Part shown: piece by piece, positions 1-40,395 of the stretch
Numbering within the stretch: position 1 is the first letter of the stretch
Layout of the letters: every line of letters starts with the position of its first letter
From: a virus
Taxonomy: Duplodnaviria > Heunggongvirae > Uroviricota > Caudoviricetes
DNA: 40,395 nucleotides
Reading direction: 5' to 3' (one strand)
Virus record (IMG/VR): IMGVR_UViG_3300026488_000017
Location: 1-40,395 of that record
Program-made: the position numbers and the translations under genes
Notes under the pieces: model-generated
Told to the model about the DNA's origin: nothing
The model's database searches: none
Seen by the model: the letters and a program-made list of their open reading frames with translations, nothing else

Positions 1-144
1 CTGTATTATAGCGTGTATAAGGGGAGTATAACCTTTTTTCGTATTATTTTTGATAATACTAGGAAATTCTTTGTATATTTCCTTAACGGCATCTAAGTCG
101 CCAGTATTAATAGCTATATTTAATTTTTCTTTCTCTGGTGTCAT
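1..144 (-). CDS. Ankyrin-repeat protein, partial (runs off window edge; not in ORF track)
   Basis: ATG at 144 overlaps the stop of the 242-aa ORF (TAATG). Hand translation MTPEKEKLNIAINTGDLDAVKEIYKEFPSIIKNNTKKGYTPLIHAIIQ contains ANK-type G-x-T-P-L and A-I-x-x-G-D-L motifs. Confidence 0.75.
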   Translation of the reverse strand, partial: MTPEKEKLNIAINTGDLDAVKEIYKEFPSIIKNNTKKGYTPLIHAIIQ

Positions 145-872
145 TAGTCGTTCCTCTTTGGTACGGGTAGTTTTATTTTCCCTGATTTTGTCATCTTATA
201 TAAACCATATACGACACCTGAAAGAATTTGTACTGATTGTTTACCAGGCCAAGGAAATGATAGACCAGTGATAAGACCAGTAGCGAGATATGTGAGCATT
301 AATATACCAGAATCTCCAGCAAATAATTCAGCTATACTGAAATTTCCACCCGCAGCACTAATAATATCTTCCCAACTCATCGAATATTCTAAATCGGGTG
401 TGAAGCTCATTTGAGTCCAGATGTATATCAATAGTCCAGCTACTGCTACACCAGCAAATTTTTTGATTACGGGGTGGCTTTGGAGATATTCGTCTAGCTT
501 ATCTAGGTTATTTTTGACCCATTTAACACCACCATTTTGTTTGATGTAATCGACCATTATTTGTTCTAGTTTTTTGAATGTTTGGAACCCTTTCTTAATT
601 AGAGCAATAAGTTTCATAATATTAAAACCTATTTTCTTAAAGAAAGTAAAAACTTTTGTGCTTTTAAATAATGTAAGCATATCTGTGAGGGAGTATTTAG
701 AAGCAGTTGCAACTTGTTTAATAAAGTCTACCTTCTTTTTTATGTTTCCAGTGATTGAATCTAAAATATCTTCGTTTAGTTGTGATTCTTCTAGTAAATA
801 TATAGCTTGAAGATATTCATCATATTCATTTAAAGGTATTGTTTGTAAAGCAAGTTGTTTGAATGTTTTCAT
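144..872 (-). CDS. Hypothetical late protein, 242 aa, with hydrophobic segments and a capsid-targeting-like N-terminus (MKTFKQL...LNE)
   Basis: ORF track; AAGGAG RBS; TATAAATA late promoter at 891-898. Confidence 0.8.
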   Translation of the reverse strand: MKTFKQLALQTIPLNEYDEYLQAIYLLEESQLNEDILDSITGNIKKKVDFIKQVATASKYSLTDMLTLFKSTKVFTFFKKIGFNIMKLIALIKKGFQTFKKLEQIMVDYIKQNGGVKWVKNNLDKLDEYLQSHPVIKKFAGVAVAGLLIYIWTQMSFTPDLEYSMSWEDIISAAGGNFSIAELFAGDSGILMLTYLATGLITGLSFPWPGKQSVQILSGVVYGLYKMTKSGKIKLPVPKRND

Positions 873-890
873 AAATACTCCTTTTGTGAG

Positions 891-898
891 TATTTATA
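891..898 (-). promoter_or_regulatory. T4-type late promoter TATAAATA
   Basis: Exact match, formed by the last Leu codon plus stop of the upstream ORF and followed by CTCACAAAAGGAG RBS. Confidence 0.75.
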
Positions 899-1265
899 GT
901 AAGTCGGCGTATTTGCCTAGTTTTATTCTTGCTACATCTTTGAGATAACACGAGAAATCGATAATATTCCCACCGAATCGTTCGGTGCGACCTACACTTT
1001 TTTCAATTACTATATTCTTATCCACGCTTTGTATCTTCTCGGCTAAGTCCTTAGCTATTACCTTACAAACAGATAGTTTATCATCAGAATAAAATTCTAT
1101 ATCTAGTTCAAAAATTCTTACTTTATTCTTAGGTTTCATATCAAAAATTTCGATTCCTTCTGTTTCAGCCCATTCAGCATATCCTAAAGTAGACATATCG
1201 CCATCTACTGTTAGTTCTTCATTTAAAATATCTTCAATCTCATCTATTATTTTTTTTGTTTTCAT
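894..1265 (-). CDS. Hypothetical 123-aa protein ending in KLGKYADLL (no ankyrin repeats)
   Basis: ORF track; shared C-terminal tag. Confidence 0.8.
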   Translation of the reverse strand: MKTKKIIDEIEDILNEELTVDGDMSTLGYAEWAETEGIEIFDMKPKNKVRIFELDIEFYSDDKLSVCKVIAKDLAEKIQSVDKNIVIEKSVGRTERFGGNIIDFSCYLKDVARIKLGKYADLL

Positions 1266-1267
1266 TA

Positions 1268-1897
1268 TTAGTCCATCAACGAGGCATATTTGCCTAGTTT
1301 TTTTAAGTTTTTTTGGTGTAATACAAATGTATCATATTTTTCTTTAAATTTCTTCGTTGAGCTATCAAACATAAGAGGTCTTTCGGGTGTCTCTAATAAA
1401 GTAGGTTTAGCCGAAAGAATCAGATTGAAGAGCTTTATGTCGCCACTCCTTAACGCTTCATTAAGTACTGTTCTACCGTTTTTGTCTTGTACATTTACAT
1501 CGGCACCTTTACGAATCAGTAATTCAGCAATATCTCTGTATCCATTAGAAACAGCTAATAACAGTGCTCCTCTTCCCGTACTAGGTTGTTGGTAATTGAT
1601 GTCTTTTGTTAATCTAATAAGAATATCAACCATATTGTACTCATCTGCATATACAGCTCTGATTAAAGCGTTGAATGCTCTCTTTGTCGATGTGATATTT
1701 ACATCAACTTTTGCTGCGAGTAAAAGCTTAACGATTTTTGTGTCGTGCTCTTCAATAGCTACGATTAAAGGGGTTTTTCTGTCTGAATGTTTACTCTTTA
1801 TCTCATAACCATTCAGGTTTTTGTCTTTATCTGCGATGAAATCTTCTATCGCTTCCCAATCACCATCGTGTATCGCTGATAATATTTTCTCTGTCAT
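1268..1897 (-). CDS. Ankyrin-repeat protein ending in KLGKYASLMD
   Basis: KTPLIVAIE, ALLLAVSNGYRDIAELLIRKGADVNVQDKNGRTVL repeats. Confidence 0.92.
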   Translation of the reverse strand: MTEKILSAIHDGDWEAIEDFIADKDKNLNGYEIKSKHSDRKTPLIVAIEEHDTKIVKLLLAAKVDVNITSTKRAFNALIRAVYADEYNMVDILIRLTKDINYQQPSTGRGALLLAVSNGYRDIAELLIRKGADVNVQDKNGRTVLNEALRSGDIKLFNLILSAKPTLLETPERPLMFDSSTKKFKEKYDTFVLHQKNLKKLGKYASLMD

Positions 1898-2601
1898 TAT
1901 AAATCTCCAAACGGGTTATTTTTGATATGAGTAGGTTTCTTTTGTACTGTAGCAAATGAATCATTAATACCATCACCATCAGTATCTACTGGAACCTCTT
2001 GTATCTCTTTAACTGCTATGACATCTTGCTTCACGGCTACATCATCTACGATACCAAAGGCCATATCTAAGTCTATCTTCTCGTATTCTTGGTCTAGCCC
2101 ATCTAGCTCATCACGATTTTCTGTGTAGGCTCTCGTAGTGATTTTGAAAATCTTCTTCTCATCGGCATACACAAACATATTATTATGTCCAGGTAGTTCA
2201 TCTTCAAAGTGAGTAATCTCCATAAATTTACCATTAGGTAGTTTTATTAAGTCTCCTATTATATCAGAATAACCCTTAGAGCTATATAAATCGGGATATA
2301 CTATTAACATATTGATTGAAGAGATAAACATATCCAAAGTAGCTGTACTAGATAGACCGAATTTAGAGAAAAAATCTCCACCAGCAGAGAAACCATCAGT
2401 TTCTTCTAATTTAACATTGAATTCGAAAATAGTGTCATTATTTACCTTGATAGATTGGTGTTCACCGAATATTTCATCGATACCAATTCTATCAGATTTA
2501 AAAAGTTTTATAGTAAGACCATAAAGTTCAATTTCTTCGTGGACCATATTACCATAAAGTTGGTATTCGTTTTCATCATTATAGTTAAAGTTAAATCCCA
2601 T
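1897..2601 (-). CDS. gp14: Neck/head-completion protein, T4 gp14-like
   Basis: IFGE, DFFSKFG, GDLIKLPNGKFMEI, KITT and C-terminal NPF segments recalled from T4 gp14; own late promoter and RBS. Confidence 0.72.
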   Translation of the reverse strand: MGFNFNYNDENEYQLYGNMVHEEIELYGLTIKLFKSDRIGIDEIFGEHQSIKVNNDTIFEFNVKLEETDGFSAGGDFFSKFGLSSTATLDMFISSINMLIVYPDLYSSKGYSDIIGDLIKLPNGKFMEITHFEDELPGHNNMFVYADEKKIFKITTRAYTENRDELDGLDQEYEKIDLDMAFGIVDDVAVKQDVIAVKEIQEVPVDTDGDGINDSFATVQKKPTHIKNNPFGDL

Positions 2602-2619
2602 TATAATCTCCTTTGTGAG

Positions 2620-2627
2620 TATTTATA
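2620..2627 (-). promoter_or_regulatory. T4-type late promoter TATAAATA
   Basis: Exact match, overlaps the stop of the 115-aa ORF, followed by CTCACAAAGGAG. Confidence 0.75.
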
Positions 2628-2970
2628 ATAAGTCGGCGTATTTACCTAGCTTAGTCGTATTGAAATCGAATGAATCCTCTATAACTAAGAAGTGCATATC
2701 ACCGTCTTTACTGTAATAATGTTCTTTATATTCTACTTTTAGTTTTATGCTTATTTTTCTAAATGCTTTATCTATTTTTGATTTGATTTTGAGGACTTCC
2801 ATCTTAGAAGCGTATTCTTGGACTACATCAACTCTTATATTCTGCTTACTGATAGTTACTACGGCATTATCGTATTCTCTTCTATTATAATCTATATAAG
2901 GTTTATTGTTTATTTTTACATATTCGTTAATAATATCAACGATTTCTTCTTTAGTTGTTTCTATACTCAT
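2623..2970 (-). CDS. Hypothetical 115-aa protein ending in KLGKYADLL (no ankyrin repeats)
   Basis: ORF track; N-terminus EEIVDIINE resembles DEIEDILNE of the 123-aa ORF. Confidence 0.8.
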   Translation of the reverse strand: MSIETTKEEIVDIINEYVKINNKPYIDYNRREYDNAVVTISKQNIRVDVVQEYASKMEVLKIKSKIDKAFRKISIKLKVEYKEHYYSKDGDMHFLVIEDSFDFNTTKLGKYADLL

Positions 2971-3488
2971 TAGTCATCTCCTAGTAAGTCTGCGTACTTA
3001 CCTAATTTTTTCTTATTTTGCTGTTTGAAAGCTTCTTTTATTTTATCTTCCACACCCCTACCCCTAGCACTCTTTAAATCACTCTCACGAACGATTGCTC
3101 CATCCTCGATTAGTTTATTGACTATCGAAGCATTGTCTTTGTAGATACTCTGGCTTAGTGCTGATAGACCCTTTCTTGATACTAAATTAATATCAATTCC
3201 TTTTACCTTTAGTAGAGGCAAAATCATACTAGGTCTATTGATTTGAACAGCTATCATCAATGCAGAATCACCGATAGGACTTTTCTTGGGTATTTTATTG
3301 GGTTCTATATCTTTCTGTCTTATAAGCCAATTTAATATTCTCGTAGATTTATTAAGAACAGCTGTCGTTAATAATGTTTCGTTTGTGTCTAGTACATAAT
3401 TAACATCAAAATGACCGTCTTGTATAAGAGCTTTGAATTCAATCACAGCATCTTCGGATATTGCTCTTTCTATTATAGTATCAGTCAT
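2970..3488 (-). CDS. Ankyrin-repeat protein ending in KLGKYADLLGDD
   Basis: ETLLTTAV, GDSALMIAVQ, GIDINLVSRKGLSALSQS. Confidence 0.9.
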   Translation of the reverse strand: MTDTIIERAISEDAVIEFKALIQDGHFDVNYVLDTNETLLTTAVLNKSTRILNWLIRQKDIEPNKIPKKSPIGDSALMIAVQINRPSMILPLLKVKGIDINLVSRKGLSALSQSIYKDNASIVNKLIEDGAIVRESDLKSARGRGVEDKIKEAFKQQNKKKLGKYADLLGDD

Positions 3489-3808
3489 TAAAAATCACCT
3501 AGTAAAGCAGCATATTTACCTATTTTTTTAATTTTAGGGTTTTTCAATAGTTTTATGATTGATTTATCAGAACACAAATCAAACACACCCATCTTCATAA
3601 TGTTCTTTATTGTTAAATCTGGGTTGTAACCCATAATAAGTTCCACCATATCATTACTTCTATAAGTAGTCCCATCATTAGCAGCAACGATAATAGCAGT
3701 TACACCATTTGCATTTTGTGTATTGACATCGAAACCACCTTCTAGTGCTTTCTTAACTTGTTTTTCATTGTTCTCTCTTATGTATTTGAAAAGTGTTTGG
3801 ATATCCAT
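3488..3808 (-). CDS. Short ankyrin-repeat protein ending in KIGKYAALLGDF
   Basis: GFDVNTQNANGVTAIIVAA. Confidence 0.88.
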   Translation of the reverse strand: MDIQTLFKYIRENNEKQVKKALEGGFDVNTQNANGVTAIIVAANDGTTYRSNDMVELIMGYNPDLTIKNIMKMGVFDLCSDKSIIKLLKNPKIKKIGKYAALLGDF

Positions 3809-4143
3809 TATATGTCTCCTAGTAAGTCTGCGTACTTACCTAATTTTTTCTTTTTGATAAGTGCTTTCATACCTTTATTTATGATTTTGAGTATATCTCT
3901 CATACTATTATTATCTTTCAGTAAACTAGTTACAGAATAGCCCCATTTATTTTCTATTTTCATATCGGGGTCGAAAGGCATAATGACTTTAACGAGTTCT
4001 TCATCATAATTGCTTGTACCTATATGTAGAGCTGTGTTGCCGTCTTCATTTTGTGTATTGACATCGAAACCATCTTCAAGTGCAACTTGCACTTCGTGGT
4101 ACAAACCTGCTTTTATCTTATTAAAGAATTTCTTAGCATCCAT
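3808..4143 (-). CDS. Short ankyrin-repeat protein ending in KLGKYADLLGDI
   Basis: GFDVNTQNEDGNTALHIG; close paralog of 3488-3808. Confidence 0.9.
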   Translation of the reverse strand: MDAKKFFNKIKAGLYHEVQVALEDGFDVNTQNEDGNTALHIGTSNYDEELVKVIMPFDPDMKIENKWGYSVTSLLKDNNSMRDILKIINKGMKALIKKKKLGKYADLLGDI

Positions 4144-4559
4144 TAGTCATCTCCTAGTAAGTCGGCGTACTTACCTAATTTTTTCTTATTTGCTTTCTTT
4201 GCTAGTTTTTCTTCTGCTTTATCGAATAATTTAGCAATAGATGAATCTCGTACATACTCTCTCGGAAGGTTATTATGATTATTTGGTATGGTTATATCAG
4301 CACCTGCTTCCAATAATATACCAATCATAGTAGCTAATCTTTTAAAAGTAGCCATCCATAATGTAGTTTCATTTCTTTTATTCACTACATTAATATCGAT
4401 ACCTAATTCTATGAATAATCTAACTTTTCTTGAATCACCACTTAGTACAGCAAGATGCAAAAGACTCTCACCTTTTGAGTCCAACTGGCTCAAATTGATT
4501 TCGCCTGATGCTATCTTTGCTTTTAGTTCTATTATGTTATTTTTGATAACGACATTCAT
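4143..4559 (-). CDS. Ankyrin-repeat protein ending in KLGKYADLLGDD
   Basis: GESLLHLAVLSG, GIDINVVNKRNETTLWMA, GADITIPN. Confidence 0.92.
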   Translation of the reverse strand: MNVVIKNNIIELKAKIASGEINLSQLDSKGESLLHLAVLSGDSRKVRLFIELGIDINVVNKRNETTLWMATFKRLATMIGILLEAGADITIPNNHNNLPREYVRDSSIAKLFDKAEEKLAKKANKKKLGKYADLLGDD

Positions 4560-6628
4560 TAGTATTCTCCACCTAAGTAACTCATATACTTATAAGTACC
4601 ACCTAGTAATTGTTTAACATTATTATATGTCGTTTTGCTGTTGAGAATAACATTGAAACTAAATTTCTTCGATTTACCCACCTTACAAGCTTTAGCAAGA
4701 TTCTTAATATTCTCATTAGATTGTATATCTGAATCTGTAAAAAGAACCTGATTGAAATCTTCCTTTAAGAATTTCTTAATAATTAAGAAAATATCGTGAG
4801 GAAATTCTGTACCACCACCCCAACTTAATTGAAAAAGTTTCTTGATAGGTTTAGGTTCATCTTTAATCTGAATCTTTGACAAATCTTTAGATGCAAGAAG
4901 CTCTTTAGGTGAATCTAATTCTTGATAAGTGTGTTTCTTCTTCTTATGGTCTAAGTTGATTTTGTACACTCTGTATTTGCTATCAAATCTAATAATCCAC
5001 ATACTCTTAATACCATTAGTTAGGCTTTTGTTAATAAGTTTAAGTAGTTCTACTGATACACCTTGTATAGTACTAGCCATCGAGCCAGAACTGTCTAAGA
5101 TGAATAAAAGTGATTGACTCTCATCATCTTCATAACGGACTCCATTCTTCATAGCAACTTTGTCATTACCCATAGCTAACTGACCACGAGTTCTCTTGTG
5201 CATCTTAGTGCTCGTTTCTTCTTCAATTTGAACTGCTTTAGGCATCATTTTCTTAATCAGTTGTTCCCATCTAATAGGCTCACCTTCTTTAAGATTTTCT
5301 AATTTAGCATCGATTTTATCTTTTCTATCTTGTTCAGCTTGTTCAAGTGATTCTTTTCTTTTATCTGAAGCATCTTTATCGGCTTGCTCTTCTTTCTTCA
5401 TTTCATCAATAGCATCATCCAATTCTTCTTGCGACATACCATCATCAGCATCTTCAAAATTTTCATCAGCATCTTTGAAAGCGTCATCTATTTCACTATC
5501 GCTGTCTTCAGATTTTTCTGAATCTTCTGAATCCTCTCCGTCTTCACCTTTCGATGGTTTGCTGTCTGAATCACTTTCTTCGCCATCTTCGCTTTCACCA
5601 TCACTAGATTCACCGTCTTCGGATTCGCCATCTTCGCCATCTTCAGATTCTTCACTATCACCTGATTCACTTTCACCATCTTCTTGCTCTTGCTCTTCTT
5701 GTTCTTCATCGCCCTTTTCTTCGTGATTTTCATCCATATGGTCATCTTGTTGTTTGTCCATATCATCTTTATCATCTTCAGTAAGTTCTTTGAAATCTTC
5801 TATAATGGCATCTTGCATAGCATCCATACTGATATAGTTATCATAATTATAAGTATCAGAATATAACCCAATAGGTAGTTGGTCGTACCCATTTTTAACA
5901 AGATTATAGTTAGTGATATAATCACCTAAATAATTCTGCATCTTTCCAGTCATACCTTTCTTCTTTGATTGATAGAAGTGGTCTGCGTGAACGATATGAT
6001 AGATTTCGTGTAAAATAAGAAATTCTATATATGAATAACTATCAGGAACTTTCCCACCATTATGTGCGTACTGTGAACCTTTTGGTTTAAGGTCTTTCAT
6101 TTCACTATATTTAACAAGCTTCTTACAGAAATCAAGGTTAAATATGACATCACCTTCAGGACTTGCTGCTGCAGTCTTTACAGATTTTACCCAATCAGGT
6201 TGTTTTACGAAACTAGGTTGTGGTGTTAAGATTATATTAAGCTTGAGGCGTTTACCCGTGATAGGATTAACTATTTTGAGGAATGATTTATTCTTAGCTA
6301 GAATAACATTGAATAAATAGTAGAATATTTTCTCGTTGAATACAGTTTCTTCTGTATCTATCATATCAAATAATAGGCTTTCTACTATATTTTTTCTACT
6401 AGGAGCATAGAAAGAATCTGGTTTATCTTTCCACCCTTCTAATGTCTGTTTAATTTGGTCTTCTAATTCTAAATTGATAACGCTTACATCTTTACCTTGT
6501 TTAACGGCAATCTCAGCTATCATTTTCTTAACAAAAGGAGTGCTTAAATCGACTTCACTATATTTAGCACCCTCTCCTCTTGCCGAACTAACATTAACTG
6601 CTTCATTTATTGAATCGAATTTGTTCAT
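4559..6628 (-). CDS. Putative metallopeptidase (HExxH) + acidic linker + VWA domain protein (DUF2201-like)
   Basis: LHEIYH; D/E/S/G-rich linker; MIDAS DSSGS, GGGT and TD motifs. Confidence 0.8.
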   Translation of the reverse strand: MNKFDSINEAVNVSSARGEGAKYSEVDLSTPFVKKMIAEIAVKQGKDVSVINLELEDQIKQTLEGWKDKPDSFYAPSRKNIVESLLFDMIDTEETVFNEKIFYYLFNVILAKNKSFLKIVNPITGKRLKLNIILTPQPSFVKQPDWVKSVKTAAASPEGDVIFNLDFCKKLVKYSEMKDLKPKGSQYAHNGGKVPDSYSYIEFLILHEIYHIVHADHFYQSKKKGMTGKMQNYLGDYITNYNLVKNGYDQLPIGLYSDTYNYDNYISMDAMQDAIIEDFKELTEDDKDDMDKQQDDHMDENHEEKGDEEQEEQEQEDGESESGDSEESEDGEDGESEDGESSDGESEDGEESDSDSKPSKGEDGEDSEDSEKSEDSDSEIDDAFKDADENFEDADDGMSQEELDDAIDEMKKEEQADKDASDKRKESLEQAEQDRKDKIDAKLENLKEGEPIRWEQLIKKMMPKAVQIEEETSTKMHKRTRGQLAMGNDKVAMKNGVRYEDDESQSLLFILDSSGSMASTIQGVSVELLKLINKSLTNGIKSMWIIRFDSKYRVYKINLDHKKKKHTYQELDSPKELLASKDLSKIQIKDEPKPIKKLFQLSWGGGTEFPHDIFLIIKKFLKEDFNQVLFTDSDIQSNENIKNLAKACKVGKSKKFSFNVILNSKTTYNNVKQLLGGTYKYMSYLGGEY

Positions 6629-6646
6629 ATTATCCTCTTTTAGTAC

Positions 6647-6654
6647 TATTTATA
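6647..6654 (-). promoter_or_regulatory. T4-type late promoter TATAAATA
   Basis: Exact match upstream of the VWA-ankyrin operon. Confidence 0.75.
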
Positions 6655-6668
6655 AAAAGTGTAGTTTC

Positions 6669-9593
6669 CTACACTTTTACAAACATATTAGACTTATTAG
6701 CTGTTGCTCTTTGAATAATAACATCATTCAATCCTGGATATCTTTGTAGTGACTCATTCTCGCCGTGTTCCATTAAACTTTCTGTTTCATTATCTCTTGC
6801 ATATCTAAGAACTGGTTTGAAACCTCTTTCTAAGAACATTTCAGATATAAGTGCAGTTATCTCACCGTTGAATTGGTCCCAATCAACCATAGCAAGTAAT
6901 TTCCATAGTCCAATCATATTATCGATACTATTCATAACACTATCGTAATCAACATAAACATCTAATATTTCTGAAATATCATCAACAAATGTGTTAGTAT
7001 CAGAATCAGTAATTGCTTTCTCTATAATTGGAACGATTCCATCATAATCTAAAAGAACATCTACATCAAATTTAGCACCTTCAAAAATTGATTTGATTGA
7101 TTGTAATGCTTCCGATTTAACAGAACTAAAACCATCTGTGATACGATACATATTTGAACCTATAATATCTTCAACACCAATCATTATTTTTTCAAAATCA
7201 GCATTTTCCATTTCACCTTTATCTTGTGCAATGAAACTAAGTACTTGCTTGTACTTGTTTAGCATAACTTTTTCCATAATGTTAGATAGTTCAAGTACTT
7301 CTTCTTCCGTGTACTGCTTTTCAAGTGTGAATCTTTTCTTAATCTTAATCATATTGTAAGCATCTATAATACAACCACTAATAGCTGAATCGTACTCACG
7401 AGCACTTATATAGAAAGTATTGAAACCATCTGTCCAAAAGAATTTTCTTTTATTGTGGTCTTCAATATCATCACCTTTAACATCTTCTGAAGATTCAAAT
7501 CTTTCAACCATTTGCTTAAGAATATCAATACTGATTTCTGTAATATTGAAACCAATCTTCTCATTAATGCCTATATTTGTTTTTTGTCCTTCTAAGTAAG
7601 CCATTACTTCATTGAAGTTTGCTTCAGAATCAATAACATCTACAACATCTTTAAAGTGGTCACTTAATTCAGTTGTTCCTGTATCAGTTGGATTCATTGC
7701 TGCGATAATCATAATGTTATCAGGAATCGTTAAAGCACCTACTTTTTTATCTAACATTAATGAACGAATTGAGTTAAATACTTTTGTGCTTGTTCTTGAA
7801 ATCTCATCAATGAAAAGAATGTGAGTGTATTTTGAATCTCCTTCAGGAAGCTTAGTAGCATCATAATCATTCATAATCTGTGTGAATAATGGTGGCTCTG
7901 AAAATTCTGTCGTTAAATCTTTACCATCACCTGATGGTGTTGTAAGACCCGTACTATCATCTGAATTTAGCGTCGAAGCATCGATTGTAATCTGATTTAG
8001 ATTGTATTTCTTAGCTATTTCTACAATAATTGTCGTTTTACCGATACCTGGCGCACCCGATATAATTGGAACATATTTTCTGTCATCGCCTAGTTTCAGT
8101 TTTGTTTGAATCTGTGAATCTAATGTACCTCTCCACTCACTAGGAGCTAATGGTGTTGCATCAGATGCATCGAATCCTGATGTTTCTTTGATAATGTCTT
8201 TAAGAACTTTTTCGTATTTCTTAAATAATTCTGAAACTTCTTCAGTAGCGTAATCTTTAAAGTTATCTCTAAGGAAAGTCATTAATTGTCTTGCTTCTTC
8301 CATTGTTTCCACTGGAATGTTGGCATTGATATACTTCATTATTTCTTCCCATCTTCTTGGAGAGATACGAATACCAGTTAAAGAGTCTTTTCCACCTAAG
8401 TCATCATCTGTGAATGCTTCAACGAATGCATTATATACTTCAGTACTAATCGGGTTCTTAACTTCTGTTGTTTCTTGTGTACCATCTTCATTATGGATAG
8501 TTTCAATTTCTTCATCATCACCAGTATTAACATCTGTGTTTGTGAATCTATCAGCCATATATCTAAGAAAATCTTCTTTTGAAGGTGTATCAAAGTTTAC
8601 TTTGTCAAATTGGTGATTTAGAGGAATATCATCTAATGAACCATCTGAATTATCCATATTTGAAGCATAGATAATGTAAACATTTGCAGGAATTGGTGTA
8701 TTACCTAGTTTACCATTAAGAATTGTACGGAAAAGATTTTGAATTCTAGCTGAACTTGAACGATAAAACTCATCCAAGAATAATACAGTAGCAAACTTAT
8801 CATTTACTTCATCTATTGTTTCTTTGTACTCATCTGCAAGTGGTTGAAGAATTTTATTTTTCTTTAAGAAAGCATTATACTCATTATCGGTAATTTTCTT
8901 CTTTTGTTTAAGTCTTGTAATAAGAGCTGACTCTGCTTGTACTACTTCGAAACCAGTCTTAGTTTCTTTGAAAGATGAACTCTCTGCAGCAGTCTTATTA
9001 CCTCTTCTTACAAGATAAGGAATATTGATAATATCTTCTTCAGAAATATGTGGAGCTTCAACTGTAATTACTTGCATTCTAAGTAATGACATAATGTTCT
9101 CTACTGTACGAGATTTACCAGTACCTGGGTCACCAGTTAATAGAAGTTTCGCTTGCCCACCACCTATCATATTCATTAGAACTACATCTAAAAAATCTTG
9201 ATATTTTGACTCTGATTTACCTTGTGGTATTTTAAGTTTCTTAGCTTTACCCTTAGATAATTCTTTAACTTTAGTAGTACTTGTACTGATTGAAATTTCT
9301 TCAGGAGCTTCTTCTGGTGTTTCACCTGAACCTACTTCAACTGATTTACCGTTTCTGATAATAATACCTTGATTTACCATAGCCGATAATTCTAATTGCG
9401 AAAAACTAGGAATCTCAACATCGAAATATTTATTGAATTCTTTTGTGAATCCCGAAACTGACTTGAAGCCTTTTACTTTCTCATCTTTAAACCAAGCTTT
9501 AATCTTATCGAATGAAATATCTACACCCAATTTCTTCTTAGTAACACTAGTTTTCTCTTTTTCGTTCATAAAGTCTTGTAATTTTAGTTCCAT
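6669..9593 (-). CDS. Large protein with two tandem MoxR/AAA_5-type ATPase modules
   Basis: GDPGTGKS/FLDEFYR/ASN and GAPGIGKT/FIDEISR/AMNP; sensor-2-like SPRRWE and SAREYD. Confidence 0.85.
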   Translation of the reverse strand: MELKLQDFMNEKEKTSVTKKKLGVDISFDKIKAWFKDEKVKGFKSVSGFTKEFNKYFDVEIPSFSQLELSAMVNQGIIIRNGKSVEVGSGETPEEAPEEISISTSTTKVKELSKGKAKKLKIPQGKSESKYQDFLDVVLMNMIGGGQAKLLLTGDPGTGKSRTVENIMSLLRMQVITVEAPHISEEDIINIPYLVRRGNKTAAESSSFKETKTGFEVVQAESALITRLKQKKKITDNEYNAFLKKNKILQPLADEYKETIDEVNDKFATVLFLDEFYRSSSARIQNLFRTILNGKLGNTPIPANVYIIYASNMDNSDGSLDDIPLNHQFDKVNFDTPSKEDFLRYMADRFTNTDVNTGDDEEIETIHNEDGTQETTEVKNPISTEVYNAFVEAFTDDDLGGKDSLTGIRISPRRWEEIMKYINANIPVETMEEARQLMTFLRDNFKDYATEEVSELFKKYEKVLKDIIKETSGFDASDATPLAPSEWRGTLDSQIQTKLKLGDDRKYVPIISGAPGIGKTTIIVEIAKKYNLNQITIDASTLNSDDSTGLTTPSGDGKDLTTEFSEPPLFTQIMNDYDATKLPEGDSKYTHILFIDEISRTSTKVFNSIRSLMLDKKVGALTIPDNIMIIAAMNPTDTGTTELSDHFKDVVDVIDSEANFNEVMAYLEGQKTNIGINEKIGFNITEISIDILKQMVERFESSEDVKGDDIEDHNKRKFFWTDGFNTFYISAREYDSAISGCIIDAYNMIKIKKRFTLEKQYTEEEVLELSNIMEKVMLNKYKQVLSFIAQDKGEMENADFEKIMIGVEDIIGSNMYRITDGFSSVKSEALQSIKSIFEGAKFDVDVLLDYDGIVPIIEKAITDSDTNTFVDDISEILDVYVDYDSVMNSIDNMIGLWKLLAMVDWDQFNGEITALISEMFLERGFKPVLRYARDNETESLMEHGENESLQRYPGLNDVIIQRATANKSNMFVKV

Positions 9594-9823
9594 TTTAATA
9601 CTCTCTCAAATTCTGTTGGATTTTCCTTTCTTAATTTCATATAGTTAATGTACTTTAACTTGTAATCGGGGTCTTTGAATTGTAACATCGGGATTTCGAA
9701 TCTCATTTCTGTTTCCGGGTTAAATGTCATCCATAATTCTTCTGTTGGACCTAGTACTTTGTGTTCTACATCGTTTGTTTCAGTTTTTGATGAAAACTCA
9801 TCAAAGCTCTTTAATGCTGCCAT
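9584..9823 (-). CDS. Hypothetical 79-aa late protein (KSFDEF N-terminus)
   Basis: ORF track; GAGG RBS; late promoter at 9848. Confidence 0.7.
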   Translation of the reverse strand: MAALKSFDEFSSKTETNDVEHKVLGPTEELWMTFNPETEMRFEIPMLQFKDPDYKLKYINYMKLRKENPTEFERVLKWN

Positions 9824-9840
9824 AATACACCTCTTTTAAT

Positions 9841-10314
9841 TTATAAGTATTTATACTCATCATTATTGTTATTTGGGTGAACTACATCATCTTCAGTCCA
9901 GACAATACTTTTCAAATAGTCTGTATAGTCATTGTCAAACCATTTATCTCTATTAAGAATCTCTGGTTTCTGTGTCTGGTAACTAAAATTTAGTTTGTTC
10001 CCAAAATGTAAGTTTCGTGATAATTTTAATTGTTTTGCTGTTAGAATCGTTAATGTTTTGGCAAATAATTCTTTTGATATGTTATTCTCATAAAGATTCA
10101 CGAGTGCAAAAGCATTGTCATTAAGACGGACTAAACCTTTAAGTGCAGTTATCTTTTTGCCTTTAATTTCTCTTTGTATAATAATTTCAATTTCAATCGT
10201 ATCATCGAACACGAAAGGTTTATTATTATAATTTCTTGAATTGAAAGCATTAATAGTATGTTCATTAATACTTAAACTTTTTAATTTTATGTTCTTATAT
10301 AGTAAACTAGGCAT
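9841..10314 (-). CDS. Hypothetical protein, 157 aa
   Basis: ORF track; GGAG RBS; overlaps upstream ORF. Confidence 0.7.
   Translation of the reverse strand: MPSLLYKNIKLKSLSINEHTINAFNSRNYNNKPFVFDDTIEIEIIIQREIKGKKITALKGLVRLNDNAFALVNLYENNISKELFAKTLTILTAKQLKLSRNLHFGNKLNFSYQTQKPEILNRDKWFDNDYTDYLKSIVWTEDDVVHPNNNNDEYKYL
9848..9855 (-). promoter_or_regulatory. T4-type late promoter TATAAATA
   Basis: Exact match, embedded in the Y-K-Y codons of the upstream ORF. Confidence 0.65.
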
Positions 10315-10525
10315 TTTTAGCTCCGTTAATAAATTCTATGTAGGGTGTCCACATATATTTGTCCATATCTTCAAAGATAACATCAATTTTTTCACTTACT
10401 GCGTATCCACTCTCATATACTAAATGAATCTCATCATTTACTTTATAAGCATTCAATTGGTGGTGTGCTAAATCTTCGGAAGTTCCTAAGTAAATCCCTT
10501 TGTATGTTATTGGTAACGGTATCAT
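10307..10525 (-). CDS. Hypothetical protein, 72 aa
   Basis: ORF track; AAGGA RBS; early-type promoter at 10555-10576. Confidence 0.7.
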   Translation of the reverse strand: MIPLPITYKGIYLGTSEDLAHHQLNAYKVNDEIHLVYESGYAVSEKIDVIFEDMDKYMWTPYIEFINGAKNA

Positions 10526-10638
10526 AATTTATCCTTTAATTCTTTATATACTATATTGTAACATATAATACCTTAAGGCTTTATTAATCTAAAAAGTTTG
10601 TTTGATTTGTTGTACTCCGAAGAGGAGTACGATTCTCT

Positions 10639-12111
10639 TTAAGAGTAAAGAGCTACTAAATCTTTCCAACGAGAAAGACCAGATTTTTTAAGTATGATAC
10701 CAAGAGCGAGAGCTCTAACAGTAACTTGTTTTGCTTTTCTAGCATATTCAGGAGTCATATAGTTAATTTTAACCTCTTCTCCACCTTCATCACCTAGAGC
10801 TTCTAAGATTTCATCAATATCTGCATCATTAATGTCACCTCTTTTCTTAGCTTGAGCATAACCGATAGAACGAACTCTTTTAAGAATATCTTGTTCTGCT
10901 AAATAAACATCAACAAAAATACTTCTTGACATAATAGCACCTTCGATTTGGCTTGATTTCATATTACTAATGAATACCATACCACCAGTGAATTGAAATT
11001 TACTAGGTAGCTTAACATCTTTCTTACCAGCACCAATAGGCTTACCTTCAGCTATCTCTGCATCTACGAAATTACAATAGTCTTCAATAGAACCTTTATC
11101 AAGACCTACCATATTTTGTGTACCTGACATATACTCAGCCATATTATCACCTGATGTATCAAGGATAGGCTTAAGCATCATAATAATGTCTTTGTGTTGT
11201 AAGACTGAATCTGCTTCATCAAATACGATAATCTTGTTTCTCTCTTGAAATAATGTCTTGTAGAATGCATATGGTGCTGCTTTGGTACCACTGTGATAAG
11301 TCCACTTATCGCCTTCAGAACCTAATAAAGCTTTAAGACTTCTATCGCCTTCTGTAATATGATAAGTTTTACCAATACCACCTTGTCCACAAACGATAAG
11401 CGTTCTCCATTTTCCTGAAGCAACTACCGAAAGTAAATCTTCAATATCTTCAAAAACAGTATCCGGGTCAGCAAATACTTTTTGGTCTAAAGATTTCTCT
11501 ACTTCCTTAAGTCCACCTTCAAAAGAATTCGTTTCTTTCTCACCAAGAAAAACTTCAATTTGTTCTGAAAGACCTTTCTCTTGCGCTGCGTCTCTCATCT
11601 TTTGTTTAGACCCTGCTAATGAACGCTTAAGTCCATTTGCTTCTAACCATTCGATTTTTTCTTCTTTTGTTCTAGCTTCAAATAGAAATAATTTTGTTTC
11701 TTCAATAATCTCTGTAGCTTCGTTGATGTGACCAGTTTTAAGTGCATCTGTAATCTGCGAAAGAACCTGAATAACATTCAAGTTTGGAGCAAATTTAACA
11801 GTTCTTGTCGGTCTTTGAAAGTTAGCATTCGTATTATTCCAGTAGTCGATGCTCGTTAATAAGAACTGAGCTTTCTTAGCCATTTTTGCATCCCAATTAA
11901 AACGAACCATAATACCTTTATTGTTTACGAAACGATAACCTTTACCTTCGCCAGATTTTCTTTTGAAATCTTCCATACCTAGTGATACGAATATACCACC
12001 TAATTCTTTACCCATTATCTTACTGTAAAGTAAAACAACTTTTTCTAATTTTCCTTGACTGAATGCTAATTCATTCAGTTCCATAAAGGTGCCAAAACTT
12101 TTTGTTTTCAT
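10639..12111 (-). CDS. P-loop AAA-family ATPase with N-terminal extension (probable start at second Met, 12111)
   Basis: CGQGGIGKT, IVFDEADS, FISN, IMSRS; GGAG RBS precedes MKTKSFGTFMELNE. Confidence 0.82.
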   Translation of the reverse strand: MKTKSFGTFMELNELAFSQGKLEKVVLLYSKIMGKELGGIFVSLGMEDFKRKSGEGKGYRFVNNKGIMVRFNWDAKMAKKAQFLLTSIDYWNNTNANFQRPTRTVKFAPNLNVIQVLSQITDALKTGHINEATEIIEETKLFLFEARTKEEKIEWLEANGLKRSLAGSKQKMRDAAQEKGLSEQIEVFLGEKETNSFEGGLKEVEKSLDQKVFADPDTVFEDIEDLLSVVASGKWRTLIVCGQGGIGKTYHITEGDRSLKALLGSEGDKWTYHSGTKAAPYAFYKTLFQERNKIIVFDEADSVLQHKDIIMMLKPILDTSGDNMAEYMSGTQNMVGLDKGSIEDYCNFVDAEIAEGKPIGAGKKDVKLPSKFQFTGGMVFISNMKSSQIEGAIMSRSIFVDVYLAEQDILKRVRSIGYAQAKKRGDINDADIDEILEALGDEGGEEVKINYMTPEYARKAKQVTVRALALGIILKKSGLSRWKDLVALYS

Positions 12112-12132
12112 TGTATTCTCCATTATTTTATG

Positions 12133-12531
12133 TTATTTATCTTTAAAGATGTTGTAGTTACCTAGTCCAGTTGCTATGATAGCATTTTTTAGTTCTACGC
12201 CTCGTTCTTTCTCGAAGTGTTTTTTCTCTGGTAATTTATCGAGGTTTGTTTTTCTATTGAAATGTTTACTAAAGAATTCTTTAATCTTAGTTCTCTTAGT
12301 TCTTATTGTGGTCGGAACTCTGTGTACACCTCTCGATTCTAGTAGTTCAATAAGAGCCTCTGATACATTCTCTATTTCTGCATCTGTATCTACTGGTATA
12401 AAAGGGTCTTCTTTTTTGTCTTTGATAGTAGTTACTATTTTCATATCTTTAGATACAAACATTTTATCTTCAGGTTGTTCTTTTTGTGTTATGAATTTTC
12501 TATGTCTTCTAAATAGGTTCATTGTTCTCAT
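12133..12531 (-). CDS. Hypothetical basic protein, 132 aa
   Basis: ORF track; AAGGAG RBS. Confidence 0.7.
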   Translation of the reverse strand: MRTMNLFRRHRKFITQKEQPEDKMFVSKDMKIVTTIKDKKEDPFIPVDTDAEIENVSEALIELLESRGVHRVPTTIRTKRTKIKEFFSKHFNRKTNLDKLPEKKHFEKERGVELKNAIIATGLGNYNIFKDK

Positions 12532-12776
12532 TTAGTTTCTCCTTTAATAGTATTTATCAGTTTCTTATATGCTAAGTGTAACAATATAATTGATAGAGTA
12601 AAAGGCCATAGCCAACTAAGAACAGAAATTAACTGTATATCGCTACTATCCATATCAAAAAGGTCATCATTGGCAGTAACATAGAAAGAAAGGAGCCATA
12701 AAAAAGTAAGGCCTAGGAAATAAATTATTATTAAAATTGAGTTGATTGATTCTAGCACTGTGGTTCTCCCGTTCAA
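12528..12776 (-). CDS. Small predicted two-TM membrane protein (start uncertain, TTG or downstream GTG)
   Basis: Two hydrophobic stretches; GGGAG precedes an in-frame GTG. Confidence 0.6.
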   Translation of the reverse strand: MNGRTTVLESINSILIIIYFLGLTFLWLLSFYVTANDDLFDMDSSDIQLISVLSWLWPFTLSIILLHLAYKKLINTIKGETK

Positions 12777-12967
12777 AGGAAAATTAACAGACCCACGAAC
12801 TGTTAAATATTTATACGGTTATATACCCGCTGGGTTTTGAGGTCTTTGGTTCCCGCTTTATTACATAGTAGGCGCTGATTACCTAATTCAATCTAACCAA
12901 GATGTTTTCAAATAAAAACAAATAAAATTCACAAAGATTCATATTGAACAAATCCTCTTTATGTTGT

Positions 12968-12989
12968 ATTATAACATACTAAGACTTAA
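12968..12989 (-). promoter_or_regulatory. Early/host-sigma70-type promoter TTAAG-N11-TATAAT (representative of at least 14 copies)
   Basis: Same spacing at 10555, 17296, 18272, 19278, 19760, 20685, 21025, 22932, 25529, 27766, 35437, 36393, 38280. Confidence 0.75.
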
Positions 12990-12996
12990 TAAATTA

Positions 12997-13488
12997 TTAA
13001 ACATCAAGTAAATCAGCGTATTTACCCAATTTCTTTTTTGAATTAACTTCTTTCAATACTTGTTTAGCCATTTTACTTAATCCGCCGTACATACTCGATT
13101 TAGAAAACTTTTCTCTAGCTTTCTCATTCTTACTAAGAACATATAAAATAATCTTCTTAGTTTCTTTACTAAGCTTCTTATAAGACTCCATTATGCCGAA
13201 TGCTGTTTGTAGTGAAAAAATTATAGTATCATCATCTGAATAAACACTCTTAATATCCATAAGAATTTTGATAGCTTCAAAATTACCTAGCTTCATAGCT
13301 TGACCGAAAATATAGTTGCTGTCTTGTGAAATATTGTACTTCAGTTTGATAACCTTTTCAAGTGATTTATCGTGACCGAATTCTATGATTTCTGCTATTC
13401 TATCTTTATGTAGCTTATTAATATCATTTGACATAGCATCAATAAATTCCATTACTTGTTTTGGTGAAGCTTTATTATCTATTGCCAT
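12997..13488 (-). CDS. Degenerate ankyrin-like helical protein ending in KLGKYADLLDV
   Basis: QAMKLGNFEAIKILMD; shared tag. Confidence 0.75.
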   Translation of the reverse strand: MAIDNKASPKQVMEFIDAMSNDINKLHKDRIAEIIEFGHDKSLEKVIKLKYNISQDSNYIFGQAMKLGNFEAIKILMDIKSVYSDDDTIIFSLQTAFGIMESYKKLSKETKKIILYVLSKNEKAREKFSKSSMYGGLSKMAKQVLKEVNSKKKLGKYADLLDV

Positions 13489-13961
13489 TATAATACTCCT
13501 AGCAAATCTGCATATTTACCTAATTTTGAATTCTGTAATGCATCTAAAACTTTACCTTTAGCATACTGATACATTTCTTTATCTATTTTAGCACCCAATT
13601 TTAGAAGAGCTTTAACATATTTCTCTTTACCTGATGTAATAGCATAATCTAATGCTGCCATATCTCGTTTATTTTTGATATTAACATCAAGGTCTTTTCT
13701 CTTTACAATAATATCAAACATAGCTTCATTATCATCTAATATTATTCTGATTAGGATTGTAGTCCCTATTGGGTTCTTCTCATTTGGGTTTGTTCTTTTG
13801 TCTTTCATAATTACTTTGAAGTTTTCTAATAAATCTTCTCTAACGATGTGACTTAATAAGACCTTATTTTTAGATGGGTCATTATTCTTCAGCCATTTTT
13901 TAAGTATAGAAGTGTCTCCTTCTCTTAGTCTTTGGTGGAATAATCCTGGTTCTTCATTCAT
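13488..13961 (-). CDS. Ankyrin-repeat protein ending in KLGKYADLLGVL
   Basis: LDVNIKNKRDMAALDYAITSG...LLKLGA. Confidence 0.88.
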   Translation of the reverse strand: MNEEPGLFHQRLREGDTSILKKWLKNNDPSKNKVLLSHIVREDLLENFKVIMKDKRTNPNEKNPIGTTILIRIILDDNEAMFDIIVKRKDLDVNIKNKRDMAALDYAITSGKEKYVKALLKLGAKIDKEMYQYAKGKVLDALQNSKLGKYADLLGVL

Positions 13962-14398
13962 TACGACTCTCCTAGTAAATCTGCATACTTACCTAATTTT
14001 TTGTTTAATAATTTTTTTACGATGTGTTTTGCACTGTCAAGCCTTTTAAGAACTTTTTTGTTCTTTGCTAAGATTTCTACTACTTTAATATGACCTTTAT
14101 CGGCAGCATCGTTTGCTGCTTCTATAATATCATTTATGTCTTTAGGTACTGAAGAATTCATAAATATTTCAATGATTTCGTGATACCCTTTGACTGCTGC
14201 TACCCAAAAGTGCATACTAGCAAAAGAACCACCATTATCCAAAATTAATTGAGCTAATTTCGTGTAACCTAGCTTAACGGCTACACCCATCATTGTATCA
14301 TTACCAAAACGAATATCTTCAGCATTGTTGATAATGTCATCAGTCATTTTGATTAAATCTTTTTCGGATTTTTTCATTAGTGTTTGTGTTATACCCAT
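13961..14398 (-). CDS. Ankyrin-repeat protein ending in KLGKYADLLGES
   Basis: AVKLGYTKLAQLILDNG, AAVKGYHEII, AADKGHIKVVEIL. Confidence 0.85.
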   Translation of the reverse strand: MGITQTLMKKSEKDLIKMTDDIINNAEDIRFGNDTMMGVAVKLGYTKLAQLILDNGGSFASMHFWVAAVKGYHEIIEIFMNSSVPKDINDIIEAANDAADKGHIKVVEILAKNKKVLKRLDSAKHIVKKLLNKKLGKYADLLGES

Positions 14399-14913
14399 TA
14401 GTCATCTCCCAATAAGCTAGCATATTTACCAATCTTGGCTATACCTTTTAGATAATCAGATATTTTATTAGGGCTTCTGTAATCAAAAATTCCCATACCT
14501 TTTTTATCTTTATGGTGAATATCTGCACCGTTAGCTATTAACAGCTTAGTTATATCAATACAATTCATATTCACAGCAGCGAATAATGCTGTTGAACCAT
14601 TTTTATCTTGCTTATCAACATTAGCACCAGCTTTAAGGAGAGCTTTAGCTATGTCGAGTGAACCTGCTTGTGCACACCACATAAGAGGCGTGTTACCAAT
14701 ATCATCTGCTACATCTACATTAGCACCATTCTTTATTAGTACCTTAGCTATCGTAGCGAGACCCTCATACGATGCTAAGATAAGCGGTGTCCAGTTATCT
14801 TCATCGGGGTATTTCTTGTTTATATCTTTAGCTTTGATTTTTTCTAGGTGTTTGAGTAATCCCATATCTTCTGAAAATACAGCATTATACCAACATTCTG
14901 CAGGTTCAACCAT
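14398..14913 (-). CDS. Ankyrin-repeat protein ending in KIGKYASLLGDD (true start MVEPAE at 14913, not 15027)
   Basis: WTPLILASYEG, GNTPLMWCAQAG, GSTALFAA; GGAG RBS and late promoter lie inside the track's N-terminal extension. Confidence 0.92.
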   Translation of the reverse strand: MVEPAECWYNAVFSEDMGLLKHLEKIKAKDINKKYPDEDNWTPLILASYEGLATIAKVLIKNGANVDVADDIGNTPLMWCAQAGSLDIAKALLKAGANVDKQDKNGSTALFAAVNMNCIDITKLLIANGADIHHKDKKGMGIFDYRSPNKISDYLKGIAKIGKYASLLGDD

Positions 14914-14936
14914 AATGAATCTCCGTTGTTTATCAG

Positions 14937-14944
14937 TATTTATA
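14937..14944 (-). promoter_or_regulatory. T4-type late promoter TATAAATA
   Basis: Exact match upstream of the second ankyrin operon. Confidence 0.75.
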
Positions 14945-14949
14945 TTTTT

Positions 14950-14993
14950 GTGTGATTGTGTGATTGTGTGATTGATTGTGTGATTGATTGTGA
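14950..14993. repeat. Short tandem repeat of TGTGATTG/ATTG units
   Basis: tgtgattg tgtgattg tgtgattg attg tgtgattg attg tga. Confidence 0.85.
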
Positions 14994-14995
14994 AG

Positions 14996-15066
14996 TGGAA
15001 CCCCTGGAAGTAATCGAAACTTCTCAAACGGCTTCGAAGGCCATTGTCTCATCCTCGAGCAGGGGC
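14996..15066 (-). tRNA. tRNA-Arg(TCG), atypical (reduced D arm, U53:A61)
   Basis: Acceptor GCCCCTG/CAGGGGT, loop CT-TCG-AA, T arm GAAGT-TTCGATT-ACTTC, encoded CCA. Confidence 0.7.
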
Positions 15067-15073
15067 ATATAAG

Positions 15074-15148
15074 TGGTGGGCCATCGAGGAGTTGAACCTC
15101 GGTTTCATCCTTATGAGGGAAGAGCACTAACCGTTGTACTAATGGCCT
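15074..15148 (-). tRNA. tRNA(CAT), probably Ile2 (lysidine type) or Met
   Basis: Loop CT-CAT-AA, C4-G69/C5-G68 pairs, A73, CCA; 1:72 mismatch. Confidence 0.8.
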
Positions 15149-15151
15149 ATT

Positions 15152-15225
15152 TGGAACTCTGTAACGGAATCGAACCGTTCATCGAAGATTTGCAATCTCC
15201 TGCCTTACCAATTGGCTAACAGAGC
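15152..15225 (-). tRNA. tRNA-Cys(GCA)
   Basis: Canonical cloverleaf, U73, CCA. Confidence 0.93.
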
Positions 15226-15357
15226 ATATTGGTTCCAGATTTATTTTTACCCGCCAAACTGGAGGCGATTTGAGCTTCTTTTAGACTGTACAATCTTGAA
15301 ATTCACTAAAGAGTCATTGAATATTGTGCACATACAAAAATTCCCTTATAATAAATT

Positions 15358-15537
15358 CTATTCTACATAGACTATATCTGTTTCATTCATTACGAAATAA
15401 CAACCATCAATTTCTCGACCTGTACTGTCATCTTCTTTGATGCATTTACATATCTTTGGATAATCATAATTTATATGAATGTCTCCGTAAACTTCAAACT
15501 CTTCTCCAATTTCTAAATCTTTAAAGTTCTTATCCAT
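15358..15537 (-). CDS. Hypothetical 59-aa protein (MDKNFKDLEIGEEFEVYG...), below ORF-track cutoff
   Basis: Hand-translated; AAGGA RBS. Confidence 0.65.
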   Translation of the reverse strand: MDKNFKDLEIGEEFEVYGDIHINYDYPKICKCIKEDDSTGREIDGCYFVMNETDIVYVE

Positions 15538-15553
15538 TTTTATTCCTTTTATT

Positions 15554-15628
15554 TGGTGCGTCTGATAGGATTCGAACCTACAGATTTGGGTTTCTAAAAC
15601 CGTTGCCTCACCGCTGGGCTACAAACGC
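15554..15628 (-). tRNA. tRNA with TAG anticodon (Leu) but short variable loop and imperfect anticodon stem
   Basis: Acceptor GCGTTTG/CAGACGC, loop TT-TAG-AA, canonical T arm, A73-CCA. Confidence 0.65.
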
Positions 15629-15640
15629 ATCCTTGAATTT

Positions 15641-15820
15641 TTATACTTGTTCCCAAGTCATTGGATATTTAATCCCTGGGTTGAATTCTCTTTGATAGTT
15701 CATAATCTCATAATTTCTACCAACTACTGTTGTTTCAATCATTGTATATGTTACATTATCTTTTTCTTTTGTAAATATTTCTGTATATTTACCTTTATCT
15801 CTTTTTTGTTCATCTTTCAT
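15641..15820 (-). CDS. Hypothetical 59-aa protein (probable start MKDEQK)
   Basis: AGGA RBS; start overlaps the HNH stop. Confidence 0.55.
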   Translation of the reverse strand: MKDEQKRDKGKYTEIFTKEKDNVTYTMIETTVVGRNYEIMNYQREFNPGIKYPMTWEQV

Positions 15821-16520
15821 TATCTTTCCTATTTGTTGTCTTACCGTTAAATCTAGGTTGTATAAGCATTTCATATCTTTTACAATTATATCTTTTCAGA
15901 ATATTTGTGAGTTTTGATGAATAGTATTCTTCATAAAATCCTTCTCTCAACATTTCTGCTATTGATTCAAATTTATTATCTTCTAAAGTATCTAATACTC
16001 TATTGACAAATTCAGTTTTTTCTTTTATATTAGTTTGTTTCTCCAAAAGTCTCTGTTCTCTATCACTTTCTTTTTTTGATTTACCAAACTTCATTTTACG
16101 ACCTTTCAACCAACCTTCGGGTATCTCACCTTTAGGTACTTTCTTTGACTCTTTTAGTTCTAAGTTATGAATCCACATAGTACCAAACTGTGAATTTCCT
16201 TCACCAGTTTGACTGCGACTCATTTCTTCACTAAACTTCTCTCTCAACCAACCGTACATACGATTCATTGACCTATCTTGACCCGTTCCTATAACACACA
16301 TCATACTTACAGCCTTTATAAGACTATATTTACCTGGATATATCTTTAGTAGCAGTATATGAGCAATAAAGTGTTCTCTTGCAGTTAATTCTACAAGATT
16401 TTCTTTATCATCTGTGCCATTCATACTTCTAGGTACTATATGGTGTATTTCTTTATAACAATCTAGCTTTCTATTTTTACCTCTTAGAATGAGTTTTTCA
16501 TAGTGCAATTTATAATTCAT
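15810..16520 (-). mobile_element. Free-standing HNH homing endonuclease gene inside the tRNA array
   Basis: EIHHIVPRSMNGTDDKENLVELTAREHFIAH; own late promoter TATAAATA at 16549-16556. Confidence 0.88.
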
Positions 16521-16587
16521 TGTATATCTCCAAAAGTCTATATACTACTATTTATAAGTTTACTTTTTACTTTTACATTTTAAGTTT

Positions 16588-16672
16588 TGGTGCACCTACT
16601 CGGATTCGAACCGAGACTCCCGAAGGAAATGAGTTTTAAGCCCACAGCGTCTACCAGTTTCGCCATAAGTGC
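16588..16672 (-). tRNA. tRNA-Leu(TAA)
   Basis: Type II cloverleaf, loop CT-TAA-AA, A73-CCA. Confidence 0.95.
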
Positions 16673-16684
16673 ATATTTTATAAA

Positions 16685-16769
16685 TGGAGGAGAATGTGGG
16701 AATCGAACCCACTACTGTTTTACCAGCCAGAAATTAGCAATCTCTTTACCTACCTTAGGTGTATTCTCC
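16685..16769 (-). tRNA. tRNA-Ser(GCT)
   Basis: Long variable arm, loop TT-GCT-AA, short D loop, U73-CCA. Confidence 0.88.
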
Positions 16770-16774
16770 AAATT

Positions 16775-16858
16775 TGGTGTCGCTGATAGGATTCGAACCT
16801 ACATAAGCTTGCGCCACGAGTTAGAAGCTCGTTTCTCATCCAGTTGAGGCACAACGAC
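16775..16858 (-). tRNA. tRNA-Arg(TCT) with an unusual long variable arm
   Basis: Loop CT-TCT-AA, A20, 13-nt variable region GGCGCAAGCTTAT, A73-CCA. Confidence 0.85.
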
Positions 16859-16863
16859 ATATT

Positions 16864-16939
16864 TGGGGCGAAATCTGGGAATCGAACCCAGCTACTCAGG
16901 TTCACAACCCGAGACTTTAACCGATAAGATAATCACGCC
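16864..16939 (-). tRNA. tRNA-His(GTG)
   Basis: Encoded G-1:C73, loop TT-GTG-AA, CCA. Confidence 0.92.
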
Positions 16940-16945
16940 ATATTT

Positions 16946-17018
16946 TGGTTGCTCTGAAGGTATTCGAAACCTTTTCAGTAAGTTATGAGCCTACCGTCCA
17001 AACCTTATGGTCAGAGCA
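16946..17018 (-). tRNA. tRNA(CAT), atypical (reduced D arm, U53:A61), Met- or Ile2-type
   Basis: Acceptor TGCTCTG/CAGAGCA, loop CT-CAT-AA, T arm AAGGT-TTCGAAT-ACCTT, CCA. Confidence 0.7.
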
Positions 17019-17025
17019 TTGTTTG

Positions 17026-17064
17026 TTTATTTTAGTGTCTTCATTGACATCGGATTTCTTGCCC
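17026..17064 (-). promoter_or_regulatory. Conserved post-terminator element, copy 1 (GGGCAAGAAATCCG-A-TGTCAATGAAGACACTAAAATAAA)
   Basis: 14-nt and 24-nt blocks identical to 19032-19075. Confidence 0.85.
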
Positions 17065-17102
17065 AAAAAAAAGGGAGTCAATTCAATTAAGAACTGACTC
17101 CC
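17065..17102 (-). terminator. Intrinsic terminator of attenuator 1
   Basis: 12-bp stem GGGAGTCAGTTC/GAATTGACTCCC, 6-nt loop, U8 tail. Confidence 0.92.
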
Positions 17103-17134
17103 TTTGAGGAAAACTTTTATTTAAGTTCTCTTCA

Positions 17135-17221
17135 TCAGAAATCAGTTCCACTACGGCTCAGCATCAGGCTATGTCTTAATATACTACATAATATTGTTAA
17201 GTTATTTAATGCTGTTCTCAT
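17135..17221 (-). CDS. Leader peptide 1, MRTALNNLTILCSILRHSLMLSRSGTDF (28 aa)
   Basis: GAGGA RBS; early (17296-17317) and late (17248-17255) promoters upstream; codons match the downstream tRNA anticodons. Confidence 0.85.
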   Translation of the reverse strand: MRTALNNLTILCSILRHSLMLSRSGTDF

Positions 17222-17345
17222 AATGTTTCCTCTGTTTAATTTTATTGTATTTATAAGAGTCAAAAACTCTATATACTATCTCTCTTTATGTATGTATTAT
17301 AACATAAAGATACTTAATTTTCTCTTAATACTCAAAAAAGATTTA

Positions 17346-17810
17346 CTATTTTGAATATCTGTCGGCTGCACAACTTGCAGCCCAAGCATTTGGTTTACAA
17401 ACAGGCTCGATGCCTACCATTCCCCATATCATACCTTTTGCTGCTCCGTGAGCAACATTTGAACCAGTTCCTTCGACAGGATTTACATCTAAGTGAATCT
17501 CGAAGTCTTTGTCCATTAAAACATCTTCTAGTTGATTATAAAGTTCTGTAACAAGTTGTACTTCTTTCATCATCCGATTAAATGGTCTACCAAGGTTTGT
17601 ATCTTTTACATCTTGATATTGTACATCTGTAAAGATTTTAGCACCTTTACCTATACCATTTTCATCGTGAAAGTGTATAATAACTACTGTCGCAAATTTA
17701 ACTCTTTTTTTCTTCATTCGTTGTGAATCGACCCCAAGATAAATCCTAGCGTCTTCATTTTTGTTTATAAAGTTCTTAATGAACTCAACTTCTTCTTTAC
17801 TGTGTGCCAT
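17346..17810 (-). CDS. RNase H-like protein, YkuK/DUF458 family
   Basis: IYLGVDSQ, FATVVIIH, EIHLDVN, KPNAWAASCAAD. Confidence 0.85.
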   Translation of the reverse strand: MAHSKEEVEFIKNFINKNEDARIYLGVDSQRMKKKRVKFATVVIIHFHDENGIGKGAKIFTDVQYQDVKDTNLGRPFNRMMKEVQLVTELYNQLEDVLMDKDFEIHLDVNPVEGTGSNVAHGAAKGMIWGMVGIEPVCKPNAWAASCAADRYSK

Positions 17811-17863
17811 ATAAGTTCTCCTTTAATAATAAATTAAACACTCTCTGAATGCTTAATAAGTCA

Positions 17864-18022
17864 TTAAGACTTAATCGTTCTTACTAATTCAAGTACTTCT
17901 TCTTTCGTTGCTAATCTACAAGCATTTGATTCAGTTACATAATTTTGATAACCTCGTTCATTTACAGAAAAAATAACTTTTGTTGCTTTGTTAATAATCA
18001 AAGCAGGAAATATAATCTTCAT
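17864..18022 (-). CDS. Hypothetical 52-aa protein (MKIIFPALIINKATK...)
   Basis: Hand-translated; AAGGA RBS. Confidence 0.55.
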   Translation of the reverse strand: MKIIFPALIINKATKVIFSVNERGYQNYVTESNACRLATKEEVLELVRTIKS

Positions 18023-18297
18023 TTTTATCCTTTATGTCGAGACCGTTGTCCCTTTGTAGGTTTCTAATACCATCCAGGCTATTGTGCTTTGAACTCATTA
18101 CTGAATACACAAATTGTTTTCTTCCTAGCTTACATCAAGCCAAATCGAGGTAATACTACTCTGTACTTCTGTATCTACAATAAATTGTAGTGTATCTATT
18201 CATAACTTAGGGTTCCATACCATAGAGTCTTTAAGAGGTTGAAACTATCTCTGTCTTGTAGTATTATGGTTATTATATCTATTTTTTACTTAATTTT

Positions 18298-18372
18298 TGG
18301 TACTCGATGAAAGAATCGAACTTTCTACCATTTCTAAGTCAAAGAAACACTCTACCATTGAGTTAATCGAGC
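18298..18372 (-). tRNA. tRNA-Val(GAC)
   Basis: Canonical stems, loop TT-GAC-TT (unusual U37), A73-CCA. Confidence 0.88.
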
Positions 18373-18375
18373 ATA

Positions 18376-18450
18376 TGGAGCGAAAAATGGGCATCGAACC
18401 CACAACCTTCTGATTGGCAACCAGATGCTCTACCATTGAGCTACTTTCGC
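18376..18450 (-). tRNA. tRNA-Gly(GCC)
   Basis: Canonical cloverleaf, U73-CCA. Confidence 0.95.
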
Positions 18451-18456
18451 ATATTT

Positions 18457-18530
18457 TGGAGCGGGTACGGAGAATTGAACTCCGGTCTTCTGGTTGGAAA
18501 CCAGTGGCTCTACCATTGAGCTACACCCGC
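18457..18530 (-). tRNA. tRNA-Gly(TCC)
   Basis: Canonical cloverleaf, U73-CCA. Confidence 0.95.
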
Positions 18531-18543
18531 ATATTCTAACATT

Positions 18544-18676
18544 TGGAGCGAATAGAAGGATTTGAACCTTCAAAATATTTTTAGTATCAGTTTAGTTTTC
18601 CTAGTACTCTCTTAATCAGGCTAACCCATTTTTCTTAGTACTAATAAACCGTGTTTACCAGTTTCACCATATTCGC
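18544..18676 (-). ncRNA. 133-nt tRNA-like RNA with a 50-nt insert in place of the anticodon loop
   Basis: Intact acceptor GCGAATA/TATTCGC, D arm, variable arm, T arm and CCA; anticodon stem GTTTA/TAAAC encloses 50 nt. Confidence 0.8.
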
Positions 18677-18681
18677 ATTTT

Positions 18682-18756
18682 TGGTACTCGATGAAGGAAT
18701 CGAACCTTCTACCTACTCCGTGTAAAGGAGGTGTTCTACCAGTGAACTAATCGAGC
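18682..18756 (-). tRNA. tRNA-Val(TAC)
   Basis: Canonical cloverleaf, A73-CCA. Confidence 0.94.
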
Positions 18757-18770
18757 ATATTTTCTATCTT

Positions 18771-18844
18771 TGGCAGGCGTACGGTGAATCGAACACCGGG
18801 CAAAGGATTTGGAATCCCTTATTTTACCACTAAACTATACACCT
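18771..18844 (-). tRNA. tRNA-Trp(CCA)
   Basis: Loop TT-CCA-AA, G73-CCA. Confidence 0.93.
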
Positions 18845-18848
18845 ATAA

Positions 18849-18932
18849 TGGAGGACCCTAGAGTAATCGAAACCCATAGTTTAACCTATCCATCGGGTTC
18901 AAACCGACTTTGCTACCTCAGCGGTAGAGTCC
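18849..18932 (-). tRNA. Atypical tRNA-Ser(TGA), possible 8/4 acceptor/T-stem fold
   Basis: GGACTCTA/TAGGGTCC 8 bp, T stem GGGT/ACTC 4 bp, loop TT-TGA-AC, variable hairpin ATAG/CTAT. Confidence 0.7.
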
Positions 18933-18939
18933 ATATTTT

Positions 18940-19027
18940 TGGAGGATGATGTGAGACTCGAACTCACAACGCTTTTGACACGCAATGGCTTTCAAAACCA
19001 CCTGACTCCCATACTGTCGAATCATCC
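18940..19027 (-). tRNA. tRNA-Ser(TGA)
   Basis: Type II cloverleaf, loop TT-TGA-AA, U73-CCA. Confidence 0.9.
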
Positions 19028-19031
19028 ATCT

Positions 19032-19075
19032 TTTATTTTAGTGTCTTCATTGACAACCTCACGGATTTCTTGCCC
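19032..19075 (-). promoter_or_regulatory. Conserved post-terminator element, copy 2 (GGGCAAGAAATCCG-TGAGGT-TGTCAATGAAGACACTAAAATAAA)
   Basis: Identical blocks to 17026-17064. Confidence 0.85.
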
Positions 19076-19112
19076 AAAAAAAAGGGATTGAATTCAAAAT
19101 GAACCCAATCCC
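19076..19112 (-). terminator. Intrinsic terminator of attenuator 2
   Basis: 12-bp stem GGGATTGGGTTC/GAATTCAATCCC, 5-nt loop, U8 tail. Confidence 0.92.
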
Positions 19113-19137
19113 TTAATAAACTATTGTTTATTAAAAA

Positions 19138-19248
19138 TCAGGTTACGAGCATCCCCACCGACCATAGGCCAGCGAATACACTAGCAGAAACTACGGATTC
19201 ACTTGTATGCGATAATGTATCTATTAAGACTAAGTTTAATTTTGTCAT
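19138..19248 (-). CDS. Leader peptide 2, MTKLNLVLIDTLSHTSESVVSASVFAGLWSVGMLVT (36 aa)
   Basis: AGGAG RBS; early (19278-19299) and late (19327-19334) promoters upstream; rich in Ser(TCN)/Val/Gly/Trp codons matching the downstream array. Confidence 0.85.
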   Translation of the reverse strand: MTKLNLVLIDTLSHTSESVVSASVFAGLWSVGMLVT

Positions 19249-19381
19249 TGTGTTTCTCCTATTTGTTTTTATGTGTAATTATATCGTAAAGTTACTTAAT
19301 TTCTACTTAACTTCTTAATATGTCTATATTTATAACACATTATATAAGCTTCCTAAAAAGTCTATATACTATGTTAAATCA

Positions 19382-19739
19382 TGGTGGAGATAGGGAGAAT
19401 TGAACTCCCGTCCTAAAAAACTCTTTCATCAAGTCATACAAGTTTATGTGAGTATTAATTTTATACTGTGCTCTCAAGCCCATTTGTTGATGCCATTTAC
19501 TGAAAGACTCATTCAGGTTCTCTATTTACAGATAGATAAACTCCTCCGTGCTATGTGCACTTCAAAAAACGATGTCCATTTTGGTAACCAAGCTGTGACT
19601 CACTTGGAACGATTATGCTACTAGAGCACCTTCGTAAGTGTATGTATTTGTGTTAGCATTTACAATTTGGTTGTTTTTAAGTTTTACATAACTACTTGTC
19701 TTCGAATCAGATATAATCCAGTCTAAACCGATTATCCCC
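19382..19739 (-). ncRNA. ssrA: tmRNA; tag (A)ANTNTYTYEGALVA encoded at 19613-19657
   Basis: GGGGATA/TATCTCC-A-CCA acceptor with G3:U70, T arm, TAAAT-GCT resume context, tag ORF ending in LVA-stop. Confidence 0.93.
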
Positions 19740-19954
19740 TTTTTGTTTGTTACAGTACTATTATATCTAAAAGTTACTTAATTTTTACTTAAAAGTAACT
19801 TAGATTTTCTAATTCCCGCAACCACTTTTCATAAGTTGAGTCTTATTCCCGCTTTAAGGACTTTTTGAATACCCGAACTATCCTAAAGGATGAGCCTGTT
19901 ATGTACCATTCACAACATTATATTAGGGTATGTGTTATTTATAGGCTATATAGC

Positions 19955-20650
19955 CTATTTTGAAGAGATAACTACTGCTAGTCCATCTACATCTTGTGAT
20001 TCAAATAAACTAATAAGTGAACCTTTATTTGACTTGAAAACACTTACATTATATGAAGTGTTTGGAAGTTTTGATAAGTTACTCATAACGATTTTTAACT
20101 GAACTTCACTATTAACAACACCATTGAACTTAATAGCAATGTTATTTGAAGATTTCTCTTTACCTTGTGCAGTTAAAGTAATAACATCACTCTCATCTTT
20201 AGCACAGTCGATACTTAAATCAGTTAAATCTTTAAGGACACCTGAAACTTTCTTCAGTTTATCAAGTTCTCCAGCTGGTAACTCAAAAGTTGCTACTAAT
20301 TCGTTTGTCTTAATACGGTCAACCATATCAAGTTTAGTCCTAGCTTCTTCCTCAATTAGAGAAATGTTTGTCGTAGCATAACGAATATTTGAATTATCGT
20401 TACTAATAGTAAGAATACCACTAGTTAAATCAATATCAGCATCTTCGCCAATAACGCCGATTGTACTAAGTAATTCAGGTATATTAAAGATACCAAATTC
20501 CTCGAACGATGCTTCACCTAGTTTTTCAAGATTGAAGAAGGCCTGTATGTTATTCCCCATTTTGATTCCAGTTACTGGATATGTTATAATGGCCTGTGTG
20601 TTGATTGCACTTAAAGCACTAAGTACATTTTTTGTATTTTTGTTTAGCAT
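19955..20650 (-). CDS. gp45: Sliding clamp, T4 gp45-like
   Basis: Size 231 aa; N-terminus LNKNTKNVLSALSAIN, FGIFNIPELLS, SNLSKLPNTSYNV segments resemble gp45. Confidence 0.75.
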   Translation of the reverse strand: MLNKNTKNVLSALSAINTQAIITYPVTGIKMGNNIQAFFNLEKLGEASFEEFGIFNIPELLSTIGVIGEDADIDLTSGILTISNDNSNIRYATTNISLIEEEARTKLDMVDRIKTNELVATFELPAGELDKLKKVSGVLKDLTDLSIDCAKDESDVITLTAQGKEKSSNNIAIKFNGVVNSEVQLKIVMSNLSKLPNTSYNVSVFKSNKGSLISLFESQDVDGLAVVISSK

Positions 20651-20724
20651 TTATCACCTTTGTTTTGTTTTGTTTGATAGTAGTATTATAACAAAGTTAT
20701 ACTTAACTTTGCTTTATTATTAAA

Positions 20725-20997
20725 TTATCGTGTCTGCATCATACCATCGTCCATCAATCCATACATTAATTCATTGATGACATTAGTACTGATTCTTTTA
20801 GCCATTCGTGCATCACAGCCACCTTGTACCATTTCTCTCGTACTATGATTAATAGAGTCTAAACGAATTGTTTCGATATTACCAGTTGGTAATTCACCAC
20901 GACCTTCAACAAATGCTAATAAATTCTTTTGAAATCTTTCAACTTTTTGTACGAATGTACCTTTTACCATTTGACTAACTATGTAACTTTTTCTCAT
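20725..20997 (-). CDS. Hypothetical protein, 90 aa
   Basis: ORF track; AAGG RBS; early promoter at 21025-21046. Confidence 0.65.
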   Translation of the reverse strand: MRKSYIVSQMVKGTFVQKVERFQKNLLAFVEGRGELPTGNIETIRLDSINHSTREMVQGGCDARMAKRISTNVINELMYGLMDDGMMQTR

Positions 20998-21061
20998 TTT
21001 AGACCTTTATGTTTTGATAGATGTATTATAACATATCAATCCTTAAAAGGAGATTAAAGCG

Positions 21062-22759
21062 TTAAAATAAATCGATTTCTTTCTCTGTAATTGGGTAGCC
21101 CCAATCCATATATTCGGCCAACCGGCTCTGAAAATGTTTCATTACATAATTTTTCTTCTCGCTTCTCGCTGTCTTGTAGGTTAAATCATCACAAACATCG
21201 ATGAGGTTCATTCGGCTTTTACTGCTATGAAGACGCATACCACGCCCTATACTCTGACCCAATCGAATAAAGCTCTTCGTACTAGCTCCAAGCACGATAT
21301 TGGCTAGTGAAGGGATATTAGCACCAGTACTCATCGTTTGGTAATTGGCCACGATGGTAACCTTAAGCTTATCTTTCACAAGCAATCTAATTGCTTCCCT
21401 CTGTGATGCTTCTACTCCACCGTAAATAAAATACACATCGTATTCGCTAAGAGATTTTAGTAAATCGGGATTATATTCCTGAGGTTCCTCTAGCGATTCA
21501 AGAAATTTTTTGTATTTTTTGATTTCTTTCTCTGTAATATCCCCATTGAATACCATTAGTGCTTCGGGGTCGTAAGCTTCTTTCATAAATTTTGGCGTGA
21601 ATTTATCAAGCAGTCTGACCTTTTCATTAGAGCATTTATTCTTAACGAGAAGCTCAAGCAGTTTTTTTCCGTGAGCTACTGTGTCGAATAACAGCAGTGT
21701 ATTCCCTAACCCGGTCATTTTAGTGGTAATTTTTGCTATTTTGTCGTTTCTTATGTCGTGAGAATTTAAAAATTTAATTTCATCTTGATACGATTTAAGA
21801 GCCTTAACGACCTTTCTTTCTTCGGCAGAATAGTTAAAAAACATCGTAGTAATATGAACTGGTGTAGCAAGTCCTCTTTCCACTAATCCTTGTGGTGTAA
21901 TATATACCTTACCTTGACCAAGAATAGCAAGAATACTCATTTTATCGGCATAATTTCTAGGCATCGTACCAGTCAATCCTATTCTCCAAGTACACGACTC
22001 AGCAGCATTAGCTAGTAAAGCAATACTGTCACCTTTCGCGCCGTGTGCTTCATCAACGATGATACATTCTACATCTTGAACTAACGACGGATTAGCATAC
22101 AAAGATTGCCAAGTAGAAATGATAACTGAATCATCAGCAAATACTTCTTCCTTTTCTTGTTTAGAAAGGACTGAATCTCCACCGATAGTAACGATATGGT
22201 CATTGAAATCGCAAGTACCGAAATAATCTATTAAATCTTGTTTCATTTGTTGTAGTAGAAGAACATTAGGAACAATAAGTAAAGTTTTTCTTTTTGCTTT
22301 GAATTGATAGTACATAATCATACCAAGAATCAATGACTTACCAGAACCAGTAGCTGACTGAATCACTAATCGTTTATGCCGAATAGCATCATAACTTGCT
22401 TGTAACTGATAATCGTATGGCGTAAAAGGTAAACCTAGTGTACCAACCCATTTGTCAAATTCTGATTTCTTTGGTTCTTTTATGTGTGCGTGTGATAGTC
22501 TTTGATATTGGTATTCTTTCTTATCATCTTTAAGGCGTTTGAGAACATACGATATTAATCCCTTAGGGAACTTTATATCTCCTTCATCAGTAATGATAGC
22601 AAAATGCTTTTTACCATCCCAAATACCTGCACGATATGAAGGCATAAATTTATATCCTTCCGTGAATACAGATAAAGAATCTATTACAGTCCTCTTAAAA
22701 TCGTAGTCTTCAGTTTGTAGGAGGACATAGCTCTCGTTTAAATCTGTTAAAGCGTACAT
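21062..22759 (-). CDS. uvsW: UvsW-like SF2 DNA helicase
   Basis: SATGSGKS, VDEAH, LTGT, STGANIP, QSIGRGMR motifs. Confidence 0.9.
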   Translation of the reverse strand: MYALTDLNESYVLLQTEDYDFKRTVIDSLSVFTEGYKFMPSYRAGIWDGKKHFAIITDEGDIKFPKGLISYVLKRLKDDKKEYQYQRLSHAHIKEPKKSEFDKWVGTLGLPFTPYDYQLQASYDAIRHKRLVIQSATGSGKSLILGMIMYYQFKAKRKTLLIVPNVLLLQQMKQDLIDYFGTCDFNDHIVTIGGDSVLSKQEKEEVFADDSVIISTWQSLYANPSLVQDVECIIVDEAHGAKGDSIALLANAAESCTWRIGLTGTMPRNYADKMSILAILGQGKVYITPQGLVERGLATPVHITTMFFNYSAEERKVVKALKSYQDEIKFLNSHDIRNDKIAKITTKMTGLGNTLLLFDTVAHGKKLLELLVKNKCSNEKVRLLDKFTPKFMKEAYDPEALMVFNGDITEKEIKKYKKFLESLEEPQEYNPDLLKSLSEYDVYFIYGGVEASQREAIRLLVKDKLKVTIVANYQTMSTGANIPSLANIVLGASTKSFIRLGQSIGRGMRLHSSKSRMNLIDVCDDLTYKTARSEKKNYVMKHFQSRLAEYMDWGYPITEKEIDLF

Positions 22760-22909
22760 TTAAACTCTTTCTGTGAAAGTATATGTTAATACAGTCCAGA
22801 ATGGTGACCAAGAGTAATCGATGTACTCTTTTTTATAAGATGTTCTGCGTGTTTTTGTTCCTAAAAGTTTTATGAGGAATAGCGTAAATGCTGAGTGATT
22901 GTGGTGCAT
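22760..22909 (-). CDS. Hypothetical 49-aa protein (MHHNHSAFTLFLIKLL...)
   Basis: Hand-translated; AAGGA RBS; early promoter at 22932-22953; stop abuts the uvsW start. Confidence 0.55.
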   Translation of the reverse strand: MHHNHSAFTLFLIKLLGTKTRRTSYKKEYIDYSWSPFWTVLTYTFTERV

Positions 22910-22958
22910 AGTTGTCCTTTTTATTTAAACAATTATACACTCTTTACACTTAACTATG

Positions 22959-23174
22959 CTAGTTAGTGTAGTTTTTGAGTATATAATCTTTTGTGATAGT
23001 ACTAATCTTATTTTGGTCTGAAGATTGCACTTTGAATTTATTATCACCAAGAGCTTCCAATATTTCTATCGTAAGCGTGATGCTCTTATTCCATTTAGGC
23101 ACATTCTCTGTCCAAATCTGCCCTACCTTTACGATACTGGCATCATCTTCGGCTATCTGTCTAAAAGTTCTCAT
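22959..23174 (-). CDS. Small protein with CTS-like start MRTFRQIAE
   Basis: ORF track. Confidence 0.7.
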   Translation of the reverse strand: MRTFRQIAEDDASIVKVGQIWTENVPKWNKSITLTIEILEALGDNKFKVQSSDQNKISTITKDYILKNYTN

Positions 23175-23178
23175 ATTT

Positions 23179-23403
23179 CTATAAGTATTTCTTCATAGCT
23201 TTGTAAAGAGCTTTAGTCTTCTTGTCGTCCATAGCTTCTAAATAATCTTCTGGAACCGCATCACCTGCATAAATACCAGAATCGCCCATATTTTCTTCAA
23301 ACCAGTCCCACATATCTTGGTCTGCTTTAGAACCAACTAAGTCCATTAGTTCATCTTTCATTTTGTCTGTATTCTCGTTTACGAATTCGCTAAATTTTTT
23401 CAT
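23179..23403 (-). CDS. Small protein with CTS-like start MKKFSEFVNE
   Basis: AAGGAG RBS; late promoter at 23427-23434. Confidence 0.78.
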   Translation of the reverse strand: MKKFSEFVNENTDKMKDELMDLVGSKADQDMWDWFEENMGDSGIYAGDAVPEDYLEAMDDKKTKALYKAMKKYL

Positions 23404-23533
23404 CGTATTCTCCTTGTGTTTATGATTATTTATAGGGAAGGGAGATTTCTAGTTTTAAGAGCAAGAAATCTTGAACGAACTCTGAATGATGCTATTTTTT
23501 AAGTCTGTGGCACATATCTACACCGTACATTGA

Positions 23534-23764
23534 CTATGCTTTAGCAAAAACTATATCTAATTCTGAACCACTTCTTGGATTAACACCCAATACTTTATAG
23601 TCTTTATTGAATTTTATTAGTTCTTTATATTCAAAACCATCAACTACAACAATATTAAACTCACCTATATCTAATTCTAAGAAGTCTTTGAAGTAACCTT
23701 CTGCTATATCTTCTGTTAATTCTTTTTTACTCTCTGTAACTTGAAACTTACTAAACTTTTTCAT
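23534..23764 (-). CDS. Small protein with CTS-like start MKKFSKFQVTE
   Basis: AAGGAG RBS; late promoter at 23783-23790. Confidence 0.78.
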   Translation of the reverse strand: MKKFSKFQVTESKKELTEDIAEGYFKDFLELDIGEFNIVVVDGFEYKELIKFNKDYKVLGVNPRSGSELDIVFAKA

Positions 23765-23790
23765 TTTAATCTCCTTTTATACTATTTATA

Positions 23791-24192
23791 CTATTTATTA
23801 CCTTGTTTGAAATTTTCGTAATCTAAAAGTGATTTAGCAGACCACCGAGCGTTATTTATGTTGTCCATTGACTTTTCAACGAACGACACATAAGTTTTTG
23901 CTGCAGAGAGTTTCGATTTCACTGCATTTCGTTCCACATTATTTTCTATCATTGCTTTAACTTCAGCCGAACTCAAATCTACCTCGTAGTGTACTTTGTA
24001 GTAACCAAATAATTCAGCATACATATTTGACATTTCTATTTCTAGTTTGTCTATGGCTCTAGCAGCATTAAACCACTCTAAAAGATATTGGTTATATAGC
24101 ATTGGTAACCTTACAAGAACCTTATCTAGGTTAGTTAGGTCGAATTCCAATTCTTTGTCTAAATCGACAACCATTTGCTCTATCTTATTCAT
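23791..24192 (-). CDS. uvsY: Recombination mediator, UvsY-like (true start MNKIEQ at 24192)
   Basis: Size and pattern (LYNQYL...FGYY...FVEKSMDNINNARWSAK) match T4 UvsY; TAATG coupling to the topoisomerase gene. Confidence 0.8.
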   Translation of the reverse strand: MNKIEQMVVDLDKELEFDLTNLDKVLVRLPMLYNQYLLEWFNAARAIDKLEIEMSNMYAELFGYYKVHYEVDLSSAEVKAMIENNVERNAVKSKLSAAKTYVSFVEKSMDNINNARWSAKSLLDYENFKQGNK

Positions 24193-25508
24193 TACAGAGC
24201 ACCTAAATCGTTGTTCCACATTGTCGTTTCATCAGTTCCAGCAACTGTGCCGTATTCTGCTTTACCACTTTTAATCTGCGTAAGAAGCTCTTGCACTTTT
24301 TCTTCAGTCAATGAGTAGATTGGCATTCTTAATAAAAAGTCATAAGAACCTTCGTCCATCTGAATGTTATCGACTGTTTCAATCTGTTTAATAATCTCAT
24401 CTTTTTTCTTGTTATTTACTTCAATCGTACCTTTAATTACAGCACTAATAAAGATGTACTTACTAGCAAGAATTCTTAGAGAATTCTTAATACCAGCTAA
24501 CTGTGATGCTTTTCTCTTAGTGAAATACTGTAAACGAATATCTATGAATGCTTCGAGAATTTCTTCAACTGACTTGAAAACTCTAATCTTGTTATTTTCG
24601 TCCATACAAGTGTAGTTCTCTGAAAGTTTTTTAACAAGCTTTAGTTTATCGAGAACCTTTTCATCGTTCCAAGACTTCAATACTTTTGATTCGATATTCA
24701 CTATGAATTTGAATAAATCTCCATCACTTAAATCTTTATAAGACCTAATGACCTTATCATCTTCTAGTTTGTCAAGAACCTTGATATAAGATTTCAGGTT
24801 ATATCCTATAGGCAATTCAGTAATCTCGATGCTTGTGATAGTTTTTCTAACGAATGAACCTTTGATTAGCCATTTATTAGATTCTTCGCCTTGTTCCACT
24901 GTACCAGTAAAACCATTAAAGAAAGGTTTAAGGTCTACTTTTTTCTTAGAGCCGTTGAGTTTATTTTCAATATAATTTCTAATATGTACTGGATTTCTTC
25001 CTAGTACTTTTTGTGCAAAACCCGATGAAATTCCTTCTGACCCATTAATAAGTAATAGAGGCAGTGTAGGTACATAGAAACGAGGTTCAATTTTATCACC
25101 CTCAAATTCTTGCGGTATTAGGATATCGTTATCGGCTTTAAGGAATAATTTATCTGTATATTTTTCTTTCATTGTATAGATATAACGAGGAGCAGATGCT
25201 TCAGGACTAAATCTCGTACCAAAGTTTCCTTCTCTCGTTAGGACTGGTAAATTATTAGTACCAGTGTAATTTTGTGCCATCGTAACGATAACACCTTGAG
25301 CACCACCGTGTAGATATTGAGTGTGTTCGGCCATCTTGTTAGATAACTGGTCCACTTTAATCTCTTTTGTGATATTTTTATCTATAACAGTATATAATAT
25401 TTTACGAGCTGTATTTTTTTGTCCATCAATGTATGAGGCAATCTTACGGAGATTATCGTAAGAAGCATAGTCCACATAATCTGTATTGAAAAAGTCTGTT
25501 ATTTTCAT
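24192..25508 (-). CDS. gp52: DNA topoisomerase II medium subunit (gp52, GyrA/ParC-like)
   Basis: IDGQK, YLHG, GNFGTR, SAPRY catalytic Tyr, LINGSEGISSGF, ITELP. Confidence 0.95.
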   Translation of the reverse strand: MKITDFFNTDYVDYASYDNLRKIASYIDGQKNTARKILYTVIDKNITKEIKVDQLSNKMAEHTQYLHGGAQGVIVTMAQNYTGTNNLPVLTREGNFGTRFSPEASAPRYIYTMKEKYTDKLFLKADNDILIPQEFEGDKIEPRFYVPTLPLLLINGSEGISSGFAQKVLGRNPVHIRNYIENKLNGSKKKVDLKPFFNGFTGTVEQGEESNKWLIKGSFVRKTITSIEITELPIGYNLKSYIKVLDKLEDDKVIRSYKDLSDGDLFKFIVNIESKVLKSWNDEKVLDKLKLVKKLSENYTCMDENNKIRVFKSVEEILEAFIDIRLQYFTKRKASQLAGIKNSLRILASKYIFISAVIKGTIEVNNKKKDEIIKQIETVDNIQMDEGSYDFLLRMPIYSLTEEKVQELLTQIKSGKAEYGTVAGTDETTMWNNDLGAL

Positions 25509-25529
25509 TTGGTTCCTTTTATTCCTATA

Positions 25530-25868
25530 TTATACTTCAATTCTACTTAATAATTCATCTTCATCGAGATATGATGATTCGCTTAATGATATTGATGCCG
25601 CTTGTTGTAAAACAGAATAAACATTCTCGTGTGCTATTTCATCTAAATTATCTACCCATTCAGACAAACTATATCCAACAGTTTCATCTAAGAAATCTAA
25701 AAACTCATCTTCTTTGCTCTCAGCTTCATAACCCAAATCGTAGTTATTACAAATGTATAATTTGGCAACATTTGTTATTTGGTTTGTGATTTGCTCGTGG
25801 ATTACGCTCGTTTCTTCAAGAGCATATAACCCATCTAATATTCTACTTATTTTTTCATCTGGTTCCAT
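25530..25868 (-). CDS. Hypothetical acidic protein, 112 aa
   Basis: ORF track; AAGGA RBS. Confidence 0.7.
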   Translation of the reverse strand: MEPDEKISRILDGLYALEETSVIHEQITNQITNVAKLYICNNYDLGYEAESKEDEFLDFLDETVGYSLSEWVDNLDEIAHENVYSVLQQAASISLSESSYLDEDELLSRIEV

Positions 25869-25877
25869 TATTTATCC

Positions 25878-27734
25878 TTAAAGTTTTATTAAAGAGAATT
25901 CATTGGCCATAATATAACCTTTTCTCTTATCTGAAAATTTCTTATCACCATATAACCAGTCACCTAAGATGCTTGGGTCATCGACTTCAAAAATATCAAT
26001 CATTTTAGAGATAGTATCTTTAGCAATAATTGCTTTCAAATCTTTCTCTTTCCACGAACCTAAACCCTTGTAGTATTTTACTTCGAGTCCTTTAGCTTCA
26101 TTCTCATCGAAATCCCCTATTCTGTACCACCATTTCATTACTTTCCCGGCTTTCTTAGCACCTAGAATCGGTGTATTAAGAACGCCTGTTTTACCTTTTT
26201 CTAAGTATTCAGGTAAATATCTGTGAAAGAAACCTAGTAACAGACCACGAATGTGGATACCATCCAAATCTTGGTCTGTACCATAAATGATGTACTCATA
26301 GCCTTCGTTCTTAACGATGCTATATAATTCTGATAGTTCTGTGTTGTTTGTGAATTTAGACTGACTAGCATCAAAAGCATTGAGTGGTACACCCTTCATT
26401 TCGTAGAAGCCGAATTCTTTTCTACCAAGAACAGGCATTAAACCACCACGAGCAGAAGCACCTTCACAAATCACTAAATATTTTTTCATACCAGTTGCTG
26501 GAAAATATTTCTCTGATTTAATTTTCTTCGTTTTCTTCTCTAAACCTGCTAATTCTTTTCTCTTAGCAAATTCTTCTTTGATTCTATACACTTCAGTAAT
26601 AGGGCCAATGATGTCTTTATTTTTGTGTAGTCTATCTACAATCTTATCCCAATCAGGTTCATCTATTTGCGACTTGAACTGCGTAAAAGTGTTTGAACAA
26701 ACAGATTTAATTTGGTCTTCAAAACGGGGATTAAACATACCATCAAATAAAACAATAGTAAACAGTTTATTCTTAACATCTCCACTCTTAATGTTTGGAT
26801 ATTTCTTAGAAATTTTATCAGTCAATTTACCTGAGATAGCATTCATAGCCCAATTCATAGGTTTACCGCCGTTATTAACATTCAGACCGTTAATATAATG
26901 AACAAATTCAAAGTTATCATTTGGATTGTTCATAACAGCGATTTTAAGACCACGGACTTCGATAATCTCAGGAGAACCTTCGTAGAAATTAGAATACATA
27001 TCTACATAATCTTTGAAGTTCTTAGCCTTAATCGTTACACCATTGATAGTGAACTTGATTTTGGGATACATAAGAGCTAGATTAAGCACATCATAAGCTA
27101 ATATTTCCTCGTGAATTTTAGTGAAACCATTAAGACCAAAGATACTATAATCAGGTAAGAAGTGAACTAATGTCCCAGGTGCCTTAGAAGTTTTTCCTTG
27201 TTTTACTTCTTTCTCTGATAGATTATCTTTCGCTTTCAATGTGAATATTTTACCATCATTAATAGTTGTTCCAGTAAATTCTTTAGAGAAAATACAAGTC
27301 AATGAAACACCTTCACCATTCTGTCCTAGAGTAGCATTGTCTTCGGCGTCATCAAAATTTGAACCAGCATCAAGCTCTGTCCAAGCACCCTCTGGCATCA
27401 TCATATTGATTTCTACATCATCATCCGATTCAATAGGGATAATTGGGATACCTCTACCGTTATCTCGGACAGAAATATAATTATCTTTCGTTACAATGTC
27501 AATCTTATTAGCAAATTTGTAGTTTGTTCTTACGCCTTCATCGATACAATTATCTATAACCTCTCTAATGATTTTGATAAGACCTGGGACAAATTTGATT
27601 TCTTGTTTTGCTATTTTCGAGTCACTTAAAAAGTATCTCATTTCTTGAACAGCTTGAACAGCACCGATATAACGATTTGGTCGTTTCAGTACTTTTGTGA
27701 TAGCAGATATTTTTCTTACATTATTAGCTTGCAT
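25878..27734 (-). CDS. gp39: DNA topoisomerase II large subunit (fused gp39+gp60; GHKL ATPase + TOPRIM)
   Basis: EVIDNCIDE, DNGRGIP, GSNFDD, GQNGEG, EGASA, TDQDLDG, YYKGLGS. Confidence 0.95.
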   Translation of the reverse strand: MQANNVRKISAITKVLKRPNRYIGAVQAVQEMRYFLSDSKIAKQEIKFVPGLIKIIREVIDNCIDEGVRTNYKFANKIDIVTKDNYISVRDNGRGIPIIPIESDDDVEINMMMPEGAWTELDAGSNFDDAEDNATLGQNGEGVSLTCIFSKEFTGTTINDGKIFTLKAKDNLSEKEVKQGKTSKAPGTLVHFLPDYSIFGLNGFTKIHEEILAYDVLNLALMYPKIKFTINGVTIKAKNFKDYVDMYSNFYEGSPEIIEVRGLKIAVMNNPNDNFEFVHYINGLNVNNGGKPMNWAMNAISGKLTDKISKKYPNIKSGDVKNKLFTIVLFDGMFNPRFEDQIKSVCSNTFTQFKSQIDEPDWDKIVDRLHKNKDIIGPITEVYRIKEEFAKRKELAGLEKKTKKIKSEKYFPATGMKKYLVICEGASARGGLMPVLGRKEFGFYEMKGVPLNAFDASQSKFTNNTELSELYSIVKNEGYEYIIYGTDQDLDGIHIRGLLLGFFHRYLPEYLEKGKTGVLNTPILGAKKAGKVMKWWYRIGDFDENEAKGLEVKYYKGLGSWKEKDLKAIIAKDTISKMIDIFEVDDPSILGDWLYGDKKFSDKRKGYIMANEFSLIKL

Positions 27735-27803
27735 TGGTTTCCTTTTTGATGAATGTTTAGAGTGTATTATAATAGATTTTTACTTAATATTTTACTCAAT
27801 ATT

Positions 27804-28193
27804 TTACCACTCGTCCATATAAGCTTCAGATTCACCGAAATCGTAATCGTATTTGAGTGCATCACCTTGTATGATATTTATGTGCAGTGTATTCCTGTTT
27901 GTTTCTGTGTCACCACAAATTTCTAGTAAGCGTTTTCGTGTCGTTTCTACATTATCAGGCATTAAATCAACACCGTAGATATTATGAAGAGGAATGCCTC
28001 TTTTGGCTAAAGCAGTTAAGAAATTACCTGAACCCATCGTTGGGTCTAAAAATGTCTTATCTTGTGGAGGGTTTGACCAGTCGATACCTAATGAATCTAG
28101 CATTTTTTGAACGAGAGAATCAGGTGTGAAAACCTCTCCCGTTTCTTTTACGCGTTCATCACGGTCATCGCTGTAGTGGAATTCTTCTTGCAT
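27804..28193 (-). CDS. N6-adenine MTase SAM-binding half (motifs X and I, no NPPY); probable start MQEEF at 28193
   Basis: GEVFTP, LDPTMGSGNFL, GVDLMPDN, IIQGDAL, then ends. Confidence 0.78.
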   Translation of the reverse strand: MQEEFHYSDDRDERVKETGEVFTPDSLVQKMLDSLGIDWSNPPQDKTFLDPTMGSGNFLTALAKRGIPLHNIYGVDLMPDNVETTRKRLLEICGDTETNRNTLHINIIQGDALKYDYDFGESEAYMDEW

Positions 28194-28194
28194 A

Positions 28195-28473
28195 TTAACT
28201 ATTGAGTTCTGATAATCCAACCCATAGATTATCTTCATTGAATGATTTACCTTGTAGAAATGCTAAAGCAGTACTACATTCAGATATAATGCCTTTATAG
28301 ATGTCTTCGCACTCTGAATGTTTGTTATCAGATAGAAAGTCTATGTTTTCTCCCATAGTACCCGAAATAATGCTGTTTGCTTCAGATTCATATTTTGTGT
28401 TCTTTGCAGTACTACGAATATTTGATACAATCTCATTGTATTTGTTTCTTTCTTGGTTAGTTAAATTTCTCAT
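28195..28473 (-). CDS. Hypothetical protein, 92 aa
   Basis: ORF track; AAGGA RBS; early promoter at 28504. Confidence 0.7.
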   Translation of the reverse strand: MRNLTNQERNKYNEIVSNIRSTAKNTKYESEANSIISGTMGENIDFLSDNKHSECEDIYKGIISECSTALAFLQGKSFNEDNLWVGLSELNS

Positions 28474-28495
28474 TGTCTTATCCTTTTATTTGTTA

Positions 28496-28538
28496 TATGT
28501 AATATTATAACATAAGTTATCTAAGAGCCACCTTAAAT
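28496..28538 (-). repeat. Repeated early-promoter cassette (ATATGTAATATTATAACATAA), also at 29636 and 32066
   Basis: 21 nt identical in three copies, plus AGCCACCTTAAAT in two. Confidence 0.8.
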
Positions 28539-29618
28539 AAAGTCTTTATACCAATCTTTTCTGAATTCTTTTATGAACTTGTACATTGTACCCAAGCCAT
28601 CGATTGAAATACCTATGTTACTACTTCCAGTAAACTTCTGCTGTAAGAGCCTAAATTTTTCAGAGTCTATAGCTTGCTGTATTTCTACTAGATTCTCTGG
28701 TTCATCTACTATACCAGCAGCAAACTGTGCTAAACCATATTTACCAGTTTCATCAATAATAGAAGTTTTGCTACCTTTTTTAATAATAAGTTTTGGTACA
28801 CCAAAATGACCATTCTGGTTAGTATTTGAATACATCAAATTTATACCGTTTTTATTTGTTATAGTGTATATAATAGGGTATTTGAACTCAACTGTTTCAT
28901 CTTTTACTATGTTCTTTTTATCTGAACCATATGCACTTCTACTGTAAAGTAATTCAACTTTTTCTTCGCCATCTTTTGCTCTGATTGATTCAAAAATATC
29001 AAGCCCATCAGTAGGTATTAAAGGGTTAGTTTTGATATTCATTTCAAAATCTTTATTGGTTCTAGTATTGATTACTACTTCTCCATTACTAGGTTCTTTT
29101 ACTAAAGTTATAACATCATAATCAGTTGTAGCCCCAAAAGTTTCTTCGCCCCTGAAAATATCGTTTAGTTCCATTTTTACTATTTTATTTGTTGTGTATA
29201 TCTCTTTAATCTTTTTGAGGTTCGTACCAGAAGTATCTAGTGCAAATCTCCAACCACCTGGGTGTACAGAAGTCATTGTGCCTCCATCCTTAAGTAGTTC
29301 ATAACTCTTAATAACAATTTTAGCCCAAATAATTTGGGTCTTTTTATCGCCTACAGGTACTTCATAAGGAGGGTTTTGTGCTATATGGTCAAATTTCATT
29401 CCAAAATCCTTTTTTAAATATTCTTCAGCTGTGATAATGTTTAGTTCAATAGTATCTATCTCGTGTATTCTGAATTGGCATCCAGCTATAGCTTTAATAC
29501 AAAATTGTTCGTTCTTATCTTTAACTATTAGTGTTATTATATCATTTTTATGCTTAATAATTTCGGGGAAGGCTTCTGTAACAAAAGACTCTCCCCTATA
29601 TGCTAGTAATACATTCAT
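28533..29618 (-). CDS. Eco57I-like adenine MTase catalytic domain + TRD, with degenerate motif I
   Basis: FDHIAQNPPY, ELLKDGG, HPGGW. Confidence 0.8.
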   Translation of the reverse strand: MNVLLAYRGESFVTEAFPEIIKHKNDIITLIVKDKNEQFCIKAIAGCQFRIHEIDTIELNIITAEEYLKKDFGMKFDHIAQNPPYEVPVGDKKTQIIWAKIVIKSYELLKDGGTMTSVHPGGWRFALDTSGTNLKKIKEIYTTNKIVKMELNDIFRGEETFGATTDYDVITLVKEPSNGEVVINTRTNKDFEMNIKTNPLIPTDGLDIFESIRAKDGEEKVELLYSRSAYGSDKKNIVKDETVEFKYPIIYTITNKNGINLMYSNTNQNGHFGVPKLIIKKGSKTSIIDETGKYGLAQFAAGIVDEPENLVEIQQAIDSEKFRLLQQKFTGSSNIGISIDGLGTMYKFIKEFRKDWYKDFI

Positions 29619-29661
29619 TTTATTTCCTTCCTTTATATGTAATATTATAACATAAATCTGA

Positions 29662-32043
29662 TTAAATATAACTTAAATATAAAGAAACATTTTCTGAAAT
29701 ACTCTCATCATTAAGTGTTACATTTCTAAATATTGATTCCACTGATTCCTTAAATAGCTCATTTGATAGGTTATTTACAAAATCTTCTTTATTTAGTACT
29801 ACAATGTCGCTCCAATCAGCACCGATTAAATCTTGTAAATTACTATGTCCTGCAATATAACTCAAATAAGGCAATGTTCTTACAATATCTATGTATGTTT
29901 CAAGTAACTTTTCATCTGCACTTGTTTTGTTGTTGAAATCTATAACAACTGAATCTCCAGTAGGTTTATCTTTTTTAGTTTTAGATACACTTAATGTTAC
30001 TGAGCTCTTTTGTGCTTTTGATTTTGATGTTTTAAGGTCTTCATCTATTGAAAGTAATTCTTCCCATAATCTAGCTACGATGTATTTTGTTGAATCAGTA
30101 TATTTCATCATTTTATCGATTTCAACTATAACTGTATCATCATTTGTACCTAAAGTAGTAACCGTCATACCATCGTTATTTTCTTTATATACTACATCAC
30201 AAAATGTACTTCTTTCTAAGAATATTTTTGTTTTTGTTTTACCATCTTCATTTGCTCTAATAGAACCATTTTCAACCAAAAACAACTCTGCAGCAAGATT
30301 ACAACTACCAAACGATACTCTCATTATATCGGCATCTTGAATTGGTTGAAATATTCTTATAGAGTAATCATAAGTTAAACATCTTGAAATCTTTTGATAA
30401 AATGTACCATTAACTTCATTGTCATCGAATACTACAACTCTCCTAATTTCGGGTATACTATATGAACGAGAACCCATTAACATACTAAATATTACAAGTC
30501 TTTTGTTTATACCTAATTTTCTCATTGTAGATATTTTCTCTTTAGTTTTAGCTTGAGCACTTCTATTAGTCATATCTTTCTCATTACCAGTTAATATCAT
30601 AGTTTCAAATTCAGGATACATTTCATTGAATTGTGATACAAACTCTCCTAATGCTTTAACAGTTCTACTTGGAGTAAATACCATTACTGCTTTAGTCTTT
30701 TTAAGATTAAGTTTTCGTTCTTGTTTGTCACTAACATACTGATAAACATAGTTTGCTAATGTGTCCCAAGTATCAGGCTGATTAAATGCTTGATTAACAT
30801 TCATAATTTCTAACGATGCTTGTTGATTTTTAGTCAAATTACTTAAATCAACACCTCTCTCTTGCATTGACTCTTTAATGTCTTCAATTATACCAACCAT
30901 ATCGAATTGTACATTATAGAAGTTTCTTCTTACTAATGTATCAACACCATAACCACTCAAATCTGTATAGTTAGTGTGTTCAAAATGTACATCTTCTTCA
31001 GCTATACCTTTAAATATTTTAGATGCTTTGTAAATACCAGTTCCTGACATAGCAATTTGTTTGATAACATTAAAGTTGCTCTTAATTGCTTCAAGGAATA
31101 ATACAGCTTTATCTGTATGTGAAGCTATGTCTGCTTCATCTGTAACCATTACCACCAAATCAGTTGGTGATATTTTTGTTTTCAGAACCTCAATTCGTTT
31201 ATCTATAAGTACTTCTATTGGTACATTCTTTTCTTTACCTGAACCGACAAATAATGAACCTTCTTCACATAAATCAAAACCACCGTGAATATCAAAACCA
31301 AACTCATTATAATCTGATACGAATGAAGCATTACTAGCAAGATTTTTTGATGCCGGTAAAAGAACAACTCTTTCATTTGTTTTGCTTGCTATTCTTTTAA
31401 CTATTTCATTTGTATTCAAAGTCTTTCCGAATCTAGGAGATAATGATAATAAGTTGTAAAATTTATCTGCTTTCATTAACATATTAACACTAAGGTCTTG
31501 CCAAGGTGTTAATTCATAATCTTTATATCCATCTTTACCCGTAAGTTTTTTTACAGCAGTTTCTTTTGCTTTGTAAATTCTTTGGTCTAATGCACTCATA
31601 AATTCTTTATCTGTTAGGAATTTATCAAATACAAATTGTTCGACTAGATTTTCTGTATGTACTGCAGAAGATGATTGTAAATTGATGAATTCAGCTCTTA
31701 ATTCACTAAAGTTATCAATCAAATCATCAATTTTTACTAATGACCATTCGTGTCTTTTTGATTTATTTTCTATTCTTTCAAAATGCAAGAAATTATCTGT
31801 TTTATGTAGTTCGCTACGAATATCATCATCTAGTTTAACATTTGTATTATCTTCTACCACCAAAGTACTTAATAGTATAATATCAGCCGTACTTGATGAA
31901 TTATCTTGTTGTTGTAGTCTATCTTCAATCTCTTGTGCTAATGTTAGTCCTTGTTTAACGAGTAACCAACCATCAGTCGTAGCAAGTGACCGAATAAATT
32001 CAGTAAGTGAAGTAAATGAGTATTGTTTGTTGATTGAGTTCAT
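29662..32043 (-). CDS. Restriction-enzyme-like protein: N-terminal T5orf172/GIY-YIG-like nuclease + SF2 helicase-like domain
   Basis: VKQGLT...IEDRLQQQ...DDDIR...HEW; PRFGKT, TDEAD, MSGT, YQKISR. Confidence 0.65.
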   Translation of the reverse strand: MNSINKQYSFTSLTEFIRSLATTDGWLLVKQGLTLAQEIEDRLQQQDNSSSTADIILLSTLVVEDNTNVKLDDDIRSELHKTDNFLHFERIENKSKRHEWSLVKIDDLIDNFSELRAEFINLQSSSAVHTENLVEQFVFDKFLTDKEFMSALDQRIYKAKETAVKKLTGKDGYKDYELTPWQDLSVNMLMKADKFYNLLSLSPRFGKTLNTNEIVKRIASKTNERVVLLPASKNLASNASFVSDYNEFGFDIHGGFDLCEEGSLFVGSGKEKNVPIEVLIDKRIEVLKTKISPTDLVVMVTDEADIASHTDKAVLFLEAIKSNFNVIKQIAMSGTGIYKASKIFKGIAEEDVHFEHTNYTDLSGYGVDTLVRRNFYNVQFDMVGIIEDIKESMQERGVDLSNLTKNQQASLEIMNVNQAFNQPDTWDTLANYVYQYVSDKQERKLNLKKTKAVMVFTPSRTVKALGEFVSQFNEMYPEFETMILTGNEKDMTNRSAQAKTKEKISTMRKLGINKRLVIFSMLMGSRSYSIPEIRRVVVFDDNEVNGTFYQKISRCLTYDYSIRIFQPIQDADIMRVSFGSCNLAAELFLVENGSIRANEDGKTKTKIFLERSTFCDVVYKENNDGMTVTTLGTNDDTVIVEIDKMMKYTDSTKYIVARLWEELLSIDEDLKTSKSKAQKSSVTLSVSKTKKDKPTGDSVVIDFNNKTSADEKLLETYIDIVRTLPYLSYIAGHSNLQDLIGADWSDIVVLNKEDFVNNLSNELFKESVESIFRNVTLNDESISENVSLYLSYI

Positions 32044-32110
32044 AATATTTTCCTTCTTTCTCTTTATATGTAATATTATAACATAAGTAACCTTACAGCC
32101 ACCTTAAATG

Positions 32111-32698
32111 CTAATATTTCTTGATAGGTAACCGCCACCCATATCTTATTGCTACTATTCTGATTAATATACCCGTACTGATAATCATTATTGAATACAT
32201 TGGTACGAGATATGTTAAAATTCCTATGATGATTGCTACTGTACCATAGAAACCCTCTGATAATAAAAACGGACTCTTACTCATTACTACATCACGAATA
32301 AGTCCACCACCAGTTGCTGTGAGTAACCCTAAGAATACAATACCCATAAAATTGAAATCGTATTCTATACCTATCAAGGCTCCACTATAAGCGAAGACGG
32401 CTAGACCAATAGTATCACTAAGGACGAACACTTTACTATCTTCAAGTTTCTGTACAGAATTTATTTTTAGGAAAAGGCTGATTACTATAATAGAGAGAGA
32501 AATAAATAATGGATAACTTTCAGTAAATATAAACGGCGTTCTATCTACTAATAAATCTCTAACAACACCTCCACCAAAAGCAGATATGAATGAGATAATA
32601 ACAATACCCAATAGGTCCATTTTATTTCTTACTGCAATAATAAATCCAGATATAGTGAAAGCGATAGTACCGATGAGGTCAAGGATAAGTAATTCTAT
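32111..32698 (-). CDS. Trimeric intracellular cation channel (TRIC/YadS-like) membrane protein; probable ATA start at 32698
   Basis: LDLIGTIAFTISG, GGGVVRD, DTIGLAVF, TATGGGLIRD, LPIK; AAAGGA lies 5 nt before ATA. Confidence 0.85.
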   Translation of the reverse strand: MELLILDLIGTIAFTISGFIIAVRNKMDLLGIVIISFISAFGGGVVRDLLVDRTPFIFTESYPLFISLSIIVISLFLKINSVQKLEDSKVFVLSDTIGLAVFAYSGALIGIEYDFNFMGIVFLGLLTATGGGLIRDVVMSKSPFLLSEGFYGTVAIIIGILTYLVPMYSIMIISTGILIRIVAIRYGWRLPIKKY

Positions 32699-32713
32699 GG
32701 GAGTCCTTTGAGG

Positions 32714-32731
32714 TTTATAAATATTTATAAA
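32714..32731. promoter_or_regulatory. Perfect 18-bp palindrome TTTATAAATATTTATAAA carrying a TATAAATA late promoter on each strand
   Basis: + strand 32716-32723, - strand 32722-32729; sits between divergent genes. Confidence 0.75.
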
Positions 32732-32752
32732 ATGAGAGTGAAGGAGAAAAAT

Positions 32753-33298
32753 ATGAAAAAAGATGTGATGGGTTTCCAAGACTTTGCTAGACTATTAGAT
32801 AGAGGTGATATGAATGATATTAGTAGAGCAATCGATGGAATCGACCTGAATCAGAAAGCACCAGCGTTTCACCTACCATTATTTCATATAGCTGTAGGTG
32901 GCGGGAATATGAATCTTATAAAATTAATGTTATCCAAGGGTGCTGATATTAATATAAAGGGTAGTGATGGTGCAGATGCAATGTTCGTTGCTGGTCGTAG
33001 AGGTGATGTCGATGTAATTAAATTTCTCGTAAAGAAAGGTGTGAGTGTAGATACTATTTCGGATGAAACGACTGCATTAGCACAAGCAGTCGTTAGTGGT
33101 TCATTTAATGCAGCGAAAGCTATGTTAGCTGGGGAACCTGATATTAGTGTAAAAACTTATGAGGGCAAAATAGTTGATTTAATGGATAAAAGTGGAAAAT
33201 TTAAGAAAATTGTTAAAGATTATAGAGAAGATGAAGAGGAAATTGAATTCCTCTCTAAAACGAAAAAACTAGGTAAGTACGCAGATTTACTGCGTTAA
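32753..33298 (+). CDS. Ankyrin-repeat protein ending in KLGKYADLLR (true start MKKDV at 32753); the only clear plus-strand gene
   Basis: LFHIAVGGGN...KGADINIKG, TTALAQAVVSG; AAGGAG RBS. Confidence 0.92.
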   Translation: MKKDVMGFQDFARLLDRGDMNDISRAIDGIDLNQKAPAFHLPLFHIAVGGGNMNLIKLMLSKGADINIKGSDGADAMFVAGRRGDVDVIKFLVKKGVSVDTISDETTALAQAVVSGSFNAAKAMLAGEPDISVKTYEGKIVDLMDKSGKFKKIVKDYREDEEEIEFLSKTKKLGKYADLLR

Positions 33299-33299
33299 C

Positions 33300-33938
33300 C
33301 TAGTTCGTTCTATAAGCGTAAAAACTACCTAAATCTATTTCTTCACCGTCATAACTAGAAAGTGTATTAGCTACACCATCAGAATCAATAATCATTTCAG
33401 CTAATTCTTCTTCATCAACTAAATTATTCTTCTTAACTGTCGTTGAAAGTTCATCTTCACCAAAGTTATTTTTGAACCATTCAACTGAATCATTTTCCAT
33501 CATATAATCAGCTAATTCATCAATTTTTCCTTCAGCTTCTGAAGCTAAATCATCCATTGTATCCGACTCATCTTCATCAAATGCATCCATTAGCCCCGCA
33601 TCAACTAATTCTTCGTGTAGTCTGTTAGCATATAAGTCATCATCTGAAGACTCTTCAGATTGGATATCTTCAGCGTATGCTTCGTGAGATTCTTTTTGAA
33701 CATCATCAAACCAACCATCTTCTACTGTATCCATTGCCCAAGCAGAAACTAAATCGCTAAGACCGAATACACCAATATCATCAAATAAATCAATAATACT
33801 AGTCATAGCTAATTCGCGACCTTCATCTTCTGTACAAACTATATAGTCACCATCTTCAGTGACCATTTGGCCATATTCTTCTACAATATCGACTTCATCC
33901 AATTCTAAATATTCAGCTAGTGCTTCAATTTTATTCAT
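33300..33938 (-). CDS. Highly acidic protein, 212 aa (about 66 D/E vs 9 K/R); possible DNA mimic
   Basis: Composition counted by hand from the ORF track. Confidence 0.75.
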   Translation of the reverse strand: MNKIEALAEYLELDEVDIVEEYGQMVTEDGDYIVCTEDEGRELAMTSIIDLFDDIGVFGLSDLVSAWAMDTVEDGWFDDVQKESHEAYAEDIQSEESSDDDLYANRLHEELVDAGLMDAFDEDESDTMDDLASEAEGKIDELADYMMENDSVEWFKNNFGEDELSTTVKKNNLVDEEELAEMIIDSDGVANTLSSYDGEEIDLGSFYAYRTN

Positions 33939-34102
33939 TATTTGTTACCTCTTTTTTTAGCGTTCTTTTTAACGATAGCCGCTAATTTTGGTTGTACTTT
34001 TTTGTCAAAAGTTTTACCTTTAATACCTTTAGCTTTACGCTTCTTTTTATTCTTAGCTTTCTTAGAAGCTTTCTTTTCTACTAATTCGTGGAATGTTTGC
34101 AT
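33938..34102 (-). CDS. Highly basic 54-aa protein with CTS-like start MQTFHELVE (not in ORF track)
   Basis: GGAG RBS, late promoter at 34127-34134, TAATG coupling to the acidic gene; 22 K/R. Confidence 0.8.
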   Translation of the reverse strand: MQTFHELVEKKASKKAKNKKKRKAKGIKGKTFDKKVQPKLAAIVKKNAKKRGNK

Positions 34103-34129
34103 TGTGTTCTCCGTTGTGATTTATTATAT

Positions 34130-34360
34130 TTATAAATCTAAAGTCTTTCTCATTTTTCCATAGTTCATTTTTATGAAAGCACCTACACCGAACATAGTAC
34201 CAATGACAACCATTCCTGTCCCAAAATAATCCCCACTATTATAAGCAAGATAAATCCATACAATATCGGCTAAGAAATAAGCACCTACACTTTTAAATAT
34301 GTCGCCGTTATAAACAAAATAAGCACCGATTATGAGTAAAATTCCACCAATACTAGCCAT
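34130..34360 (-). CDS. Small multi-TM protein, PnuC/nicotinamide-riboside-transporter-like (start MASIGG at 34360)
   Basis: Three hydrophobic segments; AAGGA RBS; overlaps the PRT stop. Confidence 0.55.
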   Translation of the reverse strand: MASIGGILLIIGAYFVYNGDIFKSVGAYFLADIVWIYLAYNSGDYFGTGMVVIGTMFGVGAFIKMNYGKMRKTLDL

Positions 34361-34814
34361 TGTTTTTTCCTTCCCAAGGTTCAAAAACAATCCAATTGCC
34401 AGAATGTTCTAAACAAAATTTCCACTCTTTAGGGTGTTCAGATTTTCCTATCAGAGTATATACGCTGAAAGCATTCTGAGGAAATAAAGGTTGTAAAAAT
34501 TTTAAGGTTTCTTTAATGCTCACACCTTCATCAGCAATATCATCAACGATATAAATCATATCAGAGCTAGAAATACCAGCATTGTGCATAAATTCCATTT
34601 CAGGTTCTTTATTCCCATCGTATCTCTGATAATTCAAGATGCTTAAAGGTAGATTCATCGAATTGCTTAAACGAACACCGAGAGGTAAACCACCTCTGTA
34701 AAGAGTCACTAAATGAACATTTTTCTTTTGTTTCTTAATGTCTTTTTCTATGGTGTTTACACATCCTTCAAAATCATTATGAGTAAAATACTCTTTGTTA
34801 TTTTCTGTGTACAT
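34353..34814 (-). CDS. Type I phosphoribosyltransferase (purine PRT-like)
   Basis: LYRGGLPLG, IYIVDDIADEG PRPP-binding loop, WIVFEPWE. Confidence 0.88.
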   Translation of the reverse strand: MYTENNKEYFTHNDFEGCVNTIEKDIKKQKKNVHLVTLYRGGLPLGVRLSNSMNLPLSILNYQRYDGNKEPEMEFMHNAGISSSDMIYIVDDIADEGVSIKETLKFLQPLFPQNAFSVYTLIGKSEHPKEWKFCLEHSGNWIVFEPWEGKNNG

Positions 34815-35416
34815 TATGCTTCTACTCTACAATGAGATTTAGGTGTTTCCCAATATTCTACTGCTTTCACTTTAACACCAGATAAACCTTTCATTTTTTC
34901 TTGTACCACTGAAAGTAACCAACCACTAAGATTTTCTGAAGTAGGTACGAAATCTACAAAAATAGCACCTTCGTATTTTTCAAAGATAGCTGATTTTTGT
35001 TCAGGCGATAAACTATCATCTATATCTAGCTGTTCTCTAAGGAAAGTCAAATCAGGTATAGAATAACCTTCAGCCATCTTATGTGTATGTACTAGTTCTT
35101 TATTTTTGATACAAAACCCAAATTCATTAGCGAATAATGGGTCTTTAATATCCATAATAAATTTATGGTCTAAAGTGTCATCTAAAAAGTTCTTAAACCA
35201 TCCAAGGTGTTTAAAATCGGTTGCCATTCCCGTTTCTTTGATATTTTTGTTGTCATCTGTGGCTTCTAAAAATACTTTCACTAAACCTTCGTGACCGTGC
35301 AAGTGTCTACAAGCCAAACAAGCATCTCCAGATTCTGTGAACTCGGTATTTAAACGCTGATTATGCACCCGGTGACCGTAGCAGAAGCTAAAACTTTTAT
35401 CAATTATATATTTCAT
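34814..35416 (-). CDS. queD: 6-carboxytetrahydropterin synthase
   Basis: FCYGHRV, CRHLHGH, PTSENL, WETPKS. Confidence 0.9.
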   Translation of the reverse strand: MKYIIDKSFSFCYGHRVHNQRLNTEFTESGDACLACRHLHGHEGLVKVFLEATDDNKNIKETGMATDFKHLGWFKNFLDDTLDHKFIMDIKDPLFANEFGFCIKNKELVHTHKMAEGYSIPDLTFLREQLDIDDSLSPEQKSAIFEKYEGAIFVDFVPTSENLSGWLLSVVQEKMKGLSGVKVKAVEYWETPKSHCRVEA

Positions 35417-35450
35417 TTATATCCTTTATTTATTATATTATACTGTATTT

Positions 35451-35618
35451 CTACTTAATTTCGTGGTACACACAACTGAAAGTAGGTTGAACAAAATTTG
35501 TGCTCTTCTTAGCTTCTTCGTGTTTACAGATAATAAGTTCCTTTCTTGTTTCGCCTGGTCCTACATTTAATGTACTAAATGTTTGACTGTAACGACAATT
35601 TGTGCAGGTATTTGTCAT
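35451..35618 (-). CDS. Hypothetical 55-aa Cys/His protein (CxxC...C...CxxH), possible Zn-binding
   Basis: Hand-translated MTNTCTNCRYSQ...IICKH...SCVYHEIK. Confidence 0.5.
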   Translation of the reverse strand: MTNTCTNCRYSQTFSTLNVGPGETRKELIICKHEEAKKSTNFVQPTFSCVYHEIK

Positions 35619-35619
35619 A

Positions 35620-36372
35620 CTAACCCTTTATTTGTTTTCTTAATTCGGGGTCATTAAATGCACCAGCGTAATATTCTGAAGTAAAAGCACCATCTGATGC
35701 TTTAGCACCTCTCATACTCTCACAGCCGTGTACCATATTGAATAATCCAACATAAACTGATTCAGTCTTAGCTACTTCAGCTACTTCATCATATAACATT
35801 TTAGTTAAATCTTCTTGTAAGAAAAATCTTTGTGATACCCAATCGGCTATACGCTGTAGTTTACTGATACCTAAGACTTGTTCATCTGGTACATAAGAAA
35901 TGATAGCATAACTATCTTCTCTAGCAATTGTAGTGAATGGTATGAAATGGTGTGAGCAGTTACTGATAATATCTACTCTTTTTGTAATAGGTATTGATTT
36001 ATTTCCAGTATTAGGGAATGATGCTAAACGAGGCTTAACAGACCATCTACCTGAACCTAATTCTCTATCATCGTGAGTCCCATCACCACACCATACCTTA
36101 GCTATACGGCCAGGTGTACCAATGTTCCCATCAGAAAAAACTTCTGTTACATTGTCATCTGTTAAATCGATTTTCATTGCTTTGAATGCTTGTGTTAAGT
36201 GAAATTGAGTAGCCATTCTCATAATAAAATGGACTGAATCTGTTATATTTTGTGTATCGTGAATGTTTCCGTTAGGTGCAAAGTCTTCGATTTCGTTGTA
36301 TTTGTCAAAATCAGAAGAAAAGTCACCATCGGGATAACGGTTGTCGTATCGTTCTTGAATGAATTTTTTCAT
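35620..36372 (-). CDS. folE: GTP cyclohydrolase I
   Basis: SNCSHHFIPF, GISKLQRI, LQEDLT, HGCESMRG. Confidence 0.92.
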   Translation of the reverse strand: MKKFIQERYDNRYPDGDFSSDFDKYNEIEDFAPNGNIHDTQNITDSVHFIMRMATQFHLTQAFKAMKIDLTDDNVTEVFSDGNIGTPGRIAKVWCGDGTHDDRELGSGRWSVKPRLASFPNTGNKSIPITKRVDIISNCSHHFIPFTTIAREDSYAIISYVPDEQVLGISKLQRIADWVSQRFFLQEDLTKMLYDEVAEVAKTESVYVGLFNMVHGCESMRGAKASDGAFTSEYYAGAFNDPELRKQIKG

Positions 36373-36410
36373 TTTTATCCTTTTGTATATGTATTATACT
36401 GTATTTATGC

Positions 36411-37418
36411 TTAATTTAATTTCGAACAAGCTTTAGTGAAGCTACAGTAATTTTCAGATATGTTTTTCTTTGAATTTTCTAAGTACTCATCTAGTTTCTC
36501 ATCCTTAAGAATACCTTTAATCCAATTAGCAAGTTGCACATAATCTTTTTCTAAATCTCTTTCGTATAATAAACGATTATCGTACATTTCTACATAAGAT
36601 TTATCATTAGGCATAATAAGCTTACAATTCAAAAATAATGCTTCAATAACAGAAATACCATAGTTTTCGTGTAACGAGAATGTAAATACTATTTCAGATT
36701 TAGCCATAAGCTTATACATTTCGTCCTTCGTCCGTGGTTCTGATTGTGTATAGATAAATTTGTATTCAGGAAAATATTCTTTCATTGCTTCAAAAATCTC
36801 TGGTTGTTTATCTTCATTGATTCTATGGGGAAATAATATGATTTTCTCTTTTGTTGTATCATATTTTTCTAGTTCTTCTAAATCAGTAGGACAACCTGAC
36901 ATTACAAATTTTTCTCTGTAATCAGGGAAGTTTTCTAATAAATGTTTTCTGTGATATTCTGTTGCCACATAAACCTCTTCAAGACATTCAAACATACTAG
37001 CTTCAAAATGTTTAGCCCAATGGTTGTTGCCTTTGAAACCTAAAATATCTGTATTATCGTAAGAATTTGTGTGAATATAGCCATAAAGCTTAATATTTCT
37101 ATCAGTCATATTAATAATGTATTTCGTAGCTTGTACAGTAGGTGTGAAGGCATCAGTAAAGAAGATATAGTCACCGTCTTTAATCGTACCATCACTCAGC
37201 ATCTCTGCTATCTGTATTTGCTGTTCGGCTTTGTATTTCATAGTCTTACTAAAATCAAAGAAACCACCACCAGTTAATCCTGAATAATCAGTACCAGAAA
37301 TAGTTCTTACATTTAGTCCAGTTTCTTTAGAGAATATTTTAGGTATATTCTCTCTCCACTGTTTCGTGTAGCGAGTTTCAATACCTTCAATATCTACTAT
37401 CCAAATTGTTTTCTTCAT
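36411..37418 (-). CDS. GT-B (GT4-like) glycosyltransferase
   Basis: ILFPHR, KQPE, HENYGISVIEAL. Confidence 0.8.
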   Translation of the reverse strand: MKKTIWIVDIEGIETRYTKQWRENIPKIFSKETGLNVRTISGTDYSGLTGGGFFDFSKTMKYKAEQQIQIAEMLSDGTIKDGDYIFFTDAFTPTVQATKYIINMTDRNIKLYGYIHTNSYDNTDILGFKGNNHWAKHFEASMFECLEEVYVATEYHRKHLLENFPDYREKFVMSGCPTDLEELEKYDTTKEKIILFPHRINEDKQPEIFEAMKEYFPEYKFIYTQSEPRTKDEMYKLMAKSEIVFTFSLHENYGISVIEALFLNCKLIMPNDKSYVEMYDNRLLYERDLEKDYVQLANWIKGILKDEKLDEYLENSKKNISENYCSFTKACSKLN

Positions 37419-37897
37419 TTATTTTCCTTAAAGCAATCTTTGAAAGCTTGTATTTTGTCTTTTCTTACTAGAGCATATTCATCATCGTCCGAAGTAATGG
37501 CTGTTTTATAGAACTGCTCATAACCGTATTTCTTAGCTACAAATGCAGTCCATTTATCATATATACGGACTCTCGATTTTTCTGTTTTGTTGGAACTGAA
37601 TATAATACATTCAGGTTCTTTATCCATCATAGCTAAAAATTCTCTCTTTATGACTGGACCAACGCTAAGATGGAACAGCATAAGATTTGTTTTATCTATT
37701 GAACCTTCTCCATTATAAAATTTGAAGTTCAATACAGATATTTCTTTGCATTTCTTTATCGGGTTTATCACTATTGTAAAATCTTCACCTTTTACAGAAA
37801 ATATACCTACACTAGTACCCGATTCTTTTTTCCAAGTTACTACTGAAGCATTATCACCTATTTCATTGATAAACATATGCTCCAATAGCGTGTTCAT
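37415..37897 (-). CDS. Hypothetical protein, 160 aa
   Basis: ORF track; TAATG coupling. Confidence 0.7.
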   Translation of the reverse strand: MNTLLEHMFINEIGDNASVVTWKKESGTSVGIFSVKGEDFTIVINPIKKCKEISVLNFKFYNGEGSIDKTNLMLFHLSVGPVIKREFLAMMDKEPECIIFSSNKTEKSRVRIYDKWTAFVAKKYGYEQFYKTAITSDDDEYALVRKDKIQAFKDCFKENK

Positions 37898-38250
37898 TAT
37901 CTAACGACCGTGAGAATAGAACCATTCTCTCCGTCTTCATTTACTTCACATCTAGTAAGATTAAATTCCTTGATGAGTTCTTCTGCAATCATTTCACAAC
38001 TAGAACTACCAAAGTAATGGCATCTTAAAGCATTATCGTAATAAGTTTCTTTCATATAGTCTAATACTTTATGTTTAAGCTCAATAAATTCGATGTCACG
38101 GTCATTATGTTCTACTTCAGAAAAACATTTGATACCAAACATATGCCTATGGTCATCACGCAAGTAAGCCACTTCTTCAATCGGGCAATTTGTCCATCTA
38201 TGTATTCCATCGATTGACAAGGAACAAAACACTTCTTTGTTTATTTTCAT
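37897..38250 (-). CDS. QueD paralog (T-fold), DpdL-like
   Basis: LRDDHRHMF (LxxxHRHxF) replaces CxxxHGH; SCEMIAE, VNEDGENG. Confidence 0.65.
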   Translation of the reverse strand: MKINKEVFCSLSIDGIHRWTNCPIEEVAYLRDDHRHMFGIKCFSEVEHNDRDIEFIELKHKVLDYMKETYYDNALRCHYFGSSSCEMIAEELIKEFNLTRCEVNEDGENGSILTVVR

Positions 38251-38301
38251 ATAAGTTTCCTTTATTTTTTGTATGTAGTATTATATCGTAAAATTACTTA
38301 A

Positions 38302-40365
38302 CTATTCAAAATCGGTCATACTAGTTGTACCTTCATTATCAAGCATAGTTTTAATGTCAATATCAAGTGCATTTTCTATACCATCGATATTCTTATTGAT
38401 ATCGCCAATATCATCGCTTTTCTTTTTATGAGAAAGGTCTACTAAATTATTATTATCAAAAATAGTAATAACATCATTAAGAGGTATGAATGCTGTATAT
38501 TCAAACATTGAATTATATACAGAATCAGTTTTCTTCATCTTTTTAAGTCTTATGATTTTGAGTGCTGCTGCTTCAAACTTCTCATATACTTCATCATTCA
38601 GTTCAGCACCTTTACATTCTAACTTTTTGATGCCTCTGATACTATAATCAACATCATAAATAGCACCAGCTTCTAAATCTTCGATTATATTACTAATGAA
38701 GTTCATTAATATACTCAATTCTCTTTCATCATAATCTTTTCTCGTTTTGATACTAGTTGAAAATGATTCCCAGCTCGTTTTGCTATATGGTTCTTGTTTA
38801 ATGATTCTATGTAATTCTGTTACGCTCTTCATAGTCTTCAGTTTATACGGTTTATTGATAACATTCTTCATAAGTTTGTCATAACCAACGCTATCAGAAA
38901 TTTTACTAGATGTAGAATGGCGTATTAAATAAGCTAACTTAGCTCTACTATAAGTTTTAAAACCTTGTAAGTATAAAGCTTCTTTTCTTTTTGTGTCATT
39001 ACCTCCATTGTAATTGTAGGCAGATTTAAAATTCTTATTTTTAGAATTTAGTTGCATAGTTCTATTGACCATATCTATAACAGTTTCAACTGGAATTACT
39101 ATTTTATAATTGACATTTTTGGGGTTGTTTGAATGGCTCTTATTAACTGTAAGAGTTGCATCTTTATTTTCATCATTGAACCGATTACATAACAACTGTA
39201 ACGGTGTTTGATATTCGTAAACAATTTTATCTGTATCCGATTGACTTGCACCACTATTAGATATTTTACTTGATTCGTTTATTACTTCTATATTATCAGA
39301 AACTATAATCCTAATAGATAGATACAAACTACTAAGTAACTCTTCAATCACTTGCTGGTTATTGACAAAGTATTCGGCAATAATACTTGGAAACATCGAA
39401 TAATCTCTAGTTCTAACTGCTTTGATTACAATAGCAAAAGCACCTAAACTGTTTTGTCCATTATTGACTGTACCATCTAAAGTCATCAACACAAACAAAT
39501 CATCTGAATCCTCTATAATGATTATTGTTTTCTCTTTAGAGCAAGAATAAGATTTTTGTGAAGAGCTTGATAATGTGATAAGCATTTCATTTTTTGTAAA
39601 TCTTGAATTTTTGTCATTGATTGTTGTTGCTATCTTTTCAGCAATGTCACCAATATAATCAATTTTTTCAGGTCGTGTATTTGAACTTTTAGCATTGTCA
39701 CCGTAATTGTATGAATTGGCATTTACAATACTACCTGCCAACCCTTGAATTTCTATAACACCTCCATTTTCTGAAACAGCAACATTTCTTGTGTCGATTG
39801 TCACCATACTAGGTAATGCATATTCGCTCTTTGCTGGTAACATTACCTTTTGGTTATCCAACATTTGTTGTTTTACTGTTTTGAGTTTTATTTCCCAAGT
39901 TTCAATAACTATACCAAATTTTTCCCAAACTTCTTGAGGTGTCATTGTTCTTTTATATGTATCCAAAAAACTGATATATAATGAAGGGTCTTCTAACAAC
40001 CTAGTAGGATTAAATATAACAATACTCATATAGAACCTATCATTTAAAGTAATCGTATTATCTCTCGCTAATGATGCAACATAACCAGCTAATTGGTCTT
40101 TAGCTGAATTATATGTTGTTACTATATTAACTGAATCAGAAACTTTATTTTCTATACCCATATAAAATTTATTTTTGTGTTTAAAACCCACATCTATTCT
40201 TTGTGTACCGCTTTCGTTTGGGTCTTGAATTTTTGACTCATACTCTATTAGAGGCGAATCTTCGTATTGACTAGCAACTATTGAACGAAACATAATAGCT
40301 TCGTTATTTTGACTAACACTCGCATCCAATTCTATATTACCAAATAAGAGCCTAGTGTTGTCCAT
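38302..40365 (-). CDS. Large protein: N-terminal PD-(D/E)xK nuclease + AIPR/ParB-like domain
   Basis: RIDVG...GIENK; VNNGQNS and SKISNS segments resemble AIPR NGxQT and ATNSQ motifs; early promoter position unknown (start near window edge). Confidence 0.55.
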   Translation of the reverse strand: MDNTRLLFGNIELDASVSQNNEAIMFRSIVASQYEDSPLIEYESKIQDPNESGTQRIDVGFKHKNKFYMGIENKVSDSVNIVTTYNSAKDQLAGYVASLARDNTITLNDRFYMSIVIFNPTRLLEDPSLYISFLDTYKRTMTPQEVWEKFGIVIETWEIKLKTVKQQMLDNQKVMLPAKSEYALPSMVTIDTRNVAVSENGGVIEIQGLAGSIVNANSYNYGDNAKSSNTRPEKIDYIGDIAEKIATTINDKNSRFTKNEMLITLSSSSQKSYSCSKEKTIIIIEDSDDLFVLMTLDGTVNNGQNSLGAFAIVIKAVRTRDYSMFPSIIAEYFVNNQQVIEELLSSLYLSIRIIVSDNIEVINESSKISNSGASQSDTDKIVYEYQTPLQLLCNRFNDENKDATLTVNKSHSNNPKNVNYKIVIPVETVIDMVNRTMQLNSKNKNFKSAYNYNGGNDTKRKEALYLQGFKTYSRAKLAYLIRHSTSSKISDSVGYDKLMKNVINKPYKLKTMKSVTELHRIIKQEPYSKTSWESFSTSIKTRKDYDERELSILMNFISNIIEDLEAGAIYDVDYSIRGIKKLECKGAELNDEVYEKFEAAALKIIRLKKMKKTDSVYNSMFEYTAFIPLNDVITIFDNNNLVDLSHKKKSDDIGDINKNIDGIENALDIDIKTMLDNEGTTSMTDFE

Positions 40366-40395
40366 CTTTATGTATTTTGATGCATTAGCATACTT

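Follow-up and report, generated by a model that had tools for sequence, protein, structure and literature searches.

Why should a dozen dissimilar late proteins of one phage end in the same nine residues? The proteins are encoded in a window of 40,395 nt (the whole stretch of DNA analysed, to which all coordinates refer) from an uncultured T4-like giant phage of 331 kb found at a hydrothermal vent. A preliminary description of the window reported 12 open reading frames (ORFs) with the C-terminal motif K[LI]GKYA[DSA]L[LM], and a six-frame motif scan combined with ORF translations recovered exactly these 12. Nine end in KLGKYADLL itself, and the non-consensus tags are KLGKYASLM (1268), KIGKYAALL (3488) and KIGKYASLL (14398); K1, G3, K4, Y5, A6 and L8 are invariant, and 0-3 residues separate the tag from the stop. 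The same description put all 12 ORFs on the plus strand, which proved wrong for 11 of them, and it correctly predicted that the ORF truncated at the window's left edge would also carry the tag. The carriers are as follows.

Carrier 1, 894-1265, minus strand: 123 aa, no Pfam domain, ends KLGKYADLL-stop
Carrier 2, 1268-1897, minus strand: 209-aa ankyrin protein, ends KLGKYASLMD
Carrier 3, 2623-2970, minus strand: 115 aa, no Pfam domain, ends KLGKYADLL-stop
Carrier 4, 2970-3488, minus strand: 172-aa ankyrin protein, ends KLGKYADLLGDD
Carrier 5, 3488-3808, minus strand: 106 aa, sub-threshold ankyrin signal, ends KIGKYAALLGDF
Carrier 6, 3808-4143, minus strand: 111-aa ankyrin protein, ends KLGKYADLLGDI
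Carrier 7, 4143-4559, minus strand: 138-aa ankyrin protein, ends KLGKYADLLGDD; its start and the VWA-peptidase stop overlap
Carrier 8, 12997-13488, minus strand: 163 aa, no Pfam match, ends KLGKYADLLDV
Carrier 9, 13488-13961, minus strand: 157-aa ankyrin protein, ends KLGKYADLLGVL
Carrier 10, 13961-14398, minus strand: 145-aa ankyrin protein, ends KLGKYADLLGES
Carrier 11, 14398-14913, minus strand: 171-aa canonical ankyrin protein, ends KIGKYASLLGDD
Carrier 12, 32753-33298, plus strand: 181-aa ankyrin protein, ends KLGKYADLLR
Carrier 13, 1-144 (first 48 codons), minus strand: 177-aa ankyrin protein whose end (KKLGKYADLLGDI) lies past the window's left edge

Two further tagged ankyrin genes follow carrier 13 beyond the window edge, and a motif search of the whole genome (331,651 bp, of which three IMG/VR contigs are pieces), as proposed in the preliminary description, gave 26 carriers at nine separate places on both strands. 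Outside this phage, an exact C-terminal tag was found neither in IMG/VR nor in 185,579 genomes nor in JGI metagenome contigs, which makes a chance origin untenable. The bacterial matches among those genomes are all internal, and mostly represent a single transmembrane-looking segment (GLLKLGKYADLFPSAAVHGMLAAI) that recurs in Flavobacteriaceae-type genomes.

All 12 window carriers have the late-promoter motif TATAAATA upstream and co-oriented, as had been claimed, and this placement extends to all 26 carriers. Seven carriers or array heads possess a TATAAATA of their own 9-24 nt before the start codon; the remainder are co-transcribed behind a TATAAATA, with no opposite-strand gene in between. 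Minus-strand terminator-like sites are absent across 1-15200, a region that contains 11 carriers. The neck gene said to accompany the carriers does lie inside their array. The promoter motifs concerned are listed below.

14937-14944, minus strand: TATAAATA 24 nt before carrier 11, heading a four-carrier array
6647-6654, minus strand: TATAAATA 19 nt before the VWA-peptidase gene, heading its operon with carriers 7-3
2620-2627, minus strand: TATAAATA overlapping the stop of carrier 3, heading the neck gene and carriers 2 and 1
891-898, minus strand: TATAAATA overlapping the stop of carrier 1, heading a 242-aa gene and three tagged ankyrin genes past the window edge
32716-32723, plus strand: TATAAATA preceding carrier 12

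The residues that follow the LL of the tag double as DNA signals. The next, overlapping gene takes its Shine-Dalgarno sequence from the GGAG in ...CTA GGA GAT GAC TAA TG, and the final codons of carrier 1, CTA TAA ATA, constitute the late promoter motif of the gene behind it.

Is it the peptide or the underlying DNA that is conserved? Where tag positions hold the same residue, the frequency of identical codons in the 26 copies is 0.517, versus 0.470 +/- 0.027 expected from genome codon usage. Codon choice is thus close to random, and selection is on the peptide, as synonymous variation had led the preliminary description to claim. Moreover, the carrier bodies, where comparable, are 25-45% identical (45% at most), and similarity between them is detectable in only 55 of 300 carrier pairs, whereas the tag is nearly identical throughout. 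A Pfam search of 25 carriers placed 15 above the ankyrin cut-off, with four weak signals and six proteins without a match; in the window, eight of the 12 exceed the cut-off, the carrier at 3488 is sub-threshold, and those at 894, 2623 and 12997 have no match. The tag therefore does occur on both ankyrin and non-ankyrin proteins. None of the carriers has a PRANC or F-box match in Pfam, and no signal peptides were found in their translations.

It is highly improbable that the peptide has no function as such, and is a nucleic-acid element (a ribosome-binding site, promoter, or recombination or duplication joint), a relic of recent tandem duplication, or a capping helix of the ankyrin stack. An element of that kind would account for the Shine-Dalgarno and promoter sequences after LL, for the preference for CTA as the last Leu codon of the tag (14 of 26, versus 18% genome-wide), and for the nearly uniform tag DNA of one relative (L105, below), but not for residues that stay invariant in nine codons no more alike than codon usage predicts, nor for tags scattered over nine genomic places and both strands on bodies that have diverged so far. 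A capping helix agrees with an AF2 model of carrier 11, in which the tag is the end of the C-terminal helix; however, this end is of low confidence, which falls to 65 and then 45 over the tag, and six carriers lack any ankyrin signal, while related tags occur on DUF285 and LRR-like proteins in relatives. These observations support the earlier view of a portable peptide tag.

What, then, might read the tag? The sliding clamp (gp45-type), bound by T4 gp43, gp33 and gp55, had been named as a candidate. Its T4 ligand is a short hydrophobic C-terminal linear motif on several T4 proteins, just as the tag is one on many proteins of this T4-like phage, and KYA[DS]LL(GDF) superficially resembles the ends of T4 gp43 (...KASLDFLFG) and gp55 (...SLDFLYEAND). 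However, whereas the two T4 proteins share SLDFL[FY], the gp43 and gp55 homologues of the present phage end in ...DAQIDEDEW and ...LEDISEEW. By analogy with T4, the [DE]EW ending, common to five more phage proteins, may be the clamp motif in this lineage. Since it is this ending that stands on the polymerase and late sigma factor of the phage itself, the clamp is an unlikely reader of the tag. The tag is present on no replication or transcription protein, 26 ankyrin binders on a trimeric clamp would be biologically implausible, and no gp45 homologue was detected in the phage. We accordingly give the clamp next to no credence.

The surroundings of the carriers point elsewhere. Fourteen of the 26 flank three genes, encoding a 494-aa protein, an AAA+ ATPase and a VWA-peptidase, within a single late region made up of about 14.9 kb of window sequence and the contig piece that adjoins it; the other 12 are elsewhere in the genome. 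Non-carrier genes of this region include the following.

144-872, minus strand: 242-aa protein with no family match, embedded between carriers; conserved beside the neck gene in the relative L103
1897-2601, minus strand: T4-type neck protein (PF11649), embedded between carriers
4559-6628, minus strand: VWA-peptidase, 689 aa (phrog_1314), first gene of the late operon that runs into carriers 7-3
6669-9593, minus strand: MoxR-type protein, 974 aa, with two AAA+ modules (phrog_1297; AAA, AAA_5), partner of the VWA-peptidase
9584-9823, minus strand: 79-aa protein, preceding the AAA+ gene
10639-12123, minus strand: P-loop protein, 494 aa (phrog_1250), between two carrier arrays

The 689-aa protein consists of an N-terminal HExxH metallopeptidase-like domain (DUF2201_N; HEIYH), a long acidic linker and a C-terminal VWA domain with the MIDAS sequence DSSGS. 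As the HExxH and MIDAS residues are invariant across 40 homologues, the machine looks catalytically competent. Its VWA-peptidase is a candidate reader or processor of the tag. The C-terminus of the 79-aa protein (...FERVLKWN) is kept at the same position in the relatives L106, L108, L109 and L110. The 974-aa and 689-aa proteins belong to the MoxR/metallopeptidase-vWA pair of group 2.2 jumbo phages, of the N4 gp24/gp25 type (phrog_1297 plus phrog_1314). The passages on this pair in Iyer et al. 2021 (PMC7824862) predict a role in virion assembly and proteolytic processing, and name neither client proteins nor a recognition tag. What is new here is that arrays of tagged binders are wrapped around the pair, with tags specific to each lineage.

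We tentatively favor, short of even odds, a late docking tag whose reader is the AAA+/VWA-peptidase machine and whose purpose is probably virion loading or processing. K[LI]GKYA[DSA]L[LM] would then dock its carriers as a portable C-terminal peptide, probably the last part of a short amphipathic helix that follows a lysine-rich linker, and would address a late arsenal of small binders (ankyrin proteins here, DUF285 and LRR-like proteins in relatives) to one phage-encoded reader. The most likely reader would be the MoxR-type double-AAA+ ATPase with its HExxH-metallopeptidase/VWA partner, whose genes lie amid the carrier arrays. The variation of the acidic tag residue (D/S/A) argues against simple MIDAS coordination. 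A complex prediction for the peptidase domain, the VWA domain and Zn with a 32-residue tag module scored 0.00, equal to no answer in the tool's scale. Capsid-targeting-like leaders, matched by eye and regular expression only, are present on the AAA+ protein (MELKLQDFMNE), the 79-aa protein (KSFDEF...E), the 494-aa protein (KSFGTFMELNE) and the 689-aa protein (MNKFDSINEA). Such leaders would bring the machine, together with docked or processed ankyrins, into the prohead, from which the binders may enter the next cell along with the DNA and encounter proteins of that host.

The T4 capsid-targeting sequence (CTS) is an N-terminal peptide of about 10 residues (MKTYQEFIAE-type) that the prohead protease cuts off after Glu. 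T4 internal proteins share only this sequence, by which anti-defence proteins are loaded into the scaffolding core so that they can be injected (PMC3012670). In both phages, a short terminal peptide is all that hypervariable proteins have in common (IPI, IPII, IPIII and Alt in T4), and the present carriers are of the late class that head loading of this type would need. This likeness invites the possibility that the tag loads the capsid directly; a packaging or ejection component of the virion had also been among the candidate partners in the preliminary description. The tag itself would bind the scaffold core, the portal, the prohead protease or the inner surface of the major capsid protein, with no need of the AAA+/VWA pair. 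The carrier arrays are interleaved with the neck gene, and the genome encodes a T4-type head module in full (portal, gp21-like protease, gp22-like scaffold and gp23-like capsid protein). The tag also tolerates 0-3 trailing residues, so it does not depend on a free carboxylate at one set position. Nonetheless, the present tag differs from the CTS in being C-terminal, unrelated in sequence, devoid of a Glu site and attached to ankyrin binders. The phage already has classical N-terminal capsid-targeting leaders (MKKFSEFVNE...), none of them on a carrier, and their presence on other proteins makes the tag a second, separate label. In addition, the C-termini of the protease and scaffold are unlike the tag, and direct loading leaves unexplained why arrays in six lineages lie beside the AAA+/VWA-peptidase pair and not the head module. 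We consider it unlikely. Two other kinds of short C-terminal peptide, the cargo-loading peptides of encapsulins and the targeting signal of the HK97 maturation protease, likewise direct cargo into an HK97-fold shell and do not have to stand at the exact end; however, the tag is unrelated to the GSL-type consensus of the former, and the present carriers are not encoded beside the capsid gene.

Those six lineages provide the comparative evidence for docking on the AAA+/VWA-peptidase machine. Relatives were located through VWA-peptidase homology, and percentages denote VWA-peptidase identity. Between 42 and 79%, they have lineage-specific tags on DUF285, LRR-like and ankyrin carriers: six copies of [KS][LI]GKY[ASK][DE]LL in L103 (79%); three DUF285 proteins ending [RN][LMI]G[LI]F[IM][DE]ILEL directly after the VWA gene in L104 (59%); 22 LRR-like proteins ending S.GFR.LLG, which flank the VWA gene on either side, in L105 (57%); four carriers ending [KN]LG.L..L[LP].L, at least two of them DUF285 proteins, 4-9 kb downstream in L109 (55%); and, in L108 (42%), a single protein with the ending RIGILQRFI whose gene separates those of the VWA and AAA+ proteins. 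The tag itself is thus present in the nearest relative, and motifs of the same pattern at the same position occur in four more, with a common core of basic-hydrophobic-G-x-hydrophobic-x-x-hydrophobic-hydrophobic. The more distant versions may have a common origin, although the likeness between lineages rests on 7-9 residues and those of L105, L108 and L109 could be convergent. L106 and L107 (36-38%) have the same pair and no tagged array within 10 kb. The proposal that the neighboring machine is the partner gains from comparative genomics, although gene neighborhood in the hyperplastic regions of giant phages can be incidental. Since it occurs on dissimilar late proteins, and its versions in relatives usually lie beside one ATPase/zinc-peptidase pair, the tag looks like a docking label; it is seemingly undescribed, as no published description was found in a literature search.

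A host hub, for example an AAA+ protease such as ClpXP, ClpAP, Lon or FtsH, might be docked instead, with the tag serving either to tether the carriers as adaptors or as a degron that keeps them short-lived, or the tag might be read by a host secretion system. In L106 the VWA-peptidase gene is immediately followed by phage genes for ClpS and a ClpA-like ATPase, and L107 has ClpS near it. The combination of a variable repeat binder with a short constant C-terminal module also parallels the poxvirus ankyrin/PRANC (F-box-like) adaptors that hijack a host ligase, families with many ankyrin paralogues and diverse repeats in which the PRANC module docks the binders on one hub. PRANC is a 3-helix box, however, and the present module has about 9 residues, or at most about 25 with the preceding helix; Skp1 and cullin are not known from bacteria, and the hub of the present carriers is probably phage-encoded. 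The tag version differs among closely related phages, a pattern to be expected of a phage reader that co-evolves and less of a host hub that is conserved. Proteins made late by a lytic T4-type phage have little time to act on the host cell that produced them, and among the 185,579 genomes no cellular protein bears the tag at its C-terminus. A variable tail of 0-3 residues is atypical of carboxylate-dependent degrons, and the carriers lack signal peptides. A host-directed motif is, on balance, improbable.

The genome itself offers a parallel case: xPH[LI][FL][LI]-COOH, a second tag, is found on about 26 unrelated small proteins grouped around another, small MoxR(AAA_5)/DUF2201 pair, whose two genes lie behind early-type TGTTATAAT promoters. 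Against the favored reading, four carriers of K[LI]GKYA[DSA]L[LM] in G002 have this small early pair, and not the large late one, at a distance of 4-13 kb. In L110 proteins with an ending like the second tag are encoded between the two genes of the small pair.

A six-frame scan of the window found the motif GKYA twelve times, always inside the C-terminal tag K[LI]GKYA[DSA]L[LM], and translation of the open reading frames (ORFs) recovered the same twelve tagged proteins that the preliminary description had listed. The tag lies 0-3 residues from the stop codon in all twelve; nine copies read exactly KLGKYADLL, and K1, G3, K4, Y5, A6 and L8 are invariant. All carriers had been placed on the plus strand, which applies only to 32753-33298; the other eleven lie on the minus strand. 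Taking a score over the Pfam gathering cut-off for Ank, Ank_2, Ank_3, Ank_4 or Ank_5 as membership of the Ank clan, eight of the window carriers are ankyrin-repeat proteins; the carrier at 3488 is sub-threshold, and those at 894, 2623 and 12997 have no family. Among the 25 carriers scanned genome-wide, 15 are ankyrin proteins above the cut-off, four are sub-threshold and six have no match. In an alignment of the last 32 residues, weak amphipathicity is apparent some 10 residues ahead of the tag, with a Lys-rich linker after it. With a paralogue alignment as input, the AF2 model of the 171-aa carrier 14398-14913 (pLDDT 91) consists of paired-helix repeats; its ankyrin stack scores >95, and the tag forms the end of a C-terminal helix (residues 149-168) with a confidence of 65 and then 45. 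A single-sequence AF2 fold of the carrier 4143-4559 was unusable (pLDDT 38.6).

The window forms the initial 40 kb of an IMG/VR fragment 104,989 bp in length. Two more IMG/VR contigs (79,663 and 146,525 bp) match its G+C content of 33% and have dozens of 50-70-nt intergenic repeats in common with it, and the three pieces (G000, G001 and G002) have almost no genes in common besides ankyrins. A 331,651-bp ENA contig from a hydrothermal-vent metagenome encodes the window's proteins, and in this contig the window's left edge abuts the right-hand end of the 79.7-kb piece. Thus, the three pieces represent one uncultured phage of ~331.6 kb with ~480 proteins. Its T4-type genes include those for portal, protease, scaffold, capsid, gp43, gp41, gp44, gp55 and UvsX, the head module being at G001 15016-20154, and a megablast of 25 kb against a phage collection returned a tRNA match only. 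Genome-wide, the carriers number 26 and are spread over nine places, with both strands represented. The truncated ORF at 1-144, which had been predicted to be tagged, indeed encodes an ankyrin protein of 177 aa with the ending KKLGKYADLLGDI; beyond the window edge it is followed by two further tagged ankyrin genes. About 9 kb past that edge, L034 (a contig of the same genome) encodes a 709-aa methyl-accepting chemotaxis-type protein with NIT, MCPsignal and CZB domains (19641-20729).

We show herein that the tag is a real portable peptide, selected as a peptide. Almost all nucleotide variation in its nine codons is synonymous, so that the synonymous-codon argument made earlier for the window holds over 26 copies. 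The fraction of identical codons at same-residue positions, 0.517, is close to the 0.470 +/- 0.027 obtained by random draws from the genome's codon usage; the DNA is therefore conserved no more than the peptide needs. When the tag is left out, the best pair of carrier bodies is 45% identical, and similarity is detectable in 55 of 300 pairs. The residues after LL do serve the DNA: the GGAG in ...CTA GGA GAT GAC TAA TG acts as ribosome-binding site for the next gene, which overlaps, and carriers 894 and 2623 stop right after LL, where CTA TAA ATA is the late-promoter motif of the next gene. At two sites, therefore, the same eight bases serve three purposes:

891-898, tag end (last Leu codon), stop codon and next promoter overlapping
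2620-2627, the same overlap

Since the post-LL residues double as ribosome-binding site or promoter, the functional tag is nine residues long; the 0-3 residues behind it have their role at the DNA level. Nonetheless, it is very unlikely that the tag as a whole is a nucleic-acid element, a relic of duplication or an element of the fold, given the near-random tag codons, the divergence of the bodies, and the existence of carriers that are non-ankyrin or DUF285 proteins. Several narrower candidates were rejected: a DNA-level repeat, by the codon test; an ankyrin capping helix, by the same non-ankyrin and DUF285 carriers; MIDAS coordination by the tag Asp, since that position is variable (D/S/A); and a sorting signal of the eukaryotic YxxΦ or dileucine type, since the spacing is wrong for one and the phage is of lytic type and comes from a vent metagenome.

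Across the three pieces there are 100 instances of the motif TATAAATA, and in 62 cases a co-oriented start codon lies within 60 nt. For seven carriers or array heads, a separate copy stands 9-24 nt ahead of the start codon, and the remaining carriers sit behind a copy with no opposite-strand gene between. No minus-strand terminator-like site was found across 1-15200, the region with 11 of the 12 window carriers. Together with the gp55 homologue encoded in the genome, this placement and co-orientation indicate, by sequence, that all carriers are late genes; the late-promoter placement proposed earlier for the window carriers holds and extends to every carrier of the genome.

In the collections searched, the exact tag is confined to this lineage. 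A profile of the tag module (32 C-terminal residues) searched against 1.84 billion representative proteins matched its own phage only (14 matches, E <= 0.001), and a word-based search with the last 40 residues found self only. When back-translated, the exact tag was C-terminal only in its own phage in IMG/VR, with two chance-level matches outside; in 185,579 genomes it gave 29 matches, all internal and none C-terminal, the bacterial ones being mostly one recurring transmembrane-looking segment in Flavobacteriaceae-type genomes. Matches that end a real ORF in JGI metagenome contigs all came from the same phage, the neck protein as bait found no related loci in IMG/VR, and we found no paper that describes the tag.

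Within one late region, 14 of the 26 carriers flank a pair of genes:

4559-6628, 689-aa protein: HExxH zincin-like domain (DUF2201_N), long acidic linker and VWA domain with intact MIDAS; heads the largest array
6669-9593, 974-aa protein just upstream of the 689-aa gene: two AAA+ modules

Matches were obtained to phrog_1297 (1e-40) and phrog_1314 (1e-11), as well as to AAA, AAA_5 and DUF2201_N. The 689-aa protein contains HEIYH and DSSGS, and the HExxH and MIDAS residues are invariant across 40 homologues. A MoxR-type AAA+ gene beside one for a protein with an N-terminal HExxH zincin-like and a C-terminal VWA/MIDAS domain defines the MoxR/metallopeptidase-vWA pair (Iyer 2021 group 2.2; N4 gp24/gp25 type), and 6669-9593 and 4559-6628 have this arrangement. 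Iyer et al. (PMC7824862) reported the pair in group 2.2 jumbo phages and predicted a role in virion assembly and proteolytic processing. At least 57 phage contigs encode a homologue of the 689-aa protein. Relatives were gathered with this protein as query and their contigs then read (identity to that protein in parentheses):

L103 (79%), six copies of [KS][LI]GKY[ASK][DE]LL around the same neck gene
L104 (59%), three DUF285 proteins ending [RN][LMI]G[LI]F[IM][DE]ILEL, immediately following the VWA gene
L105 (57%), 22 small LRR-like proteins ending S.GFR.LLG, which occupy the AAA+/VWA gap and continue past the VWA gene
L109 (55%), four carriers (at least two DUF285) ending [KN]LG.L..L[LP].L, 4-9 kb downstream
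L108 (42%), one L105-family protein ending RIGILQRFI, between the VWA and AAA+ genes
L106 and L107 (36-38%), within 10 kb no array of tagged proteins; ClpS nearby, in L106 also a ClpA-like gene

The DUF285 assignment in L104 comes from a Pfam match of 9e-111 for the one protein scanned. All versions have a common core, basic-hydrophobic-G-x-hydrophobic-x-x-hydrophobic-hydrophobic; the version itself differs per lineage, and the fold of the carriers varies among ankyrin, DUF285 and LRR-like. Such lineage-specific versions on changing folds are what one would expect if a docking peptide evolves in step with a reader encoded by the phage, and the recurrent position beside the AAA+/VWA-peptidase pair makes this pair the prime suspect as the reader. 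The preliminary description had named it among possible partners; genomic coupling in six lineages favors that proposal, and a complex prediction of the 32-aa tag module (25-paralogue alignment) with the peptidase domain (1-275), the VWA domain (470-689) and Zn gave 0.00, which speaks neither for nor against it. Our preferred reading, held at somewhat less than an even chance, is that the tag serves as a docking label for the late MoxR-type AAA+/VWA-metallopeptidase machine, which would read it and load or process an arsenal of late binders: the tag would dock the binders on the machine, and the docked binders would be loaded into the prohead or processed. The arsenal is probably virion-borne.

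Some features of these loci deserve mention on their own. At 2800-7000 of L103, a Logan contig and the closest relative, four of the six tags are one frame off their ankyrin ORF, each after a lysine-coding A-run; this is probably a homopolymer assembly error, the alternative being slippage at the A-run just before the tag. ClpS, accompanied in L106 by a ClpA-like double-AAA+ protein, adjoins the VWA-peptidase gene (L106 12262-14835; L107 1677-2024), a hint that the module is linked to proteolysis. The VWA-peptidases themselves (window 4559-4620; homologues in the relatives' contigs L103-L110) have a conserved C-terminus, [LI]GG.YKYMSY[LI], that is loosely tag-like (LG.Y..hydrophobic); NK.NMF[VI] is the ending of the AAA+ proteins, and F.R[VI][LM].W that of the small upstream protein. 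Such conserved tails could serve the machine's own subunits for docking.

The sliding clamp had also been proposed as a partner. T4 gp43 and gp55 end in SLDFL[FY], and a clamp motif of T4-type phages should end the phage's own polymerase and late sigma factor. The tag does not; both homologues end in another motif, an acidic one, which recurs in five other proteins:

G000 88220-91144, gp43 homologue ending DEDEW
G002 18767-19930, gp55 homologue ending SEEW
window 27804-28238, protein ending [DE]EW
G000 45046-46551 and 103057-103542, proteins ending [DE]EW
G002 14621-14992 and 15001-15297, proteins ending [DE]EW

The clamp is thereby disfavored, and a clamp motif is hardly credible as an explanation of the tag. 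By analogy with T4, [DE]EW may be the interaction motif for the clamp (or another hub) in this lineage, and would be a better candidate for it than the tag. A search of the three contigs with PF09116, PF02916 and T4 gp45 found no sliding clamp. The portal ends in a similar ...GDEQW.

The capsid-targeting sequence (CTS) of T4 is an N-terminal leader of ~10 residues, MK-x-[YF]-x-x-F-x-x-E, followed by a prohead-protease site after the Glu. The tag, in contrast, is C-terminal, has another sequence and lacks Glu, and the carrier N-termini are not CTS-like save for one loose regular-expression match (3808-4143, MDAKKFFNKIK) without a Glu-terminated leader. CTS-like leaders (M-K-x-F-x-x-hydrophobic-x-x-E) do occur on ~15 proteins, including the components of the AAA+/VWA-peptidase system:

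6669-9593, AAA+ protein, MELKLQDFMNE
4559-6628, 689-aa protein, MNKFDSINEA
9584-9823, neighboring 79-aa protein, KSFDEF...E
10639-12123, neighboring 494-aa protein, KSFGTFMELNE
23179-23403, MKKFSEFVNE
window 23534-23764; G001 24686-25057 and 4457-5221; G002 80656-81348 and 85683-86006, further CTS-like leaders

In T4, such a leader is the sole conserved part of diverse injected anti-defence proteins (PMC3012670). Given the late timing, the neck genes interleaved with the arrays and these leaders, the machine and with it the tagged binders may be destined for the prohead. That the tag itself is a direct head-loading signal seems unlikely. Still less probable is recognition by a host hub or as a degron: ssrA-type degrons are recognized by their terminal residues and free carboxylate at a fixed position, and 0-3 variable residues come after the tag. 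No PRANC or F-box family was found when 25 carriers were scanned with Pfam, which sets them apart from the F-box-like Ank/PRANC proteins of poxviruses.

A second tag, xP[HD][LI][FL][LI]-COOH (e.g. KPHLFL), exactly ends ~26 small proteins (70-240 aa) of the same genome, with no detectable similarity among them in 325 pairwise comparisons:

G000, outside the window, 52329-52556, 55409-55756, 72866-73297 and 102265-102600
G001, six proteins
G002, 16 proteins

They concentrate around a second, small MoxR(AAA_5)/DUF2201 pair (G002 124209-128270) and lie mostly behind early-type promoters; both genes of the small pair are 28-31 nt behind an early-type TGTTATAAT promoter. Moreover, L110, another relative's contig, encodes two proteins with a similar ending, NRPDLLI and TPYLLL, in the interval between both members of the corresponding small pair. 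With tags, temporal classes and MoxR/VWA pairs each numbering two in one genome, the case is circumstantial but coherent. A bolder proposal, which we consider a long shot, is that the tag plugs interchangeable ankyrin, LRR and DUF285 substrate receptors into a phage AAA+ unfoldase with a zinc-peptidase, i.e. a split FtsH-like machine on a MoxR/VWA chassis. The kit would be head-loaded via CTS-type leaders, injected with the DNA, and would degrade or remodel host defence proteins, with xPHLFL-COOH serving the second, early MoxR/VWA pair likewise. If so, the phage would bring a programmable machine that is a ubiquitin-free functional analogue of viral SCF-ligase hijacking.

Short address peptides let viruses and cells move many cargoes by one machine, and the T4 CTS is already in use for loading foreign proteins into phage heads. 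The novel results are the distinct forms that the tag takes in each lineage on other folds, their genomic link with the MoxR/VWA-peptidase pair, the case against the clamp, a second tag that has an early pair to itself, and confirmation of the 13th carrier. A C-terminal tag on 26 binders would list, from sequence alone, the probable delivered or processed effectors of a giant phage. It would also suggest clients for the widespread, uncharacterized phage MoxR/VWA-peptidase pair, for which we found no named clients, and could serve as a new cargo-loading handle. That each lineage has its own form of the tag, on ankyrin, DUF285 or LRR-like scaffolds, suggests that T4-like jumbo phages follow a common design principle.

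The TGTTATAAT element, an extended -10 that is early-promoter-like, lies in the 50-70-nt intergenic repeat, with 98 copies on the minus and four on the plus strand. Its sites, at 32033-32119 of the window and ~100 others in G000, G001 and G002, are the only DNA common to the three pieces, and the repeat resembles the mobile regulatory cassettes described for T4-type phages.

Follow-up and report, generated by a model that had tools for sequence, protein, structure and literature searches.

Putative leader-peptide attenuators ahead of both tRNA arrays of an uncultured T4-like vent phage

Phage tRNAs are now recognised as counter-measures to tRNA-cleaving defences as well as tools for translating phage codons. 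The timing and dosing of their genes is a question raised by the DNA of an uncultured T4-like vent phage (contig of 105 kb), in which two tRNA gene blocks each stand behind a small open reading frame (ORF) and a terminator. The window analyzed here is the whole stretch of 40,395 nt of the IMG/VR record IMGVR_UViG_3300026488_000017. A preliminary description had proposed that the small ORF ahead of array 1 is the codon-matched leader peptide of an attenuator with trp/his/ilv-type geometry. The parts of this element and how they are arranged, along with its alternative folds, codon statistics and duplication, were derived from the sequence and by computation.

Two modules ahead of two tRNA arrays

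The element occurs twice, with the same anatomy in both occurrences: a promoter, a Shine–Dalgarno site with an ORF, a segment at the stop codon (segment 2), an inner hairpin, a terminator with U8, a conserved block and the tRNAs. All features of module 1 lie on the minus strand, as do the features of module 2 and of both arrays given below. Module 2, ahead of array 2, is a diverged paralogous copy of module 1 with a 36-codon ORF (19248-19138) and therefore provides a second data point; the two copies are paralogs, not independent lineages.

Array 1 (14996..17018) begins with tRNAs CAT, His GTG, Arg TCT, Ser GCT and Leu TAA, is interrupted by an HNH homing-endonuclease ORF (16520-15810) followed by small ORFs, and continues with Leu TAG, Cys GCA, Met CAT and Arg TCG. 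ARAGORN identified His GTG, Arg TCT, Ser GCT, Leu TAA, Leu TAG, Cys GCA and Met CAT. The other two of the nine are marginal predictions: the second CAT tRNA (17018-16949) scored 29.4 bits, just at the Rfam threshold, and Arg TCG (15066-14999) scored 27.5 bits, below the cut-off of 29, and was matched by ARAGORN under relaxed settings only. Array 2 (18298..19027) comprises Ser TGA followed by a degenerate Ser-TGA-like remnant, Trp CCA, Val TAC, a tRNA-like gene, Gly TCC, Gly GCC and Val GAC. No anticodon was assigned to the tRNA-like gene (18547-18676), in which a 61-nt insert replaces the anticodon arm. The stretch 18030-18265 was rejected as a structured non-coding RNA (z +0.69).

Transcription of both modules is predicted to start at a recurrent phage promoter located 20-70 nt upstream of the leader ORFs. 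Promoter 1 (17296..17320) carries an ATTAAGTA box about 10 nt 5' of TATAAT (17301-17296) and aligns with promoter 2 (19278..19302), which was placed in the same phage class by this alignment and by motif recurrence. The contig's minus strand carries at least 11 copies of the 25-nt promoter motif, every one shortly before a ribosome-binding site with ATG or before the tmRNA. The 5' untranslated region of leader 1 holds an insert (17247..17277) that is not in module 2, consisting of the motif AGTATATAGAGTTTT, a small hairpin and TATAAATA; AGTATATAGAGTTTT has 3 copies in the window against 0.04 expected.

A short leader ORF with a ribosome-binding site lies near the promoter in both modules. The 28-codon ORF claimed earlier at 17221-17135 was borne out: it encodes MRTALNNLTILCSILRHSLMLSRSGTDF* and is preceded by AGAGGA (17233-17228), with GAGGA 6 nt before the ATG. 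Leader ORF 2 (36 codons and a stop) has AGGAG (19260-19256) 6-7 nt before its ATG, and the C-terminal half of its peptide is hydrophobic. Neither leader peptide matched Pfam or PHROGs.

Each leader is followed by an intrinsic terminator, with a 15-pair hairpin and T8 in both modules, 45-55 nt ahead of the first tRNA. The strong terminator with U8 described ahead of array 1 was thus found (hairpin 17105-17070, 15 pairs of which 6 are G-C; T8 at 17072-17065), and its counterpart in module 2 has its hairpin at 19114-19082 and T8 at 19083-19076. Across the 105-kb contig, with more than 100 genes, these two are the only strong intrinsic terminators. Between terminator 1 and the first tRNA lies a block (17026..17064; GGGCAAGAAATCCG ... 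TGTCAATGAAGACACTAAAATAAA) that is identical in both modules; the alignment places a 5-6-nt insert in the module 2 copy (19030..19075). The block contains the palindrome TGTC-AATGAA-GACA and a TAAAAT 7-12 nt ahead of the first tRNA, and the genome has just two copies of it. Promoters of the phage class were not found between terminator and tRNAs in either module. The block was also rejected as a sigma-70 or phage-class promoter, with a poor -35, wrong spacing and no further copy in the genome; it could hold an unrecognised promoter or a protein site.

We searched for relatives of the module. The sole match of the region to GenBank phages by blastn was the homing endonuclease, and an exact-pattern scan of IMG/VR with the conserved block gave 0 matches. 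The same scan of GTDB genomes gave 14 matches in unrelated bacteria, six of them in Xenorhabdus, where about 4 would be expected by chance for a 19-mer. A search with the neighbouring RNase H-like protein returned 21 loci (32-86% identity), none with the module or a pre-array terminator, and in the relatives that we fetched (neighbouring protein 58-86% identical) the arrays had neither terminators nor the module. When the module was compared by BLAST with the complete records of four relatives, only short chance matches appeared (best E 0.02), and the sliding clamp and UvsW as queries found no relatives in IMG/VR. Among sequencing runs, the module sequence was present in the source DNA run only, and no variant copies were found among the contigs of that run. 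The Rfam Trp, His, Leu and Thr leaders and T-box had no match in 14000-20500 at E up to 1, indicating that the module is an analogue, not a homologue, of known leaders. A T-box or other known riboswitch was likewise rejected at E up to 1, and nothing known to the RNA-family and protein-family searches accounts for the module region.

Alternative folds at the leader stop codons

The preliminary description stated that the end of leader 1 pairs 12/12 with the 5' arm of the terminator around an inner hairpin, as an antiterminator that excludes the terminator. Our analysis agrees. Segment 2 of module 1 (GGAACUGAUUUCU, 17137..17149), the 5' strand of the antiterminator, covers the final four codons plus the first stop-codon base, and segments 3 (17102-17090) and 4 (17084-17073) are the arms of the terminator 1 hairpin. 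GGAACUGAUUUC (17149-17138) forms 12 of 12 pairs with GGAGUCAGUUCU plus one more U-G pair, giving a 13-pair helix that encloses the inner hairpin (17105..17134). In module 2, segment 2 (G.AACCUGAUUU, 19135..19146) includes the stop codon and is followed by an inner hairpin at 19134-19113. Both ORFs terminate at segment 2 despite their unequal lengths (28 and 36 codons), and the reading frame of the homologous CUGAUUU is not the same in the two ORFs. At three columns the modules have different segment 3 bases, and segments 2 and 4 still pair there in the alignment and folds.

When the nascent RNA was cut before segment 4, the minimum-energy fold contained the segment 2:3 antiterminator in both modules. 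The gain from pairing the terminator arm with upstream sequence was -19.5 kcal/mol in module 1, compared with -6.1 +/- 2.6 in shuffles (0/1000), and -11.0 in module 2, compared with -4.2 +/- 2.3 (8/1000). The terminator state is the more stable one at equilibrium, by 4.7 kcal/mol in module 1 and 10.7 kcal/mol in module 2; therefore, the switch must be kinetic.

We folded the leader RNA in silico under ribosome-footprint constraints, as had been proposed. A ribosome at the stop codon gave the terminator, whereas a stall at codons 8-20 gave the antiterminator, with 9-13 of 11-13 segment-3 bases paired with segment 2. In this respect the trp/his/ilv-type geometry stood: the folds reproduce masking at the stop and release on stalling. 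The resemblance is incomplete, however, as neither a 1:2 anti-antiterminator nor a pause hairpin that sequesters segment 2 was found in the folds, and the hairpin within the module 1 ORF excludes segment 2. Without a ribosome, the nascent RNA adopts the antiterminator fold in both modules, and the missing 1:2 pairing implies that an untranslated leader should read through.

Codon content of the leaders and their arrays

Codons 10-24 of leader 1 read as first listed, with all four Ser codons AGY, and all were said to be readable by tRNAs of array 1. This claim holds for the seven ARAGORN tRNAs; it is qualified for the remainder, with the second CAT tRNA at threshold, Arg TCG below it, decoding of ATA by a CAT tRNA assuming lysidine and decoding of CGT by TCG assuming U34 superwobble. 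Counted over the whole leader, 17-18 of 27 codons are cognate to array 1, compared with 19-22% in long ORFs (p about 5e-7 under gene codon usage). Leader 1 ranks at the top among 287 small six-frame ORFs. Stop-free dinucleotide shuffles, which control for local composition, gave 10.9 +/- 2.5 cognate codons where 18 are observed (P 0.0034). The uninterrupted run of 15, for which a chance calculation had been suggested, appeared in 0/5000 shuffles and is far beyond chance.

Leader 2 shows a similar relation to its own array. Cognate to array 2 are 11-13 of its 35 codons (p 0.016-0.005; shuffles P 0.0086), and 11 codons within 18-35 are Ser-TCN, Val, Gly or Trp. Neither leader was enriched for codons of the other array (cross-array P 0.95 and 0.73), and own versus other array differed in a Fisher 2x2 test (p 0.002-0.0008). 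Moreover, among the 495 ways of splitting the 12 anticodon groups into 8+4, the actual split was the best fit to both leaders. Leader 1 covers 8/8 anticodon classes of its array (P 5.6e-4; 1/1023 real-gene windows) and leader 2 covers 6/6 (P 0.027).

When only synonymous alternatives to the given peptide were considered, the codon choice in leader 1 was significant (P 0.0014), with Ser 4/4 AGY and Ile 2/2 ATA; the match of leader 2 was not significant at this level (P 0.67). Codons that are rare in the phage make up 9/35 of leader 2, compared with 7.4% (p 8e-4), and 7 of them are cognate to array 2. The match of leader 2 lies partly within a G-rich hairpin, which would favour Gly, Val and Trp codons.

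A proposed switch and its relation to known systems

We favour, as probable and from sequence-based analysis, the reading that both modules are multivalent leader-peptide attenuators, each sensing the supply of its own tRNA products. The computations that the preliminary description had called for on folding and codon chance lend support to its interpretation. Transcription would start at the phage promoter, and a ribosome would load on the mini-ORF as RNA polymerase advances. Fast decoding of the leader would bring the ribosome to the stop codon, where it would cover segment 2, so that the terminator forms and the array stays off. A delay at the cognate codons (about 10-20 in leader 1 and 18-31 in leader 2) would leave segment 2 free to pair with segment 3, the 5' arm of the terminator, and the polymerase would read through into the tRNA genes. 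Here, we infer translation of the leader, ribosome-polymerase coupling in the host, the direction of the switch and its physiological trigger. Because each leader is written in the codons of its own array and samples all anticodon classes, the signal would be the supply of array-encoded tRNAs, and the outcome would be demand-driven expression with negative feedback by the array product. As every tRNA block is preceded by a promoter, a cognate-codon mini-ORF and a switchable terminator, the tRNA set is probably made only during slow decoding there. The preliminary description suggested that the switch is triggered when starvation or an anticodon nuclease depletes the host pool, which may be the case; negative feedback from the phage's own tRNAs is no less likely.

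The modules could also be stand-alone small genes or RNAs followed by an insulating terminator, with a promoter of the array or a protein-dependent site in the conserved block, and with the codon match and the pairing due to duplication history and chance. We consider this unlikely. It would fit the identity of the post-terminator block in both modules beside diverged leaders, the TAAAAT and palindrome within that block, the arrays of relatives that run without any such module, and the hydrophobic half of leader 2, which could be a membrane peptide. However, the block is unlike sigma-70 promoters and the phage's own class and occurs nowhere else in the 105 kb, and the leader peptides have no family match. 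Enrichment for the own array (P 0.0034 and 0.0086), coverage of anticodons (P 5.6e-4 and 0.027) and the partition (1/495) would be left unexplained, as would the antiterminator complementarity (0/1000 and 8/1000 shuffles) and the presence of strong terminators at only two of more than 100 genes.

Less probable again is a translation-coupled terminator switch that senses general translation capacity or ribosome-polymerase coupling, in which codon identity would have no regulatory meaning. The nascent antiterminator folds, the pairing gain and the footprint-constrained folds fit such a sensor as well, and the lack of a significant synonymous-level match in leader 2 is in line with it. Since the ribosome-free nascent RNA takes the antiterminator fold in both modules, global translation failure would turn both arrays on. 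A general sensor, however, would not need leaders that are each matched to their own array only, nor the synonymous-level match of leader 1 (P 0.0014). We regard as very improbable that a trans-acting factor (a phage protein or RNA on the leader or block, or a processive antitermination system) selects the fold and that the ORFs are incidental. The palindrome within the invariant block would suit such a factor, and segment 2 has a further possible pairing partner in AGAAAUC of the block; however, the block lies 3' of the U tract and is therefore transcribed only once termination has been decided. No known RNA element, T-box included, matched at E up to 1, and both ORFs, each with a good Shine-Dalgarno site, run for 28 and 36 codons without a stop in DNA of 33% GC, in which a random codon is a stop about 7% of the time.

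Leader-peptide attenuation is a known control of amino-acid genes, and trpL, hisL, leuL and pheL are attenuators that respond to a single amino acid. Like the enterobacterial attenuators, the phage modules have a mini-ORF with regulatory codons near the promoter, a terminator, and an antiterminator built on one of the terminator strands; as in trp, the stop codon lies about 70 nt from the end of the terminator. The amino-acid operons regulate enzymes, whereas here the regulated genes are tRNAs, so that the sensed molecule would be their direct product. Amino-acid leaders contain runs of one codon, whereas these leaders sample 6-8 anticodon classes, each represented by one or a few codons. Unlike trp and his, the phage module has no 1:2 anti-antiterminator, and absence of translation should mean read-through. 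It is also phage-borne, present in two copies tuned to two arrays, and without sequence homology to the enterobacterial attenuators. The pheST attenuator of E. coli, with its pheM leader, controls a component of the translation apparatus by charged-tRNA supply and in this is similar, but its target is a synthetase, it senses a single amino acid and it is chromosomal. The T-box, which controls synthetase and amino-acid genes, is also a terminator/antiterminator switch answering a specific tRNA state via a codon-like specifier. However, it binds uncharged tRNA directly, without a ribosome or ORF, whereas the phage module has a leader ORF and no T-box match.

One leader that senses several codon types is found in the multivalent enterobacterial leaders ilvL of ilvGMEDA (Ile/Val/Leu) and thrL of thr (Thr/Ile) (PMC1183508 and textbook). 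The tRNA clusters of T4, T5 and phiCbK-like phages supplement or replace host tRNAs, including in the escape from tRNA-cleaving defences (PMC3556154; PMC11555353; PMC11464382), and they resemble the present arrays in carrying internal homing endonucleases. In the literature searched, no leader-peptide attenuator is described for these clusters, and our searches, in agreement with the preliminary description, found none on a phage tRNA array, nor for tRNA genes. If our favoured reading is true, attenuation would here for the first time sense what the controlled genes themselves directly produce. It would also mean that duplication can be followed by rewriting of a leader for another tRNA set, and that the module is a compact, programmable sensor of how fast chosen codons are decoded.

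On brief inspection, phiCbK, which is unrelated to the vent phage, shows the same architecture: a promoter, a 32-codon ORF and a terminator ahead of a tRNA block, an arrangement absent from the description in its genome paper. Whether the principle is general seems to us evenly balanced. Large phages might control their tRNA supply array by array, through 'test message' leaders whose codons spell out which anticodons are present in the tRNA block beyond a switchable terminator. This would give product feedback and an automatic response when defence or starvation removes tRNAs; the two copies here would have been re-tuned to their arrays, and the architecture of phiCbK would point to convergent evolution.

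Two leader modules before the tRNA arrays

The contig is a 105-kb viral sequence (33% G+C) from a hydrothermal-vent metagenome, and the window is its first 40 kb. Since its UvsW-like helicase shows 33-35% identity to the helicases of T4-like Campylobacter phages and a sliding clamp is also encoded, the source phage is an uncultured, distant member of the T4-like group. The genes of the region are all encoded on the minus strand, and all tRNA genes of the contig fall within two arrays, array 1 (14996-17018, -) and array 2 (18298-19027, -). A promoter class consisting of ATTAAGTA, approximately 10 nt and TATAAT has at least 11 minus-strand copies, located before genes and the tmRNA; therefore, it is a genuine promoter type of the phage. 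The phage-encoded tmRNA (19382-19739, -; 86 bits; tag ANTNTYTYEGALVA) stands alongside the arrays, as it does in relatives, and has its own phage-class promoter (19784-19760).

The preliminary description had placed a short ORF and an intrinsic terminator before array 1, and both were recovered where it had put them. Leader ORF 1 (17221-17135, 28 codons) is preceded by GAGGA 6 nt 5' of its ATG, and terminator 1 (17105-17070) is followed by T8. Codons 10-24 matched the earlier listing exactly, all four Ser codons were AGY, and GGAACUGAUUUC (17149-17138) was complementary to the 5' arm of the terminator. The tRNA list of array 1 held in part: seven genes were called by ARAGORN, but the first CAT tRNA (17018-16949; 29.4 bits in Rfam, cut-off 29) and Arg-TCG (15066-14999; 27.5 bits, same cut-off, detected by ARAGORN only under relaxed settings) were marginal. 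Decoding of ATA by the CAT anticodon requires lysidine and decoding of CGT by TCG requires superwobble, and both were assumed.

Array 1 is interrupted by a gene for an HNH homing endonuclease (PHROG 655; 15810-16520, -), and small ORFs (15874-15641 and 15537-15358) also lie between its tRNAs. The motif AGTATATAGA(C/G)TTTT was found in three copies, all in the tRNA region and on the minus strand, versus 0.04 expected: ahead of the HNH gene (16532-16546), within the 5' UTR of leader 1 (17263-17277) and 3' of the tmRNA (19356-19370). Each copy is followed by a TATA-rich stretch, and possible roles for the motif are as a late promoter, processing site or homing target. The interval from the last tRNA-like gene to the gene that follows contains a short, perfect tandem repeat (14948-14992; periods 8 and 12, CACAAT/CA units), and 13488-14912 (-) holds three ORFs in a row with a C-terminal (L/I)GKYA(D/S)LLG.

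The same layout was repeated upstream of array 2, directly downstream of the tmRNA. Module 2 comprises a promoter (19302-19278, -), AGGAG with leader ORF 2 (19248-19138, -; 36 codons), an inner hairpin, terminator 2 (19114-19076, -; 15 pairs and T8), and the 14-nt and 24-nt blocks also present in module 1, followed by the first tRNA. The promoters and post-terminator blocks of the two modules are near-identical, the leader peptides can be aligned over approximately the first 15 residues and differ thereafter, and divergence is also seen in the terminator stems. The post-terminator blocks (17026-17064 and 19030-19075, -) share identical GGGCAAGAAATCCG and TGTCAATGAAGACACTAAAATAAA and a palindrome, TGTC-N6-GACA. 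A scan for strong terminators (stem of at least 8 pairs, at most one mismatch, T6 or more) returned exactly two in the whole contig, i.e., terminators 1 and 2.

Array 2 also contains a tRNA-like gene (18547-18676, -) whose acceptor, D and T arms are good (Rfam, 43 bits) and in which a 61-nt insert replaces the anticodon arm, so that no anticodon could be assigned; the Phe(AAA) with a 43-nt intron proposed by the ARAGORN intron model is doubtful. Between tRNA-Ser and tRNA-Trp lies a second, degenerate sequence resembling Ser(TGA) (18849-18932, -), which ARAGORN recovered only under relaxed settings and for which there was no Rfam match; it is probably a decayed duplicate. Within 18023-18296 (-), a phage-class promoter (18296-18272) precedes approximately 250 nt without a convincing ORF, where the fold was no better than that of shuffles (z +0.69) and no Rfam match was obtained.

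Alternative folding of the leaders

Full-length leaders 1 and 2 folded with the terminator (z -5.9 and -3.6, respectively). The decision state was represented by RNA cut just 5' of the terminator's 3' arm (segment 4). In the cut RNAs of both modules, the terminator's 5' arm (segment 3) paired with segment 2 at the extreme end of the ORF, enclosing the inner hairpin; 13 pairs formed the antiterminator of module 1 (3' part, -28.5 kcal/mol), and that of module 2 was a helix stacked on the inner hairpin (-16.4 kcal/mol). When the terminator 5' arm was paired with the upstream 75 nt, the gain was -19.5 in module 1 versus -6.1 +/- 2.6 in dinucleotide shuffles (0/1000) and -11.0 in module 2 versus -4.2 +/- 2.3 (8/1000).

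It had been proposed that a ribosome reaching the stop codon masks the antiterminator and that a stalled ribosome frees it. Footprint-constrained folds agreed with both parts: a ribosome at the stop codon gave the terminator in both modules, and when the ribosome was stalled with codons 8-20 in the A site, 9-13 of 11-13 segment-3 bases were paired with segment 2. In module 1, a stall at codon 24 or later masked segment 2; in module 2, codon 24 was an exception and the antiterminator returned at codons 28 and 31. The terminator state was favored by 4.7 (module 1) and 10.7 (module 2) kcal/mol; therefore, the choice must be kinetic, as it likewise is in known attenuators.

The comparison of modules covers the two in-genome paralogues, whose segments 3 differ at three columns (G/U, C/G and A/G). 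At these columns the segment 2:3 pairs change from U-G to A-U, G-C to U-G and U-A to C-G, and segment 4 also pairs at all three, with no pair lost. Both ORFs terminate at segment 2 despite an 8-codon difference in length, and the homologous CUGAUUU is read in different frames, which points to selection on the position of the translation stop rather than on the peptide. Leader peptides 1 and 2 had no Pfam or PHROG family match, and no Rfam family, including T-box and amino-acid leaders, matched the switch at E up to 1.

Codon match between each leader and its own array

Codon sets were derived from the anticodons with ordinary wobble (strict) or with four-box superwobble added (loose), and 102 long ORFs served as the codon-usage reference. 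Against this reference, the reported richness of leader 1 in array-1 codons was far beyond chance (17-18 of 27 versus 19-22% expected, p ~5e-7), and array-2 codons accounted for 11-13 of 35 in leader 2 (16-18% expected, p 0.016-0.005). Leader 1 contained one array-2 codon, and the 2x2 table of leaders and arrays gave p 0.002-0.0008. In a ranking of 287 small six-frame ORFs from this genome, leader 1 came first or second by cognate fraction and alone had a run of 15 cognate codons, and leader 2 was within the top 6.

Because the G-rich hairpin of leader 2 could itself favor Gly, Val and Trp codons, each leader was also shuffled with dinucleotides kept and an open frame required. Own-array codons remained enriched in leader 1 (18 versus 10.9 +/- 2.5, P 0.0034) and leader 2 (13 versus 8.1 +/- 1.9, P 0.0086), cross-array enrichment was flat in the same shuffles (P 0.95 and 0.73), and the run of 15 arose in 0 of 5000. 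When the 12 anticodon groups were split 8+4 in all 495 ways, the real split fitted both leaders best. Every anticodon class of array 1 is represented in leader 1 (8/8, P 5.6e-4; 1 of 1023 real-gene windows), and every class of array 2 in leader 2 (6/6, P 0.027). With the peptide fixed, synonymous choice was significant in leader 1 (P 0.0014; Ser 4/4 AGY versus 34% expected, Ile 2/2 ATA versus 32%) and not in leader 2. Phage-rare codons made up 9 of 35 in leader 2 versus 7.4% (p 8e-4), and seven of these nine are array-2 cognate.

Proposed mechanism and relation to known attenuators

All computational tests, including the in-genome replicate, favored the attenuator interpretation of the preliminary description, and we consider it reasonably probable that both modules are leader-peptide attenuators. 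Fast decoding of the leader would lead to termination, and slow decoding of array-cognate codons would permit read-through into the tRNA genes. As the sensed codons would be those read by the downstream tRNAs, the phage tRNAs themselves would exert negative feedback on their own array, which would also be activated by a shortage of the corresponding host tRNAs, possibly brought about by phage codon demand, shut-off of the host, starvation or defences that cleave tRNAs. Alternatively, each terminator might merely insulate an array transcribed from a private promoter in the post-terminator block. The main opening for this explanation is the block itself, found only at these two places in 105 kb and kept while the leaders diverged; however, it shows no likeness to a sigma-70 promoter or to the promoter class of the phage, and no phage-class promoter lies between terminator and tRNAs in either module.

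Leader 1 adjoins the gene of an RNase H-like protein (PF04308; 17346-17810, -; 154 aa), for which IMG/VR and JGI metagenomes contain relatives at 58-86% identity. This gene adjoins tRNA arrays in most relatives with enough flanking DNA, the arrays themselves being rearranged, and its product possibly acts as an enzyme of tRNA processing or repair. No tRNAs lie near the gene in the closest relative (86%). Among fetched loci with enough flank, no terminator or module-like sequence preceded the arrays, and pattern scans with the post-terminator block returned nothing relevant; the module thus appears to be a recent, lineage-specific acquisition or invention. A sequencing-run search found the sequence only in the source DNA run.

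Full-text literature searches returned no paper describing attenuation of phage tRNA genes, and the phiCbK genome paper mentions no attenuator on them (PMC3556154). In phiCbK (NC_019405 47000-52800; local coordinates), promoter/short ORF/terminator units lie before two tRNA blocks (1045-1170 and 4290-4500). In one, a TTGACA-type promoter, a 32-codon ORF (4343-4441) and an 11-pair terminator (4472-4497) are followed by a block of Phe, Val, Ile, Gln and Gly tRNAs; a sequence nearly identical to the 3' arm of the terminator is present in the leader, whose amino-acid match is modest (12/31 residues, all five amino acids present). A second short ORF and terminator precede the Glu/Asp tRNA pair. The same architecture therefore seems to recur in an unrelated phage, which, being cultivable, offers an experimental system for it. 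In trp/his attenuators, a 1:2 hairpin captures segment 2, whereas modules 1 and 2 have no such hairpin; therefore, an untranslated leader should read through. The regulation, as proposed, is a new variation on the already known leader-peptide attenuation.

Follow-up and report, generated by a model that had tools for sequence, protein, structure and literature searches.

Leader-peptide attenuators of Escherichia coli and Salmonella, such as trpL, hisL, leuL, thrL and pheL, combine a short open reading frame (ORF) led by a Shine-Dalgarno (SD) sequence with two structures of which only one can form at a time, an intrinsic terminator and an antiterminator. In leaders of the trpL/hisL type, a ribosome that has arrived at the stop codon masks one antiterminator strand, and the regulatory codons lie a few codons before that stop. 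Multivalent leaders, including those of ilvGMEDA (Ile/Val/Leu codons) and thr (Thr/Ile), sample several amino acids and sense amino acid supply for a shared pathway. The pheST attenuator, with its pheM leader, places a gene of the translation apparatus under control that reads cognate tRNA charging. T-box riboswitches likewise operate a terminator/antiterminator switch responsive to tRNA status, but bind uncharged tRNA via a specifier loop and T-box sequence, without translation. Among phages, the tRNA gene clusters of T4 and T5 have their own promoters, and the tRNA region of T5 has small ORFs scattered through it. To our knowledge, no codon-matched leader-terminator switch has been reported for these clusters; little is known about how phages regulate their tRNA genes, and no tRNA operon is known to be under leader-peptide attenuation. 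A literature search found no published case of leader-peptide attenuation of tRNA genes or of a codon-matched switch.

The locus described here lies in a 40,395-nt stretch of IMG/VR record IMGVR_UViG_3300026488_000017 (the window). In this giant, T4-like hydrothermal-vent phage, with a genome of 331 kb, a tiny gene and a switchable terminator precede a group of tRNA genes. Codons read by these tRNAs make up much of the tiny gene, and the tRNAs are probably made only if ribosomes slow at those codons. The module shares with the bacterial leaders the SD-led short ORF, the terminator and the exclusive antiterminator, along with regulatory codons shortly before a stop codon at which a ribosome is predicted to mask the antiterminator strand. 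Unlike trpL/hisL-type leaders, it is phage encoded, precedes tRNA genes rather than genes for biosynthetic enzymes, and therefore would sense the operon's own products. It carries codons for mixed amino acids in place of a single-residue run, has no detected 1:2 anti-antiterminator pairing, and shows no sequence or Rfam similarity to these leaders. Several amino acids (Gly, Trp, Ser, Val) are sampled, as in the multivalent leaders, but the set is defined by the downstream tRNA genes. In pheST, by contrast, the target is phenylalanyl-tRNA synthetase, a single amino acid is read and the genome is cellular. As in T4 and T5, the phage tRNA genes are clustered and equipped with promoters of their own. 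Features of the locus are collected in the table.

Table. Features of the array 2 attenuator and of its paralogue (window coordinates).
Feature	Position	Strand	Remarks
Octamer TATAAATA	19327..19334	-	T4-late-promoter-like; within conserved element ATAGTATATAGAC...TATAAATA
Phage promoter motif TTAAGTAACTTTACGATATAAT	19278..19299	-	Pattern TTAAG[TC]-N10-11-TATAAT
Shine-Dalgarno AGGAG	19256..19260	-	Spacing to ATG 7 nt
Leader ORF 2, 36 codons + UGA (MTKLNLVLIDTLSHTSESVVSASVFAGLWSVGMLVT)	19138..19248	-	ORF call
Regulatory block GGC CTA TGG TCG GTG GGG	19153..19170	-	Codons 27-32; overlaps predicted local hairpin 19176-19154
Segment 2 AACCUGAUUUUU, antiterminator 5' strand	19133..19144	-	Includes stop codon UGA 19140-19138
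Inner hairpin UUAAUAAAC-AAUA-GUUUAUUAA	19113..19134	-	Fits both terminator and antiterminator folds
Intrinsic terminator hairpin	19082..19114	-	Segment 3 = 5' arm 19114-19100; segment 4 = 3' arm 19096-19082
Terminator U8 tract	19076..19083	-	T8 in DNA
Post-terminator block GGGCAAGAAATCC...TGTCAATGAAGACA (small hairpin)...TAAAATAAA	19028..19075	-	Adjoins first tRNA; no function assigned
tRNA array 2	18298..19027	-	Ser-TGA, Ser-TGA-like, Trp-CCA, Val-TAC, insert-bearing tRNA-like, Gly-TCC, Gly-GCC, Val-GAC
Paralogous attenuator 1, controls array 1 (putative)	17070..17317	-	Promoter 17317-17296, leader 17221-17135, segment 2 17148-17137, terminator 17105-17070

Two candidate transcription starts precede the leader. 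The promoter motif probably acts as an early/middle promoter for the leader and array 2, although its use is inferred. The 105-kb contig contains 30 copies of its pattern on the minus (coding) strand and none on the plus strand, against 0.1 per strand in shuffled sequences, and most copies inspected among those listed sit directly 5' of an SD and ATG. The late-type octamer probably supplies a second start, a function that is again inferred; the element containing it is found 5' of every leader, including those of attenuator 1 and of relatives L034, L045, L046 and L049. The leader ORF with its ribosome binding site, and the 12-bp stem followed by eight U residues, were both recovered as the first-pass annotation had proposed, and its other statements about the sequence also proved correct. 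The 12-bp, G+C-containing core is part of a stem of 13-15 pairs (-19.0 kcal/mol) that ends 48 nt before the first tRNA of array 2. That annotation had named a promoter downstream of the terminator as grounds for refutation, and the gap between terminator and first tRNA contains none of the 30 phage promoter motifs and no sigma-70-like site. The next phage motif begins at 18293, directly beyond the array.

Mutually exclusive folds form the core of the module. In the antiterminator, a 19-bp hairpin with one bulge (-14.6 kcal/mol), 19144-19126 pairs into the terminator 5' arm; the stop codon is thereby enclosed and the 5' arm sequestered, as claimed earlier. Comparison strongly supports the proposed attenuator architecture. 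The attenuator 2 module recurs in three metagenomic relatives (L034, L045, L046) and its attenuator 1 paralogue in one, and a third type of unrelated sequence lies 5' of tRNA-Tyr in a more distant phage, L049. All seven modules from five phage genomes share a layout of SD, short ORF, stop codon in the antiterminator strand, inner hairpin and terminator. Pairing of segment 2 with the terminator 5' arm is present in every one with differing bases, that is, with covariation, and compensatory changes are seen between modules in the terminator arms. Predicted stabilities range from -12 to -26 kcal/mol for the antiterminators and from -14.6 to -23.5 for the terminators, and in 6/7 modules no upstream sequence pairs better with the 5' arm than the stop-codon segment. 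Throughout, segment 2 either contains the stop codon, UGA or UAA, or has it at its end, in three reading-frame registers. The two leaders of this phage have CUGAUUU in common at this position in different frames, as had been noted, and in L049 the pairing is retained with a UAA stop and unrelated arms. An inner hairpin of variable sequence, enclosed by the antiterminator, occupies the same place in 7/7 modules.

Alternative structures by themselves are no proof of ribosome control. The switch could instead be set by a phage or host RNA-binding protein, or by direct T-box-like tRNA binding, with the ORF irrelevant; UGGU in the invariant G-rich block might conceivably base-pair with the 3' end of a tRNA, which is speculation. 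We give this possibility very little weight. Rfam searches returned no match to T-box (RF00230), whether at the gathering threshold or with E relaxed to 5, neither specifier loop nor T-box sequence was detectable, and the Trp, His, Leu and Thr leader models and other cis-regulatory families also gave no match, even at E up to 5. Moreover, binding of this kind would not explain why the SD, start codon, open frame and stop position are conserved and indels stay in frame.

Several observations indicate that the leader ORFs are maintained as translated sequences, although translation itself is inferred. The SD lies 5-7 nt from the start codon in 7/7 modules, and the reading frame is open in all seven while the +1 and +2 frames carry 1-8 stops. 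Leader ORF 2 remains open in L034, L045 and L046 at 36-38 codons, and a profile search with the leader peptides found a fifth homologue, P0141, at the peptide level only. Indels within leader ORFs are of 6 nt, and those outside are not multiples of three. Second codon positions are the least variable. One antisense frame is likewise open in most modules; the corresponding antisense ORF (19124-19318, plus strand) is broken in L046 and was judged an artefact.

Alternatively, the ORF could be an ordinary gene for a small protein, here a hydrophobic peptide of 36 residues, that has its own promoter and terminator, with the tRNAs supplied by leaky read-through or an unrecognized promoter and the RNA pairing incidental. 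Some features of leader 2 would fit: its 19 C-terminal residues are hydrophobic (GRAVY 0.9-1.65), its substitutions are conservative and a GxWSVG motif is retained. The hydrophobic peptide may therefore have a role of its own. However, the three leader classes have no common physical property (GRAVY +1.0 to -0.7), leaders 1 and 3 are not hydrophobic, and a peptide function shared across classes is unlikely. Rare synonymous codons are invariant, as detailed below, and the placement of the stop codon in the antiterminator recurs in seven modules despite differing sequences, stop codons and frames; both observations count against this reading. A phage-specific promoter, or a processing site, could be concealed in the conserved post-terminator block, which is present in L034, L045 and, with a compensatory change, L046. 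This block is no general promoter motif, the near-identical copy behind attenuator 1 being its only other occurrence in the 105-kb contig, and a sigma-70 promoter within it was rejected because the -35 spacing differs between the two copies. Finally, a scan of 38 related loci found no strong terminator directly 5' of a tRNA gene outside such modules. We consider a simple small-protein gene improbable.

The codon content of the leaders statistically connects each putative switch to its own array. As the first-pass annotation had stated, 11 of codons 18-35 of leader 2 encode Ser (TCN), Val, Gly or Trp, and each called tRNA of array 2 has at least one cognate codon in the leader. Under strict wobble, 11/35 leader 2 codons belong to the set of its array, a fraction that is 0.157 in the gene background (p=0.016), and counting TCC/TCT the figure is 13/35 (p=0.005); leader 2 falls in the top 2% of 523 short ORFs in the genome for own-set codons. 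This enrichment alone is modest, and the claim that the match exceeds chance holds only on the combined evidence, namely with leader 1, the partition test and conservation in relatives taken jointly. Attenuator 1 would serve a His/Arg/Ser-AGY/Leu/Cys/Met group, and its leader has 15/27 own-array codons (p=3e-6), including a run of eight consecutive own-array codons that is unique among the 523 short ORFs. In the nine codons preceding segment 2, own-array codons number 8/9 in attenuator 1 (p=3e-6) and 5/9 in leader 2 (p=0.007). When the anticodons of this phage were partitioned between two arrays, only 5 of 3003 possible splits attained the highest match to the leaders, the true split being one of them (P=0.0017); in L034 the true split ranked within the top 2 of 330 (P=0.006). 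The contention that codons are tuned to each array thus has statistical support, to which the invariant block described next adds, with an exception in L045. The two attenuators, presented earlier as independent copies, are paralogues and not independent inventions; leader 2 also carries nine array 1 codons, mostly in the N-terminal half that is homologous to leader 1.

Codons GGC, TGG, TCG, GTG and GGG of the regulatory block are identical in 4/4 genomes (this phage, L034, L045 and L046), and the pattern GGC-x-TGG-TCG-GTG-GGG is read by the downstream Gly, Trp, Ser and Val tRNAs. GGC (4.6 per 1000 codons), TCG (5.5), GTG (6.4) and GGG (4.5) are rare in the phage. Codon 28 is CTA in three genomes and TCG in L046, where the block reads GGC TCG TGG TCG GTG GGG and the array contains Ser, Trp, Val and Gly tRNAs. 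Outside the block, Val codons are not conserved, and relatives have Ile, Leu or Thr in their place. Across leaders, G-ending codons account for 13/36 of the last codons versus 1/64 of the others. Nucleotide invariance of the block could reflect a local hairpin rather than codon identity. Such a hairpin, considered also as a possible anti-antiterminator or pause structure (1:2) that would give termination without translation but not involving segment 2, is predicted in three of the four attenuator 2 copies (this phage, L034 and L045) and is absent from attenuator 1. Because L046 does not form the same structure, the hairpin may not be the sole cause of the invariance.

A ribosome-dependent attenuator could also be real and yet sense general translation speed or coupling, as under starvation, host shut-off or ribosome-targeting defence, the codon match being secondary or accidental. 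Leaders of this type exist; bmrB-bmrCD of Bacillus subtilis responds to general translation inhibition. No segment 1 able to pair with segment 2 was found, and untranslated leader RNA would consequently always read through, just as any stall or failed initiation would. Together with the modest enrichment of leader 2, the situation in L045, where the block is retained yet no Trp, Val or Gly tRNA follows the leader on the contig, would fit a sensor without codon preference. Against such a sensor stand an anticodon partition among the best possible in two genomes, an unmatched run of own-array codons in leader 1, invariance of a block of rare codons, and three differing compositions in three leader classes. 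We regard it as unlikely, though less so than the other alternatives.

Accessory evidence on the distribution of the module was obtained from relatives located via their YkuK/DUF458 gene. Modules are limited to a narrow clade and are missing from other relatives that carry large tRNA arrays; most relatives located in this way (L001-L005, L018/L038, L040-L044, L050) have other contexts or terminator-less arrays. A search of a cultured-phage collection gave no close relatives, only generic tRNA matches and distant YkuK homologues. In exact-pattern scans of IMG/VR, a 17-mer of the post-terminator block gave chance matches and longer patterns none, and neither the regulatory block with stop codon nor the CAT-tRNA-like gene was matched. 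Metatranscriptome contigs yielded only tmRNA and tRNA pieces of relatives and nothing on the leader.

Overall, we consider it reasonably probable that array 2 is gated by a leader-peptide transcription attenuator operated by the ribosome. What the analysis shows are the features of the sequence, the two alternative folds, which are conserved and covary, and the statistics on codons; promoter use, ORF translation, codon-specific stalling, feedback and conditional read-through are inferred in the absence of transcript or ribosome data. Transcription would begin at the phage promoter motif, and probably also at the late-type octamer, with the leader translated while RNA polymerase proceeds. Two RNA folds would then compete: an antiterminator, in which segment 2 (AACCUGAUUU, with the stop codon) pairs with the terminator 5' arm around the inner hairpin, and the terminator hairpin with its U8 tract. 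Read-through into the tRNA genes is the predicted default, because the antiterminator strands are transcribed first. A ribosome footprint at a stop codon can mask an antiterminator strand. A ribosome arriving at the UGA in time would cover segment 2 and free the 5' arm, allowing the terminator to form and transcription to stop; this geometry is inferred by analogy with the trp and his attenuators. Delay anywhere in the leader would leave segment 2 free and permit transcription of array 2. The likeliest sites of delay would be the rare codons GGC, UGG, UCG, GUG and GGG, which the array's own tRNAs read and which stand 4-10 codons upstream of the stop. The predicted outcome is negative feedback on Gly/Trp/Ser/Val tRNA supply, and the paralogous module may act in the same way on the His/Arg/Ser-AGY/Leu/Cys/Met array.

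More tentatively, codon-matched attenuators may form a modular family in giant phages, of which at least three classes are represented here (Gly/Trp/Ser/Val; His/Arg/Ser/Leu/Cys/Met; Asn/Ile/Lys/Glu/Gln/Tyr/Phe). Each class would be an independent homeostat for one tRNA group that reads decoding speed at rare wobble codons and switches on only the tRNA block lacking in the infected cell, for example after host tRNA degradation or anticodon-nuclease cleavage. If this is true, phages gauge decoding speed directly and adjust tRNA supply by group, their tRNA arrays are tied to host tRNA depletion and tRNA-targeting defences, and the modules represent compact, portable sensors for the availability of specific tRNAs.

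The content of array 2 agreed with the first-pass annotation, with two qualifications. The second Ser-TGA (about 18932-18849) is called by ARAGORN only at a relaxed threshold and is conserved in L045. An insert-bearing tRNA-like gene at 18676-18547, overlooked earlier, matches the Rfam tRNA model with 43 bits.

tRNA array 2 lies on the minus strand of a 105-kb phage contig (33% G+C; habitat, according to the sequencing-run table, hydrothermal vent), directly behind module 2, a promoter, leader ORF and terminator. Re-examination bore out the first-pass annotation of module 2 (ribosome binding site, 36-codon leader, terminator with U8) in every detail. Two entries depart from its list of array 2 genes: the second Ser-TGA-like gene emerges only when the calling threshold is relaxed, and an insert-bearing tRNA-like gene, for which ARAGORN likewise needs a relaxed threshold (its call being Phe(aaa) with an intron), had been overlooked. 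The first tRNA begins 48 nt past the U tract. A promoter motif, TTAAG[TC]-N10-11-TATAAT, has 30 copies on the coding (minus) strand of the contig and none on the plus strand, as opposed to 0.1 per strand in shuffles, and most copies inspected sit just 5' of a Shine-Dalgarno sequence and start codon. Copies precede the tmRNA, the clamp gene and both leaders, among others, and one starts at 18293, just beyond array 2. Between the terminator of module 2 and the tRNAs, neither a copy of the motif nor any site in a sigma-70 scan was found, which, on sequence evidence, leaves the leader plus terminator as the sole route into array 2.

Features of the two tRNA array loci, in minus-strand order (window coordinates)
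Feature	Position	Strand	Remarks
UvsW-like helicase and sliding clamp genes		-	First in order, before tmRNA
tmRNA	19382-19739	-	Directly upstream of module 2; tag ANTNTYTYEGALVA; own promoter
Conserved upstream element, module 2	19327-19373	-	
TATAAATA octamer	19327-19334	-	T4-late-promoter-like; recurs before every module
Promoter motif copy, module 2	19278-19299	-	About 23 nt before leader ATG
Leader ORF 2	19138-19248	-	36 codons, ATG start; AGGAG 7 nt upstream
Terminator, module 2	19082-19114	-	13-15-bp stem and U8
Post-terminator block, module 2	19028-19075	-	
tRNA array 2	18298-19027	-	Directly after module 2
Second Ser-TGA-like gene	18849-18932	-	Non-canonical, missed at default thresholds; 81% identical in L045
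Insert-bearing tRNA-like gene	18547-18676	-	Rfam tRNA, 43 bits; insert of ~45-60 nt after anticodon-stem region
52-codon ORF		-	Between array 2 and module 1
YkuK/DUF458 RNase H-like gene	17346-17810	-	After the 52-codon ORF, before module 1
Module 1	17070-17317	-	Followed by array 1
Conserved upstream element, module 1	17248-17275	-	
Post-terminator block, module 1	17026-17068	-	
tRNA array 1		-	Split by HNH endonuclease gene
CAT-anticodon tRNA-like gene	16949-17018	-	Non-canonical, missed at default; 98.6% identical in L034; directly behind module 1
HNH homing-endonuclease gene	15810-16520	-	Inserted in array 1
Arg-TCG-like tRNA-like gene	14996-15066	-	Non-canonical, missed at default thresholds

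No close relative was present among cultured phages or in IMG/VR; relatives were retrieved from metagenome contigs with the YkuK and clamp proteins encoded nearby as queries. Both modules are present in L034, which is syntenic and has a clamp 79% identical; L045 and L046 (clamps 77% and 73% identical, respectively) each carry module 2, and P0141, from a profile search, is a fifth leader-2 peptide. L049, a contig of a more distant T4-like phage (clamp 58%), has a module of a third type (L049:11230-11884), 5' of a tRNA-Tyr(GTA) at which the contig ends. Its promoter elements are those of the other modules, and its leader, stop codon and stems are unrelated; the 39-codon leader is rich in Asn, Ile, Lys, Glu, Gln, Tyr and Phe, and a strong terminator follows the antiterminator strand. 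Such modules were not found in other relatives carrying large tRNA arrays. Across the modules, the Shine-Dalgarno sequence and start codon are conserved, and the leader frame is open in 7 of 7, with 1-8 stops in the other two sense frames. The only indels within leader ORFs are of 6 nt; those in flanking sequence are of 2, 3, 5, 8, 9 and 12 nt. Second codon positions are the least variable (3, 9 and 8 changes versus 9-18 at first and third positions).

Predicted folds revealed a three-part design common to all folded modules: a stop-codon strand, an inner hairpin of arbitrary sequence and the terminator. The stop-codon strand (segment 2) reads AACCUGAUUU in module 2, GAACUGAUUUCU in module 1 and ACUUAAACA in L049, where the stop is UAA and likewise within the strand. 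It forms 9-13 bp with the 5' arm of the terminator, the inner hairpin lying enclosed between the two; predicted energies are -12 to -26 kcal/mol for the antiterminators versus -14.6 to -23.5 for the terminators. When the whole upstream leader was scanned for partners of the 5' arm, this strand scored best in every module but one of the seven, namely module 2 of the window, where a slightly better alternative is available. Partner bases vary among modules, with G-U, A-U and G-C interchanging and both pairings preserved, and terminator stems show compensatory changes. The stop codon occupies three different reading-frame registers within its strand, a pattern suggesting that selection acts on where the ribosome ends and not on the end of the peptide.

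From this anatomy and the trp/his paradigm, we infer a mechanism of which no step has been experimentally shown. The antiterminator strands would be transcribed before the 3' arm of the terminator, making read-through the default. A ribosome covers roughly 12 nt past its A site; on arriving at the stop codon, it would mask segment 2 and the terminator would form. Delay at the block GGC-x-TGG-TCG-GTG-GGG of leader 2, 4-10 codons before the stop, or earlier, would leave segment 2 free. Read-through would yield the very tRNAs required to pass the block, amounting to negative feedback on the array 2 tRNA group. The design matches classical leader-peptide attenuators, the mixed codons recall the multivalent ilv and thr leaders, and a similar logic governs translation genes under pheST and T-box control. 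The modules match no Rfam family, and full-text literature searches turned up no description of tRNA genes or phage tRNA arrays being controlled by attenuation.

Codon content was compared with the long ORFs of the contig under strict wobble, where codons read by arrays 2 and 1 make up 15.7% and 16.0%, respectively. Own-array codons account for 11/35 in leader 2 (p=0.016; 13/35 with TCC/TCT, p=0.005) and 15/27 in leader 1 (p=3e-6), versus other-array counts of 9/35 (not significant) and 1/27. Relative to 523 short ORFs of the contig, a run of eight own-array codons in leader 1 is unique and leader 2 ranks in the top 1-2%. Within the nine codons preceding segment 2, own-array codons number five in module 2 (p=0.007) and eight in module 1 (p=3e-6). 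Of all 3003 ways of splitting the 14 anticodon species into 8 and 6, none outscored the real split and four equalled it (P=0.0017); in L034, whose arrays differ, the real split was likewise one of the 2 best of 330 (P=0.006). Conservation within leader 2 peaks at the block, which is nucleotide-identical in four genomes where 30-60% of the remaining leader codons have changed. GGC, TCG, GTG and GGG each contribute only 4.5-6.4 per thousand phage codons; GGC is read by Gly-GCC, and the others by Ser-UGA, Val-UAC and Gly-UCC, respectively, via U:G wobble. L046 has TCG at the x position too; its array includes tRNAs for Ser, Trp, Val and Gly. Over three leader classes, 13/36 of the last leader codons end in G, versus 1/64 of the others.

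We consider it quite probable that the modules are ribosome-dependent attenuators of some kind, and lean towards codon sensing as what they do. Against the codon-sensing attenuator model, L045 retains the block, but behind its terminator lie a Ser-TGA-like gene, a CAT tRNA, an odd tRNA and an ORF, then Leu-TAG, Cys, Met and perhaps Arg (unidentified Rfam tRNA hit, L045:10088-10160). This array looks fused and reduced, and matching tRNAs may reside elsewhere in the genome or have been lost recently. Furthermore, conservation does not extend to Val codons beyond the block. Nor was a segment 1 identified, the strand that would pair with segment 2 in classical attenuators. A predicted hairpin overlaps the block in three of four genomes and could explain its nucleotide-level invariance. 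The C-terminal half of leader 2, hydrophobic and conservatively evolving, might itself be functional as a peptide; leaders 1 and 3, however, are not hydrophobic. An attenuator that senses translation in general, irrespective of which codons stall the ribosome, remains possible in light of L045, though we think it unlikely. RNA sequencing runs were uninformative on the leader.

Other conserved elements flank the codon-sensing candidates. Upstream of every leader in the window, L034, L045, L046 and L049 lies ATAGTATATAGA(C/G)TTTT, followed by a variable hairpin and TATAAATA. A near-identical block, composed of GGGCAAGAAATCC, a small hairpin (GUC-AAYGAA-GAC) and UAAAAUAAA, separates each terminator from the tRNA that follows, and the contig contains no copies besides these two. 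L034 and L045 share the block, as does L046 with a compensatory change; it may serve for processing or for binding. The seemingly fused array of L045 is consistent with rearrangement in the region of the HNH-interrupted array 1. YkuK/DUF458 homologues are neighbours of tRNA arrays on several related phage contigs from metagenomes, and large phages, among them those of Vibrio, Ruegeria and Synechococcus, also encode homologues, whose gene context was not inspected; the gene may have a role in tRNA processing. A further related contig, L050, also encodes SmpB (L050:1332-1778).
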